DNA of 64,000 nt, from the NCBI GenBank assembly GCA_025558095.1, contig JAIVFI010000037.1, forward strand, positions 467,648 to 531,647, given 5' to 3'. Both the position numbers and the translations under genes were made by a program. Source of the stretch: Hyaloraphidium curvatum SAG 235-1 (lineage: Eukaryota > Fungi > Monoblepharomycota). The number at the start of each line of letters is the position of its first letter. Position 1 is the stretch's first letter. Positions 1 to 64,000 of this stretch are shown piece by piece. The notes beneath the pieces are model-generated. The model searched no databases. It was not told the origin of the DNA and saw nothing but the letters and a program-made list of their open reading frames with translations.

Positions 1-455
1 ACCGAGAGCGTGAGTATCAGGGATAAAGGGATCTATTCGTTAATATGTTGAGCTCGAGCAACGAGGCACTGTTCTCTTGGGGCGCGTTGTTTTCTTCGCT
101 CGCAACGGTCTCCGACCTGCTGCTAAGCTATTCGGAAGGCATCGGTCAGCCCAGATGAGAAAGTGCGAGATTTGACGGAGAAGGAGAAACATACCACGTC
201 GTCTGGGAATCCGAGCTGGATGAGGCATTGAAAGCGGGGAAGGACCTCACGGGGAAGATGAAGATGTCGCAGTGCAGGATCAAGTCCCATGCGTGGTCGT
301 AGCTTACTGGTGATTATGATTGATGCCCGGCCCATTCGTTGGCGCACACTGGAGTCCAGGTGTCGGCGAGGCTTTTGACCCCGTGACTGCCCTTTGCGCA
401 CCGTCACCCATCGTCGCCCACACTCCCCACACGCCAAACCTCGAACCGACAAGCA

Positions 456-1239
456 ATGGAAGACATCGACGTCACCCCGACCGTCCACAGCGCCATGCGC
501 GCCGCCTCCACGGTCGCCAGCGCCGCCTCGCGCGGGGCCTCCGCCGCCGCTCACGGCGCCAAGGTCGCCGCCGAAATCTTCGCACCCCCCGCCACCGCGG
601 CCCCCCGCTCCCCCATGTCTGGCTTCGTCTTGGCGCTCCTCGCCGCCGAAATTGCCGTGCTCGTGGTGCTTGCAGTGCCGTTCGCGGTGCCCGGGAGGGC
701 CAGGGCTGTGGCGATGCTCAGCCTCAGCCCCGGGGCCGAGAGGGTGCGCTGGGTGCTCTACACCACCCTTGCCGGGCTGGGCGGGCTGCTCTGGGATGCG
801 GGGAGGAGGTGGAACGGGGCCGAGAAGGAGGTGAAGAACCTGATGGAGGATCAGCCCAAGTGAGTCCGATCCCACGCGGACGGTGACGACGAGGCGCTGA
901 CGCTGTTGTGCTCCCTGCGACTGGACCAGGCTCAGGGTGTTCTACGACACATTTACGCGCTCTTCGAGGCTGCAGACCGACTTCATCCTCGTCGCCGCCG
1001 CCCTCTTTGCCTCCTTCCTCATGGGGGCAGGCCGCGACCCGATCGACCGCCTGACAATGCTGATCTTCGTTGCCATCAGATACGTCCTCCACTTCCGCAC
1101 GCTGAGGGAGGAGCCCGGGCTTGCAAGGAGGTACGAGGCGCAGGCCGACAGAGCGACGCAGGGGCAGGCCAAGGCCGAGGTGCAGAACGCGGGCGAGGAC
1201 CCGGGCCTGAGGCAGAGGGCGCCGGGGCGCGGTGCTTGA
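456..1239 (+). CDS. BAP29/BAP31-like ER membrane protein
   Basis: Three hydrophobic segments (LALLAAEIAVLVVLAVPF, WVLYTTLAGLGGLLWDA, RLQTDFILVAAALFASFL) in BAP31-like order. A GT-AG intron at 860-929 joins ORFs 456..863 and 937..1239 in frame. Confidence 0.6.
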
Positions 1240-1592
1240 TCGGAGGGCGTTTTCTTGATGCTCGGGGCAGACACAACAATCGATTCTTGTCGGGCAATGC
1301 TTCTGTGTATGTTGTGCGCATCCAATCTTACTGGATCGGCGCCCGTCAACGTCATCGGCGCCATCCTCAGTTCCGCGATCCATCATGAACCCGAGCGGTC
1401 GAACGACCCGCAGCTTGGGTCTCTGAGTCCTCGCGAGCGTGTGTTTGGACCAATCATCAATTCCTTCTTCCTCCTTCGATGAACTCCATCCGGCCGGAGC
1501 GAAGGGGCGCGGGTTGAGAGGTCTCGAAGCCTCGACTGCTCCTCGTGGCAAGGTGCGTTCCAGCTCGTCCAGCAACTGCGGCCGGATCCAAC

Positions 1593-2600
1593 ATGGCCAC
1601 CGAATTGCGCGTGCGGGTCCCGCCCGCTTCCTTTTACGAAAGCTTCGATTGGCCCCCCCTGAGGTGCGCCGTCCGCGCCGAGGTCCGCCTCGGCGGGGCG
1701 TGGGAGCGGCTCCGGCTCTGCGACGTCGCCGTCAAGGGCACCGCGGCCAGCGCGTCCGTCGACCTGGCGCAGCTGGGGCAAGCCATGCGGGAAGGGAGCG
1801 TGGCGAGGATCCGGGTCGTCGTGCGGACCGACGCCGCCGGGGAGGTCGGCGACGACGGGGAGGAATGGTTCGCCATGGCCGAGGCGGTGCTCGACGGCCG
1901 TCCCCTGCCGCAGGCCTACGCCGACTTTGGCGAGGAGATGATCATTGATTCGGTTAGAGGCGCCGGGGCCGGTTGCCCAAAGTCAACCAGACTGACGTCC
2001 CCGTCTGCCCAGTACGAAGCCGCCAACGGCAAGGAAAACCCCATCTCGATCGCCTACGTGGATTTCAAGCCTCAGAAGGACCTCGGCAACGACGCCCTCT
2101 CGGAGGCGCGCGAGATCCAGGGCAAGATGGGAACAATCAGCGTCAAGGTCCGCCTCTGGCTGCACCAGGAAGAGCGCATGGAGGCCGCAGGGCCCGACGA
2201 GCAACTCAGCGCCGTGGCGGAGCTGATGCACTCCAAGGGGATCGTTCCCAAGGGCAAAGGGAGAGACTCCCCGTACGCCAGCGCCAGGTGATTTCGGCCC
2301 GGCAAGCTGCCCAGCTCGTCGCCGTGCTGACCGTCCTCTGTCCCGTGCAGGTTCTGCGACGGCACGGCCTCAAAAGGCACCGGGGACAGCGAGCCCCAGG
2401 AGCCGGTAAATGCGGAACCGGGGGAACCGGGACCGCACGCCCCGGCCGGGCCCAGGATGCTCCGCGTCGACTACGGCGGCACCACGCGCGTCCTCGCTTC
2501 CTTCGACATCCACTACGGCCGCAGCGCTCCGCAGCCCCGCGCGTCGGTGCCGATGCCCGAGGGCACGAGGGAGGAAGGCGGGACGGTGGTCGTCGACTAG
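1593..2600 (+). CDS. Hypothetical protein, possibly fungal DUF7918-like beta-rich domain
   Basis: ATG at 1593; introns near 1953-2012 and 2288-2350 (CTGAC...CAG). GTISVKVRL and VLASFDIHYGR motifs; ends at TAG 2598-2600. Confidence 0.5.
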
Positions 2601-2996
2601 CGGGCGGATCGAGAGCTCGCCAGGATGGGCTCGGGGTCTCCTGGGCAGCCAGCGCATCAATAAACGGCCCCGTCGCATCGGGCGTACCTCGAGGTTCGTC
2701 CTGCCCGGCAGCCACCGGCCCGGGCAGAACCCCGCGCGGCCGTCCCACCGGAACCGCGGGCGTGCCCGGGCGGAATCCCCGCGGGTTCCGGGAGCAATCC
2801 GCGCCGCGAGCCCGCCGGAGCGGCACCGGACCGGACCGGACGCCCGGCGCGGCACCGAGACAAAAGGTCCGAGACGCAGCTCTTCCCCATTCCGCCGCCG
2901 ACACCCCCTTGGCATCGTCCCCCTCCCCCGCTCCGTCCGCCCCTCGCCCGTACCCTCTCCACCCTTCCGCCTTCCCCTTCCCCGCGCCGAAAGCGG

Positions 2997-3534
2997 TCAC
3001 GCCGCGACCTTGTTCTCCTGCCCCCTCCGCCAGCTTCCCCGTTCCCCCCTTCGTCAGCCCCATCTCCCCTCGCGCGACGAACGGAGAGACCCACTCCCAT
3101 ATCCTGAAGAGCTGGTAGAACCCCGTCCCCGCGACGAAGATGTTGACGAACATGAGCGAGTAGTTGACCGGCGTGATGACGGTGGCGTAGCGCGACCAGA
3201 TTGTTCCCGTGGCGGCGAGGGCTGGGGCACGGGCGGCGGGGTTTCCCAGAGGGAGCGGGGGAGGGAGGGCGACGCGTGAGACGGTGGCGGGGGGTTGCGA
3301 CGGCGGCGGACGCACAGACGCTCTGGCTGACGCTGAGCTTGTCCGCCGGCCTCTTGAGATCCGCGAGCCCCGCGATGACCAGCGCCTGCCCCTCCGTTAG
3401 CGCGCGCGAGGACCCGGAGGCGGGCGGAGGAAGGCTACCCATTTCATCAGCGGCGCCCAGAAGAATATCGTGCGGGGGCCGGCGGGGTGGTTGATGAAGC
3501 GCGAGAGGGCGGAGGGCGCGGGGGCGGCGGCCAT
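2997..3534 (-). CDS. MPC2: Mitochondrial pyruvate carrier subunit 2
   Basis: Spliced product NHPAGPRTIFFWAPLMKW / LVIAGLADLKRPADKLSVSQS / LAATGTIWSRYATVITPVNYSLMFVNIFVAGTGFYQLFRIW is the MPC2 signature; three short introns. Confidence 0.93.
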
Positions 3535-4832
3535 CGCGGCGAACTGTGGGGGAGGTGGGGGGGCAAGTTGGACGCGTCGGCGCGGCGGACCGTGCGGAAC
3601 GGACGGGGAGGGGCGGATTGCGGGGACCGTGCGGAATCGGCGCCGGGGGAGGCGCAAACGGGAGCGGTGCATGGAAAAACCGGCGCACGGGGCAGATGGC
3701 GAGATCGAGGCATGCCGAAAGCGGTGCGGGGCAGGGCGGGGGTTCCGCGGGCCAAGGGAAGGAGGTGGCCGGGGGTCCTTTGAACCGGAGGCGTCCGCCC
3801 GTCGCCGCGGCGCACGTCCCGCGCCGAACCGTGCCGTCCCGCTTCCCCATGCCTTCCATTTATCCATGGTCGCGATCGGGACGTGGAGATGGCGGGCGGC
3901 GGCGGCGGTCCGTTCGGTCGTCGCCGCCGCGAAGTCTGGACGCCCTCCATACGGGCCCTTTTGCTACGGAGGAGCCCTGGTCCGCCGGGAATGTCTCCCC
4001 GCGGCGGGGCACGGACTCTTTCGGCGGGGTGTCGCGCTGTGAGCACAATCGGGGTGATCGGCCGCGAAAAAGGTGGGGGGACGGGGGAGGCGCCAAGCAC
4101 GTGCACTCCGGGAAAAACGATGGGGGGGTGCGGCGAAGCGGCCCCGTGCGCCGTCGAGCGGATTGTGCACGGGATCCCGCGCCGGGGGCCCGGGACGATC
4201 GGCAAACAGGCCGGAAACGTCGTTGTGGGAGGGCGAGGGAGTCGGATGCGCTTGCGCCTGTGGAAAAGCCGCGTGGGGAATCGCGAGGCGATTTTCACGT
4301 GGGTCCAAAGCGTGCCGTTCCGAGTCGATCCCGGACCCGGGGGGAAGCCCGCCGCAGCACCACCCGAACATTCCTCCCTGGCACGGAAGCGTACGTTCCG
4401 CCGACTTTGTTCGTCGCCCTGCCCCGCTGTCGGTGAAGCCCGCTCGTTGAAGGGGGGCGCGGGCTGGACGAAGGGCACCTCGCTTACGTCAATCCTCGAC
4501 TCCCCCTCGACCGGTTCCCGTCCATTCATTCACCCGGCCAGCGGCAGAGGGGCGCCGATGCCCCGCGGAGGGCGCGCGTGAGCCGCACGGCGAGAGCGAG
4601 CGAGGTGGGCGTCGGCGGCCGGGCGCAAGGGCAGGCGGGGGGCGGCTCGGCGGGGACGGCACCGCCGCACCGTGGGCTGGCGGGCACACCGGGAGGGCGC
4701 TGTTACCGGCGGGGCACCGGCAGGGCACACCGGCAGGCGCTGAGAGACCGAGCGGCGGAGGAGGGCGGCGACGAGGCCGGCCCGCGCGAGCGCGTTCGAG
4801 AGACCCGCTGATCCGCGGCCGTTTCGTTTCAG

Positions 4833-6423
4833 ATGGGGACGTTCGTTGCCGACTTCGGGCTGGACGGCGAGCACGGCGGCGAGGGCGTGCCGCGGCGGCG
4901 GTCGTCGGCGACGGAGCTGCGCGGCGTGGCGGCGCGCGGCGGGCGCGGGCAGGACAGGGTGGAACGCGGGGCGGGCGGCGACCGCGGCTCGGCGCCCAGG
5001 CAGCGCGTGCGCACGGCGCCGCTGAGCGGGATCGGCGCGCTCAGCTCGCTGTGGGCCGGCGTGGTCGGGGACGCCGCGCCGGAGAGCCCGGGAACGGGCA
5101 CGCGGACGGACTCGGACTCGGGCGGGATGCCCGACCCCGCCCGCTCGCGGCCGGCCTCGCCATCCGGCCAACTCACGGGAGGCTCGACCTCGGATGTTGG
5201 ACACTCGGGATACGGGACGGCGCACGGCCCGCCTGCCCGGGGAACGCGGGAAGCCCCCGCCTCCCGCAATCACGTGCGCCCCGCGACCCCCGCTCCCGAG
5301 CCCGCGGACTCGCACCCCGGCGCGCAGGACGACGCGCCCCCGCGCGGCACCCGCGGCCCGATGCCCACGCCCTCCCCCACGCCGCCGCTGGCGGGGCGCA
5401 TGCACGCCAAGCTGCGGCACGCGGAATCGTCCTCGGGCACCGACTCGGAGGACGACGGGGCCATGTGGTTCGGCCGGGGATCGGCATCCTCGTCGCCCGC
5501 TGCGTCGTCGGCGTCCTCCCCCCGCGCCAAACCCCCGCAGCCCGAACCCGCAGACGACCTCGACCGCCGCCCCATTTCCAAGCTCGCCGCGCCCGAGCTC
5601 TCTCCGCGCCGAACCGCCTCGGCCTACTCCCTGAGCAAGAAGGACCTGCCCCCCTGGAACCGGCGCGACCGCGTGCGCGACTCGAGCCCCTCGGACGGCT
5701 CGTCGCCGCGGCGCAGCTCGAGCTTCACCTTCTCGCCCGATCGCAAGCAGCCCGCGCAGGGGCAGGCCAACGCCAGGTCGCCGGCAGCGAGGGTTCTCTT
5801 CCCCGACCCCGGGCCCCGCCGCTCCCCGCCCACCCCTCCGACGCTCACCTCGCGCATCGGCTCTCGGCCGCGCGCTGTTCCTCGACGACACCTTGCCCCC
5901 TCCTTCCGGTGGCTCGCCTTCCCACCCGCACCTCCCCCTCCCCACCACCCCGCCGCTGCACGCCGCCCGCCAGCCCGGCCGGCGCTACGCCCCGCGCACC
6001 CCGTCCCCCTCCTTGCCGAGGGAAGGCGAGATCCCCGAGGACTACGACCCCAACCTGCTGTGGGACGGCCCGGCGCCGCCGCCGGCCCCGCGTGCGCCGC
6101 GAGAGCCGCTCACCCCCATCGCGGCGCTGGACAGCCTGCTCGTGTTGAACGCGACCGTCCTGGCCGCGCTCGCGGTCGTCGGGATCACCCTGCTGTCGTA
6201 CCTCCTCTCGGCCACGGACGCCGTGCTGCCGGCGCTCAAATCCGGTTCGGGGCACGTGCTGGATGCCGTGGGGGGGGTGGGGAGGACGGTGGTGCCGGGG
6301 CTGAGGAGGGTCGGCAGGGCGCTGGGCGGGCTGGGGGTCGTGAGCAGGGGGGGCGGGGGGAGGGTGGCGGGGGAGGGGGAGAGGGAGGTGCGCGAGGTCA
6401 GCAGGGAGGGGGTGGGGATGTGA
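4833..6423 (+). CDS. Hypothetical Ser/Pro-rich protein with a C-terminal transmembrane segment
   Basis: ORF from 4833 looks coding to about 5800. The ORF 5893..6423 carries a TM segment (LLVLNATVLAALAVVGITLLSYLL). Joining them needs a frame change in a C-run-rich stretch. Confidence 0.4.
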
Positions 6424-6754
6424 TTCCTTGGGAGGGGGGGAGGGGTTGCCTGGGAAGGACTGCTCGGGGAGAGATGCTTGGGGGCAACGTACCGCTTGGG
6501 AGAAGGACGACGGGAGCTTTGGCCACGGGAGTGGATGCATGTACAACAGACGGTCACACGGGAGGTAGAGTTTTCGGGATCATGGCCTGCGATGCCCTGG
6601 TGCTCTTTCGAGCAGTTCGCCTTCTCGTTGGTGCGCGCGGATGCTGCGTGGCCGGGGTGGTCCGCGAGGTTCTGCGCTTCGCGGTGAGCTAGGATGGGCG
6701 CCGCGATCCTCCGGGCGGCCGGAGCTGACGACGATTCGGGGGCGGGCACCCGTC

Positions 6755-7076
6755 GGATTAGATCAGGAAGTGCTCGGGGCGCCGGTGGACGTGTACGCAT
6801 TCGCGATGGTGTGCTACGAGGTGGCGAGCGGGGGGATGTACCCGTTCCAGGGGATGAACGCGATGGCGGCGGGCTCCTCCACACCGTGTGGAGCATCGAA
6901 GCTCACCTCCCGCTCCCCGGCAGATCATGTGCAAGGTTTGCGACGAGCAGAAGCGCCCCCCGCGGCCCGACGGGGCGTCGGACGCCACGTGGGAAATGAT
7001 GCGGCGGATGTGGGCGCAGGCGGCGGCGGCCAGGCCGGCGTTCGTCGAGGTGGCGGCCGAGATGGCAGGTTGGTGA
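6755..7076 (+). pseudogene. 5'-truncated TKL-type protein kinase fragment (subdomains IX-XI only)
   Basis: VDVYAFAMVCYEVASGGMYPF, then a GC-AG intron (6869-6923), then IMCKVCDEQKRP...MWAQAAAARPAF. No HRD, DFG or N-lobe is visible upstream. Confidence 0.75.
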
Positions 7077-7452
7077 GCCGTTCGGTGTATTTCGATCAAA
7101 ATCTATGCCGTCGTTGGTCATTCCGTTCTTGCTTTGTATGCGTGCTTTTTTCCATGGCTTCGCAGTCGGGAATCGGGTTCGCCTGACAGATGAGGCAAGA
7201 TTCTCCCGTCGGCGTCGAAAACGCCGACCTACGGTGCACGGCCCACCTACTTGGTCGCGGCGGTCCGTGCACGGACCATCGGCGCCGGAGAGCAGCCGCA
7301 GCGAGGACGGACGCGGGGGCGAACGTCGTGCGCCACCTGGGGCACGGCGGACGCGTTCACGCGCTTGCGGCGCCGCATCGCGCCCTGATTGGCACATGGA
7401 ACCTTCTTCGAACCAATACCTGGATTTACGGTGCCGGGAGACCCCTGCGGCT

Positions 7453-8707
7453 ATGTCTCAAGCTTCCTCGGCGGCCGGTACCCTCAATGGCCTGGCGCGC
7501 CACGCCGATCCGCCAGAGTACATCTGCGCCATATGTACCGAGACGATCCACCCGCATCGCCAGCCCGTGCTCCTGGCCGGCCCGTGCGAGACCCACGTGT
7601 TCTGTCGCGAGTGCGCCGAGGAGCTTCGGCAGAAGGAGTGTCCCGTCTGCCGGAAACCGTTCGAAGGGATCATGCCGCTGAGCGGCAACCGATTTGCGTG
7701 GAGGGCGTACAACAACGCGAGGTTGCGGTGCTTCTACGAGTGCGGGGAGGCGGCCGACGTGGCGGACCTCGAGGGGCACTACAGGCGGTGCAACAAGGCC
7801 AAGTGCGGCGCATGCGGGATCGTCTTGGCTCCCCCGACGACCCTCGAGGTGGGCCGGCTTCCGGTACCCGTCGTCGTGAGCTGAGCTGATGTCCCGGCTC
7901 GTGCAAGGATCACAAGGGCACGTGTCCCAGGAGGCTCGTCCCGTGCAAGTTCGTCGGGCAAGGCTGTACGGACAAGAGTCTAGCCAGTGAAGAGCTAGCC
8001 AATCACGAGAAGCTCTGTGGTTGGAGGACGGTCAAGTGTGATCTGCTGCTGTGCGAGCACGAGGTGGGCGACCCCCAGCCTTCCGAGGAGCGACAGATTG
8101 ACGACGTCTGCAGTGCCTAGCAAAGGACTTGAAGGAACATGAGGTCGCTGCGATGGGAGACCACCTGAAGCTGGCTTTGGAGGAAGTCAAACGCCTGCGC
8201 ACCACTGTGGCGGGTAGCTTTGGGGTCTTCACCGTGGATGTCGGGCTCCCGCGCCGCGAGTGGACCGTGCCAGTCTCTCCATCTCCAGAGGGTCGCTTGC
8301 AGTCACCTTTGTTCGGATGCGGAGGCGCGACATTCTACGTGCGAGCGGCACTAGGAAAAGCGGGAACCGAGTCATCGGTTGGACTCTCCCTGTATCTTCG
8401 CTCAACAGACTTTGGACATGGAGGAGTGTCCGTCAGGATCCGTTCGGTGCATGCGCATTTTTCGCTCGAGCTACTTGACAAGAACAACCAGCCCGTGAAC
8501 AAGAGAGTTGAGAAGGGGACAATCGGCATTGCGGGTTCGGGCTGGCACAACTTTTGTGACTTCGACCCCGGGATGCAGGTCATTGACCTCGGCGACCGCT
8601 CCGTTCTCCGGGTCAAGGTCGAGCTCTACGTTCGAAGAACGTTTTCCGATGCCCTCCCCACCTCGACGATATCAACAAAGTGGCCGGATTCCCCGTTGGA
8701 AGACTAG
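7453..8707 (+). CDS. TRAF-like protein: RING finger + TRAF-type zinc fingers + coiled coil + MATH-like domain
   Basis: CAIC...CETHVFCRECA...CPVC RING; LEGHYRRC, HKGTCPRRLVPCKF..GC and HEKLC zinc fingers; HLKLALEEV coil; SPLF..GGATFYV..VGLSLYL..FSLELLD..GSGWHNF MATH pattern. Two GTGGGC introns. Confidence 0.8.
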
Positions 8708-8760
8708 GATGGCTTCATGCAGGTGCAAGCATCACGAGTGGCTGCCCGTCATTTGGGCGC

Positions 8761-8876
8761 TGATGCGGCGGATGCGGGCGCAGGAGGCGGCGGCCAGGCC
8801 GGGTTGGTGAGCCGAGCGGTTTCCGATGGGACTGTATGGGTAGGGCACCCGTCGTTGGTCGTTCGGAGCTTGCTTT
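8761..8876 (+). repeat. Diverged direct copy of 6997-7135 (kinase 3' end and 3' flank)
   Basis: TGATGCGGCGGATG.GGGCGCAGG.GGCGGCGGCCAGGCCG, GGTTGGTGAGCCG, CCGTCGTTGGTC and TTGCTTT are shared in the same order; this copy has an internal deletion of about 28 nt. Confidence 0.8.
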
Positions 8877-8965
8877 CTCGCCGCGGCGCCGCATCCAACC
8901 GTCGCGGATCCCGCCCGCTTCCCCTGCCCCCCCCTGCCCACGTCCCGGCCCCAAACAAACACGCG

Positions 8966-9817
8966 ATGCCCTCCCTCTCCGCCCCACCGTTTGCTCCCCT
9001 TCGCCCCTCCTTTGTCCCGCTCCTCCTCCACCCAGCCGCCGCAACCGCGCCGGAACGGGGACCCGCGTCCCACGTCGACCCGCTCCATCTGGGCCCGTGG
9101 ATGCCCGGACTGCCGCCGAGCTCGCCGCGGGGGCTGCTGCAGTTGATGGTGGGGGAGGAGGGGGGTGGGGAGGAGGAAGTGGGTGGGGAGGTTGGGGGGC
9201 TGTTCGGGGGGGTGGGGTGGGGGGTGGGGAGCGCGGGGCCGGTGGGCGCGGCGGGCCCTCGAAAGGACGATGAGAAGATTGCAGAGGATCTGGAGAAGGC
9301 CATCAAGGTGGTTTGCACTGCTTCCCCCCCGAATGCGCCGACCAACCCGCCCCAGACGCCCCGGCCCCCCGCCGCCGCATCCCCCGCCTCCTCTCCGCAC
9401 GCCGGCTTCCCGACCATCACCGGGGACACCCCCCGCCCCGCGCTGTCACCCACCGCCATGCGCCCGGAGCCGATCACCCCGTGCAGGCCCAAGCCGACGC
9501 CGGGGAGGAGGGCGACGCCGAAGAGCACGCCGAGGAAGCCCCGCGCGCCTGCAAGGCCCAGGAACGTCGAAAGCACCCCCACGCGCACCCCGAAACGCAC
9601 GCCCAAGCGCTCTCCCGCCCCCGCGATCGCCGACGTCCCGGCCAGGCCGGCCGAGGACCCCGTGCTGGCGCTGCTCGCGCGGTGCAGGCACATGAAGGCC
9701 AACCGCTGGTCCAGGGCGCGGATGGCGGCGGAGATGGGGAGGATGGGGGCGGGCGCGGTGCGGCCGCTGGGGGGCGCGAGGGTGGGCAGGGGGGCGGTGC
9801 CGCTGCCGGGGGCGTAG
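8966..9817 (+). CDS. Hypothetical Pro/Thr/Arg-rich protein
   Basis: Open frame with a helical segment (DDEKIAEDLEKAIK) and TPK/TPR repeats; no recognisable domain. Confidence 0.35.
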   Translation: MPSLSAPPFAPLRPSFVPLLLHPAAATAPERGPASHVDPLHLGPWMPGLPPSSPRGLLQLMVGEEGGGEEEVGGEVGGLFGGVGWGVGSAGPVGAAGPRKDDEKIAEDLEKAIKVVCTASPPNAPTNPPQTPRPPAAASPASSPHAGFPTITGDTPRPALSPTAMRPEPITPCRPKPTPGRRATPKSTPRKPRAPARPRNVESTPTRTPKRTPKRSPAPAIADVPARPAEDPVLALLARCRHMKANRWSRARMAAEMGRMGAGAVRPLGGARVGRGAVPLPGA

Positions 9818-10036
9818 GATGGGACGGTGGCCGGCGGGCGGACGGGCCCGGAAAAACGAGGGAAGCGGGCGGATGGGGTGCATCCACGCTATAGAGGGCT
9901 AGAGACGTGGTTTCCAAGGCGGCTTTCGGTCCCCCGTTCCGCGTCTCCCGAGTGAGGAGCAGGGGACCGCCCGCCCTGTTCTAGCCATTTCCCTATCCGA
10001 CGCCACGACAAGTCCCGCTCCCCCCGCGCCGCGGCG

Positions 10037-13000
10037 ATGGCGTCCGACGGCCCACCCGCGCGCGCGCACGTGACGTTTGCGCCGTCGCCGGCTGTGGTGC
10101 CGGTGCCCAAGGACCAGGCGGCGGTCGGCGTGGGCGACGACGAGGGGCCGCCGGGCGTGCGCGACCTGAGCGCCAAGGAGCGCGGGCTGCTGGCGGCGGT
10201 GGCCGACGCCAACGCAAACAAACAGAGCGGCGAGGGCGGGGACGGCGAGGGGGAGGGCGGGGAGGGCGGCCGCGGCGGCGAGGCGGCGGTGCACCGCGTG
10301 CGGTTCGCGGGCCCGGCGGTGGTCGAGGTGCCGCGCGACCAGGTGCTGATCCCGCTGGACGACGAGCTGTCGACGCTGGAGGAGCGGAGGGGCGACCGCG
10401 TCACGCTGAACGACGTGGGCGTCGATGGGGCCGGCCAGCGGGCCGACGACGACACCGAGGCGTCCATCGACGGCCCCGGCGCGCCCTCGACGGACGCCTC
10501 GATCGACGCGCCGCCGTCGCTCGGCCAGGAGCCCGCCGGCCAGCCGCACCCGCACCCGTCGCCCATGTCGTCGACCACCGCCGTGCCGCCCTCGGACGCC
10601 TCGTCGCTGCCCGACCCACACCAGCCGCCCCCGCGCCGCCCCACGCGCGACAGGCTGCCCTCGCGCGACAGGGCCGGCGTGCGCGCCGCGTCGGACCTCA
10701 GCCTGCGCGAGCTGGAGCTGCTGGAGGAGCACCACGTGGAGCACGACGGGCACGCGCACGGCGGCGGGGAGCATGCGGGGCCGGCGGACGGACGGACGGG
10801 GGCGACAGGTGGCAATGATGCTGCGCAGGCGGAAACCGGGGCGGGCGAGCAGGCCGGACCGACCGTCGAGCCAGCCACCTCGTCCTCGTCCTCCTCGGAG
10901 GAGGAGGAAGAGGAGCGGCCCCGCCGCACCTCCCGCGCGCGCTCCCTCTCCGCCGGCTCCGCCTCCCGCGTCACCTTCTCCCCCCTGCCCAGCGTGGTCC
11001 CGATCCCCAAGGACCAGCCGCACCTGCACGTGCTGCACCACGCGCGCTCGGACGAGGAAGGCGGGCCGAGCGGCAAGGTGCCCGGCGATCTGAGCGCGAG
11101 GGAGGTGGAGCTGCTTCACGAGCGGGGCGGGGAGGAGGAAAGCAAGGTGGGAAGCGGTACCGGAGCGCCCGGCCGTCCACGGTCTGACCCTCGCGAGTTC
11201 CGCCAATGTTCCCACAGGTCACCTTCTCGGAGACCGCCGCCACCGTCCGCATCCCCAAAACCCAGTCCGTCGTCCCCCTCGACCTCGCCCGCATCCGCGG
11301 GCGCTCCGCCTCCTCCTCCCGCAACTCCCCGCGCTCCCCCGGCGCCGCCGGCACCCCCCCTTCGCCCGGGGACAACGCCGAGGACGAGGGGGCCATCGCC
11401 CACCTGGGGAGCCACTGGGCCTCGGACCTGTCGATGCGCGAGGTGGAGATGCTGGAGAGCAAGATGGAGGAGAGGGCGGCGACGCCTGCGCCGGAGGAGC
11501 CCGAGGGGTGGGAGGACGACGAGGGGGGGGAGGCGGACGACGGGGTGGAGGCCGCCGAGGGGGAGGGGGAGAGGTACAGGGAGGGGCAGGGGCACGGACA
11601 CCGGAGGAGCCTGACGCCCAGCGGCGGGTTCGCAAAGGTGCTTCCCCTCCGCGCTCCCACCCCGGATGCCAGCTCACCCCGCCCGCCGCAGGTCACCTTT
11701 TCCCCGCGCCCCGCCGTCGTGACCATCTCCAAGGACCAGCCCACCATCCCCCTCGCGCTGCCGCCCAACGCCGGCGCCGCCGTGCCCGTGCTCCAGGCCC
11801 GCGTGGGCGAGGAGGGCGACGTGCAGCTGCTCGGCGAGGAGGGCGTCGGGCGCGACCTCAGCGGGAGGGAGGTGGAGATGCTGAGCGCCAAGCTGAGCGA
11901 GAGGGGGGACAGCGAGGATGCGGAGGCGGAGGGCGAGGGGGAGGAGGGGGAGGGGGAGGGGGAGGAGGGGGACGACGAGTATGCGGATGCGGACGAGGGG
12001 GACGGGGACGATCCGCCGCCGGGGGGTGCGCAGGGGGGCGCTGGAGGCGGCGGCGGTGGGCAGGGTCCGGAGGATTCGGACGGGGATGAGGACGCCGGCG
12101 ATGCGGGCCCGCGCGGAGCCGGTGACGATCGTCCCCCGCACCGGGGCGGCGTGGCGCCCCGCGGCAACGGCCCCAGGGACGCCGTGGACGGTGAAGCCTC
12201 CGACGACCTCGAGGACCCCTCGATCCCACGCTGGACGCCCGGCCGCCGCGCCTCGATCTTCACCGCCGGCTCGGACGGCGACTCGGCATCCACGGACCCC
12301 GACCCCGCGCCTCCCCCGCCCGCCGCCCCGCGCCCCGTGCACCTCGCCGTGCACACCGGGGAACGGGAACGCGGCCGCTCGCCCTCCCCCACCGCCGCGG
12401 GCCCCGCGAGCCCCTCGCTCATCGCGCGGTTCTACCGCAGCCCTTCGGCGCAGATGCTCGCGGGCGCCATCGCCTCGGGCGTCTCCACCGTCGCCGGCCT
12501 CGCGCAGGCCGCCGCGTCGGCGGCCGGCGGCACCCTCGCCCCCGGGCGCGGCGCAAACATCCTCGCCGCGCCGACGATGGAGGCCTTCGCGGCGTTCCTG
12601 CGGCAGCGCAGGCCGGGGAGGGTGGTGGTGCTCACGGGCGCGGGGATCAGCACGTCGGCGGGGCTGGCGGACTTCAGGAGCGAGGCGGGGATATACGCCC
12701 GGTTCGACGAGTGGAAGGCGAGGATCGGGGTGCCGTACCCCGAGGCGGTGTTTGATCTGAACTACTTCCGGTGGGTCGGGATCGGCGCGTCTGCGACCCG
12801 GATCGCTGACAATCGAGTCTTGATGACCCACAGCCAGGACCCCAAGCCGTTCTACGCCATGATGAGGGAGCTCTTTGGGCGCAAGGCAGGACACGTGCCT
12901 ATGCCCACCGAGGCACACTGGTTCATGAGGCTTCTGTACGAAAAGTGGGTCGGCTCGACTCTTGTCTGCTCGCTTTAGCTGACATGAGGAGTGTGGTCCC

Positions 13001-14087
13001 ACAGAGGGATCCTGCTCCGCAACTACACGCAAAACATCGACTCGCTCGAGCACCTCGCCGGCCTCCCCTCTGAGCTCGTCGTCGAATCCCACGGCCACTT
13101 CCGCTCCGCCTCGTGCACCGGCCGCCTCTCCTCGGGCTTCGGCGGTCTCCCCGAGGACATCCCCGCCTGCGGCGCCGAGTACCCGCCCTCGTACGTCCGG
13201 CGGTTCCTGGAGAAGGAGCCGTGGGGGGTGCCGACGTGCGCGCGGTGCGGGGGGTGGGTGAAGCCCGCGCTGACCTTCTTCGGGGAGGCGCTGCCGCCGA
13301 CCTTCTGGGACGCGGCGAGGGCCGATTTCGACGAGGCGGAGGCGATGATCGTCATGGGGACCAGCCTTCAGGTGCGTCCTCAATGTTCGGCGCGAATGAC
13401 AAGTTCCTGACCGCTTTCCCCTGTTGACAGGTCCAGCCGTTCGCCTCGCTCATCGAGCGAGTTCCTCCCACGTGCGCCCGCCTCATGATCAACCGCGACC
13501 CGCCCAAGTTCGGCCCCTTCCGCCGCACAGCCCGGCGTCTCGCGCTGTGGAACGAGCGGTCCCGCCTGGGCCAGAACCCCCGCCAGGTGCTCCGCGAGGA
13601 CGACTCGGACGCGGACGACGACCTCGTGCACGGGTACGACCACGACGGCGCGCCCAAGCGCGGCCACGACGCGTTCGGGGACCTGGTGCAGCAGTTCGAC
13701 TTTGCCCTCGAGGAGGAGGCCGAGGCCATGGGCGGCAACGCCGTGCGCGATCCCAACAGGGCCAAGCTCCGGGACGCGATCCACCTCGGCGATGCGGACG
13801 AGGCGGTAGCGGAGCTGTGCCGCATGCTCGGGTGGGAGGCCGACCTGGCGAGGGTGCGGGCCGAGGGCGAGGCGAGGTACGAGAGGTACCGCGCCGAGCA
13901 CGGCGACGGGGGCTGGTGGAGCGTGTTCGAGTTCGCGGCGTCGCCGCCCGACGAAAAGGCCGACCCCGCCGGCGCGGAAAAGAGGGGGACGCGGATGGGG
14001 GGGATGGCGGGCGGGGCCAACGAGGCGTGGGCGAGGCTGCAGAGCAGGTTCGGCGTCGAGACGCCGAGGGAGTGCGAGTTCATGTAG
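10037..14087 (+). CDS. Class I (SIRT2/Hst2-like) sirtuin with a long acidic N-terminal extension carrying five tandem repeats
   Basis: Sirtuin motifs LTGAGISTSAGLADFRS, PEAVFD, YTQNIDSLE, HGHF, CxxC..VKPALTFFGE, GTSLQVQPFASL, INRD. Introns at 11147-11217 and 11638-11691, plus three in the catalytic domain. Confidence 0.92.
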
Positions 14088-14353
14088 CTAATGGGCGAAG
14101 GCTAGTCAGATTCGGGCGATGAATGGTTCCATTGCCTGCGGTCGCCGGATGGCCTGCTCTCCTCCTCGCGAAGCTTTCTTGAACCCTGGGGACGCACGTA
14201 CAGCGGGATCGGGCCGAAAACGGGGACCATTGATCGGTGAAGAGGATGTTGAATCGCCAGCACGGAGCTGATCGAGCTCGCATGCCCGTAACGTCATCCC
14301 ACATACTCTTGCGACACGCTCGGTCATCCTACCCCCGTTTTTGGCTATCCGAT

Positions 14354-15980
14354 ATGGACGCGTCTGCTGTCGATGCTCCGGCTTCCGGCCCCGCGACGCG
14401 GTTTTCGGCGGCGGAGTGGGCGGCGCTGTTTCCGTCGCCTGTTACGCCGGGTCCCGACGCTGCGGACGCCGACGTGCCCCACGAGCTGCGCGAGCTTGCG
14501 TTGCGGGTTGCGGCGGAGAGGGCGGTGGCACCGCCGCTCGACCTGGACGCCCTGCTCGCGGGGCTTGAAGGGGCGCCGGTCACGAGGCAGCTCGTGCGGG
14601 TCGGCGCGTTCCTGAAGCGCAGGGGGCTGCCGCACTACGGCCTCATGGAGCTCACGCACCAGGCGTTTGCACTGTTTTTCGTGCTGCTCGTGTGGATCGA
14701 GAACGACGGCCGGTTCGGCACGCGGCAGTTGGTTGTAGCGACGGTTGCCAGCTTCGTCCGCGTCGCGATCTGGGACGCGCGACTCATGACCGGACATTTC
14801 CTGCCGTCCGAGAAGGAGGTGTTCATGAAGCCCAGCGCGGCCGACTCGGGCTCGTCTGTGGACGGCAACGTCCTCGCGGGCCTGGTCCGCTACCGCGAAC
14901 TCGTGCAGGCCGGCGGCACGCTGCTCACGGAACATGTGCCGGGAGACCCCTTGTGCGCATGCCCCAAACCGGGCTGCACCGGGGGCCTCACTTGGGTCAC
15001 GTTTTTTTCCTACACAGCTTCCGCCGCCGTGCAAATTGCCTGCATGCTGACGTGGCCGGTCGTGCTGCGGGTCTGGACTCCGGCCGTCACCCTGGGCTCC
15101 GTTACGTGGTCGACGCCGTGGGCCGCCACGCTGGTTGTTCTGGGCATCGTCTTTATCTCGTGGCTGATGGTGGTTACGACCCTGATGCAGGTGGCAACGT
15201 ACGCGCGCAACGGTGCAGCCTTTGCGCTTGATACACGGTTGCGTCGCCGTGCCGCCCAACTATGCCTGGAGGACCTGCTGGAAAGGTTACGGGACGCCCT
15301 CGCCCGGCCTGATGGCACGTGGAAGCCGCGGGAAGCCGAGAGTGAGCCTTACATGGCGCTGCACGGTGCCCTAGTCACGACCTGGCGGCGCACCAAGGCC
15401 GGCTCGGACCCCAGCCGCGCCGTCATGTTGACGGGACTGCTCGCGGAAGTGGTGGCGGTTCTCATTTTCGTCGTGGGTTGCGAACCAGGACACCTCGGGA
15501 AGACGGACTCCTGATCCTCCGTTGCAGATCGGATCCTCGTGCATTCCCTCTCCCAACCTCGCCGGCGTCCTATACATCATTTTCACCCTGCTAGTTTTCG
15601 ACCTCTTGGTTTTGGCCGCCGCCAACACATCCCCCGACCGCATCGCCGCCCTGTTCCGCTCAGCCTCCCACTCGCTCCGCTCCATCGGCACCGCCGCTGC
15701 GGCCAGCGGCCGCACGGACCTCGCAGCCGCGGCTTCGTGGCACGACCGCTTCCTCTCCGGCTTCGCGGACGTCGATCCCTACCGCATCCGCGCGTTCGGA
15801 GCACCCGTCACTTTTGACCTCGTGCGAACCGTCGTGGCGACGCTGTTTACGCTTGGAGTGGGGCTGTGGAGCCTGCTTCGGGGCGCGGGTGTTGGGGTCA
15901 CAATTGGCATCGTATGCCCGGTGGGTGGGTGCTTGGCGGGCCGGACTGGAGTTGACCGATGCAGTCAGTGTCCCGCTTGA
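14354..15980 (+). CDS. 7-TM membrane protein, paralog 1 (candidate gustatory-receptor-like 7TM ion channel)
   Basis: Seven hydrophobic segments; intron 15473-15527. Shares FSAAEW..LFP, RQLVVAT, H-x3-D-x2-CxC-x4-C and AFGAPV..LGVGLWSLL..CP motifs with the genes at 37278 and 52998. The exact 3' end is uncertain. Confidence 0.75.
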
Positions 15981-16163
15981 TAGGGTTTCCGAGGATTGTC
16001 CGCGCGCTGGTGCAATGCTTCAAGGAGCGGAAGTTTGCGACAGATCTGGAAACTGCCCTTATTCGACGGCACTTGAACTCCCTCACACTACCTATTCCGG
16101 CCCCACTTAGCAATCCACAATCCAGCAGACTGCAGAGGTCCGGGTCATCTTCAGCATCCACCC

Positions 16164-17261
16164 TCACGGCTTGACCCCAATCACGACGTCCCTGTACAGC
16201 CCTGTCCCCTCGGCGTGCTTCCACTTGGCCGTCTCCCCCTCGTGCACCCTGAACCCCGCGGCCTCGACCATCGTGCGCACCCCAACGGCCGGCATGAACC
16301 CCGCCTCACGCACGACGAGCACGCCGCCCCTGTCCGTGGCGGCGAACAGCGCGGACAGCATGTCGGCGGCGACGGGGGGCGGGAGAAAGTCGAGCACGTT
16401 GCTCGCGTTGACGAGGCCGTACTTCTCGCCCTTCTCCGCGGCCAGCTTGGCGCAGTCGGTGAGTCCTGCGTCGGAGTAGTCGATCGGAGGCAGCTCGCCG
16501 GAGCGGAGCTTGTCGAGCGCCGCGTAGTAAGCGGGCCCGCAAGCGATCGGGGTGGGGGCGCCCAGCAGCGCGCGGAGCCAGTAGTCGTCGTCCAGGGTGC
16601 GACCCGCGGCGAGCTTGGTGGCGATGGAGTGGGCGATCCGCTCCCCGAACGCGCGGCGAACGATCTCCGGAACGGGTGTGCCCTTCCCGAAGTTCTCGGC
16701 CCACACCTTCTCGTACTTTTCCACGGCGCCCGGGGCGGCGAGAGCGGCGGCCGGATCGGGCAGGTTGGGGACGTCGAGCTCGGGGTGCTGCTCGCGAAAC
16801 ACGTCGGCCATGGCGAGGAATGCCGCGGTGCCGGCGCCGATCCCGCGGAGGCCCTTGTCGGCGATGGCGGCTGCGTAGCGGGCGGCGATGTCCTTGGCGG
16901 CGTCGGGCAGCGAGGCGTCCTTGGCAATGGCGGCGAGCATCGCCCCGCGGAGGCGCTTCTCCTCCTCCGTGGCAACCGGCCCGGCGTTGGAGAGCACTTT
17001 GGCGGCGGCGTCGGCCGACGGCGCCGACTTGACGGCGGCCAGATGCAGCCTGCAGAAGTGGTTCTGCAGCGCGCTAATGTCGACGAACGTGAGGCCCGCC
17101 AGCTCTCCGGCGCCCAGGAGGGCGAGCCCCGTGTCCCCGCCGCTCGAGACACACAGAACTTTGGAGCGCGGCGGGGCCAGGGCGAGCGCAGCGAGCTCGA
17201 CGGCGGCGTCCTCATAGACCTGCGAGAACATGAGTGGGGCGGCGGCGAAGTCGACGGGCAT
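16164..17261 (-). CDS. DUF3419 / BtaA-like SAM-dependent (3-amino-3-carboxypropyl)transferase-fold protein, copy 1
   Basis: MFSQVYED..VE...KVLCVSSGGD..L...VDIS.LQ N-terminal signature and SNVLDF; intronless. Confidence 0.8.
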   Translation of the reverse strand: MPVDFAAAPLMFSQVYEDAAVELAALALAPPRSKVLCVSSGGDTGLALLGAGELAGLTFVDISALQNHFCRLHLAAVKSAPSADAAAKVLSNAGPVATEEEKRLRGAMLAAIAKDASLPDAAKDIAARYAAAIADKGLRGIGAGTAAFLAMADVFREQHPELDVPNLPDPAAALAAPGAVEKYEKVWAENFGKGTPVPEIVRRAFGERIAHSIATKLAAGRTLDDDYWLRALLGAPTPIACGPAYYAALDKLRSGELPPIDYSDAGLTDCAKLAAEKGEKYGLVNASNVLDFLPPPVAADMLSALFAATDRGGVLVVREAGFMPAVGVRTMVEAAGFRVHEGETAKWKHAEGTGLYRDVVIGVKP

Positions 17262-18372
17262 TTTGGCGGCCGTTCGACGGGGAAATGGCGATGGTGGTCG
17301 CGTCGCGGATTGTTGAGCTGCCGGCACAGCCTCGAATTCGAATTGTTGCGGATCCTGCCCCCGGCGCTTACATCCCTCTCTGCACGGCAGCAACTGCAAG
17401 GCGGTTCTCTGTGGGCAGATGAGGGCACGACGTCGGCGGGAAGATCGATGGAGGCGGGGGCGATGGCGATGGCGACCGGAGGCAGAGGAGGGGGAAGTGG
17501 GCGCGCTTGGCCAACACCCCTCCCACACAATGATCCGCGGAGTACTACCGCACCGCTGGTGTTACCTCGTATGTACGATACCCGCCGAGCTACCGGGGGG
17601 GGGGGGGGGGGACAACGGGCCGCTGGTTCGCCGGAGACGGGACAAGCGGACGGGGCTGCGAGGCAGGTTCGGGGAGGAGATGGCGGGCCGCACACGGACG
17701 AGAGAAACGGGCGGTGACACCAATGTTGCCGAGGGGTCGTCGGACCCCGCAGGACGTGTTCTATGTTGGAGATTCAAGACGGGGCGCGGTCACCAAGCGG
17801 TTGTCCAAATGGGCGGAAGTCCGCCCGGCCATCGACGTGCGGACAATAGCTCTGGGCTCCCGACCGAGGATTGGGACACCAAATCGGTGGAATTCTGCCC
17901 TGGCACCGAGTGCGAATCCATAGCGACCCTTGCACCCTTACATGACGTCAACGTCCCCTGGTCCCATCCAAAGGGCGTCGGACGTCGGCGCCCGCCGCAC
18001 CGGTCACACGATCGCGGAGACGGGGAGCGGCGCCTAGACCGGGGACGGGCCACCGCCTCCGAACTCCGGTGTAGCGCTGATGAACCGTGCAGCATGTCCC
18101 GAAGATTCGTCAGAAGCGCAGCGGCTTGTGCTGGGGTATTGGAAAATGGGCTATGCAGGACCGCAAGGTGCAGGGTCGTGTAAACTACAAAAGCGAGGCG
18201 GTGGAGCGCGGTGGCATCGAGCCACATGTTCGCATCAGTACTCGTCTCGAGCGATACCGAGCCCTTTTGGCAAAGGGTCTGGGCCCGTCCCCAGGGTCGG
18301 GGCTCGCGGGTCGATTTCGAAAGAATTCCTCCGTACCACCAAATCTGTCTGTCACCCACCGAACCCGCAACG

Positions 18373-19473
18373 ATGGCCACCCTCGACTTCGCCGCCGCCC
18401 CGCTTATGTTCTCGCAGGTCTATGAGGACCCCGCCGTCGAGCTCGCCGGGCTCGCCCTGGCCCCGGCGAAGCCCAAGGTCCTTTGCGTGTCCAGCGGGGG
18501 AGACACCGGGTTCGCGCTGGCCGCCCAGGCGGACATCGCCGGCCTCACGTTCGTCGACATTGCCGGGCTGCAGAACCACTTCTGCAGGCTGCATCTGGCC
18601 GCCGTCAAGTGGGCGCCGTCGGCCGCCACCGCCGCCAAAGTGCTCTCCAACGCGGGGCCGGCCGCCACGGAGGAGGAGAAGCGCGTCGGCGGGGAGATGC
18701 TCGCCGCCATTGCCAAGGACACTTCGCTGCCCGAAGCCGCAAAGGGTATCGCGTCGCGGTACGCCGATGCCATCGCCGTGAAGGGCCTTCGCGGGATCGG
18801 CGCCGGCACCGCCACCTTCCTCGCCATGGTCGACCTGTTCCGCGAGCAGCACCCCGAGCTCGACGTCGCCAACCTGCCGGACCCCGCTTCTGCGCTCGCA
18901 ACCCGGGGCGCCAGGGAGAAGTTCGAAAAGGTGTGGGGCGACGAGTTCGGCAGGGGCTCCCCCGTCCCCGAACCGATCCGCCGCGCATTCGGGGAGTGCA
19001 TCGCCCGCTCAGTCGACACCAAGCTCGCCGCGGGGCGCACCCTGGACGATGACTACTGGCTCCGCGCCCTGCTGGCCGCCCCCGTTCCGATCACCTGCGG
19101 GCCCGCGTACTATTCGTCGCTCGACAAGATCCGCTCCGGCGAGCTGCCCCCGATCGACTACTCCGACGTCGGGCTGACCGAGTGCGCCAAGCTGGCCGCC
19201 GAAAGGGGCGAAAAGTACGGCCTCGTCAACGCGAGCAACGTGCCCGACTACATGCCGCCCGCTGCCGTCGCCGACATGCTTTCCGCGCTGTTCGCCGCCA
19301 CCGACACGGGTGGGGTCCTCGTCGTGCGCGAGGCAGGGTTCATGCCGGCGGTGGGGATGCGCAAGATGGTGGAGGCGGCCGGGTTCAGGGTGCACGAGGG
19401 GGAGACGAGTAGGTGGACGCAGGCCGAGGGGACTGGGCTGTACAGGGACGTTGTGATCGCTGTCAAACCGTGA
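18373..19473 (+). CDS. DUF3419 / BtaA-like protein, copy 2 (inverted duplicate)
   Basis: Collinear with and highly similar to the 16164-17261 protein over its full length; intronless. Confidence 0.8.
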   Translation: MATLDFAAAPLMFSQVYEDPAVELAGLALAPAKPKVLCVSSGGDTGFALAAQADIAGLTFVDIAGLQNHFCRLHLAAVKWAPSAATAAKVLSNAGPAATEEEKRVGGEMLAAIAKDTSLPEAAKGIASRYADAIAVKGLRGIGAGTATFLAMVDLFREQHPELDVANLPDPASALATRGAREKFEKVWGDEFGRGSPVPEPIRRAFGECIARSVDTKLAAGRTLDDDYWLRALLAAPVPITCGPAYYSSLDKIRSGELPPIDYSDVGLTECAKLAAERGEKYGLVNASNVPDYMPPAAVADMLSALFAATDTGGVLVVREAGFMPAVGMRKMVEAAGFRVHEGETSRWTQAEGTGLYRDVVIAVKP

Positions 19474-20284
19474 GGGAGGAGGAGGTTCCCGGGCGGGGCG
19501 TTTCTTGGAGAGCGAAGTTAGCGGCTATTTGTGTTTAGCAATTCCGTCTGTCTGTCTGGGCTAATGTACTCTTGCGTCCGGGGCCGTCGCTTGTCAATAA
19601 GACCGTTCCTCCTGTTTGATGATTGCGCCGTCAGCAAAGCCCGAGAATCACTGTTCTCCGTATCGCCGACCCGAGGTGGAAAGCCCACAGGTCAAAGCCT
19701 TCAAGGGCTCCCCTCCTGAAGACTTGAAGATCGGCAAGGCCTCGGCGCCAGCGGGTCCCATTTGTCCGGCGGACTGCCTGAGGGCCCTCTACATGACTAC
19801 TGCACTACGCCAGCCGCTTACGGCGGCTCTGGTGCGCGGTACGGAATCCATATTGACTCCGACGCTGGGTCAATTTTGCGTTGACGGCGGCGGCTCTGCT
19901 GGAGTTTCTTCGGACGGCCAGGACGTGGCATCGAAATCGCCACAAGGGGCATGCGCCACCGACGAGGTTCTAGTTGCGGATGCACTTACTCGACGCGCCA
20001 TTCGCCCCATCGCCCCCGGCCCGATTCCGCAGCCCTCACGACCACTGCACCATTCGGATCCTGCCGACCTCGATCAAGTACAGCCTCTGCCTCGCCGTGT
20101 CGTACGCCATGCCGTACAGGTTCAGGGTCTCGGTGTTGGTTGTACGAAGGCGGCAGTCCGACCTCAGCCTCACCAAAGACCTCCACCGATCGCCGGTCGT
20201 CCGTCTGCAGTCAAAGATCGCCAATGCAAGAAGCCTAACAACGCGTCATGACATTGGAATCCCGTGATCTGTGCACTGGCTGCT

Positions 20285-20922
20285 CTACCGAGCTCCTGTG
20301 CCGCCGTCCTTGGCCGTTTTGCTAGCTTGAACGCAGGTCTGCTTGTGCTGGGGCCACGCCAGCCTCTGGCAGGCCGCGCTGCAGTACGGCGTCTCCTTGC
20401 ATCTCGCGCACCGCCGCATCGTGCCCTTGGAAAAGCGCCCGCAGCCCATGCAGATCTCCACGCTGCCCCCGCGGCCCTCGGCGAACTCCACGGCCATGAG
20501 ATCCGTGCTTCCGTCCATTCCCTGCAGCATCCGGTCCCTTGCGTCCATCGCCTGCTCGACGGCAGCAACGCAGCGCTCCGATCCGCAGCACGGCCACACC
20601 CAGGGGACCCATTTAGGTCCCGGGCCCGCGATGGTGATCGCCGCCCGGCCGTCGCACCGGCCCCGCAGCCGAAGCAGAGGTACCCCGGCAGAGAGCCCGT
20701 TTCCATCCAGCGTGGCTCCGATTCCTCGAGCACCTGCAGGAAGAGCCGGTTGCGGAGCTCCCCGTGCGCGCCGCTCCACTCCCGCTCCGCGAACCGAGAG
20801 TCGAGCCCCTGGGGGTGCACGACGAACTTGGGGGGGTCGGCGGCGCTGCCGTGCTGGTAGATGGTGATGAAGACGGGGACGACGAGCGGCCCGCGGCCCA
20901 CGAGCCCCTCAAAGTCGGGCAT
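20285..20922 (-). CDS. MYND zinc-finger protein (one apparent 1-nt frameshift near 20645-20650)
   Basis: CMGC...CARCKETPYCSAACQRLAWPQHKQTC is a canonical MYND finger. The N-terminal frame (ATG 20922, CFGC) joins the PCCGSERC/MYND frame if one G is added to a GGG run. Confidence 0.75.
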
Positions 20923-21113
20923 CGCGCTCTGGGAGGGAAAGGTGACGTGTCGGTTTCAGGTTTGCCCAGGACAGCGATCACCCAACTCTCAACCTCAAAG
21001 CGAACCACGCGCTGCCATAAATCGCGCCAGGAAACTAAACGCAATGTAAACACTGTATTCCGAGAATATGGGCCTTGTCCCCGCAGACATAGATACCATC
21101 GACACGGCGCGGC

Positions 21114-23011
21114 TCAAGCCAGCACCGCGGCGGCCGCCCCCGCTCCCGCGGCCGCCGCCCACGCCCACCCCGCCTTCCTCCCCGTCGCCGCCCCGAACGG
21201 CGGCACGTTGGTCGTCGTCGCCGCCTGCGTCGTGAAGCTCGGCACCGGCCCGTCGGCGCCGTAGATCGTCCACCCCTGCGAGCTCGCGCACGCCTGCATC
21301 CCCGCGTTCCCGGCTCCCGCGGGGACCAGGCAGAAGCCCGTGTTGAGAGACTGCAGCTTCGTGGGGTCGTTGGGGGGAAATCGCCACAGCAGGTCCGCGG
21401 GGGCCTGGGACTGCCGCCGGTGGAGGGAGGGGCGGATCCGGCTGCCGTTGAGGCACGAGCCAGATGTGCACTCGTCATCGGGGCACGGAACAATTTTGGC
21501 GTCTGGAAGAGGTGGAGTGGGGTGAGAAGGATTGGATTGCGCCCCCGTGCCGGCAACACCCACCTGCCTGCCCCTGTGCGGCGGAAAGGCAACCCCTTCC
21601 CGTGATGTCCCTCAGGAGCAGCTCGTTGCAGCTCCCCGGGTCGCACGTGATGACGAACGGCTGCTCCGACCCCGTCGTCGAGCACCGGATCGCGTTGCAG
21701 TTGAGGTAGGCCGGCGCGGTGCTCCCCGTGCGGAACAGCACGGCCGTCTCGAGCGGCGGCACGGTGGTCACCGCCGTCGTCGTGCTGGTGGTCGCGGTGG
21801 GCGGCTCCGTGGTCCGCGAGCCGGTCTGCGAACCCGTCTGCGTCTCGGTCCGCGAGGTCGTCGTGCGCGTCGTGCTCGTGGCCACGGTCGTCGTGCTCGT
21901 CGTCGTCGTGCTGCAAGTCTGCCCCTGTCCCACCGGCCTGTTCTCCCACTTGCCGTTCTCGTCCTCGCACCGGATCTGCACGCTGTCGACCTGGATCCGG
22001 TAATTCGGGTTCACGGGCTGCGACCAGTCCGTTGGCCCGCCAGCCCACTCGGCCACACCCTGCGCGCCCTGGCCGCCGTCCCAGATGGTGAAGACGAACT
22101 TGGAACTCCGGTAGGGGAACTTGCCGGGGACGGAGGAGGCGAGGAGGGTGCGCTTGACGGAGCCGTCGAGCCACCTAGGGGACGTCAGCGGGGACGGCGG
22201 CAGGGCGCCGAGGGGAAGACGCACCACTCGATCTTCTGCGGCGTGCGGGCCACGCAGATGTTGTGGAAGTTCTCATAGGTGTTTGTCGTCGGGAAGAACT
22301 CCCCGTGGCTAAAGTCGAGATCGTTGATGGAAAAGTAGGTCGTCTGCATCTCCTCCAGATTCTTGCCCACGAACTCGACGTCGATCTCGTCGTCGGGATT
22401 CGCGCCGGGCGTGTAGGAGTCGATGATGCCGGCGCTGACGACGCCGCCTCCCCGGGCCGTCTTCATGGTCTGTGGGGGGCCGCAGTTGAGCCTCCAATCG
22501 ACCCGGAGGCGGCTTAAGAGAAGGACCCACAAAGCAAACGCTCCCATACTGCCTGTAATGGCCGATTGCGGTCCGGCAAAGGAGCTCCGGTCAGCAGGAT
22601 CCCCACGCCCGGTTCAAAGCCCACGCACCACCACCGGCTCCACGACACCGCGCTCTCCCTCCCGAACGGCCGCCCGAACTCGTTGAGGTACGGCGACTTG
22701 ACCAGGTTCATCTGCAGCACCTTCTGCGCGCCGCTGCCCAGCGGCGTGATGAAGGCCGGCGCCTGCGGATACTCGGTGATCCATTCCGCGCAGGCCGGGT
22801 TGCCGTTCCACTCGGTGACGTTCTTCAGCTCGCTGGAATCCTCGAACCGCGTCGAGTAGACGCCGACGCAGTTGCCCTGCGACGCGAACGGCGACTTTAT
22901 CGTCGAGGGGAGGTCGCGCGCCCGGGCGGGCACGGCGGCGGCAAGGAGCGCGAGCGCCGAGACGGCCGCCACCGCGGGCAGTCGCGCACGGGAGGACCGT
23001 GCGGAAGGCAT
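21114..23011 (-). CDS. Secreted GH16 of the Crh/Utr2 transglycosylase type, with Thr-rich linker, ricin-B-like domain and probable GPI tail
   Basis: Signal peptide; catalytic DEIDVEF; IWDGG..GVAEWAGGPTDW; TTTT linker; Cys/Trp beta-trefoil-like repeats; hydrophobic C-terminus; several introns. Confidence 0.85.
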
Positions 23012-23171
23012 CGCGGTGGCCGATGGCCGGAGCCGCGGTGGGGGGGACGGCCGCAACGGTAAGCGGGTTCGGGAGGCGCAGCGACGGCGCAGGGACTTCA
23101 ACTCTCGAGGGAACCCCAATCACGTTCAAGCGGCGAGAAAGCCTTGGATCGGCATCTATGGGCACTCCGAC

Positions 23172-25895
23172 CTAGAAAGTCTCGACAAGCACCCTCCCGA
23201 AGCACTTCTGGCACCCTGGTCTGCCGTCCCTCCCCTCGAAATGCTCCTTCTGCACCTCCTCCATCCCCTTCGCCAGCGCCTCCCTCACCGCCGCCTGGTT
23301 CCCGCAGTAAAACACCCCCATGAACACCGCCCTGTCTTCGTCCGCATGCCGCTCGTGCATGCGCTGCATCATCGCCGCGATCATACCCCGGAAGTGCCCC
23401 GCCTCGAAGCGCTTCCCGGCGTGCCGCCGCACCCCGCGCTGCAGGAAGGTGCCGACGTCGTACGGGGCGGATGCCGCGGCCTTGTCCCCCGGCGGAGCGG
23501 CGACCTTGAGCACCGCGCCCCAGTCCGCGTCCGAGTTGCGCACGGGGCCTTCCGCGTCGGCCGCGGCCGACGCCACGACACCGGGGCCGACGGCAAGGAT
23601 GTCGCCCAGCAGCGCCTCCAGAGCAGGCATGTGCGCCGTCGAAGAGAGGACCATCCTCAGCAGGGCGGGGGGATCTTGATTGTGCGAGTGCGGCGAGTGC
23701 AGATGTAGGTAGGTCCAGATGCGCACGAGCGAGGCGGCCACGGAGAGGAAGCCGACGACGGCGAGGGCCTCGTAGATCCACGGAAACTCGTCCAGCGGGG
23801 GCCGGCTCTCGTCGATGATGCCCATGACGTCGAAGGCGGTCATGATCCCCGCGAGGACCAGCGAGAACAGGTCCACGATGAAAAGCACGGTGAGGGAGCG
23901 CCGCGCCAGGCGCCAGGCGTCGGGATGCAGGAGCACGGTCGCGAACCAGATGACCCGCAGGACGGTGATGGAAAACACCGTGACGGCGACGACCAGGTCC
24001 AGGGAGAGGACCACCATCACCGAGGTGCGCGCTTCCACCTCGACGATGGCGGCCAGGGTGACGAGCAGCGCGCCAAAGAGCTGCAGGGCAAACACCAGCA
24101 GCGTCGTGGTGGCGCCGACAACCCAGGCGGGGACGCCGCAGTGCGTGTCGATGGCGATCGAGCCCGACGACTTGGTCGAGTACTTGGTCGCGTTGTTCGG
24201 ATCGTTCCTGCTCCCCTTCGCGTGCTCCTCGCCCCCGTCCATCTCCGGCAGCTCCACCTTGGGCATCGGCACCGTCGTCACCAGCGACGCAAACACGCTC
24301 ATCATGGCCGTGCACCCCACCCCCGTCCCGACGAGCAGCACGGCGTCGAATGACCTATGATCCTGCGCCGGCGCGCCCTGCGGCCTGGTGATCGTGAACC
24401 TCAAGTTCCCGGCCGTGTGCGCCCGCTCCACGTCCTCCGCGCCGTCCAGCAGCGCCTCCCCCGGCTGCAGCAGGTCCTTGGATTTGGACTCACCCCCGCC
24501 CTGGCTGCGATCCAGCGCATCGAACACCCGCCGCGTCCACCCGTCCGCGCGGCCGATGATGAAGGCGATCCGGTGCTCGTCCGTGCTGGGGCTCGCGATG
24601 CTGAAGGGGTGCGACTCGCGGCCCTCGAAGAAGCGGAGGAAGCGGCGCCACGTTCCCCTGTGGGCGTCCGAGAAGAAGGACGTCCGGACGAGGGCGTACT
24701 GCCCAGCAACGAACGCGTACTCGGGGCTGCGGGGAAGCGAGAGCAGGACGCCGGTGGCCTTGCCGCCGTCGTAGTAGGCCGCAGTGGGCTTGACGGGCTG
24801 CAGGTCGCCGCCACCCGGGGCGGGGAGGTACCGCACCACCAGGTCGACGAACGACCACAGGCCGAGGACCCAGAACACGACCGCGACGTCCGACACGCCG
24901 CGGTTCTGCGCGTGGATCGAGATGAAGACGGTGAAGAGGAAGAAGCCGAGCCAGTGGGTGTTGATGAAGAAGAGATGGCTGGGCACGAGCTTCTTGAGGA
25001 AGGTGACGACCTTGGCAAGCCTCGACTCCTTGTCCTCGGGCACCTGCAGCGCCCTCAGGTAGTAGAACGACACCCCCGGCACGATGATGAGCAGGGTGAA
25101 GACGCCAAAGAGGATCGAGCCGGTGACGAGGAGCCAGAAGGTGCCCCGGTTGCCGGCGAAGCCGACGGAGAAATACCAGGTCACCGGCCAGTACTGCGTG
25201 CCCCAGAAGATGACGTAGTCCGCCGCGTGGCCTGTCGGGCGAGTTGGGTTAGAGAAAAGCAGAGCCAGGGAGCCAACACGGGAGACGAGACACCCACAGA
25301 CTGTGTGCACGACGGCGAGCACGAAGGCGACGACGCCGAGGGTGGCGTGGAAGTGCGGCATGAGCGCGTGGAACGGGATCGCCCCCACGAGCCAGTCGGT
25401 GACCTCCCAGTTGCGGTGCAGCAGCCCGCGCAGAGCCGTCTGGGTGCTCCGCAGCGTGGTCAGGTACAGCAGCGAGAGCGTGAAGGTCATGCCGCGGCCG
25501 GCGGCCTTGGCGGCGGGGAGCAGGCCGTTCATGGGGTACGGCAGGTCGGCGTTCCAGAAGAGCGAGGCGCCCCAGACGACGAAGAAGGCGAGGAAGAGGA
25601 AGAAGGCGACGGCGAGCATGGTCGTCGGCAGCTCGGGGTTGACGTGCCCGAAGGGGTTGCCCTCGAGCGACGGCGGGGGGACCGGCGGCGGCGCAGGCGG
25701 CGGGGCGTCCTTCGCTGCTTCGGCCGCGGCGCCCATCGCGTTGACCGGCGGTCCACCGGGCTTCGCGGGCGGCGCGCCGTTGGCCGCCCCGTTCCCCGCG
25801 GAATCGCCCCCCGCCCCGGCCTTCCCGCCCGGAATGTCTGCTTTCGGGGTGTGTGATCGCGGCCCCGCGGTGCGGTTGTCCTGCCGCGGCTCCAT
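23172..25895 (-). CDS. NADPH oxidase / ferric-reductase family protein with four extra TM helices inside the NADPH-binding domain
   Basis: Heme His pairs (FHATLG..VVHT; THWL..ISIH); FAD motifs GQY and HPFSIAS; NADPH motif LLVGTGVGCT; GVFYCGN; terminal ETF. Probable in-frame intron at 25232-25297. Confidence 0.88.
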   Translation of the reverse strand: MEPRQDNRTAGPRSHTPKADIPGGKAGAGGDSAGNGAANGAPPAKPGGPPVNAMGAAAEAAKDAPPPAPPPVPPPSLEGNPFGHVNPELPTTMLAVAFFLFLAFFVVWGASLFWNADLPYPMNGLLPAAKAAGRGMTFTLSLLYLTTLRSTQTALRGLLHRNWEVTDWLVGAIPFHALMPHFHATLGVVAFVLAVVHTVCGCLVSRVGSLALLFSNPTRPTGHAADYVIFWGTQYWPVTWYFSVGFAGNRGTFWLLVTGSILFGVFTLLIIVPGVSFYYLRALQVPEDKESRLAKVVTFLKKLVPSHLFFINTHWLGFFLFTVFISIHAQNRGVSDVAVVFWVLGLWSFVDLVVRYLPAPGGGDLQPVKPTAAYYDGGKATGVLLSLPRSPEYAFVAGQYALVRTSFFSDAHRGTWRRFLRFFEGRESHPFSIASPSTDEHRIAFIIGRADGWTRRVFDALDRSQGGGESKSKDLLQPGEALLDGAEDVERAHTAGNLRFTITRPQGAPAQDHRSFDAVLLVGTGVGCTAMMSVFASLVTTVPMPKVELPEMDGGEEHAKGSRNDPNNATKYSTKSSGSIAIDTHCGVPAWVVGATTTLLVFALQLFGALLVTLAAIVEVEARTSVMVVLSLDLVVAVTVFSITVLRVIWFATVLLHPDAWRLARRSLTVLFIVDLFSLVLAGIMTAFDVMGIIDESRPPLDEFPWIYEALAVVGFLSVAASLVRIWTYLHLHSPHSHNQDPPALLRMVLSSTAHMPALEALLGDILAVGPGVVASAAADAEGPVRNSDADWGAVLKVAAPPGDKAAASAPYDVGTFLQRGVRRHAGKRFEAGHFRGMIAAMMQRMHERHADEDRAVFMGVFYCGNQAAVREALAKGMEEVQKEHFEGRDGRPGCQKCFGRVLVETF

Positions 25896-26429
25896 CGTGT
25901 TCAGGGAGCGGATCTGCGCGAAGAGATCGACGGGTGCCGAGGGGCGGCGGGGCGGCAACTCTCCGCAAGGGCACCGGGCGGAGTGCACAGCGGCCCCGGA
26001 TCAAAGGCAACCCTGAGCGAAGTATCGCATCGGCAGTCTGGTTATTCCTGCAGAGTTAATCGGGCTCGATACTTGTGGGCTGGGCTGGGGGATCAGGGAG
26101 AAAGGGGATCACGCGTCACCTGACCGGGTCGGGCCAGCTGCTATAGCTGCCCATGATGCAGGCTCTGTCTGCGAATGTCTCCCGATACAGCTTGCTGTGG
26201 AGTCGGCGGTCCGCGGATCGACATCGGCAGAACCTCCATATTTGGGGCCGGCTGCGCCCCGGACCCGTTCAAAACCAGGCCGTTTTCTCGCCCCGCCTCG
26301 GGACACCGGGAGACCGTTCCGCCCACCCGAAAAGGCCGCCGGCCGACGGTACGTACCGCGATGCGCTAGGCGCGGGTCCCGCGTCCTGTTTCTGACGGCC
26401 GCCGCCACCCTCCAGAACCCGCCTGAACC

Positions 26430-27821
26430 ATGCGGCTCCCCGCCTCCCTCGCCGCCCTCGCGGCGCTCTCCGCCTCGATGCCCCTCCTCCCCGGCGTTGC
26501 CGCCGACTACTCGTACCCCGACGCGGCGACCGCCTTCCCCGGGCACACGCTCGTGCTGAACGAGGAGTTCTCGGGCCCGGCGCTCAACTCGACCCTCTGG
26601 ACGCCCGACTGGGACTGCTCCGGCTGGGGCAACGGCATGCGCGCCGCCTACACGACCAGCCCCAAGAACCTGTACCTCCAGGACGGCATGCTGCACCTGA
26701 ACCCCATCTGCGGGCGGCTCCAGCCGGACAAGTCCATCTGCCAGCCCTTCTCGGGCTACCCCGAGTGCGCGTGCGAGCCGACCAACGTCAACCCGGTGGA
26801 CGCGACTGGGGCGCAGATCACCACGCGGCACCGGTTCGCGTTCAACAAGGGCAAGTTCCGGGTGCGGGCCAAGATGAGCACGGGGTTCTACACCTGGCCG
26901 GCCTTCTGGCTGTACCGCGACTGGAAGAAGGGCGAGGAGATGCCCGTGGCGGGGGAGATCGACATCATGGAGGGCGTCGGCAAGCGCCCGCAGTGGTGGA
27001 CGGCCGTGATCCACTACCTCACCAAGGATGCGGCGACGGGGGAGCTCAAGGACAAGGTCCGCAACAGCAACGACGACTGGACCAACAACCTGAACGATTC
27101 GTTCCACGTCTACGGCCTGGACTGGTCCGACGGGCTGATGGTGTGGACCGTGGACGAGACGGTCATGTGGAAGGTGGACTACGCCAAGCTGTTCAGCGAC
27201 CCGAGCAACGTCAACGTCTTTGACGACGGTTACTTCTACATCATCCTTGACGTCGCCGTCGGCGGGAGGATGTTCGGCATAGGATACGGCGCCAAGAAAC
27301 CGCCGTACGACGAGCTGTGCGCCGACGCAAACACCTTCACCCCCACCATCGTGGGTCGCGCCCTCCGCCCGCGCCGTTCCGGGTTCTGATCCCTCCCCCA
27401 GGTCGACTACGTCCGCCTGTACCAGCTCAGCGACCGCGTCAACTACACCACCGGCGCCGGGCCCGACCTTGTCAAGGGCTCCTCGGTGCCCGGCTCCGCG
27501 GTGCCGGACGGGCAGGGCGCCGCGTGTCCGTTCGACGGGTGCGTGGGGAGCAGCTGGAACCAGAGGGTCAATTCGATCCTGGGGATCAGCGGGGACGAGA
27601 CCACGACGACCACCACGACGCGGTCGACGTCGTCGAGGACGACGACGTCCAAGACCAAGACGAGCAAGACGTCGAGCACGACGCTGGCGGTGGAGAGCAC
27701 GGGGGCGGTGCTGCAGGTGGTCACGACGTCGCGGCCGTCGGGCGCACGGGGGGCTTCGGTGCCGGGGTGGATCGCGGGGGCAGGTGCCTTGATGTTGGGG
27801 GCTGCGGCGGTGCTGCTCTAG
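26430..27821 (+). CDS. Secreted GH16 laminarinase-like beta-1,3-glucanase with Ser/Thr stalk and GPI-like tail
   Basis: Signal peptide; EEFSG, WPAFWL, GEIDIMEG, FHVYGLDW, VAVGG. Intron 27351-27402, then VDYVRLYQ. Confidence 0.9.
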
Positions 27822-28661
27822 ACCTTCATCGTCAAGCTGACCGACGGGACATGCTGTTCGGCCGCGAGTCGCGGCCCGGGCGAGAAGCCCACAACGGACC
27901 GGAACGAGGACCGGATCAGAGCGAAGGGACAAGGCGGCTGCTAGCGTGGTTCCTAGCCCGTCGTTTCTAGAGTCGTGCATAATGTAGTTTTTGTCTATTC
28001 AGCGGTGCTTCGCGATGGATGGCCGACACGAAACGGGGGGTCGCGCAATGGCACCCACTGTTGGAGCGGCCACGTATCCTCCGACGCAGAGGAGTGCTCG
28101 AAGCGGGGAAACGCCGGATTTTGCGGGCAGGACTATCTCCGAACCGCGACATGCCCAATAGATGTGACCGATCCGGTGGAAGCCAAAAAGACGGCTCCGA
28201 GCCGCATCTCACGCTACCATGCACGATCTGCTGGCTGGTAGCGGTGCACTTCCAGCATTGCCGACGGTGCCGCACGCCGGCGGCGTTCCATCCGACAGGC
28301 ATCGCACGCCAAGGCACTCCGGCGAAACGGAAGGGTTGGATCGGGGTCGGCCCGAAGCAAACGGAGCGCGGGAGAGAATTCGCATTGGACGGATCGGCGC
28401 CCCGGGCGGCGGCCGCCCGCGCATCGCCGCGGCCGCAACCGGCGGTTGAGAAACGCTGCGGTGGCACCGTGTGCGTTCCGCGGAAAGTGGATCCGGACTC
28501 CAAATGTTGTCCGCCGTGCCGTGGGTGTGACAGTGGGGAGGTCCGGCACGCTGTCGGAGCGGACTCTGACGTCAGGCGCCCGCCGGATCCCCAGCCACGG
28601 CGTTCGGGCAGCCCGAGACCCCCGGACCCGATTCCGCAGACCGCGAACCCCACACGACCGC

Positions 28662-29216
28662 ATGGCGCCGCCGGAGCCATCCCCCACCCCGCCTGCGCCC
28701 CGCGGCCAGCCCGGCGACGCGGCCCCGACGGCCGCCGCCCCCGCGCAACCGCGGCGGCCAGCGCTGCCCGCCGGCGCCGCCACGCACCCGCCCGGCACCC
28801 GCGCGGCAGACTTCCGCCAGCTCGCGGAGCGCTCGTTCCCGGCCCGGACGCGCAACGGTGCCGACGTGGGCCGCACGCAGCTCGCGACGGTGCTCCCCGA
28901 CCCGCACCGCGAAGGGGGCGGCGCCGAGAGGTGCACGCACGGCGTGCCGCGGGGCGTCCTGTGTGCGCCGTGTGCCACGGCGTATGCGGCGGACATCGGC
29001 GCCGACGATTCGAGCTCGGACGGGGAGGAGGAGGAGGCGGAGGACGGGCCAGGGGCGCGCGGACTGCCGGGCGGCTCGGGCGGCCGGTCCGCGCCGGGGC
29101 GGGCGTGGGAGTTCCCGCTGCCCCCGCGGAAGCCCGGGACGCGGACATTGGACGATGAGAGGGCGGCGACGTGGCCGTGGGATCCGCAGGGGCCGAGGAA
29201 TACGCTGCCGAACTGA
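28662..29216 (+). CDS. Hypothetical protein with a CxH-x7-CxxC motif and acidic tract
   Basis: CTHGVPRGVLCAPC followed by DDSSSDGEEEE. Confidence 0.45.
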   Translation: MAPPEPSPTPPAPRGQPGDAAPTAAAPAQPRRPALPAGAATHPPGTRAADFRQLAERSFPARTRNGADVGRTQLATVLPDPHREGGGAERCTHGVPRGVLCAPCATAYAADIGADDSSSDGEEEEAEDGPGARGLPGGSGGRSAPGRAWEFPLPPRKPGTRTLDDERAATWPWDPQGPRNTLPN

Positions 29217-29918
29217 CGGTGCGGCCAGGGAAGGCGGATATCGGCCGGGACGACTCTGCGCACGGGGCCACGCTGGGAACGATAGAGACCTCGAATTTGA
29301 CACCAATCCCGACCGGAGAACGTCCGATCGATGTGCCGTGCCGTCGTTCGGTACCGCGCCGCATGAACCGGATTCCGCGCCGGGCGGAAGCTCCGACCGT
29401 CCAACACTAACGCCGGCGATGGGATCGGGGCGCCGCCCCGTCGGACCCGCGGCGCGCACCGCGCGGGCTGAGATGATTGCCCGCCTCCGAAACTGGGTGC
29501 CCGGAGCGGACGGGGTCCCGGCGTGCATGCCGAGGCGGCGGCAGCTCCAGCCGGACGATCCCGGCCCGCCGGCCGCCCCGGCGTTCAGCCCCGACACCTC
29601 CGTCCGACCGTTTCCCGCCCCGCATCGGGCGGCCCGTTGTGCAAGCAGCGACGGGATCCGTACCGATGTGCCCGCATGCCCGCTTCCGGAGCGGGGTCGC
29701 GGCACCGGATTGGCTCCCGAGGGACCCGGGGCGGCCGCACTTGCCGCGCGCCTCCCCGTTCGGACGTCGGGCACCACTCAGGACGCACACTCTCGATCCC
29801 CCACGTCAATTTTCGAATTGAAGGATGCCCTCCATCCGCAGAAAAGCTGCGTCCCCGCGCCATCCCCCCGTAGCGCGCCGCAGGCATCCCGGCCCGCCCG
29901 CGCCCGAGCCCATCCGGC

Positions 29919-31216
29919 TCAATCGTCCACCGCGGCGTACACGACCGCCCTGAGCTCCCTCCTGACGGGGTAGCTGCTGCTCGGCACCAGCTGCGTCATG
30001 AACACCACCGCCATCTCCTCCTCGGGGTCGATCCAGAAGGCCGTGGACGCCATGCCGCCCCTGGACCGCCGGAGAAAACGCGTCAGGGAGCCCGCGCCGG
30101 GTCCGGAAGCGCGGGAACCCACCAGTAGAATTCGCCCTTGGACGACGGCGTTGCGGCCTTGGCCGGGTCGTCGCACACCGCGAACCCCAGCCCGAACCCG
30201 ATCCCCGCGTTGGTCGCCTCCGAGAAGAGGCTGCGCGACATGCCCGTCAGGTCGCCCGCGCCGGGGAGGTGGTTCGACGCCATCAGCCTGAGCGTCTTGC
30301 GCGACAGTATGCGGGCGCCGTCGAGGGTGCCGCGGTTGACGAGCATGTGGCAGAAGCGGAGGTAGTCCGCCGCCGTGGAGAGCAGCCCGCCGCCGCCCGA
30401 GTAGAACTCCGGTTCCTTGAGGAACGGCGAGCTGGCGGGGTCGTCCGAGAGGGTGTACCCGTCCCCCGGGCCGCGGGTGTAGCACGGCACGAGTCGGTGC
30501 GCCTTTTCCGGCGGCACCGAGAAGGAGGTGTCGACCATGCCTAAAGGCTCGAAGATGCGGGTGCGGAGGAACTCGGCGAACGGCACCCCCGAGATCACCT
30601 CGACGAGGTATCCCAGGACGTCGGTCGAGACGCCGTAGTTCCACGCTTCCCCCGGCGAGAACTCGAGCGGCAACTTGCCCAGCTCCTCGGCGAACTGCGC
30701 GAGCGACATGCCCGCGAGGTTGGTCCCCGGTATGCCGGCCTTGCGGTAGGCCTCGTCGACGGGCGTGCGGTTCTGGAACCCGTAGGTGAGCCCCGAGGTG
30801 TGCCGGAGGAGGTCGATGACCTGCATCTTGCGGGCGGGGGGCGTCGTCTTGAAGTCCGGGTACGTGCCCGACGCGTAGACGCCGAGGCCGGCCCAGCTTG
30901 GGATGTACTTGTCCACGGGATCCTCGAGCAGCACCTTGCCCTCCTCGTAGAGCATCAGCAGCGCCACCGACGTGATGGGTTTTGTCATGCTGTATATGCG
31001 AAAGATGGCGTCCTCGGCCATGGGGGTCCCCCTCTCGCGGTCCGACAGCCCCAGGCACGACACGTGCGCCAGCTTGCCCCTGCGCGAAACGAGTGCGAGG
31101 CAGCCCGGGATGCGGCCGGCGTTGACGTAGCGCTCCTGCAGGAAGGCGTCGAGCCCGGCCAGCCGCGCGGGGGACAGGCCGACGGAATCGGGGGGGACGC
31201 GGGGCGGGAGCGCCAT
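29919..31216 (-). CDS. Beta-lactamase-family (class C / EstB-like) serine hydrolase
   Basis: FRIYSMTK (SxxK), [24 protein letters not shown] single intron near 30062-30122. Confidence 0.92.
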
Positions 31217-31884
31217 CGCGGGCACGGGGCGGGGAGACGGGTGAAGGGAGTGTGGCGGGAGCGGGAGGAGGCGGCGGCGTAGGCGGAGCGGGGAACGGAG
31301 GTGTGGGAGGCGATGGACGTGCCGGGCCGTGCGGAAGCGGGACGGGCGGGACTCGACCTCCCGTCACCGACATCACCGCCATCTGGCCCGGCCACCTCCC
31401 AGGTCGTCGACAGTGCCATCCTGATTATGCATGCACCGGGGCGTGGCCGGTTGCGGTGCGGATGGGACGCAAACAGTGACGCTGCGACAGGTCCCAGGGC
31501 GGAAACCTCTGATTCCCCCTGGAAACTGGGCAAGCCACCCCCAGCATCACCACGGAGGGTGCCGCATGCCTCTTGGCCTTCGATGGGGCCGATGGGGGAC
31601 GGCGATGGGCTGCATCCGGGGTTGGGATGGGATGACGTGTTCGGGAGATCCCGGCCGTCCCTTCAACGACGCTGGTGCGGCCGGCCATTCACGGCCCCGG
31701 AAGAGGCGGCCGGCGGGCCCGGAGCCCGCCCCGACAGCGTCTGCTGACACTACCGGGTCGCACACACGTCGACAGCTAATGCCTGAAGCCGGATGCCCTG
31801 GCGCGTTTGCAAAGGGGCCGGTGGCTGGCCGTCCCCTAGGAACCGATTTGGAGAGGACGCAGCTGACCGCACACGCCACGGACA

Positions 31885-33621
31885 ATGCAGTTTGCCGAGC
31901 AGCCGCGGGCGTCGCCGCCGCCGCGCGCGGCATCGAGCTACCTCATCGCGGAGGAGCCGGTGCCGCGGCGGGAGCGGCGGCCGTCGTACCAGGGCCACGC
32001 GGTGTTCGCGCCCTCGCCGCTGCTGGGGCCGCTCCCCGCGCCGTCCCCCCTGCTGGGCCCCGCGCCGGCGCCCTCCCGCGCCCAGTATGTCTCTTCGGAC
32101 CCTTCGCCGTTGGGCGTGCAACCGGCACCGCCCGCCCACGCCGGCCTCGCCCTCCCGCAGCCGGCCCACTCCCGCCGCCTCTCCGCCGTGCCCCCGGCGC
32201 CCTCCTTCTCCGACGCCACCCCTCGCCCGCCCTCCCCGCCCCGCTTACACGGCTACCCCGTCGACCCGACCCCCGAGCAGCTCGCCGACCTCGTGCGCCA
32301 CGGCCGCGCCCGCCGCAGGCAGTTCAAGGACCTGCGCGTGCTCGGCCGCGGCACGGAGGGCACCGTCAAGCTGGCCGTGTCCCTCGACACGGGCGGCCTC
32401 GTCGCGCTCAAGGCCGTCCCCCGCCCGCAGGGCCCCGGCGCCCGCGAGCTCGAAAGGCACATCCGCAGGCGCATGCTCGCCGTCGTCGACCACGCCGGCC
32501 CGTCGCTGGTGGCCTCGTACGACGTGTTCGAGACGGAGCACAAGTTCTACGCCGCGATGGAGTACTGCCCAGGCGGGGACCTGGGGAACTACGTCGCCGC
32601 TCACGGGGGCAAACTGCCCGAGCGGGACGCGAGGCGGGTGGCGACCATGATACTCAGGACACTGGCGTACCTGCACGCCAACGGCATCACGCACCGCGAC
32701 ATGAAGCCCGGGAATCTGTTGCTGGTGGGTGGCCGGCGGGCAGCCTGCCGTCGTCGCCGCTGACCTTGTTGCGGGATGCAGAAAAGGGAAAACGACCTCG
32801 ACTCGCTCTGCCTCGCCGATTTCGGCCAGGCCTTCATCGACGGAACGGTGCAAAAGAGCGCCATGGCCACCATGCGCCAGATGAAGACCCTCACCGGCAC
32901 GCCCTTCTACCTCGCGCCCGAGGTGATCGAGGGCGGCACCTATACCTCCAAGGTGGGCCCCGCGCCGCGGCACCCCTCCGTTCTCCGAGCTCACATTCTG
33001 TCCCGCCCCCCGAAGGTGGATCTGTGGTCCGCCGGCTGCATCCTCTTCGAGCTCCTCTTCGGCAGCACCCCCTTCCACGCCTCGGCCTCCTTCGCCGAGC
33101 TCTTCGACCGCATCGCCCGCGCCGCGTACCACATCCCCCCCGACCACGGGTGCACCGAGCAGGCCGTCGACCTCGTCCGCCGGCTGCTCGATCCGGACCC
33201 CGAGCGCAGGCCCTCGGCCGCGCAGGCGCTCGGCCACCCGTGGCTGGCGGCGGACAGGCCGCAGCTGCCGCGGAGCAGCACGATGCCGCGGAAAAAGGCC
33301 GGCGGGCTGATGGGCCTTTTCAGGCGGGACCCTTCCGCCAAGCCCGAGCCCGCGCACGGGGAACTCCCGGCCTCCCTCCCCCGCGCCGCGTCGTCGGAGC
33401 ACCGCGCATCGACCCCGCAACCTCCGCCCGTTGCGCGCCAATCCTCGGGCCGCTTCGCTTCGTTCGACAGGCCCAAGGACCGCGCGTCGAGCGGCACCAG
33501 GGTGGAGGTGCGCAGCGACGGGGGGCTGGTCCCCGTGATGCAGAACGATTCCGGCGTCAGCCTGGAGGAGCTGGTGGATGCGTACGGGGGGTGGAGCATC
33601 AAGGCCACGGGGGGCAGGTGA
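31885..33621 (+). CDS. Ser/Thr protein kinase, CAMK-like
   Basis: LGRGTEGTV, VALK, HRDMKPGN, DFG, GTPFYLAPE, DLWSAGCI, HPWL; two introns. Confidence 0.92.
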
Positions 33622-33999
33622 TCCACAGGGGAGGGGAGGGAGGGCGGTCGGGGGCGGTGCAGGTGGTGCATGGGAGCGGGGATGTGCGCGGGCGCCGGAG
33701 GTGGGATGTACAGTGCTGCGAGAACACGGCTTTCGTACTTGCTGGATCCTTTGGTGCCTCCGAGGAATCGGACGGGACGGTCGTGGCGGACACGGCTGAT
33801 CCCGCGGTGTCTGCCGAGCGTGCAAGCGCTCTCATCCGTCGATAAGATCGCGAGAGGGCGACTCCCGGCTCACATTCACGATTTGGTGCATTTCAACACT
33901 TTGCGCGCCGTCCTTTTTCGTATCTCCAGATACCGGAGCTTCCCGCCTCCCGGCCCCCCTCATGCCTCCCCGCCCCAAAGGCAGCGTCCCGCGACCCCT

Positions 34000-34809
34000 T
34001 CAAGGACGGGCTGCCCCGGCGACGTTGCCAAACTTGCCGTTCTCGTGGGCCATCTTGTCCGGGATGCCGGCGATCACGTCCCAGTGCTCGACGATCTTCC
34101 CGCCGCTTACCCGGAACAGATCGTAGAAGGCCGTCGGCTCGCCGCCCAGCGTGCCCTCGGACATGGCGAATACGAAATCGCCCTCGGCCACCAGACCGTG
34201 CACCTTGTTGTAGACCATGGTGATGCCCTGCGCCGCCATCGCCGACAGCGCGGCGCCGAGCCCGTCGAGCCCGTCGGCGATGCCCGTGTTGTGCTGGTGG
34301 TAACTCGCGGCGTCGATGAACTTGGGCGCCTCGTCGACGCGGCCCCTGACGAGCACGGAGTCGAGGAACCCCTTCACGAGGGCCCTGTTCTCCGCCGTCT
34401 TGTCCCGGTCCTTGATCTCGGTAGGTCCGTCCAACTGCGTGCGCCCCGACGGGTTCGCCCCCGCCAGCGGCGCGAGGTTGTCCCAGTGCTCCGCCACCTT
34501 GCCGTCCGCCACGCGGAACACGTCGAAGCCCACCAGCTCGTCCCCGCCGAACAGCTGCGCCCTGTGGTATGCCCCGTGCACGACGACGTAGTCCCCCTCG
34601 GCGATCACGCGGTGCGCGGCGGCGCCGATCCCGCTCTCCTTGAGCGCGGGGAGGAAGCCGACGATGGGGGCGAGGCCGGTGGGCACGGCGGGGTTGTGCT
34701 GCACGTAGTCGTCGGCGAGGAGGCGGGCGGCCGCGGCGGCGTCGAAGTCGGCAAAGAGGGCGGCGAGCGCCTCGCGCACCAGCGCCTTGTTGGCTTCGGC
34801 GGACGGCAT
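34000..34809 (-). CDS. Tandem SnoaL-like / NTF2-fold protein
   Basis: Two repeats of NKALV..Y.QHN..G..H.V.AEGD.V..D.FRV..GK..EHWD; intronless. Confidence 0.9.
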   Translation of the reverse strand: MPSAEANKALVREALAALFADFDAAAAARLLADDYVQHNPAVPTGLAPIVGFLPALKESGIGAAAHRVIAEGDYVVVHGAYHRAQLFGGDELVGFDVFRVADGKVAEHWDNLAPLAGANPSGRTQLDGPTEIKDRDKTAENRALVKGFLDSVLVRGRVDEAPKFIDAASYHQHNTGIADGLDGLGAALSAMAAQGITMVYNKVHGLVAEGDFVFAMSEGTLGGEPTAFYDLFRVSGGKIVEHWDVIAGIPDKMAHENGKFGNVAGAARP

Positions 34810-35197
34810 TGCAGCGCAGGGGCCGTTGAGACCGCGGAGGCGGCGCTTTTGTACGGAGTGGGGCGGTTTGGAAACACAGGGTCCGGCGGGAGGTCCCTGG
34901 CCTGCGGGGCAACTTTGGTAAGGCGAGGGTCCGTCAGCAAACCCCGCCTCGTTTGAAAACATTGAGGCGGCGCTGCTTTGCAAAGACTATTCGCATAAGT
35001 TGTTCGTTGGAAGATGCTGCGCGGCAAGGATCCGTCGTCGGCACCTCCGTGGGGGGTCGCTGCGAGTAAAGCACTTCCAAAAATGCATCGTCAACCATCG
35101 ATCCGAGATGCAACGACACTACACAATAAGGGCCGACACTTTTCGCGCCCTCGTACCCAAACGCAGGAGGTCCAATCCCCAGGGGAACCCGGGCAGC

Positions 35198-36481
35198 CTA
35201 AAGCGCCCGCGGCGCCGGCTCCGGGGTTGCCCGCGCCTTGATTGCGCGGCGGAACACCCCGTCCGCCTGCCTGCGCGCGATGAGCTCGCGGCGGCCGACG
35301 CGCACAGTGGTGGGGTTCTGCGGCGGGAGAGCGGGGTCAGCATGGTGCGCGGAGGCGCGCGCGGCTCGACTGGGGGGGAAGACGCACGTCAAGATTGAGC
35401 ACGAAGCCTCCGGGGGGGGGCGGTGGCGGCTGGCCGAAGTTGTCCGCGAAGGATATTATCTTGATGAACTTGACCCCCACGTGCGACCGGAAAAAGAAGC
35501 TGGAGAGTGGAAGCAGGGGCTTGGGGAGGAGGACTATGCACGAGCCGTCGGGTTCGGTGACGCAGAACCCCAGCACGTCTTCCTGGCGTACGACGAGGCG
35601 CCGTGAGGTCTGAGCGGTGCCGAGGAGCTCGACGAGGGCGTTGGCGACGGGCTTGCCGTCGCTGGTGACCGAGACCGGGATCCGGACCGCCGCGGTCTGC
35701 GCGACGGTCGTAGTAACCGTTTTCGTGGCCGTCTTGACCGTTTTGGTCTTGACCTTGGTGGTTGTCCTTGTCCGCGTAGTGAACTGGGTCAGCTTCGTCA
35801 CGCAGCACCTGGCCGTGCGGCCAGATGCGCTAGGGCGGGGCACCATGCCTGCGGAACAGGCAGGGCAGTAGTCCCGCGCGAACAAGCGGTGCTCGTCGTC
35901 GTCGTCGGCGTCGAGGGGCGATTGGTTGTCCGCGGCGCCGTTGGCAGGCTCGGCGGGGGCACCGGAGCCAACAACGGGGACCGCCTCGTCATTGACCGGG
36001 GTGGGGGGCAGCACGTCCTCGTTGTCGACCTCCAGGACTTCCTGAGCGGCAACTTGCGGCTCAACAGGCTCCTCCCTTTCCTCCAGCCTTCGCCGCACCA
36101 ACGACGTCGCCGTCACCGTCCGAACGGCAGTCTTTGTCCTCTTGACGGTCTTGAAGGCCGTGCGCGTGGCGTACTTGGTCACCTTGACAGTCACAGGGCG
36201 CCTGCAGCAACAGCCCACGAATCCCCACGCCGGGGAGGAGCTGCGGCGGATGAGATGTCAGCCGTGGTGCGCGGAACGGCGGACTGCGCTCCACGCACCA
36301 CCGCGGCCCGTGGACCCAGGTGAACGGCGAGTTGGGCGACATGCCCTGCGCGGCGGCAGGAAGGGGCAGGGCGATCGCCACTGCGAGGATGGCCGCAGCC
36401 AGGAGGACCGCGTGGGGCTGTGGCGGGCGGCGACCCGTGAGCCGCGCTGCGGGCGGGCGCCGGACAGCTTACGGTGCGCAT
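35198..36481 (-). CDS. Secreted Thr/Lys-rich, Cys-containing protein
   Basis: Spliced N-terminus MRT/PHAVLLAAAILAVAIALPLPAAAQ is a signal peptide. CCC and CPAC..CC motifs are each followed by a TVTK-rich tract. C-terminal Ig-like GKPVANALVEL; three GT-AG introns. Confidence 0.65.
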
Positions 36482-37277
36482 CTCTGCCCACGGGCCGGCA
36501 GCGCGGCGGCGTCCGGCGGGAGGGGGCGGCGCTGTGGGGGAGGTGACAATAGTTGGGTGCTGCGGGCGGAGAACGGGTCCTGGCTTGGCTCTGCTGCGGC
36601 AACCCGAATGACGGTCCTGATTCAGATCAGACCGATTCCCAAAGACCACGACCACCAACTCGCTGCGGAAGCTACAACGATCCTGGCCCCGGCCCCGGCC
36701 CCGATCCCCCGAAACCCCGAACGAGTTCGCGGCCGAGAATGCGGCCTGACCGCCCTGCTGCGGCTGGGGCGTCGCGGCAGCCGGCTGGGCCGTCGTAGCG
36801 CAGGGCTGCTGCGGTGCCGTGGCGGTCGGCGGAGCGGGCGAGAGGGGCGACTGCGGCGCGCGGGGCGCATGAGTGCCACGGTGGAGGCTTGGGCGGAGGC
36901 TTCGGTCGCTAACCCCAGTGTGGGACCATCGAAGAACAATGCAGATCACTGTAAAACGGAGATAACATCACGAACACCTCAAAAAGACGCCGGGGACCCT
37001 TCCCGGCCGCATTACCCATCCCAGTCCGCCCCGCCCTCACCCCAGGCCCCCCCAGCCGTCGTCATCCTCGTCGAAATCGTCGCCCCAGGGCTTCGGATCG
37101 GCCTCCTCACGTATTGCGGCGAGGGCAAAGGGGATTGTGCGACACGTCAGGGGTGGTGCGGAGGCTTGCACCTGATTGCACCGAGGCGCCGCTTCGCAAA
37201 CAATCGCAAACAAACGTCCCGTTCCGGCTTCTCTGGCAGCGTACAATACATGACGCAGGCATCCACACGATCCGCCA

Positions 37278-38867
37278 CTACTCCAGGAGCCCCTTCGGGC
37301 ACGACGTCTGGATCGTCACCGTCACCCCGAACCCCTTGAGCACGCTCGCGAACCCAACGCCAAGGACCAGCACCGTCGATAGGTAGCTCCTCGCCACCGC
37401 AAAGTCCACGGGAAACCCGAAAAGCGTGGAGCGGTGCTGGTCCGCGCGGGCAAACAGCTCCAGCACCCCCCTTGCGTGTTCCAGCTCCGAGGTCAACGCC
37501 GCCCGCTCCGCCGGCTGCAAATGATGCGCCGACACGTCGCACCGCGCCAAGAGCATCCGCACGCGGGCGCCGGCGCGGGCGTGGATTCCCGACACGTCCG
37601 AGATCTGCGAATTGGCGGTGGACATGTTGAAGAGGTCCATGCCAAAGAGACCTATGTGTATGTAGGACGCGACGAAGAAGATGTTGGCAGGGAGGCAGTG
37701 GCCCCCGACGACGTCGATCACGGCGGCGGCGAGCAGGCTGAAGCCGCTGAAGACCGCGAGGCCGCTGCCGGCGTACAGTCGCGGGAGGCCGGAGCGCCAG
37801 ATCCGGACGAGGTTGCCGTGCAGCCGCGCGAGGCGCTCCAGGAGCTCGGCACGGGATCTCAAGCCGGCGACCTGGTCGCAGGCGGGGTCGAAGATGGCCG
37901 AGTGGTAGTGGTCCAGCAGCTCCTGCGCGACCAGCATCATGGCGCGGTGGTGGATGCGCCGGTTGAGGCGCAGTGCTCCGTAGTTGGGCGTGATCAGGAC
38001 TAGGCCGTTGATGATGATGAAGAAAGCTTGGGCGAAGACTGGTTGAAGGAGTTAGTGGATGTCAGGGTGGGGCCGAAGCGGATGACCGACTGTTGAAGAT
38101 TCCGATTATGCAGCTCCACCACGTCCCCCATGTCGTGGGCCCGAAGGTGAGGTACACGGTCCAGCTCGAGAAGATGGTGGTGGTCAGGAACCCGTAGAGG
38201 CCGCCGACGCAGAACTGCGCAAAGTGCCTCCGGCCCGCGACCTCGGGCAGCCCGCCTGCGCAGGTCTTGGCGGGGCACGGACACAGCCTGTCGCACGGGT
38301 CGTGGGCGAGGAGGATGCCGGGGTCGGCGCCGGCTCGGATTTCCGAGGCCAGCTGGTTCCACCGGGCCACGCCGGCGAACTCGTGGGAGTCGATGGTCGG
38401 TCCTTCGCGGAGATACGATGCGCTGTAGGATGCCTTGATTTGCGGGACGACCATAACCATGATGGAGTCGCAGACAGCAACCGTGATGAATGCGAGCGTA
38501 GCTGGGGGTAGGGGTGAGCCGGTGTTGTTCTTCCAGGAGCCTGACACCCACATGCGATGAGCTGCCTCGCCCCGAACATGCGGTAGCTCTCGTTGAATAT
38601 CCACAGCGGCAGCAGCATCAGCAGATGGCTGAACCCAAACAGCCCCGCGCGCAGCATGTACTGCGCCCCGGCGGGCTCGGCGAGGAACTGCGCGCGCACG
38701 GCCAGCCGCGCCGTTGGGGACGGCTCCAAGTACTCCAACAAGGACTTGCGGGTGAGCGGGTCCGCGGCGCGAGCGTCCGCGGCGGGGTCCGGGAGGGGCT
38801 CCTCGAGGGGGCGCTGCGGAGGGAGCGGGCCGGGGAAGATGGCGAGCCATTCGCGCGGGGTGAACAT
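37278..38867 (-). CDS. 7-TM membrane protein, paralog 2 (candidate GR-like 7TM ion channel)
   Basis: MFTPREWLAIFP, RQLIAST, HDPCDRLCPCPAKTC, TWGTWWS, LHGNLVRIW, GGHC, AN, LFGFPVDF..LGVGFASVL..SCP. Two GT-AG introns join three ORFs. Confidence 0.75.
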
Positions 38868-39286
38868 GTCCGGGGGCCGCACGCCCGAGGGCCGGCCGGG
38901 GAAAGGCACGACATGCGGTTTAGCGTCCGGCGACGGAGTCCCGTGCTCGAGGTCGGGGGACGTTGCGGAATTAGGAGCGGGGCGTGAACGCCGACTGCAG
39001 GGGATGCCTGACGGTGGCAAACAGAATGTTCCGCGGAAGTGCCCACAGCCAAGACGCGGTCACCGGGCTACAACCCATCAGTCCGCCGGAATGGAGGGCT
39101 CTGCACCAGCTGTGAGCGCCCCTATGTTTTGTCGCTGCGATGCGTAGCAAGAGCTCGTTTGGGAGGCGACGGAATGGACCTGCTCGCGGCGGGCGTCATG
39201 ACGTCATAAGTCACCGCCGGCCGGAGCCTTCGAGCGCCGGTCGATCCAAGCCCATGGGCACCACTCCGAGCGTGTTCATCCAATAA

Positions 39287-41101
39287 TCAAGCTAGTGGAG
39301 ACACCGGCAGCCTCAGGCACGACCCCCCTTCCCCGCCCCACGCCACCGTCCACACGGGCGGCTCCCCATCATCAGGCACCCGCGCAAACGTCCCCGCATC
39401 CGCTCCCGCGATCGCCAGCCGCACCTTCCACCCCTTTTTGAACACCACGCTGGTCGGCTGCATCCCGATCACGACCTCTGCCTCCTCGCCGGAAACCATC
39501 GGCATGGCGTCCCGGCGGAGGTAGCTCCGCGAGGGCAAGTCGGCGCAGTCGTACGCCGGCGGTGATGACAGCTTTCGGTGCAGCAGCCGGAGCTGGCCCT
39601 CCGTGACGTACCGCACCTCCCCCGAGGGTTCCACCGCCTCGAGGTACGCGTGCACCGCGCCGTCCTCCCGCGTCGAGGACATCCGCAGCGTGACCGTGGG
39701 GTACCCCGCGACGTGCATGTCCGCGTCGAGGGGCGGGGAAGTGTAGCACAGGAGCTTGCGGTCCTCGCGCGTGCGGGAGGGGTAGGCCACGGGGCGGGCG
39801 AATTGGGTGTGCCAGCGGTTGGTGGTGCCGGTTGTGGCGGCGAAGTCGACGGCGTGGGTGTCGGCGCCGTGGGAGGGAGGCGGGTTGGGGAGGAGCTCGC
39901 GGCCGGGGGCGAGGTGGAAGGTGGTGACGGCGGTGCCCGGTGGCGGGAAGCTCGGCGAACGGGTCCACCCCGGGGCGTTGAGGGTGCAGTAGTAGACGAC
40001 CTTGCCCTCGAGCCGGCGCCCCTCCACCAGCGCGTCGCGGAAGAACGACTCCATGATGGCCCACTGGTCCTCCAGCGTCGGCTCGGGCTTGCCCCCTGCG
40101 CCGCCGAACGGCTCACCCGACGCCGACATCTCGTGCTTCCACGCGCCGATGACGACGATCTGGGGCGAAGATAGGGTGCGGAAGTTGCACAGGGCCGCGT
40201 GGGCCGAGGCGCCGTCCATCCAGCTGCCCCAGGTGAGGAGGGGGACCCCAGCGCGGTCCAGGTCTGAGGTCAGGGCGGGGAGCGAGAAGTCGTCGATGGT
40301 GACGCCCGTGGAGCCGAAGGGGTCGTCGCGGAAGGTGATCCCGCGGACGGCGGCAAAGACGTCCGTGTTGGCCTTGTGCTCCTCCACCGCGGCCCGTAGC
40401 ATCGCCCACGAGCGATCCTCGTCGACCGGCCGCACGCCCCTGATGATCCACCGCGCCAGGAACGGAAACAGACTGGAGGTGCGGTTCGAGTCCAGCTTGT
40501 CGTTGCTTTCGCTCCACATGCTCATGAACGCCTGGTTGAGCACCCCGCCGGGGAAAACGATGTCGGCGTACGCGTCGTGCTCGATTTCCTGCGGCACCGC
40601 GGCTTCCACCGGCCCTCCCGAGGCGGCAAGCCGCTGCGCCGTGGCGCCTTCGTACGAGATGCCGTAGGCGCCCACGCGGCCGTTGCTCCACTTTTGTTTG
40701 GACGCCCAGAGCGCGACTTCGGCGTAGTCGGCGAGCTCCTCGGGCGACCAGGGGTGCAGACTTTTCCCGAAGCTTGCTCCCGTGCCCCTCGCGTCCACGA
40801 CGACGGCGGCGAACCCGCGGGGCACGAAAAAGTCCAGCGAGGATTCCCGCGGTCCGATGGGCGCCTTCCCGGGCGGCTGCGGGACCCACATGGCGAACGA
40901 GCGCCAGTAGCGCGTCATCACCATCAGCGTGGGGAGTTTTTCGGTGTCGGGGAGGGGCGAGGGGAGCAGCACGTCGACCGCAATGCGGACGCCGTCGCGC
41001 ATGGGGAGGTACAAGGAAGTCACGGCAGTCCGGGGGAAGCGGACGGCCGGCACGCGCGGGGCGAGCTCGGCGGCGAGGGTGCCGGCAATCTTGGAAGCCA
41101 T
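39287..41101 (-). CDS. CocE/NonD family hydrolase (peptidase S15 / X-Pro dipeptidyl-peptidase fold)
   Basis: MRDGVRIAVD, VDARGTGASFG, WSNGRVG..GISYEG nucleophile motif, C-terminal PepX_C region; intronless. Confidence 0.92.
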   Translation of the reverse strand: MASKIAGTLAAELAPRVPAVRFPRTAVTSLYLPMRDGVRIAVDVLLPSPLPDTEKLPTLMVMTRYWRSFAMWVPQPPGKAPIGPRESSLDFFVPRGFAAVVVDARGTGASFGKSLHPWSPEELADYAEVALWASKQKWSNGRVGAYGISYEGATAQRLAASGGPVEAAVPQEIEHDAYADIVFPGGVLNQAFMSMWSESNDKLDSNRTSSLFPFLARWIIRGVRPVDEDRSWAMLRAAVEEHKANTDVFAAVRGITFRDDPFGSTGVTIDDFSLPALTSDLDRAGVPLLTWGSWMDGASAHAALCNFRTLSSPQIVVIGAWKHEMSASGEPFGGAGGKPEPTLEDQWAIMESFFRDALVEGRRLEGKVVYYCTLNAPGWTRSPSFPPPGTAVTTFHLAPGRELLPNPPPSHGADTHAVDFAATTGTTNRWHTQFARPVAYPSRTREDRKLLCYTSPPLDADMHVAGYPTVTLRMSSTREDGAVHAYLEAVEPSGEVRYVTEGQLRLLHRKLSSPPAYDCADLPSRSYLRRDAMPMVSGEEAEVVIGMQPTSVVFKKGWKVRLAIAGADAGTFARVPDDGEPPVWTVAWGGEGGSCLRLPVSPLA

Positions 41102-41541
41102 TTTTACGGTCGGGCGGGGAGAGGACCGCAGTTCGTCGGGATTCAGCAACGGGAGTCGAGGGAGACGCAAGCAGGGACGTTGACGCCGCCCGACAGTCCG
41201 CCGTTGGGCCCGACGCTCGGCCACCGGGGATATCGCATATCGCCAGACTCCGCTTCCGACCGCGTCCCCTTTTGCTCGACTGCGATCATCTAGAGGACAT
41301 CTTGATTGTTTCGAACTAGGACGTCTGACGACACGGGGAGAACTATCCGCAGCCGGCAGATGCCCACGACAAGTTTACCCCAAGCTATAGGTTCCCATCA
41401 CGCCGCCAACTCCGGCTTTGCCCCCGATATCAAGACATCGTGCCTCGTTTACAGCTCAGTGTGTCCAGCGCGTCCGCCAACGCTTGTTGGGTTGTTGCCC
41501 GCGGGTCGCCCTGCGAGGCCTGTTGTCGCCGCCGCCACCCC

Positions 41542-43467
41542 ATGCGTGGCGGCCTCACGCCGTACCACGCCAAGCACCTCCTCGCGTGCCTGCGCGACGA
41601 TGCGCGGCGTCTCAGCCCGGCCGTCGGACTTGTGGCGGCGTCGGCGGCGGCGCACGCGGGGAACCTGCTCCGGCTGGCAGAGTGCGATTCTGTCGGAGGA
41701 ACGCCCCGCGGGATCCGCGCCTCCGCCGCCCTCTCCGCCGAGCTGCTCTTCCGCGCCTCACGCCGCGACCCGATCGTCCCCACGCGGTCGGCTTCCCAGG
41801 CGGCGTTCCACCTGACGCCGCGGCGGTGGGGCGCACTCCTCGGCCTGGCCATCGCCGGCGCCACAAGGTCGCGTTTCGCGGAGGACCTCGGGAACCTGGG
41901 CATCGGAACAAACAGGGTCGACGGCGCGTGGACAGGCGTGTCGATGGCGCGGTACCTGAAATTGGCGGACCTGGCCGCGGCCGCGTGGCACGATGAAGGG
42001 GGCACGCTGGCGCCCCTCCTCGCCTCCCTCTGGGCGCGTTCTTCCTCGAAACGCGATCTCCTGGACTTTTTGCTCGCCGTGGACGCGTACTTCCCCGTGT
42101 TTGCCCCGGGTTGGGAGGGCCTGCGGCGGGGCGACCCTCAGACCGTGGACCGTTTCCTCGCCTCGGCCTTCAGCAAGGCCGAAGTTCTCGCCCTCGACCC
42201 CGCATCAATCGCCGCCTCCCTCCTCTCCTCCTCCAGCTCGCCCGCGGACCTCGAGACCGCCGAGCTCGTCTCGTGCTCTCTCTCGCAGACGCAGGCCTAC
42301 AAGCAGCCCGTCCCCGTGCTCCGGCACCCGTACCGCGGCGGCAAGGACGTCCCCGACTGCGTCGAGGTCGCGGTGCGGGAGTTTTTCGAGTTCGTGCTGT
42401 TCGACACCGAGGCGCAAAGGCTGGACGCGTCGCTTCTGCCGCCCACGACGCGGCCCGAGGTGCGCGCGTTCTTCTCCTCCCCTCCCGCGGGGGAGCTGCC
42501 CGCCGCCCGCGCGTGGTTCGAAATGCTGCAGGGCCTCGAAGCTTGCGACTACATCTCCTCGTCCCCGGCCGGCGCACCCTACGAGCTGCACCCCGACTCG
42601 CAGACCCTCGCGCGCGTCATCGGCTGGGCGCTCGGGGCACCGGGGTGGCGCTCCTGGACGCGCATGGCAGACGCCTCCGCCTTCTGGAACTCCCTTCACC
42701 CTTCCGCAAGCCTCTCGTGCACGGAACGGATCGACGCCGTTAAGTCGGTCCTGCACGAGGACACCAAGCGCCGCGAGCTCTCCCTCCTCTCCCGCCCCGG
42801 CGCCCCCGTCTCCCTGGAAATCGCGCTGCACGCCGCGCACCGGACCGCAACGTGCACCTACCGCCGGGTCGGCGCGCACGCGGCGGCGGCGGACCCGGGG
42901 GCCAGGGAGGGGTTGCTGCACGGGTGGGCGCGCGGGGAGCTCGCGCCGTGGGCTGACGTGCACGCGGCGCTCATCCTGGGCGATCGGATGCTGGAATCCC
43001 TTCGCAGAAGGGGGCGGGTGCCCGACCGCCTGGCCGCGCAGGCGCTGCTGGCGGCGCGGTGGGGACCCGACCGGCTCGCATGGCAGCCCCTGGAGCACGC
43101 GGCGCGGACGGCGGGGTTGCTGGACGCGGACGTGCATTCCGAGTGCCGCCGGGGTGCGGGCATGGTGGTCACCGGCGCGAGGGTGGCGGCGGATGTGGAG
43201 GAAAGGGGGTTGGGGAGGGCGCTGGCGGTGTTTGCGGGGAGCGAGGCGGGGGAGGAGGACGCGGACATCGGGGGGGCGTACCTGGACCACGCGGCGGTCG
43301 GCGCGGCGGTGAAGCCGCTGCTGGAAGGGGGGTGGGAGCCGCCCGACACGGAGCTTTGGCGTGGCGCAAAGGGGGCGCTAGGGATCGCAGGTGGGGGCAC
43401 CATGCCGCGGGCGCTCTGGAACAGGGCGCGGTGCGCTTGGCTCGCCCGGAGCAGGTCTTCCCTCTGA
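41542..43467 (+). CDS. Hypothetical protein of about 640 aa with a PDCVEVAVREFF motif
   Basis: Long intronless ORF with globular composition and motifs PDCVE, AWF..L and YELHP. Confidence 0.6.
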   Translation: MRGGLTPYHAKHLLACLRDDARRLSPAVGLVAASAAAHAGNLLRLAECDSVGGTPRGIRASAALSAELLFRASRRDPIVPTRSASQAAFHLTPRRWGALLGLAIAGATRSRFAEDLGNLGIGTNRVDGAWTGVSMARYLKLADLAAAAWHDEGGTLAPLLASLWARSSSKRDLLDFLLAVDAYFPVFAPGWEGLRRGDPQTVDRFLASAFSKAEVLALDPASIAASLLSSSSSPADLETAELVSCSLSQTQAYKQPVPVLRHPYRGGKDVPDCVEVAVREFFEFVLFDTEAQRLDASLLPPTTRPEVRAFFSSPPAGELPAARAWFEMLQGLEACDYISSSPAGAPYELHPDSQTLARVIGWALGAPGWRSWTRMADASAFWNSLHPSASLSCTERIDAVKSVLHEDTKRRELSLLSRPGAPVSLEIALHAAHRTATCTYRRVGAHAAAADPGAREGLLHGWARGELAPWADVHAALILGDRMLESLRRRGRVPDRLAAQALLAARWGPDRLAWQPLEHAARTAGLLDADVHSECRRGAGMVVTGARVAADVEERGLGRALAVFAGSEAGEEDADIGGAYLDHAAVGAAVKPLLEGGWEPPDTELWRGAKGALGIAGGGTMPRALWNRARCAWLARSRSSL

Positions 43468-43562
43468 GCGCCCATGTACAAGGTCCCAAACTATGCTCCG
43501 TCGGCTTTTATGCACACCGACACCGAGCACCGTGCCGTGCGGCGGCGATCGTTCTCTCGCGT

Positions 43563-44036
43563 CTAATGGCTCTCTCCCGATTCCCACGCCGCAGGACCAG
43601 CTTCCCTGCACGCCCCGATTGCGACGAGGTCCGACGTCCGGGCATCCGGGGTTGTAGCGGTCCGAGGGGGGTGCGACGCGCTGCGGTGTCTCCGCGACGG
43701 TTTTGCGCGGCCGAGGAGCATCTCTGCGCCGTCCGGTGCCGGGTCGGGCACCGGTGGCGAGCCCGGGCGCGGGCGGCCGCCACCGCGCCCAGAGTATTCC
43801 TCGGGCGAGTACGTGAAGTACACCTCGACGAGCGGGTGGAACCGCACTGCTTTGCGGAACGCCGAGGAGGAGGAGGAGGAGGAGGAAGCGGGGCCGCTGG
43901 CCGCCGACGAGTCCGACGGGCTGCGGGGCACCCCCGCCGCGGCCTCGAGCAGGCACGCGAAACAGGTCCCTTCGCTCATCGTGGAATGCGCGCACGGGCC
44001 GGGTTCCGGCGGCGCGCGAGAAGTGGCGGAAATCAT
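43563..44036 (-). CDS. Small CxH-x7-CxxC protein with a spinophilin/Bni4-type PP1-docking motif, copy A
   Basis: PCAHSTMSEGTCFACLLE ... RKAVRFHPLVEVYFTYSPEEYSGR; paralogous to the neighbouring gene. Confidence 0.65.
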   Translation of the reverse strand: MISATSRAPPEPGPCAHSTMSEGTCFACLLEAAAGVPRSPSDSSAASGPASSSSSSSSAFRKAVRFHPLVEVYFTYSPEEYSGRGGGRPRPGSPPVPDPAPDGAEMLLGRAKPSRRHRSASHPPRTATTPDARTSDLVAIGACREAGPAAWESGESH

Positions 44037-44632
44037 CGCTGTTCGGTTTCAGGGCGCGTCGGAGGTCGGTGGCCGAACGGGAATAGGCGAAACGTCGATC
44101 GGGGTCCGCGGGGACGTTCTGGGCGTTCCGTCATCACGGCCGGACCCTTCGGGACCCACCTTCGGCGTGTACGGGCGGGGCCAGTCTTCCCCCCCGACGC
44201 AAAACCAGGTCATCGGAGTCATCCGATGCAGCTTGCAGCCCGGCGCGATGCAGGTTGGGGCATCACGGTCGCCCCGACAGGCGTACCCCGGCCGCATGGG
44301 ACGCGGTGGGACGCCGGGGCCCGAAACCCAAACCCAAAACGTCGGGACCTCGACCTCGCCACCACGACCTGGCCACCGGAACCGGAGCTTTGGTGCCGTG
44401 CAGAGCCGGCGACACGGATGACCATGGATTGAATCTAGAACTGTCCTACACACAACACGCCCCCCCGACGCGCCCCAAAGTGCCCCCCCTTCTCCGACCG
44501 TGCAGCAACAACAGCCCCCACCCGGGGCCTAGCAATCGCTTCCTCCGACCGAGTTCGAGCGCAATGACAGGCTCCCCGACAGAGTGTTCCCTAGAGCAAC
44601 GCTCGTGGGGTCCATGGTCCGGCGTCGCGGCG

Positions 44633-45007
44633 TCATGCGAGGACCACATCTACGACCGGCACCCCCGGCCCGCCAAACAGAACGAACCCCCCTGCGCCGT
44701 CTGCCATCCACGCCGAAGGGAGGTCCCAGTGGGCCACATGGGGCTGTTCCGTCCGGGGAGGCCGCGGCGAGGAGCGGCGGTCGGCGTACTCGTCCGCGGA
44801 GTAGGTGGGGTAAACCTCGACCTCGGGCGAGAAGCGCACCGACTTGCGGGTGCCGCTCGAGGCGTCCGATGCGGAGCGGCGGCGCGGCGCGGGGTCCGCG
44901 GGCGTGGGCGCGGGCGCGGGCGCAGCGCCGAGTTCGAGGAGGCACGGGAAGCAGGCGCCGTCCTCGACCGGCGAGTGCGGGCACGGCGGGGTGGGCATGG
45001 AGTCCAT
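44633..45007 (-). CDS. Small CxH-x7-CxxC protein with a PP1-docking motif, copy B
   Basis: PCPHSPVEDGACFPCLLE ... RKSVRFSPEVEVYPTYSADEYADRR. Confidence 0.65.
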   Translation of the reverse strand: MDSMPTPPCPHSPVEDGACFPCLLELGAAPAPAPTPADPAPRRRSASDASSGTRKSVRFSPEVEVYPTYSADEYADRRSSPRPPRTEQPHVAHWDLPSAWMADGAGGFVLFGGPGVPVVDVVLA

Positions 45008-45561
45008 TGCAGGTCCGGTGTTCCGGCAAGCTGTTGGTTCCGAGATTTGGTCGGCGGGCTCGCGGAGCCGCGGAACGGAGCAGTCCGTCCGTTCTCCGCC
45101 GGCCAGGTTCGGGTTGCGGGTCCAGGCCCTAGATTCCCGCCACACGCCGACGCTCCGCCATCCCGCCGGAGCACATCACGCAACATACGGCACCAAATTC
45201 ATCAAACGATCGCCCCGACTTGGTTTTCGGGGCGGTCGGTGCCGCTCAGGCGCGGCGTCGTGCGACAGCGGCGGCGCAGAGGGCGTCCCAAGCGGCCGGC
45301 GGACAAGGCCGGCGGACGAACCACGGCCGGATCGATCCGGGAGGTTCCCGACCGGAAACCAGCTCACAGCACAGCGTCGGACCCTGGGATGAGATCGAAC
45401 AGGTTGCAGGGCCCGCGAGACGACGCGGTGATGGGCACGGCGTTGTGCTTCCGGGCCTCTTCGCGGCGGATATGACCGAGTTGATTGGCGAGGGCTTAAC
45501 CTCCGGTGTGGTCGCAAGTGCAATATGGTATCCAAACAAATTGACAAAAGTACAAAAGGTA

Positions 45562-47617
45562 TCATCCTCGTGCCCCATTTCTCGCCCCTTCCTGGCCCTC
45601 GGCGATCCCGGTTACCCCGATCTCCTGTCCCGGCCCCGCCCGCCTCGCCCCACCCGAGAGCAGCACGTCCTGGAAGTACCTCGCCCCGTGGCCGTCCTCC
45701 GCCGGCGCGTCCTCGAGCAGCACCGAATCCCCCTCCTCGAGCTCCTCCAGACCGCCGAGGTCCGCGCGCCCCGGCCGGATGCCGGCGGCGGCCATCTCGG
45801 CGCCGAACGCCCGCGCGACCTTTCGCGCTGCGAAATTCCGGAGGGATCAGACCGGCGAGCGGCACATCGGGCGCCCGTGCACCCACGCGAAAGCCCGTAT
45901 ATCCTCCCCAGCCGGTCCAGCGCGTGCCCCATCACCCGCACGCCCCACTCCAACTCTCCCCTCCTCTTGCCCCCTTCGCCCTCCCCCTCCTTCGGCCTGC
46001 CCTCTGCCCGCAGCTCCTCCAGCATAATCTTCCCCACGACGAAGCACGGGGCCATCAGGAGGTGGTGCCCCCATTCCACCTGCGGGTCCGCGGCACGAGG
46101 CCGGCCAGCAGCCGCGCGTGGCGAAGACATCGCGCGGCTGCGGCCGATCGGAACCCGCCGTCACGGAGCACCTCGATCGGGTGGGTGAACCCGAACAGGA
46201 CCAGCTGCAGCGCCGCGAGCGCGTGCGCCCGCGAGGGAAAGTACCGATGCGAGAGCGCCAGCAACGCGCCGGGGTCCCCCGCGGCGAGCGGGATCCCGAT
46301 CTCCGGGGGCAACGCGGCCATCGCGCCGTCCGCCGCAGCGGCGTACTGCGCCACCGCATGCTGCTGCTTGGCCGAGAGGTGCAGGCCGCCCTCCATGCCG
46401 CGGGCGACGGCGATCCGCACGTGGCGGAGGTAGTGCGCGAGGAGAAAGGCGGAGAGGTGGGAGCAGCCCGTGCCGGCGATCCCCGCGGCGAGGGTGCGCA
46501 CGGTGCCGGCGATGCCGGGCCAGTCGGAGGCGCCGAAGGGCACGCTGGGCTCGCCGTCGGCGTCCACCCGCGAGCGTTGCACGAGGTAGGCGGAGGCGAC
46601 ATCGGGGTCGTCGAAGATCGAGTCGTGGCAGGGGAGGGGGTATACGTTGCGGTGGAAGTAATGTCCAAAAGTCGGCCGTTTCGCGTGGTAGGCTGCGCCG
46701 AGGTCGAACGCGGCGACGAGGGCGCGGAGCCGGCACACCATCTCGCGGCGCACCCAGGAATCCGCGTCGTCCGGGAACACGGGCGGCAGCGACGCGTAGA
46801 GCTCGTCACACAGGATCGCGCACCGCCTCAGGAGGGGAAGCATCCTCCCCGGCACCCCGGCGACGAACAGCGCCTCGAGGATCAGCGCCGACGCCTGCGC
46901 GGCCTCGAGATCCGGCGCGCCCTGCGCGATGAGCAGGTCGCGGGCACGGTTGGTGCAGAACCTCGCGTAGGCGAACCGGTCCGGCTCGGGGATGTCGTGC
47001 AGGTAGATGGTCCCGACGGCGGCGGCGGCGTAGACGAGCGCGAGGGGCCGGCGGCCGCCGTACACGGGGTGGCCGACGCGGAAGGCGCGCTGGAACGTCG
47101 GCTGGTGCACGACTGGGATCAGCGGGTGGAAGCGCGAGAAGAAGCACGAGATGGCGGGGAAGAGCAGGTCGGCGGCCGGGACGGGGCCGACCTCGGCGAG
47201 GGGATATGGCGGCGGCTCGAACAGCGCGCCGTCGGAGAGGTCCGACAGGTCACGGGCCCACTGCGTCCAGTGCAGCCCGAAGCCCGCGGGCAGTGTCTCG
47301 GTGCCCAATAAATCGAGCAGCGGGTGCCGCTTCCGCAGGCCGGCGACCGTGCCCGGCTCCGACTTGGGCGAGTTTGTCGCGGTGTCGTCGTCGGATTCCT
47401 CGCGCGAGGCGTGGCGCCGGGCCGCGGCGGCGGGGGGCAGCGAGCCCGTCCGCCACAGCGGAGCCTCGGCCGGGCGTGGCGGCGCCGGCGGGGCGGCACT
47501 CTCGCCATCCCCGCGATCAGCAGCCACCCGCCCGGTCAGCTGCAGGGCCGCGGCCGCCCGCACGAGGGCGCCCCAGTCGGCCCCCTCCGATCCCTCGTCG
47601 TCCCCTGCCGGCCCCAT
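45562..47617 (-). CDS. Fungal-specific transcription factor (MHR / Fungal_trans domain); no Zn2Cys6 cluster seen; apparent 1-nt frameshift near 46094
   Basis: AISCFFSRFHPLIPVVHQPTF, LVYAAAAVG, LEAAQA.L, WVRREM..RL, LPCHDSIF. The C-terminal ADPQVEWGHHLL..F frame needs one extra G. Confidence 0.75.
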
Positions 47618-48313
47618 CGGGCCCCTCGCAGCACACGGCCTCAGGCTCAGCGTCGACACCGCCGACGTCCCATTGCCCGGGGAAGGCGGGGCAGCTGGGT
47701 CCCGCCGGGTTCAGGGCTCCGCCGAATGGGGGTATGGCGGCCGGGCGGGGTCGCCGATCGCGATGACGGAACTGGGGATAGGGGATCGGAACTGCAGGGG
47801 CATGCGCATCCTGCTGCGGACACTATGGGCGGAAATCGTCGGCAGCAATGCGCCTCTGCGACATCCGCGGCATGGGAGGCGTCCTCGCGTCCCCGTGGCC
47901 CTGTCCGACTCCCACGGTCACGTCGCACACGCCCGAGGATGGGAAAGCAGCACAGAGGCGCGCGCTAGAGAGCGTCCCTAGCATCTGGCATCGGCTGAGC
48001 ATGGATGCTCCGGGCATCCCCGAGGCCTCCGCCCCGACACCGTCTCCCACGATGCCCCCCGGCCGGCGCGGCCGCCGCCCACCACCGCGAGTGCCGAGTG
48101 GCCGCCATCCCGGCCGCGCAATCTGCTGTGTGCAGAGAGCTATTCCCGTGCTTTGCTGTGCCGATCATGCACCTTCGGAGTGTCCGCCATGCCGCCATAA
48201 ACGAGCGGCCGACGGGTGCCTCTCGCGCCATCGCACTACAACACCGCCGCGACCGCTCCGCCGTCCGCCTTCCTGCTACCGCCCCCTAAACCCCCGCGAC
48301 CGCGTAACGTTCC

Positions 48314-49800
48314 ATGTCCGTCTCGCCCGCGACCGCGTCGGCGCCTCCGCCGCCCGCGGCGAACCGGTTCGTCGACGCCGACGGCCTCGAGTGGGCCCCG
48401 GTCCCGGTGATCGACCTCTCGCGCGTGACGGCGGGCGCGGCGTCCCCGGCGGAGGAGCGCGCGATCTCGAAGCAGCTCGTGGACGCGGCACGGACCGAGG
48501 GGTTCTTTGTGGTGACGGGCCACGGGGTGCCGCGGGAGGAGGTGCGGGAGATGTACCGGCTCGTGGGTGGCGGCCGTTTGGTGGCCCGATGGCGGCCTTG
48601 CCTTACCTCGCTCCCTCCTCTTCATCGCGCTCGCCGCTCCAGAACGAGGAATGGGCCGCCATGCCGAGGGGTATGCCGTGTCCCGCGGCTCCCTCGTCCG
48701 GCCGACGTCCCGATCGCGCCCCGCCCCTTCCCCCGCAGACGAGAAGCTCAGGTTCAAGGCCAACCCCGCCGAAAACTACTGGGGCTACGTTCCCAACGGG
48801 ATGAAGCAGGGCTGGCGCGGCCGCAGCGAGATGTACAACTGGCCGCCCTTCTCCGCCGCGCACGCCGGCGACGCGCACCTCTGGAAGGACAGGGCGGACA
48901 GGGCACGGTTTTTGGAGGGATTCTCGAGGAGGGCACACGAGCTGGGGAACAGGATCCTGGAGCTCGTGGCGCTGGAGCTCGAGATTCCCGAGGCGGAAGG
49001 GGGAGGAGGTGGTTCAGGGAGAGGCACCGCTACGACAGGGCGAACCGCTGCATGATGCGGCTCATGTGGGTCCCTGCGCGGTGTCTAAACGGACGCCTTC
49101 GGACCGCCCATCCTCGGCCCCTTCGCGGCACGGCAGGCGCTACCACAAGCTCAAGGACTACGGCGACGAGATCCCCGGCCACACCGACTTCAACAGCCTC
49201 ACCATGCTCTTTTCGCCGAGCATCGCCGCGCTGCAGGTGCTCTGCCGGGACAACCGGTGGCGCTTCGTCAAGCCGCTCGAGGACGCGGTGATCTGCAACC
49301 GAGTGGGTCGCGCGGGCATCCCGCGCACGGCACGGGGGGCTGACGCCCGACGTCCCCGCAGCACGCTGCAGTTCTGGACAGACGGCTACCTCAAGTCGAC
49401 GCAGCACCGCGTGGTCAGCGCGCGCTTCGAGCACGAGCGGGACATCGAGCGGCCCAACGTCATCGTGGGTCGCTGCCAGGCGGCTCCCTCGACTACAGTT
49501 GCTGATCCCTCCGCGACGCATAGTACTTCCTCTACGCCAACGACGACGTCCCGCTCCTCCCCCTCCCGAGCCCTTACGTCCCCAAGAAGCCCCCGAAGGA
49601 GGGCAAGGTACTCACTGCCGGTACGTCTCTTCCCCCTCCCCGGCCGCGCTCGCGCTGACGCCGCCCGCGAAGGGGAATGGGACCGCCTCCGCGTCGCGCA
49701 CAGCTTCAGCCAGACGGCGACGGACCACGGGGCCAGCCCGTTCCAGGACGCGATCGACGGGGCGGCGGGGCAGAGCGGGAGGGTGAGGGCGGCGCTGTGA
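48314..49800 (+). CDS. 2-oxoglutarate/Fe(II) dioxygenase (DIOX_N + 2OG-FeII_Oxy) with two apparent small deletions
   Basis: VPVIDLS, GFFVVTGHGV, GHTDFNSLTMLF, ALQV, LKSTQHRVV. Frameshift at the G5 run 48999-49003 and a defective N(IA)D junction near 49300. Confidence 0.8.
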
Positions 49801-49939
49801 GGCGCGCTCGGCGCAGGTCAAGATGGGCGGTGTAGTCGCATCGTTCGAAAGATGTTTCCTAGAAGATCAATCTGGATGTTCAGGATCGTGTCTTGGAAGA
49901 GCTGCGCCAGTCCCGGCTTCCCCGTCCCGAAGAGTCCGA

Positions 49940-50641
49940 TCACACACCGCTCGCATCCCTTCCGCCCCGCATGTGCGTCAGGCAGTAAGCAACATCGTCG
50001 CCAGCGTGCACCAGCTGGCTCCTGATCACGCTCCCCGCGCAGCCCCCGGCCGCGCAGCGTCGCACCCGGAGCCCGATCATCCCCGGCAGCCTGTACGGCC
50101 CGCAGGAGCGGCTCCGCCGGCCGGGGTATCCGAAGGTGGCGGTCTTTCCGCAGCCGTCATGCTCGCACCCGGGGCGCCTGTACTTGCGGCGGGATGCCCG
50201 CACCACGATCTGGACTTTGCGGGTCGGGGCGTCCTCGTCCTCGGGGAGCGACCTGCGTTTCTCCGAGGGTGCGGGACGACGTGCCGGACGCGGTCGAAGC
50301 TTGCGCGACGATGGGTCGGCGGTGGAGCGCTCGCGCGATGTCGTCGGCGACTGGAGCTCGGCTGCACCGGCAGAGGAGCTGGTGTGCGCGGGGCCGGGCC
50401 CATCCGAAATCGCGGACATAGTTTCGCGTCCTGCAGATAGGCACTTTGACACCGCCGGCTCGGAGTCCGGAAGAGGGCCGTCGTGCAGCTGGAGCTCTTC
50501 CCGGTGGTCGACAGGCGGCGGCAGCAGATAGGGGGCGTGTCGGACCAGGAGCTCGTCCGCAAGCCGCAGCACGTCCTCGATCTCCGAGTGCAGAAGTTCG
50601 TGGGGGCCAGTGATCGTATCGGTACTTGCCCTGGACCCCAT
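49940..50641 (-). CDS. EsV-1-7-like cysteine-repeat protein, copy 1
   Basis: CEHDGCGKTATFGYPGRRSRSCGPYRLPGM, then CAAGGC...YCLTH. Confidence 0.7.
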   Translation of the reverse strand: MGSRASTDTITGPHELLHSEIEDVLRLADELLVRHAPYLLPPPVDHREELQLHDGPLPDSEPAVSKCLSAGRETMSAISDGPGPAHTSSSAGAAELQSPTTSRERSTADPSSRKLRPRPARRPAPSEKRRSLPEDEDAPTRKVQIVVRASRRKYRRPGCEHDGCGKTATFGYPGRRSRSCGPYRLPGMIGLRVRRCAAGGCAGSVIRSQLVHAGDDVAYCLTHMRGGRDASGV

Positions 50642-50872
50642 TGTGGATCCGGCGGAGTGATGTTGCGACTGGTGACTGGGCGGTAGACTGAACGCCACGT
50701 GTCGATCCATTCACTTCCCCGCTTGCGCGACGATGGAACGAACATCCCCGCTTAAGCGGCGATCGGAAGGACATGTCGCCTGCCGCAATCTACTGATGTA
50801 GTTGATACTACCCGACCGAGAATCCAAGAAGCAAAACGTCTCCTCCTCCTACCCTCCGGCGATCCCGATCGA

Positions 50873-52045
50873 TCACTCGTCCCTCGCGGCCCCACGGCCC
50901 CGCACGTGCCCCAAGCAGTACGCCTGGTCGTCGTCGGAATGCGCCAGCTGGCTCCTGATCACGTAGCCGCTGCACCCCGCCGCCGCGCACCGCCGCACGC
51001 GGTGCCCCATCATGCCCGGCAGCATGTGCGTCCAGCAGAATCTGCTGCGCCTCCCCGCAGCGCCGTAGTTGGCCGACTTCTCGCACCCCTCGTGCTCGCA
51101 CCCGTGGCGCATGTACACCCGGCCGGTGCTCGAGACGGTGATCTGGCGCTTGGGGGCGGGCTCGTCGCCGCCCTCGGCGTACGTCGCGCGCTTCCTCTTC
51201 GGCGGCCCGGCCTTCGCCTTCTTCAGCTTCTGCAGTGCCTTAATGGCCGCTTCTGCTTGCGGCACTGCGTCGGAGAGGAAGAGATCGTCCGAATGCCCGG
51301 ATTCGGAACTGCCCGGGCTCTCCAGATCCGAGCCGCCATCCGAAGCGCTGGCCTCCGACTCGGAAGATTGCCCCCACGTCCGCTGCGCCCTCCCGGCTTC
51401 GCCCTTCCGGGCACGCCGCGCGCGCTTGTCCGCGTTGCGGTGGTTCACCATCCCCTCGAGCCTGTGCGCGGCGCACAGGCGGTATGCCCTCCTGGAAGGG
51501 TAGTCGAAGCTCGGGGAGGTGCGGCAGCCGGGGTGCGCGCAGAGGGAGCGGAAGCGGGGTCCGTCGAGGCCTGGCTCGGGCGGTGTGCCCGGGGATGCGC
51601 GGGGGATGGGCTCCGGAGACGGGGAGAGATACGACGATTCCGACGATGAGTCCGACTCGACGTCCACAGTGCGAGCCGGGGTGTCGCGGGCCTGCGGCGG
51701 CTTCGATGGCCGCGCGCCGAGGCCGGAAAGCATCGCGGTCACTGTGTCGCGGAGCGGCGCCCAAGCGGGAACGGGAACCGTCGGGGTCTCACGGACGGTG
51801 GCAGGGCCCGTCGCAATAGGGCGTTGCTCCTCCGGTGCAATGTCGACCACCGTCGTCGCCGAGCGCGACAGCACGGGGTGGTGCCGTGCGGAGAGCGGTG
51901 ACAGAGCCTCGGGCGACGGGCGGGCCAGCAGCTCGTCCGCCCGCCGCAGCACCTCGTCGACTTCAGCTTCATCGAATATCGACGCGCCCAAGGGAGCTGC
52001 CCCGATGAGCCCCATGGGGAGCCCGGCGGGGACTGTGGAGGCCAT
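50873..52045 (-). CDS. EsV-1-7-like cysteine-repeat protein, copy 2
   Basis: CAHPGCRTSPSFDYP..LCAAHRLEGMVN; CEHEGCEKSANYGAAG..FCWTHMLPGM; CAAAGC..YCLGH; NLS-like PPKRKR. Confidence 0.75.
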   Translation of the reverse strand: MASTVPAGLPMGLIGAAPLGASIFDEAEVDEVLRRADELLARPSPEALSPLSARHHPVLSRSATTVVDIAPEEQRPIATGPATVRETPTVPVPAWAPLRDTVTAMLSGLGARPSKPPQARDTPARTVDVESDSSSESSYLSPSPEPIPRASPGTPPEPGLDGPRFRSLCAHPGCRTSPSFDYPSRRAYRLCAAHRLEGMVNHRNADKRARRARKGEAGRAQRTWGQSSESEASASDGGSDLESPGSSESGHSDDLFLSDAVPQAEAAIKALQKLKKAKAGPPKRKRATYAEGGDEPAPKRQITVSSTGRVYMRHGCEHEGCEKSANYGAAGRRSRFCWTHMLPGMMGHRVRRCAAAGCSGYVIRSQLAHSDDDQAYCLGHVRGRGAARDE

Positions 52046-52251
52046 GTTGGGGTGACGGGGCGGTCGCACGGAAAGCCACGTGGCCCTCCGTCGGTATCAT
52101 TTTCATCGCGTACCTGGTCGCTGTTCAGTCTCTCGCAATGAAAACCGGCTCTTTGAAAGGCGTAGTCCCTATATACGAGCCTGGGAGCCGCTAGCCGTGC
52201 CGCAGGTTGATCCGATCCTCGCCGGTGCCGCCGCACCCCCTTCGCGTCTCC

Positions 52252-52752
52252 TCAATCTCCCCTTTCAGTCCTCGAGTCCACGAGCTCCACTAATGCAGCC
52301 GCGTGTTCCGCCATGAGCCACTGTAGGCCGTCCGCCAGTGCCCTCGCCTGCGCCTCCAGCGCCGACGCCTGTTCCTTGGCCCGAAGCCGGGTGCGGCGCA
52401 TCGATTCCGTGGCCAGCTGCCTTTTGCGCTGCTTCTTGGAAAGCTTTTGCTGCTTAGGGTTAGGTTGCTGCTGGAAGCTCCGCAGGGGCCGGGGGCGGGG
52501 CGCGACGCTTCTGCGGAGCGCTCTTCTTGGCGGGGTGCGAAGGAGACGGCCCGCCGGTCCCAAGAGGCTGCGCGCTTCGACGGCCGGCACGTCGATGAAG
52601 GAGGGCAATTCCGGCTGCGAGTGTCCGATGGCAGGAAGAGCGGCCGGGGGAGGGAACTGCATGGCGGGCGCCTTGGCGTAGTAGGCGGGAGCGGCGGCTC
52701 GGGAAGGAACAGGGGACCCGGAGAGGACGCTGGAGGCCGCATTGGTAGGCAT
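52252..52752 (-). CDS. Small bZIP-like transcription factor
   Basis: Basic region KKQRKRQLATESMRRTRLRAK followed by a heptad zipper (LEAQARALADGLQWL). Confidence 0.6.
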   Translation of the reverse strand: MPTNAASSVLSGSPVPSRAAAPAYYAKAPAMQFPPPAALPAIGHSQPELPSFIDVPAVEARSLLGPAGRLLRTPPRRALRRSVAPRPRPLRSFQQQPNPKQQKLSKKQRKRQLATESMRRTRLRAKEQASALEAQARALADGLQWLMAEHAAALVELVDSRTERGD

Positions 52753-52997
52753 CGTTGGGGAAGACGAGGGAGTGGTGTGCGGGGGACGAGTGTCGCGGAG
52801 GTCGGCCGGGGCCACGTGGCGGTTTGGCGGGAAGCCACCCGCCACCGTGCAGTCGCTTCCCCAACGAGAAGGAATCGCGAGCCCCCGTGCCCATCTTTGA
52901 CTACAAAGCGGAACAGGCAACGGAGTGAACTGCATTTGACCCGGCAAACTACAGTAAATGTCTGTTCCTTCGCTCCTCGGATCGGAATCGCGCGGCC

Positions 52998-54461
52998 TCA
53001 CCCCGGACACGCGATCTCCATGGTGACAAACACCCCCCCGGCCCGCAGGACCGAGTAGAGCCCGACCAGCAGTGTGGCAGCCGTGATCACGAGCCCGCGC
53101 ACCGTTGCCCCGGTGATCGGGAACCCCAGGAACGCGGCGCGGTTCTCCTCCGCCTCGAGCATCGTCGCCATCTCCTACCTGTGCGCGTCCAGGACCGTGA
53201 GCACCGCCGCGCGGTCCGCGGCGGGGGCGGGGGAGCTGGCTAACCTGCGCGCGGCGGCGCGGAGCCGCGCGCGGGCGAGGCGCACCGTGCGCGCGAGGAC
53301 GGTGACCTCGCGGTTGGCGTAGGCGACGGTGACGAGGTGGTGCAGGACGTTGAGGAGGGCGAGGACTACGGCGAGGGAGGTGAAGGTGATGCAGGAGCCG
53401 ACGGCGAGGTTGCCGACAATGGCAGGGAGCTCGAAGAGCATGCCGACGGCGAACCACCGGATGAAGGCGTTCGACGTGGCCATGGAGTGCTTCCACATGA
53501 GGGAGAAGCGCGCGTGGAGCTCGCTGTAGTCGTCCCCGTTCGGGAGTTTCGCCGCCGGGTCCGGGCCCGCGTCGCCGCGCTGCAGGTCGGCGGCCACGCG
53601 CTCGCAAGCATCTACGGCAGAGCCCAGGAGAAGTTGCAACGCCCTATTGTGCAGCCTCGTCTGAAGGGTCAGGGTCGGCGGGTTGGTCGCCGTATCCTCG
53701 AGACCCTTGAAGAGGTGAGCGGCTGCGACGAGGGTCACGCTGGTCGCGACAAATGCGGCACACAGGAACGCGCTCCAAGCATGCGACCAAGTGTCAGATG
53801 CGAGGGTGTAGAAGGCGGTGTATGACATGCCGAAGCACCACCGCACGACCAGCAGGACGAACGGCGTCGCAACGCGCAGCGCTGCGGCAAGGTCCGCACC
53901 GGAGCCCAGCAGCGGCGCGGCACACCCTGGCAGGGGGCACGGGCAGAAGGGATCGCCCGCGATGTGCTCCAGGAGGCGAGAAGGGGCGGCGGCTTGTAAC
54001 GCCTCCAGCTCTCTGTAGCGAATGATCCCGGCGGCGCCGCCGAAGTCACCTGGCGAGTCCGCTGCTGCAGCGGGCCGCGTGCCCAGAGCGCCGGGCACTA
54101 CGAGGGCGTAGTGAACGGGCAGCAGCAGCAGCCCGCCGGCCCGGAACACGGTGGCGACGACCAACTGGCGCAGCTGAAACAGCGAGCCGAACCCGAACGC
54201 CCACGCCGGCGCATACAGCGCGGCCATTGACGTATTCCACAGCGTGTATACGACGAAAAACGTGCCGCGAGGGGGTACCGTCCGCCAAAACGCGTAGAGG
54301 CGGGCCTGAAAGCGCAGGAACGGGGGGAGGAGCGCGGCCGCCGCGGCGAGCCCCGAGTGGGTCAGCGGCTCCGGGTCCGCGGCCCCGCCCAGCGCTGCGC
54401 CGTATCGCGGGAAGAGAGCCGCGTACTCGGCCGCAGAGAACCCCAGGAGCTCGTTGCCCAT
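52998..54461 (-). pseudogene. 7-TM membrane protein, paralog 3, interrupted by an in-frame TAG at 53175-53177
   Basis: All family motifs are present. After the TAG the same frame continues EMATMLEAEENRAAFLGFPITGATVRGLVITAATLLVGLYSVLRAGGVFVTMEIACPG*, which aligns with TM7 of the paralogs. Confidence 0.75.
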
Positions 54462-54694
54462 CGTGCTCCTGCTACGGCGACTGCCTCAGGACCACGGGGA
54501 AAGCCCTTCTCTGCTCCCCGACCAGCGCCTGACCCGCGATCGGCCAGGATCATCTGAGTGCCCTATTACGCCAACGAAGATACACTGGAATCGCGCAGAT
54601 TGCGAGCGAGGGATAGGAGCCCGCACCATCCGTGCCGGGATTCCGCTCGCCCGATTGCACGGGACATTCAGGTCCCCCCTCTCGAGCCCGCACT

Positions 54695-55906
54695 TCAAAG
54701 CTGCGAGATGGCCAGAGCCCGCTCCAGCGGGTCCGCCTTCTCGTATGGCGTCCTGCCCAGGTCCTTGGTCGCCTCGGCCACGTCCACCCTCGGTACCGGC
54801 TGCGCCTCGCTCAGGTAGAGGAACGCCGCGGCGCTCACGTCGTCGACCCGCTCGAACAGCCCCGACGACCCCCTCGGCCCGTTGACCAGCCATCCCGAAC
54901 CCGCGAGCGGGTTCTCGGCCACGTACGCGTCCCGCTCGGCCTCCTGGCCGAGCCGCCAGACGTTCATCCCGATCTGCTGCAGCGTCACCTTGAGGCTGCT
55001 CTTGAACACGACGGGATCCGGCACGTGCCACCGGTAAAAGCCGACGTACGCCGGCATCCCCGTCATCCCCGCGGCCCTGCCCGGCGGCCGCACGTCCAGC
55101 GGCGCCCCCGTGTACGGGGCGTGGTGCGCCCCCAGCCCCCACGCCGAGCCGACGTAGTCCTCCAGCCCGGTCCCGCAGATGGTCGGCAGCTCCGCATCCC
55201 CGTCGAGGTACATCTTGACTTCGCCCTCGCCGTACCACCGCCCGCCGGTGATGGGGCGGATCGAGACGACGGTGCCGAGGAAGCGGCCGGGGCCGCGGAA
55301 CCCGTCGGCGATGACAAAGTCGCGCCGCATGACGGTGGGGTTCTCGCGGCGGAAGGAGACGTGGAGGAGGCCGGCGTTGGCGGGCACGGGACCGAGGGTC
55401 AGGTCGATCTGGTAGTACAGCGTCGTCGGAGCCTTTGATCCGTTGACGAACTCGACACGGATCCGGTCGCGGAAGGGCATAGGCACGTAGCTGTTGAATC
55501 CCCGGCCCTCCTGGATCGCCGTGAGCGCGCTGGAGTACGCCGTTGGGCGACCACACGCGGCCCCGAAGAAGTCCAGCACGGGCACGCTGACCGAGGGGAA
55601 GTGCGCCCCGCCGTACGCGACCTCGAGCACCATCGCCCGCATGACCTCGGGCGGCGCCGGCGGGATCGTGAGCCAGATGTGCCTGACGGTCCCCGGGCCT
55701 TCCAGGTCCGCCAGCAGCACGCGTTCGCCGGCCGCGACGACCCGGCTGGGAGACCCCTTGCGCCCGCCCGCTGCCCGCCCGCCGGCGCCCCGCGCGCCGG
55801 TGGGGTTCTCGAAGGTGACGGCGCGGGGTTCCTGCGACGTGTCGATGGAGGAAGGGTCGGAGAACATCGTTAGGCAGCTTGGGGTAGATGCTGCGGTGTC
55901 TCCCAT
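54695..55906 (-). CDS. DUF2961 / GH172-family protein
   Basis: TFENPTG..G.G, GPGTVRHIWLT, PSVSVPVLDFFG, NSYVPMPF, WYGEGEVKMYLDGD..PTICGTGLEDY, YRWHVPDPV.F; intronless. Confidence 0.9.
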   Translation of the reverse strand: MGDTAASTPSCLTMFSDPSSIDTSQEPRAVTFENPTGARGAGGRAAGGRKGSPSRVVAAGERVLLADLEGPGTVRHIWLTIPPAPPEVMRAMVLEVAYGGAHFPSVSVPVLDFFGAACGRPTAYSSALTAIQEGRGFNSYVPMPFRDRIRVEFVNGSKAPTTLYYQIDLTLGPVPANAGLLHVSFRRENPTVMRRDFVIADGFRGPGRFLGTVVSIRPITGGRWYGEGEVKMYLDGDAELPTICGTGLEDYVGSAWGLGAHHAPYTGAPLDVRPPGRAAGMTGMPAYVGFYRWHVPDPVVFKSSLKVTLQQIGMNVWRLGQEAERDAYVAENPLAGSGWLVNGPRGSSGLFERVDDVSAAAFLYLSEAQPVPRVDVAEATKDLGRTPYEKADPLERALAISQL

Positions 55907-56305
55907 CTTGCCCGGATTGCCCCTATCCGATCTCTTTCAGGCGTTTCACCCCTCCAGCTTGCTCACTTCAGACAATAAATGCCCCCTTTGAGGAAAGGCG
56001 GTTTGATTGGACGATGTTGGGTCGTGCAGTCTGTCTCCTTGAGTCATCTGGAATCCGGCGGTGGATTTCGGCGACACAGTAGGTTGATGCTAGCCAGATT
56101 TTCGCCTGGCGCGTTGAAAACCTTCGTGGCACTAAGTAGCAACGCCGAGAATACCCGGTGGCGACGTGCAACGCCCGTATGGGCCCGTGCGCGACGTCCC
56201 GCCGTCGGGAGCTCGGAGCGGCTGAAGATTGAGGGCGGCAGCGAACCAATCCCCCTCGACGTCACGCCGGGGCACCCGGTTACCCTGCTTCGCGCCCCGT
56301 GAAAA

Positions 56306-57109
56306 ATGTCGAGCAAAGCCGCGGAAGCCGCCAAGGAGGCGGGGACGGCGGCCGCCGGCCCCGACAACGCGTCGGGCGACCTCGTCGCTTATCGCCCCAT
56401 CGAGATGCCCCTCCAGGTCCAGGAGCCCGACTACTCCAAGGGCGGCTGGCGAGTGCTTCTCTCCGGCAACGAGCGCGCTCCATTGTGCTGACGCGGCGCT
56501 GTGCCTCCGCCAGGCTCGTCCACACCGCCCAGGGCTCTGACGTGCGCCTGATCCGCGACTTCGGGCACATCGCGTGGTGCGGCGATGCCCCCGGCCTCTT
56601 CGACACGACGCTCCCGCCCCAACTGGCCGCCAAGGGCGTGCGGCCCGAGCAGTGGAAGGGCTTCATGGACTCGCTGGCCGAGATAATGGCGGGCCGCTGG
56701 ACCGTCACGGCCTCCTTGTTTGCGGTCCTCTTTGTCGTCGGCATCCCCTGCGTCATAGGCACGGAGGAGCGGTTCCAGAAGAAGCTCGGGATGTGGATCC
56801 GGACGCTGAACGAGGAGCTGCTCGAGCCCGTGGGGTGCTACGCGATGCTGCAAAAGTCGTCCAAGACGATCCAGACCGGGCCGAATTCCAGCTACACGGA
56901 AGAGAGGGCGTGGATGGCGATCGCGTTGACGCCGGAGGAGTCGGAGAGGCTGCGGGCCGAGGTGGGTAACCGGCCGTCGGTGGCCCGGTGGTGGCCTGAC
57001 CGCGGCTATTCCACCGCAGGACGCTTTCTGGACGACCGAGTGCTGTGGGGACCGGCTCGTGCCCTCCTGCAACAACTGCTACTGCTGCTGTACCAAGTGC
57101 GTCGTGTGA
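56306..57109 (+). CDS. Golgin A7/Erf4-like membrane-associated protein with a Cys-rich tail
   Basis: RDF..FDTTLPPQL..GV..EQW, a hydrophobic hairpin, LNEELL. GC-AG intron 56449-56513; last exon ECCGDRLVPSCNNCYCCCTKCVV*. Confidence 0.55.
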
Positions 57110-57178
57110 TGGGAGGCGTGGATCGAGGGAGGCTTATGTCGCCAATAATCGTGCAATTCGAAAGCCGGCCCTGACGTC

Positions 57179-58052
57179 CTAGCCGTCCGGCGAACCAACG
57201 GCGCCACCCGCGTCTTCTATCTCCTCCTCCAGCCCCGTCCGGTCCTCGAAACCGCCGGATCCGATTGCAGCGGACGGTGGGTCATCCGCTTCGGCCGAGA
57301 TCTTGGCCCGCTCGAGTAGCCTTGTACGTGCTTTCTTGACCAGCAACTTGGCGATCAGCTTGAACGGCCACCCGTCGACGCAGTCAGTGAACGGATCGGA
57401 GCCGAGCCTGGCTATGACGGCACTCTGGACCTGTGAGGCGTGGGTGCGTCATGTGTCGCCAACGCTGCTGGCGAGAAGGCCTGCCCACCTCAGCAATCAG
57501 GATCGGGAACGAAACCAGCGCCGCCAGGTTTCTTGCCACCGGTACTTCCGTATTCGGGTATCCCGGCAGCATGCGCCGAAGGGCTGCCTCCACTTCCTCC
57601 TGCCGAGAGTAGGCCCCGGGACTGTGAGTAAGCGTCTGCCCGCCAAACCGAGCGAAGCCGATCGCCACCTTGGCCACGACCGCGTCGCTGAGGTAACTGT
57701 AAACCCCGGCGTCCTTAAGCATTCGTGTCAGAGAGGACAGCGTGAGCGTGCTGGTCGCCACGGCCGGCTCGCAGATTTTCCCCAACGCGTCGCGGACAAG
57801 CGCCACGGGGGCGGTGGGTCGCCGGCGGTACGGAGTTTTGCTTGCCGAGATGTCTTTCGCCGTGAGAGACTCCCCAAGGTCGGACGTCGCGGTCGGGGAC
57901 TCGAGGGTGAGAGCCGGCGATGACGGGGCGCCTTCGGGCTCCGGGAACTCGCGCAGCGCCTCGTCTACGGCGATCAGCGCGCGGCTGATTTCGGCACGCA
58001 GCTTTCGCGACTCGGCGATGAGCGCCGAGGTGCTCTTGGGGCCGGGCGACAT
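57179..58052 (-). CDS. Hypothetical protein
   Basis: ATG at 58052; a GTGGGC..CTCACAG intron joins to an exon encoding PFTDCVDGWPFKLIAKLL. Confidence 0.5.
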
Positions 58053-58214
58053 GGTAACTCAGCGTCAGAACGAGTCCTCGGCAACGGATCCGGGGGCACT
58101 ACGAGATGGCGGAGCGAGGTCCACGACGACGCATTCGTTGAAGATATTCTATGGAGACATCGGGTGCAGCGCAGCGACATCCAACGGCGATCTGCCCTCT
58201 GAAACCCTCCGACC

Positions 58215-60573
58215 TCAGTCCAGCCCTACGTCCTTGTACATCCCGTCGATCACCCCCTTGAAGTGCGCCCGAAGCTCGTTCCGCTTGCTCTTGGCCGTCG
58301 GCGTCAGCAGGTTGTTCTCCACCGTGAACGGATCCGGGGAGAGGTGCAGCGCCTTGGGCTGCTCGAAGCCGTGCAGCCCCTCGCCCTTGCCCAGCGCGGT
58401 CAGCTGCGCGAGGAGCTCGCCGCGGACGCGGGGGTCGGCGCAAAGGGCGGGGAAGGGGGCGGTGATGCCGAGCTTGGAGGCGAAGCGGGTGAGGGCCTCG
58501 GGGTCGGGCACGGCGACGGCGACGAGGTATGAGCGGAGCGAGTCGCCGTGCACGTAGAGCTGCGCGAGGACGGGGTGGCGGAGGTAGATCGTCTCGATGC
58601 GCTCTGCGGGTCGAACGAGAGCCGGTCAGCGCCGAACGGGGGGAGAGGCCGCGAGGGAGGCTCACCGGGCGCGACGTACTCGCCCTGGCTCAGCTTGAGG
58701 ATGTGCTTGAGCCGGTCGATGATCTTGAGCGTGTAGTTAGGGAGGAGCTCGCCGATGTCGCCCGTGCGGAGCCAGCCGTCGGGCGTGAGCGCCTCAGCCG
58801 TCTTGTCCGCGACCTGTTTGCGGCACACCGTTAGCACACGCGCCGGCGAGCCTCGAGATCGGCCGACCTTGTAGTATCCCTTCATCACGCTCGCGCTCCG
58901 CACCCAGATCTCCCCGCGCGGGTTGCCCTCCTTGGGCTGGGCAAAGTAGTTCATCTCGGGCACGTCGACGAGCTTCCACTCGCTGTGCGGGAACGAGGTG
59001 CCGACCGTCGAGCCGTACGGCGACCAGACGTCGCCAGTGAGGAGCGAGTGCGAGGCCGCGGTGTTCTCTGCCGGGGGAAGGGAAGTGAGCGGCCGGCAAA
59101 CCCCGTCGCCGGCCGGCAGCACCCACCAGTCTGGCCGTAGCCCTCCTTGACCGACGCCCCGAACACGATCCGCATGAACTCGAGGTTCTCGGGCGCGATC
59201 GGCGCGGCCCCCGAGTTCATGGACTTGATCCTGCCCCCAAGCACCGCCTTCATCTTCCGCAGCGTCGGGTCCGCGTCGAACTCTGTGTCCGCCGCCATGA
59301 TCCCCTGGCGGAGGAGGGCGAGCTTGCCCGCGTACGCGCGCTCGAACGAGGCCTTCTCCGCGGCGGGGAGGGCGTCGGCCATCCCGCGGAGCTGGCCGAC
59401 GAGGCGGTTCAGGATCCGAGGGACGGAGGGGAAGAAGGTGGGACCAAGCGCTTGGATGTCCTCGAACAGGAGCAGGGCGTCGCCGCGGTACACCCCAACG
59501 CGGGCGCCGAGGGAAAAGAGGACGTTCAGGAGGAGGCGCTCGTAGATGTGGGCGCACGGCATGTCTGCAGGGGACGACGGCGTAAGAGGAGGTCCACACG
59601 GCGGGGATGGGCAACCCACAAGAGAGGTGCACGGTGTCGGGGTCGACCAGGCCGACCGACGCGAGGGCGACGCTGTACGAGACCACCACAATGTTCCCGT
59701 GCGTAATCATCGCCCCCTTCGGCGTGCCGGTGGTTCCCGACGTGAAGCAGATCGTGTAGGTGCGGTCCATGCGGTCCGCCGGAGGCGCCACGAGCCCGGC
59801 CAGGCCGGCAGCCTGCTCCGCCCGGCCCAAGTTCTCGAACTCGGCCCACGACCACAGCCTGACGCCGGCGCGCTCGGCGGCGAATCGGGCGTCGTCGGGA
59901 ATGGAGAAGCGGGCAAAGGGGGTGTCGACGACGACGGCGTGCTTCAGGGTCGGGACCTTGGGGAGCAGCGACAGGAGGCGGGGGAGCTGTGCGGGCATGA
60001 GGACGACGAGGGGGATCTTGCAGAGGTTGAAGATGTACTCTGGGCATTGGGCCTCGTCAGTTTCACGTCAGATGGCGCGAGATGAGAATGCCCACCGATG
60101 GCAGGGTCGTCGAAGGTCGGATAGAGCGTGGCAGTCACGATCCCGGCGTACGCGGCGCCGTAGTCTGTGAGGATCCATTCCACGCAATTGTTCATGAAGA
60201 TCCCGATGATGGAGTCGTCCGAGTGGGGTTCAAGACCGGTCAGCGCCCCCAGCGCCGCCGCGACGTGGGCGAACCGCTTGTCGATCTCGGCGTAGGATTG
60301 AAAAGAGAAGGGGCCGGGCTTGCCGTCCGGGGCCGGGAGACGCTGGCCGAGGCAGGGCGCATCGGGGCCGGCGTGCCTGAGCCCGCGGCGGAACAGCTCG
60401 ACGGCCGACGTCACGTTGCGCTCGTCCGGCGGGGGAAAGGCCATCGGAGGGCGCGAGAAATCGGGGTCGGCGAGAGGGTGCCTGAAGACACGCGTCTCGC
60501 TCGACGAAGCCGGGGCAGGCGACGCGATTGCCTGCACACGGAACTGAGCCGGAATATCCGCCGCGACAGACAT
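58215..60573 (-). CDS. Long-chain fatty acid-CoA ligase (ACSL/LACS type)
   Basis: TICFTSGTTGTPKG, AHIYER, EGYGQTE, RGEI, GWLRTGDIG, IIDR.K...KLSQGEYVAPE, LTPT.K.KR; five introns. Confidence 0.95.
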
Positions 60574-60859
60574 CGTGGAGGGCGTCCCGGCGGCGAGTGA
60601 AGGCGATCGGCGGCAGAACTTCGGCCGAGAGAAGGGATTGCGCTTTCCCGCCGGCCGAGGCTCCAACTTGCGAACGAGGCGGGCAGCAGGCCATTTCGAG
60701 GTCGACTGAGGAGCAACAAATCATCTTCCGCGGTGGCGACTGGTCCTCGTGCGGGCGGGATCGAACTGGCGGAGGATTTCTTGTGGGAGGGCTGGTGCGA
60801 GTTCTCCGCCGAATCGTCGAAGGTGTCAGCCAGAACCTGCGGCCCATCCTAGCCCAGCG

Positions 60860-61312
60860 ATGTCGACGGAAAGCAACGCGTCATTTGCTGCCATGCTCGC
60901 ACTGCGAGCGGCCGAACCTGCGCCCGGCGCTGGCCCGGGACAGGCCGTATTCCGCGCGACGGTGCCCACGAAGCTGGTCAACCCGGCCGGCCAAGTGATC
61001 GGCGCCGTGGGCCTCTACCTTCTCCAGTCGGCGGCCAGCACCGTTGCACGCTCGCGCGGCTTCCCGCACGTCGTCAGCCTGCAGGTGGACAACGCGGCGG
61101 GGCTCCCCACTCGCGGCGAGCTCGATATAGTCGTGAACGTGCTGCGAACGACGCGTCACCTGGGGTTCCTGCGCCTACGGCTTAGCGCAGCCGGCGACGC
61201 CGCTCCGTTTGTGCTTGGACAGGCCGTCGTCGGGCACCTCGACCCCGCCGGCGATGCCCCGCCCGTCAGCCACCACATCGGCGCGCCTGGCCCTGGCGCC
61301 TATGGGGCGTGA
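60860..61312 (+). pseudogene. Acyl-CoA thioesterase-like hotdog protein, N-terminal half only (probably truncated by the adjacent element)
   Basis: Hotdog-like pattern (GQVIGA...HVVSLQVD...ELDIVVNVLRTTR...LRLS). It stops exactly where composition changes at about 61304-61330. Confidence 0.5.
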
Positions 61313-63810
61313 TATAGATCTGTTTACTAGACCAAACCCTTCAACCCGGTTCAACCCTCCTTCAACCCTCTTCAACCCTCTTTCAACCCTCCCCAACCCT
61401 CCCCCACCGGGCCAAACCCCCTGAGAGGCCACCTGCGCGCCGGCCCCGTCCCAGACGCGCGTCGGCGTAGCCTTCTCTGCCCTCGAATCAACGCTACTGT
61501 CGCGAGGAGCCTCGCCTTCCCGCGTGTCGCGACGGTTTATAGCTTCCTCTCCCCGGGAGGAGACGAGGCCTCTGTTGAAGCATCCCCTGGGGACATTCTG
61601 GACGGGAATGACTGCAAGCAGGGCAGTCTGAGCTCTAGGAAGGACTCTGGCGCCGAAGACGAGGCCAACTGATCCGAACCGTCGCGTCTCGACGCGACTT
61701 CTCGGGCCAGCGGAGGCATGGGTCGGAACCGGAACACGGGCGGCGCGAAGAAGGTCTCTGGCGGCGTGAAGAAGGCTAAGGTCCCCGCGATGAAGGCTTC
61801 GGACGCACCAAAGCAGACGAAGAAGCGCGGTCGCCCGCCAAAGACCGCAGCGCCGCCGGCCGGGCAGCCGGAAAGCGGAGGGGAGCCCGCCGGACAGCAG
61901 CCACAAGCTTCGGCGGGCGAGGCACCTCCAGAAGGGCGTCCTCAGCACGGAACGGCCTTCCAGCTCGAGTTCTCGGCCGCCCAAAAGAGGAGGTTGCCGG
62001 GGAAGAAGGTTACCCCGTTCACCCATGGTCTCCAGCCTTTTCCCTTCGATCTACGACGTCATCCGGAGCGCTTCGTCCTCCGGGATGGAGGGGATCCGAT
62101 TTTCAAGGTCCTCAACGGGCCGGGAACCCCGGAAATGGATTCTCTCGTGACGCTTCGGCCGACCTTCATCCTTTCCCCCTGGGAGGGCTACCCGGACTTG
62201 GCGCGGCTCATTTGTCCGACGTGCGGATTGAAGCTGAAGCCCAGTGCTTGGGTTCAAGATCTCTTCCTCATGCGTGGGCCCCATGGAGAGTTGGAACTTC
62301 TTTGCCCCCGGCGATACGTTTGCGAGAACTTTGGGGAAGCCAAGGCGGGGAAGTGCACCTTCCAGATTGGTGCCCACAACCTGCTCGACAGAATTCCCGC
62401 GGACCTGCGCTACGTCGGTAGGAACCGCTCCCTGATCGATCTTGTCGACCTTGCTAATCATTCGTCGGCAGTGTTCCCTTACGAACGGGTCGGCCACTCG
62501 TACGTGCACATGTCGTTCCTCTCGAAGGTCTACAACCTGGTGAACGAGTGCGGGCCGGGCATGGCGGCCAAGATCCTGAACGGTACGGCTCTTTCTGAAC
62601 TGGTTCTTGCCCTTTCGTGACATCTCGGTTCCAGCCGACCTGGAGGCCGAACATCACGTCGTCGCGCTGCACCTTCAACACCACGGGAAGCATGGCCCCA
62701 TGCCGGATGCGGAGACAACCAGCGCATTCTTCTCTTCAGGTAACCTTTTGTGTGGCATCGTGAGGACATGCTGTGACTCCGTTCCCATAGACTCTTCGGG
62801 ATCCAAACAAACGAGCATGGATTCCTTTGTCGTGAGATCAGACTCGGCCGAAAACGACTCGGCACCTTCTCAGGCGGGGCCCTCCGACGGCACGACCGTA
62901 CCGACGTTCGCCGACCTCTTCCGGCAGAGCGGGAAGAAGCCGCAGTCGATCCAGGAGTCAATGGAGGACGAATTCTCGTGAGTTGGGCCGCGATTCGGAC
63001 TGCGCCTTCGCCTGCGTGTTGACTTGGCGTCAGAATGGCCGGGGATGTGATCGACGCCGCCTTTGTGGCTTGTCTACACGAAGCAGTTTGGAACCGATAC
63101 GGCGACCTTCTTTTCCACTCGTATCAGTACCAGGCTGACTGTGGGTTCTGGCGGAACGGATTTGGTTTCGCTGCTTGGCTCATCTCCGCCGCGCAGGCCG
63201 GAACATTGCGCAGGACGGACTGGAAAAGACCGCACTGCACCAAGCTTACGTGCACGACGAGGAGAATGGGGGCCACAAGGCCCTCAACTCCAGCAAGCAT
63301 GCTGACGGCGGTGCTGCCGCGGATGCCGAGAAGGATGCGGCTGCAAAGGCGAACGGCGGCCGCGTGGCGGCCGAGTCCATGAGCAGCAAACCTCAGCTGA
63401 TCAAGTACATCACCGCGACTGGTACTCCTCTTGGCGCGGTGAGCCGCTCGGCGCTGCCCATGCAGCGGGACTTCTGACGACATTCGCAGTACATGGCCCG
63501 GAACAAGGGCGACGACGCAGCCAAGCACGGCCTAGAGGTTCTTCGTAACTCTTTGCGGGCTCAGAAGGCTGCGGGCCGTGGAATCGACGGAAAGAAGCTC
63601 GATTCGGGGAAATCTGTCGGCGCCTTTGAGGAGCCGGGGACTCTGGTCATCGTGCTCCAAGTGGACCGGTGCTGTGGCTCGCCGGGTTCTTTAGCCCCAC
63701 TCGTGAAGGCTGTGTTTGGCGATCTCGTGGTCGTACGTCTCGACCATTTCCACTGGGTGCAACGGATTTGCGAGGACGTCGGGGTCACGGATTTTGTCAA
63801 GGACAAGAGG
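61304..63810 (+). mobile_element. Degenerate DNA transposon (DUF6729-like, Mutator-like DxxH transposase), right end replaced by the telomere
   Basis: ORF from 61718 has an AT-hook-like KRGRP, LICPTC..L, RYVC...C and FP; downstream VDRCC...VRLDHFHW.QR; internal TGA at 63475-63477; lower GC than flanking genes; subterminal repeats. The left boundary is approximate. Confidence 0.7.
61334..61400 (+). repeat. Short tandem TTCAACCC(T) array, about 6 units
   Basis: ttcaaccc gg ttcaaccctcc ttcaaccctc ttcaaccctc tttcaaccct ccccaaccct. Confidence 0.8.
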
Positions 63811-64000
63811 GTTAGGTTAGGTTAGGTTAGGGTTTAGGTTAGGTTACGTTAGGCTAGGTCAGGGTTAGGTTAGGTTAGGGTTAGGTTAGGTTAGGTTAGG
63901 TTAGGTTAGGTTAGGTTAGGTTAGGTTAGGTTAGGTTAGGTTAGGTTAGGTTAGGTTAGGTTAGGTTAGGTTAGGTTAGGTTAGGTTAGGTTAGGTTAGG
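63811..64000 (+). repeat. Telomere (TTAGG)n, G-strand running to the window end
   Basis: Perfect TTAGG pentamers from about 63882 to 64000; proximal variant units TTAGGG, TTTAGG, TTACG, CTAGG and TCAGGG. Confidence 0.95.

Follow-up and report, generated by a model that had tools for sequence, protein, structure and literature searches.

A large seven-helix membrane protein family of Hyaloraphidium curvatum with a predicted fold like that of insect odorant and gustatory receptors

Do three divergent genes dispersed along one stretch of the Hyaloraphidium curvatum genome (Monoblepharidomycetes) belong to a single family, and could that family share the 7TMIC fold of insect odorant and gustatory receptors? 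The stretch that was analysed, hereafter the window, is 64,000 nucleotides long. A preliminary description had located three such paralogs in it, and all three, named here A, B and C, were found where it had placed them. Their main features are the following.

14354-15472 (+): gene A exon 1, residues 1-373, N-terminal motif and TM1 to TM5; translation equal to residues 37-409 of P0001
15473-15527 (+): gene A intron, 55 nt, GTGGGT..CAG, donor at 15473, in the short outer TM5-TM6 loop; same junction as in P0001
15528-15980 (+): gene A exon 2, residues 374-523 and stop; TM6, TM7a, hairpin, TM7b, C-terminal Cys
38552-38867 (-): gene B exon 1, Met, FTPREWLAIFP motif, TM1; donor GTGGGT
38091-38501 (-): gene B exon 2, from TM2 through the His/Cys3 loop and TM3 into TM4; donor GTCGGT, acceptor CAG and a branch-like CTAAC, in agreement with P0046
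37278-38038 (-): gene B exon 3, end of TM4 to TM7b and stop; junction in agreement with P0046
52998-54461 (-): gene C, one continuous frame of 487 codons
53175-53177 (-): in-frame TAG of gene C
A 14402-14434 (+), B 38832-38864 (-), C 54408-54440 (-): FSxxEWxxLFP, N-terminal cytosolic motif, family-wide in the consensus
A 14933-14977 (+), B 38260-38304 (-), C 53922-53966 (-): H-x3-D-x2-C-x-C-x4-C in the cytosolic TM2-TM3 loop, from motif search
A 15798-15920 (+), B 37296-37418 (-), C 53004-53126 (-): Gly hairpin, TM7b and C-terminal Cys-Pro, from motif search and, for A and B, from the models

Three paralogs and the size of their family

Gene A, with its single intron, codes for a protein of 523 aa that is identical to the NCBI/JGI protein P0001 from residue 37 of the latter on. 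The three exons of gene B code for 495 aa; the annotated protein P0046 has the same two splice junctions and starts 70 residues later, without the family N-terminal motif. Pairwise identities are low (30% for A/B, 34% for A/C and 24% for B/C). Nine of the ten motifs listed in the preliminary description were nevertheless recovered by regular expression in all three genes and in the same order, and the tenth, the TM5-6 Cys, matched its pattern in A and B and was placed in C from the alignment, which completes the shared series. The family HMM, searched against the six-frame translation of the window, matched the A, B and C loci and no fourth, with E-values from 1e-24 to 1e-107 for sequences that were themselves among those used to build it. 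Independent paralogs from elsewhere in the genome matched gene A with E-values of 1e-34 to 1e-173. Judged from these sequence comparisons, the similarity among A, B and C is far beyond chance, and the window holds exactly three paralogs.

Gene C requires separate treatment. In the alignment, A and B have sense codons where gene C has its internal TAG, immediately ahead of TM7a, and the annotated model P0005 takes out positions 53175-53285 as an in-frame intron of 111 nt. RNA evidence, which among the three genes concerned gene C only, consisted of two contigs, one at 52911-53257 and the other at 53371-54491; all bins between them also had depth. The splice of P0005 was not seen in these contigs; the first of them spans the TAG with zero letter differences and no joint, while in the RNA run behind them the introns of a neighbouring gene are skipped. 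The reading of gene C as an intact two-exon gene is ruled out, as the TAG is not part of an intron and is kept in the RNA contigs. The location and motifs of the third paralog thus stood, but its earlier gene model needs correction because the in-frame TAG is retained. Gene C is transcribed, but a premature TAG cuts its frame ahead of TM7a, and it is most likely a young pseudogene.

The presence of three members in one window had been taken as a sign of a large family genome-wide, and three approaches agree with this. A profile search of 1.84 billion proteins returned 468 representatives (proteins clustered at 50%) at E ≤ 1e-3, of which 300 reached E ≤ 1e-30; among the matches with a named source, 19 of 19 came from H. 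curvatum, each as a single-member cluster. Searching the H. curvatum genome gave 734 first-look candidates, with 78 scored and all 79 listed matches at E ≤ 2e-22. Finally, the DNA motif coding for D-x2-C-x-C-x4-C was matched 402 times in the 31.9 Mb genome, against 51 times in a reversed control. Copies are scattered across most contigs. A, B and C are, by sequence, members of a very divergent family of seven-helix membrane proteins in H. curvatum that we estimate at roughly 350-450 genes.

Topology and predicted fold

Seven hydrophobic segments per protein were identified by hydropathy and from the helices of the AF2 models of A and B, the number put forward at the outset. In gene A they lie at residues 95-115 (TM1), 126-146 (TM2), 214-238 (TM3), 258-278 (TM4), 356-376 (TM5), 384-404 (TM6) and 472-495 (TM7b), and the gene B model has the same layout. 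The alternation of short and long loops that had been noted in the three genes extends to 39 full-length members, with medians of 10, 19 and 7 aa for loops 1-2, 3-4 and 5-6 against 71, 76 and 66 aa for loops 2-3, 4-5 and 6-7, and a C tail of 12 aa; the TM2-3 loop spans 56-106 aa. In the same members, the flanking residues on the side of the N-terminus and of loops 2-3, 4-5 and 6-7 include 11.8 Lys and Arg per 101, compared to 2.0 per 48 for those on the opposite side. By the positive-inside rule, this distribution predicts the N-in topology with an extracellular C-terminus that the preliminary description had proposed. Full-length members measure 465-551 aa, slightly above the range of the 7TMIC superfamily (about 350-500 aa), owing to the length of the TM2-3 loop and to extra residues at the N-terminus.

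Conservation is focused on the C-terminal part, also as described earlier: its mean is 0.68 in TM7b, the highest of all segments, and 0.55 in the hairpin, versus 0.33-0.40 in TM1-6. The TM7b consensus reads R-x4-T-x2-T-x2-VGLWS-x-LRG-x-GV. The GR TM7 motif TYhhhhhQF is absent from it, and the family is therefore not to be filed as GRs.

AF2 models were obtained with pLDDT 89.6 and pTM 0.88 for gene A and pLDDT 92.4 and pTM 0.89 for gene B, from alignments made of paralogs of one genome only. In the two models TM7 is split, as had been anticipated, into a TM7a helix that is not hydrophobic and a TM7b that is, with a Gly-containing hairpin between them; in both, the cytosolic extensions of TM4, TM5 and TM6 and the non-membrane TM7a are predicted to form an anchor-like four-helix bundle. 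The sole whole-chain matches of the two models, with Foldseek and VIA-align, were insect OR/GR/Orco channels, the fold expected for these genes. For gene A, all Foldseek rows with a probability of at least 0.9 were insect GR/OR chains; for gene B this held for 11 of the 12 corresponding rows, the remaining one (0.89) being a partial match to syntaxin. TM-scores by target were mostly 0.34-0.45 for insect GR/OR chains and about 0.1-0.2 for most other rows, with transporters at about 0.1, and no GPCR appeared among the structural matches of either model. The charge bias, which predicts N-in, and the lack of any GPCR structural match speak against a GPCR reading. A fold search of the ESM Atlas reached unnamed eukaryotic clusters (TM 0.51/0.61) and a 7tm_7 sugar-receptor cluster (0.41/0.50), and giant-virus proteins with the same fold were found. 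Neighbours in a sequence-only protein-language-model search were DUF3537 (0.91-0.93), 7tm_7, GUR and SRR clusters. Within the reach of computational tests, the 7TMIC-fold interpretation is supported: each refuting condition named in the preliminary description was put to such a test, and none spoke against it.

With the insect OR/GR/Orco proteins that gave the best matches (7tm_6 and 7tm_7; PDB 8V02, 7LIC, 8JM9, 8VC1, 8Z9Z), the family shares seven TMs, a predicted N-in orientation, long cytosolic and short outer loops, the anchor bundle of TM4-6 extensions with TM7a, the split TM7, a TM7b that is more conserved than the variable TM1-6, and a very large, divergent repertoire under relaxed purifying selection. 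It differs from them by its fungal host, by the lack of detectable sequence similarity and of TYhhhhhQF, by about 60-90 extra N-terminal residues with their own conserved motif, and by the length of the TM2-3 loop, an invariant His/Cys3 motif and an outer Cys pair. Among plant proteins of the same superfamily, DUF3537 (PF12056) is the nearest named family by language-model features, 187-197 of 256 being common, but no HMM match to PF12056 was obtained; plant DUF3537 families have 4-12 members (PMC7746228).

Fungal 7TMICs were limited, in a sequence screen of 2020, to one gene in each of two chytrid species (PMC7746228). These single-copy Spizellomyces genes, SpunGRL1 and SpalGRL1, were found by similarity to animal GRLs (Benton et al. 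2020, PMC7746228). They too are candidate 7TMICs of early-diverging fungi with the same predicted topology; going by their published descriptions, the H. curvatum family is set apart by its hundreds of copies and its lack of similarity to animal GRLs. PHTF-like Class-B 7TMICs occur in Chytridiomycota and Blastocladiomycota (Benton & Himmel 2023, PMC9998090; Himmel et al. 2023 preprint), and PHTFs form a deeply conserved, single clade across eukaryotes with a long N-terminal region (same sources). The long intracellular TM2-3 loop is common to both, whereas the H. curvatum family, compared with the published description of PHTFs, is hyper-expanded and fast-evolving, with Class-A language-model neighbours.

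Proposed mechanism and competing readings

We consider it probable that the three genes represent a lineage-specific H. curvatum family of proteins of ~500 aa with the 7TMIC fold of insect odorant and gustatory receptors, whose members would make up a repertoire of chemoreceptor channels. The anchor bundle would bring the subunits together, probably in tetramers; a complex prediction for four copies of residues 279-511, a partial chain, scored 0.01. In TM7b, a conserved Thr/Thr/Gly/Ser stripe may line a central cation pore, and the variable TM1-6 bundle could give each paralog a different ligand pocket, the repertoire as a whole acting as an array of ligand-gated channels. The Cys of the TM5-6 loop and that of the C-terminal Cys-Pro are conserved, and the models contain a single long-range strand pair, between the segment with the TM5-6 Cys and the one that directly precedes the C-terminal Cys. 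This is consistent with the disulfide suggested in the preliminary description, which would clamp the C-terminus after the pore helix. On the cytosolic side, the His and the three Cys of H-x3-D-x2-C-x-C-x4-C are invariant in 112 family members; in gene A this loop is modelled with pLDDT 95-97 and without regular secondary structure, and the motif is a candidate structural zinc knuckle.

The same fold might serve other ends. The proteins could act in internal membranes, as scaffolds or as channels that are constitutive or under internal regulation, and the expansion might relate, for instance, to self-recognition or to the recognition of viruses and parasites. An invariant His/Cys3 motif on the cytosolic side points to regulation from within the cell, the fold is common to giant-virus proteins, and the organism is described as non-motile. 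PHTF proteins are suspected of such a role in the ER, and the long TM2-3 loop resembles that of PHTF-like Class-B 7TMICs (bioRxiv 10.1101/2023.08.30.555482). However, a conserved TM7b combined with hypervariable TM1-6 across hundreds of paralogs is a pattern of receptor repertoires rather than of housekeeping channels, and the language-model neighbours are Class-A receptor families and not PHTF. We regard this reading as unlikely.

Less probable still is that the OR/GR likeness reflects convergence or a modelling artefact in an unrelated seven-helix family with a long cytosolic helical bundle. Searches by sequence gave neither a Pfam nor a PDB match. The profiles of Pfam 7tm_6, 7tm_7, Trehalose_recp and DUF3537 gave zero matches to 42 members at E ≤ 10, and a PDB sequence search returned no chain of the 7TMIC superfamily at the same threshold. 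The OR/GR matches themselves have TM-scores of 0.3-0.45 and rmsd of 5-6 Å, from models that draw on a single genome. They are, however, colinear across all seven helices; Foldseek, VIA-align, the Atlas shape search and the sequence-only language-model search all reach the same superfamily; and topology, loop asymmetry, split TM7 and conservation pattern are each independently concordant.

The state of the copies bears on a last possibility. From 50 fetched, partly overlapping loci, 36 full-length intact intronless ORFs were recovered, and most of the remaining loci matched in two exon pieces. Ratios of dN/dS were 0.20-0.48 in the 12 closest pairs, indicating that the family is under purifying selection, relaxed but present. 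Between close paralogs, DNA similarity ends at the CDS borders, hence no mobile-element signature. That the family is decaying or selfish amplified sequence without cellular function (a pseudogene swarm or mobile-element cargo), as the TAG of gene C and the spread over most contigs might suggest, is already largely refuted by the intact frames, these ratios, the invariant functional residues and the CDS-bounded homology, and we give it hardly any credence.

Implications for 7TMIC biology

H. curvatum is described as non-flagellated, so a chemotactic use of chemoreceptor channels is not obvious. We tentatively suggest, as a possibility, that this unicellular fungus independently evolved a 7TMIC repertoire of ~400 genes, of insect-olfactory size, in which each paralog has its own ligand specificity and a zinc-knuckle module links intracellular state to gating. 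Such a cytosolic module, as part of this repertoire, would be without description in the 7TMIC literature consulted. The question is then what a planktonic, reportedly non-motile cell would sense with so many receptors.

The family bears on the question of ion channel activity in 7TMICs outside animals. Its hundreds of natural variants, mostly intronless among those recovered, lend themselves to expression, structure determination and ligand screens; the His/Cys3 motif and the outer Cys pair offer places at which regulation of this class of channels can be tested, and diversity within the family may help to bridge the twilight-zone gap between 7TMIC classes. Finding ~400 members in one fungus that can be cultured would show that the 7TMIC fold has diversified explosively, in a receptor-like way, without this being an animal invention and, if the repertoire is indeed ligand-gated, it would be the first large array of chemoreceptor channels outside animals.

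Gene models of the three paralogs

The window (C37:467648-531647 of the 31.9 Mb, 55-contig assembly) has a GC content of about 68%. A family HMM run on its six-frame translation matched the loci of genes A, B and C, and no fourth family locus was found there. The three genes were modeled as follows.

Gene models of the three window paralogs
Gene A: 14354-15472 and 15528-15980, + strand; 55-nt intron GTGGGT..CAG; 523 aa
Gene B: 38867-38552, 38501-38091 and 38038-37278, - strand; three exons; 495 aa
Gene C: 54461-52998, - strand; single continuous reading frame, 487 codons, with an in-frame TAG (53175-53177)

Translations, alignments, hydropathy profiles and motif coordinates were derived from these spliced models, while exon references or the annotated database proteins of genes A, B and C (P0001, P0046 and P0005, respectively) served as search queries. 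The preliminary description of three very divergent paralogs sharing an ordered series of motifs was confirmed, with one correction concerning the third. Pairwise identities range from 24 to 34%, and a pattern search recovered nine of the ten motifs in all three proteins and in the same order. The motif with the TM5-6 cysteine was found by pattern in A and B; in C it was recognized from the alignment and not by pattern.

The annotation departs from these models at several points. The gene A product is identical to P0001 from residue 37 onward, the annotated start lying 36 codons upstream of the family consensus methionine (window 14246-14353). P0046 is an exact substring of the gene B model, so both splice junctions match the annotation; its first residue is 70 later, and this late start misses the family N-terminal motif (window 38657-38867). 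In P0005, an in-frame 111-nt GT..AG piece holding the TAG (53175-53285) is cut out.

The transcription of gene C was assessed on the contigs of a transcriptome assembly, X1, the single public run covering this region. Across the TAG and over 83 nt of the 111-nt intron of the annotation, the contig at 52911-53257 agrees with the genome letter for letter and shows no splice joint, which shows that the TAG is real and present in the RNA and leaves the annotated intron unsupported. No splice joint was reported in X1 contigs anywhere in gene C; those over the gene at 55766-57153 (-) lack two short introns. Contig depth over gene C is about 30, similar to that of the adjoining 403-aa ORF. Several X1 contigs begin with adapter sequence near gene boundaries and at least one intergenic stretch is uncovered. 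The column of the TAG is occupied by sense codons in A and B, and the alignment passes through it without a gap. The third paralog had been correctly located, and what interrupts it is a stop codon and not an intron. Since the TAG would end the product before TM7a, the first half of the split TM7, the most probable reading of gene C is a recently formed pseudogene that is still transcribed. Stop-codon readthrough is possible, as is a rare spliced isoform without the TAG, which would be compatible with the contig data.

Two neighbors of gene C are also transcribed. The 403-aa ORF lies at 54537-55906 (-) and is covered by a contig over 54537-55760. The gene at 55766-57153 (-) carries an RNA contig of depth 315, the highest over the stretch examined (gene C, about 30). 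Its skipped introns are 56448-56512 and 56960-57017, the former reported with ends GG..CA, probably through an offset of the cut.

Predicted topology and fold

In order to orient the proteins in the membrane, lysines and arginines were counted up to 15 residues from the TM ends in 39 full-length members. The side comprising the N-terminus and loops 2-3, 4-5 and 6-7 carries 11.8 of them per 101 residues, versus 2.0 per 48 residues for loops 1-2, 3-4, 5-6 and the C-terminus. Median loop lengths from TM1-2 to TM6-7 are 10, 71, 19, 76, 7 and 66 aa, with a C-terminal tail of 12 aa. These charge counts and loop lengths predict a cytosolic N-terminus, an outer C-terminus and long loops on the cytosolic side (N-in topology), the reverse of the GPCR arrangement, as had been proposed.

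AlphaFold2 models, built on alignments of family paralogs, were of high confidence. Both the gene A model (pLDDT 89.6, pTM 0.88) and the gene B model (P0046, 112-sequence alignment; pLDDT 92.4, pTM 0.89) present identical elements in identical order.

Elements of the predicted structures of A and B, in order
1: TM1 and TM2, with a short loop between them
2: long, well-ordered non-helical loop holding the His/Cys3 motif (H-x3-D-x2-C-x-C-x4-C)
3: TM3, then TM4 running on into a cytosolic helix
4: cytosolic extension, then TM5
5: 7-residue outer loop after TM5
6: TM6, extended into the cytosol by about 28 residues
7: TM7a, a short non-hydrophobic helix
8: small beta-hairpin with a conserved glycine
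9: TM7b, a hydrophobic helix
10: short strand pairing with the TM5-6 loop

Foldseek searches with these models bore out the expected resemblance to insect gustatory and odorant receptors (GR/OR). For gene A, all rows at probability ≥0.9 were GR/OR chains; for gene B, 11 of the 12 rows at about 0.9 or more were GR/OR, while the remaining row (0.89) matched part of a syntaxin. E-values were 2e-3 at best, and TM-scores by target were mostly 0.34-0.45. No GPCR was found among the matches of either model, and transporters and respiratory subunits scored at TM about 0.1. Table 1 of Benton and Himmel (PMC9998090) gives values against which such fold scores can be judged. A shape search of the ESM Atlas returned unnamed eukaryotic clusters (TM 0.51/0.61 and 0.49/0.59) and a 7tm_7/Trehalose_recp cluster (TM 0.41/0.50). 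A four-subunit complex prediction on residues 279-511 scored 0.01, a result that weighs neither for nor against assembly.

Conservation is highest in TM7b (0.68); the TM5-6 outer loop comes next at 0.58 and then the hairpin at 0.55, with TM1-6 at 0.33-0.40. In TM7b, the spacing of the conserved T478, T481 and G485 and of consensus Ser 488 (gene A numbering) should put them on one helical face, as would be expected if that face lined a pore or were tightly packed. The histidine and three cysteines of the TM2-3 loop, the TM5-6 cysteine and an asparagine after TM6 are invariant in 112 sequences, and the C-terminal cysteine is conserved in at least 90% of them. The models give the His/Cys3 loop a pLDDT of 94-98 and no regular secondary structure; given the predicted N-in topology the motif would be cytosolic, and it is a candidate zinc knuckle. 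The TM5-6 and C-terminal cysteines both fall on the outer side of the predicted topology, and their segments form the only long-range strand pair in the A and B models. This arrangement is consistent with the disulfide suggested earlier between these two residues.

Similar shapes were also seen among viral proteins. In the BFVD viral structure library, the gene B model matched uncharacterised giant-virus proteins at Foldseek probability 0.9-1.0: A0A3G4ZRZ0 of Edafosvirus and A0A1V0SCD1 of Catovirus, each about 440 aa long, and the 577-aa A0A5K0UB49 of Yasminevirus. The few phylum-labelled members of the ESM Atlas cluster that best matches model A (TM 0.51/0.61) are mostly Nucleocytoviricota. 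From these models, giant viruses may encode proteins resembling the seven-transmembrane ion channel (7TMIC) superfamily.

Size and divergence of the family

A search of the H. curvatum genome with the gene A protein gave 734 first-look candidates, of which 78 were scored; at least 79 places matched with E from 1e-22 to 1e-274. Fifty fetched loci yielded 36 intact, intronless, full-length family ORFs of 465-551 aa. A profile of a 42-row family alignment (A1) run against 1.84 billion representative proteins matched 468 at E≤1e-3; 418 of these reached E≤1e-10 and 300 reached E≤1e-30. All 19 profile or protein-search matches with a readable source name were single-member H. curvatum clusters with DFJ74DRAFT locus tags. 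The back-translation of D-x2-C-x-C-x4-C, scanned over the genome as a 33-place DNA pattern, gave 402 matches versus 51 for a reversed-pattern control. From the profile, own-genome and DNA motif counts, the family therefore comprises about 350-450 genes, and the large genome-wide family anticipated from three copies is borne out. A word-indexed protein search returned just a few H. curvatum paralogs and was uninformative on taxonomic range; metagenome scans with subfamily motifs and the TM7b motif found no relatives, which is weak negative evidence.

A few of the 402 DNA matches belong to a repeat unrelated to the family, present on several contigs: its 33-mer, which includes a TAG, is identical at G000:C1:1447054, C2:415788 and C7:695826 and near-identical at C2:357778.

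Family genes are spread across most contigs, with some local clusters. A partial, inverted copy (L021:75-1098) adjoins an intact one (L021:1495-3051; G000:C27, about 56-58 kb), and further tight pairs or triplets occur on C12, C22, C28, C7 and C9, so that local duplication is one source of the expansion. A mobile element as its vehicle was rejected because the DNA similarity of close paralogs stops at the CDS borders. Among the 36 intact ORFs, median pairwise identity is 29% and the minimum 18%. In the 12 closest pairs dN/dS is 0.20-0.48, values that are approximate because dS is about 1 or above in most pairs. Outside the window, on a 558 kb contig, P0153 (835 aa) is a close paralog sharing 59% identity with gene A; it is annotated as fused to zf-MYND (PF01753), which reflects either a genuine fusion or the merging of two gene models.

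Probable place among seven-transmembrane ion channels

Known sequence families gave no assignment. A Pfam scan of the exons and 42 family members at E≤10 found no 7tm_6, 7tm_7, Trehalose_recp, DUF3537 or other relevant family, and the A1 profile matched no 7TMIC chain among PDB sequences at E≤10. Protein-language-model features offer a lead, not a test, pointing to 7TMIC. The nearest neighbors of A and B include DUF3537 at 0.91-0.93, 7tm_7 chemosensory receptors, GUR-5 and nematode SRR clusters, together with unnamed eukaryotic clusters from echinoderms, arthropods, nematodes and ciliates; all named families are 7TMIC except one TMEM39 cluster. Tests for the TM7 motif and the sequence similarity of GRs proper were both negative, and the family should therefore not be filed as GRs. 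It may fall in Class A, according to its language-model neighbors, or in Class B, according to its long TM2-3 loop, a feature of PHTF-like Class-B proteins (bioRxiv 10.1101/2023.08.30.555482).

In a 2020 sequence screen, the fungal 7TMIC candidates came from two Spizellomyces species, with one gene in each (PMC7746228), and a 2023 preprint names Chytridiomycota and Blastocladiomycota as the fungal groups that have 7TMICs (bioRxiv 10.1101/2023.08.30.555482). In the literature searched, we found no published mention of the H. curvatum family or of any large fungal 7TMIC expansion; searches on Monoblepharidomycetes gene family expansion and Hyaloraphidium receptors returned no report of this family.

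In predicted structure and topology, the family has the features by which the field recognizes the 7TMIC superfamily, and we regard its fold and superfamily assignment as probable. As regards fold, topology and family size, the interpretation offered in the preliminary description is supported. Its functional part, a channel and chemoreceptor mechanism, is well motivated; that these proteins would work as ligand-gated receptor-channels is a tentative proposal, nearly as easy to credit as to doubt.
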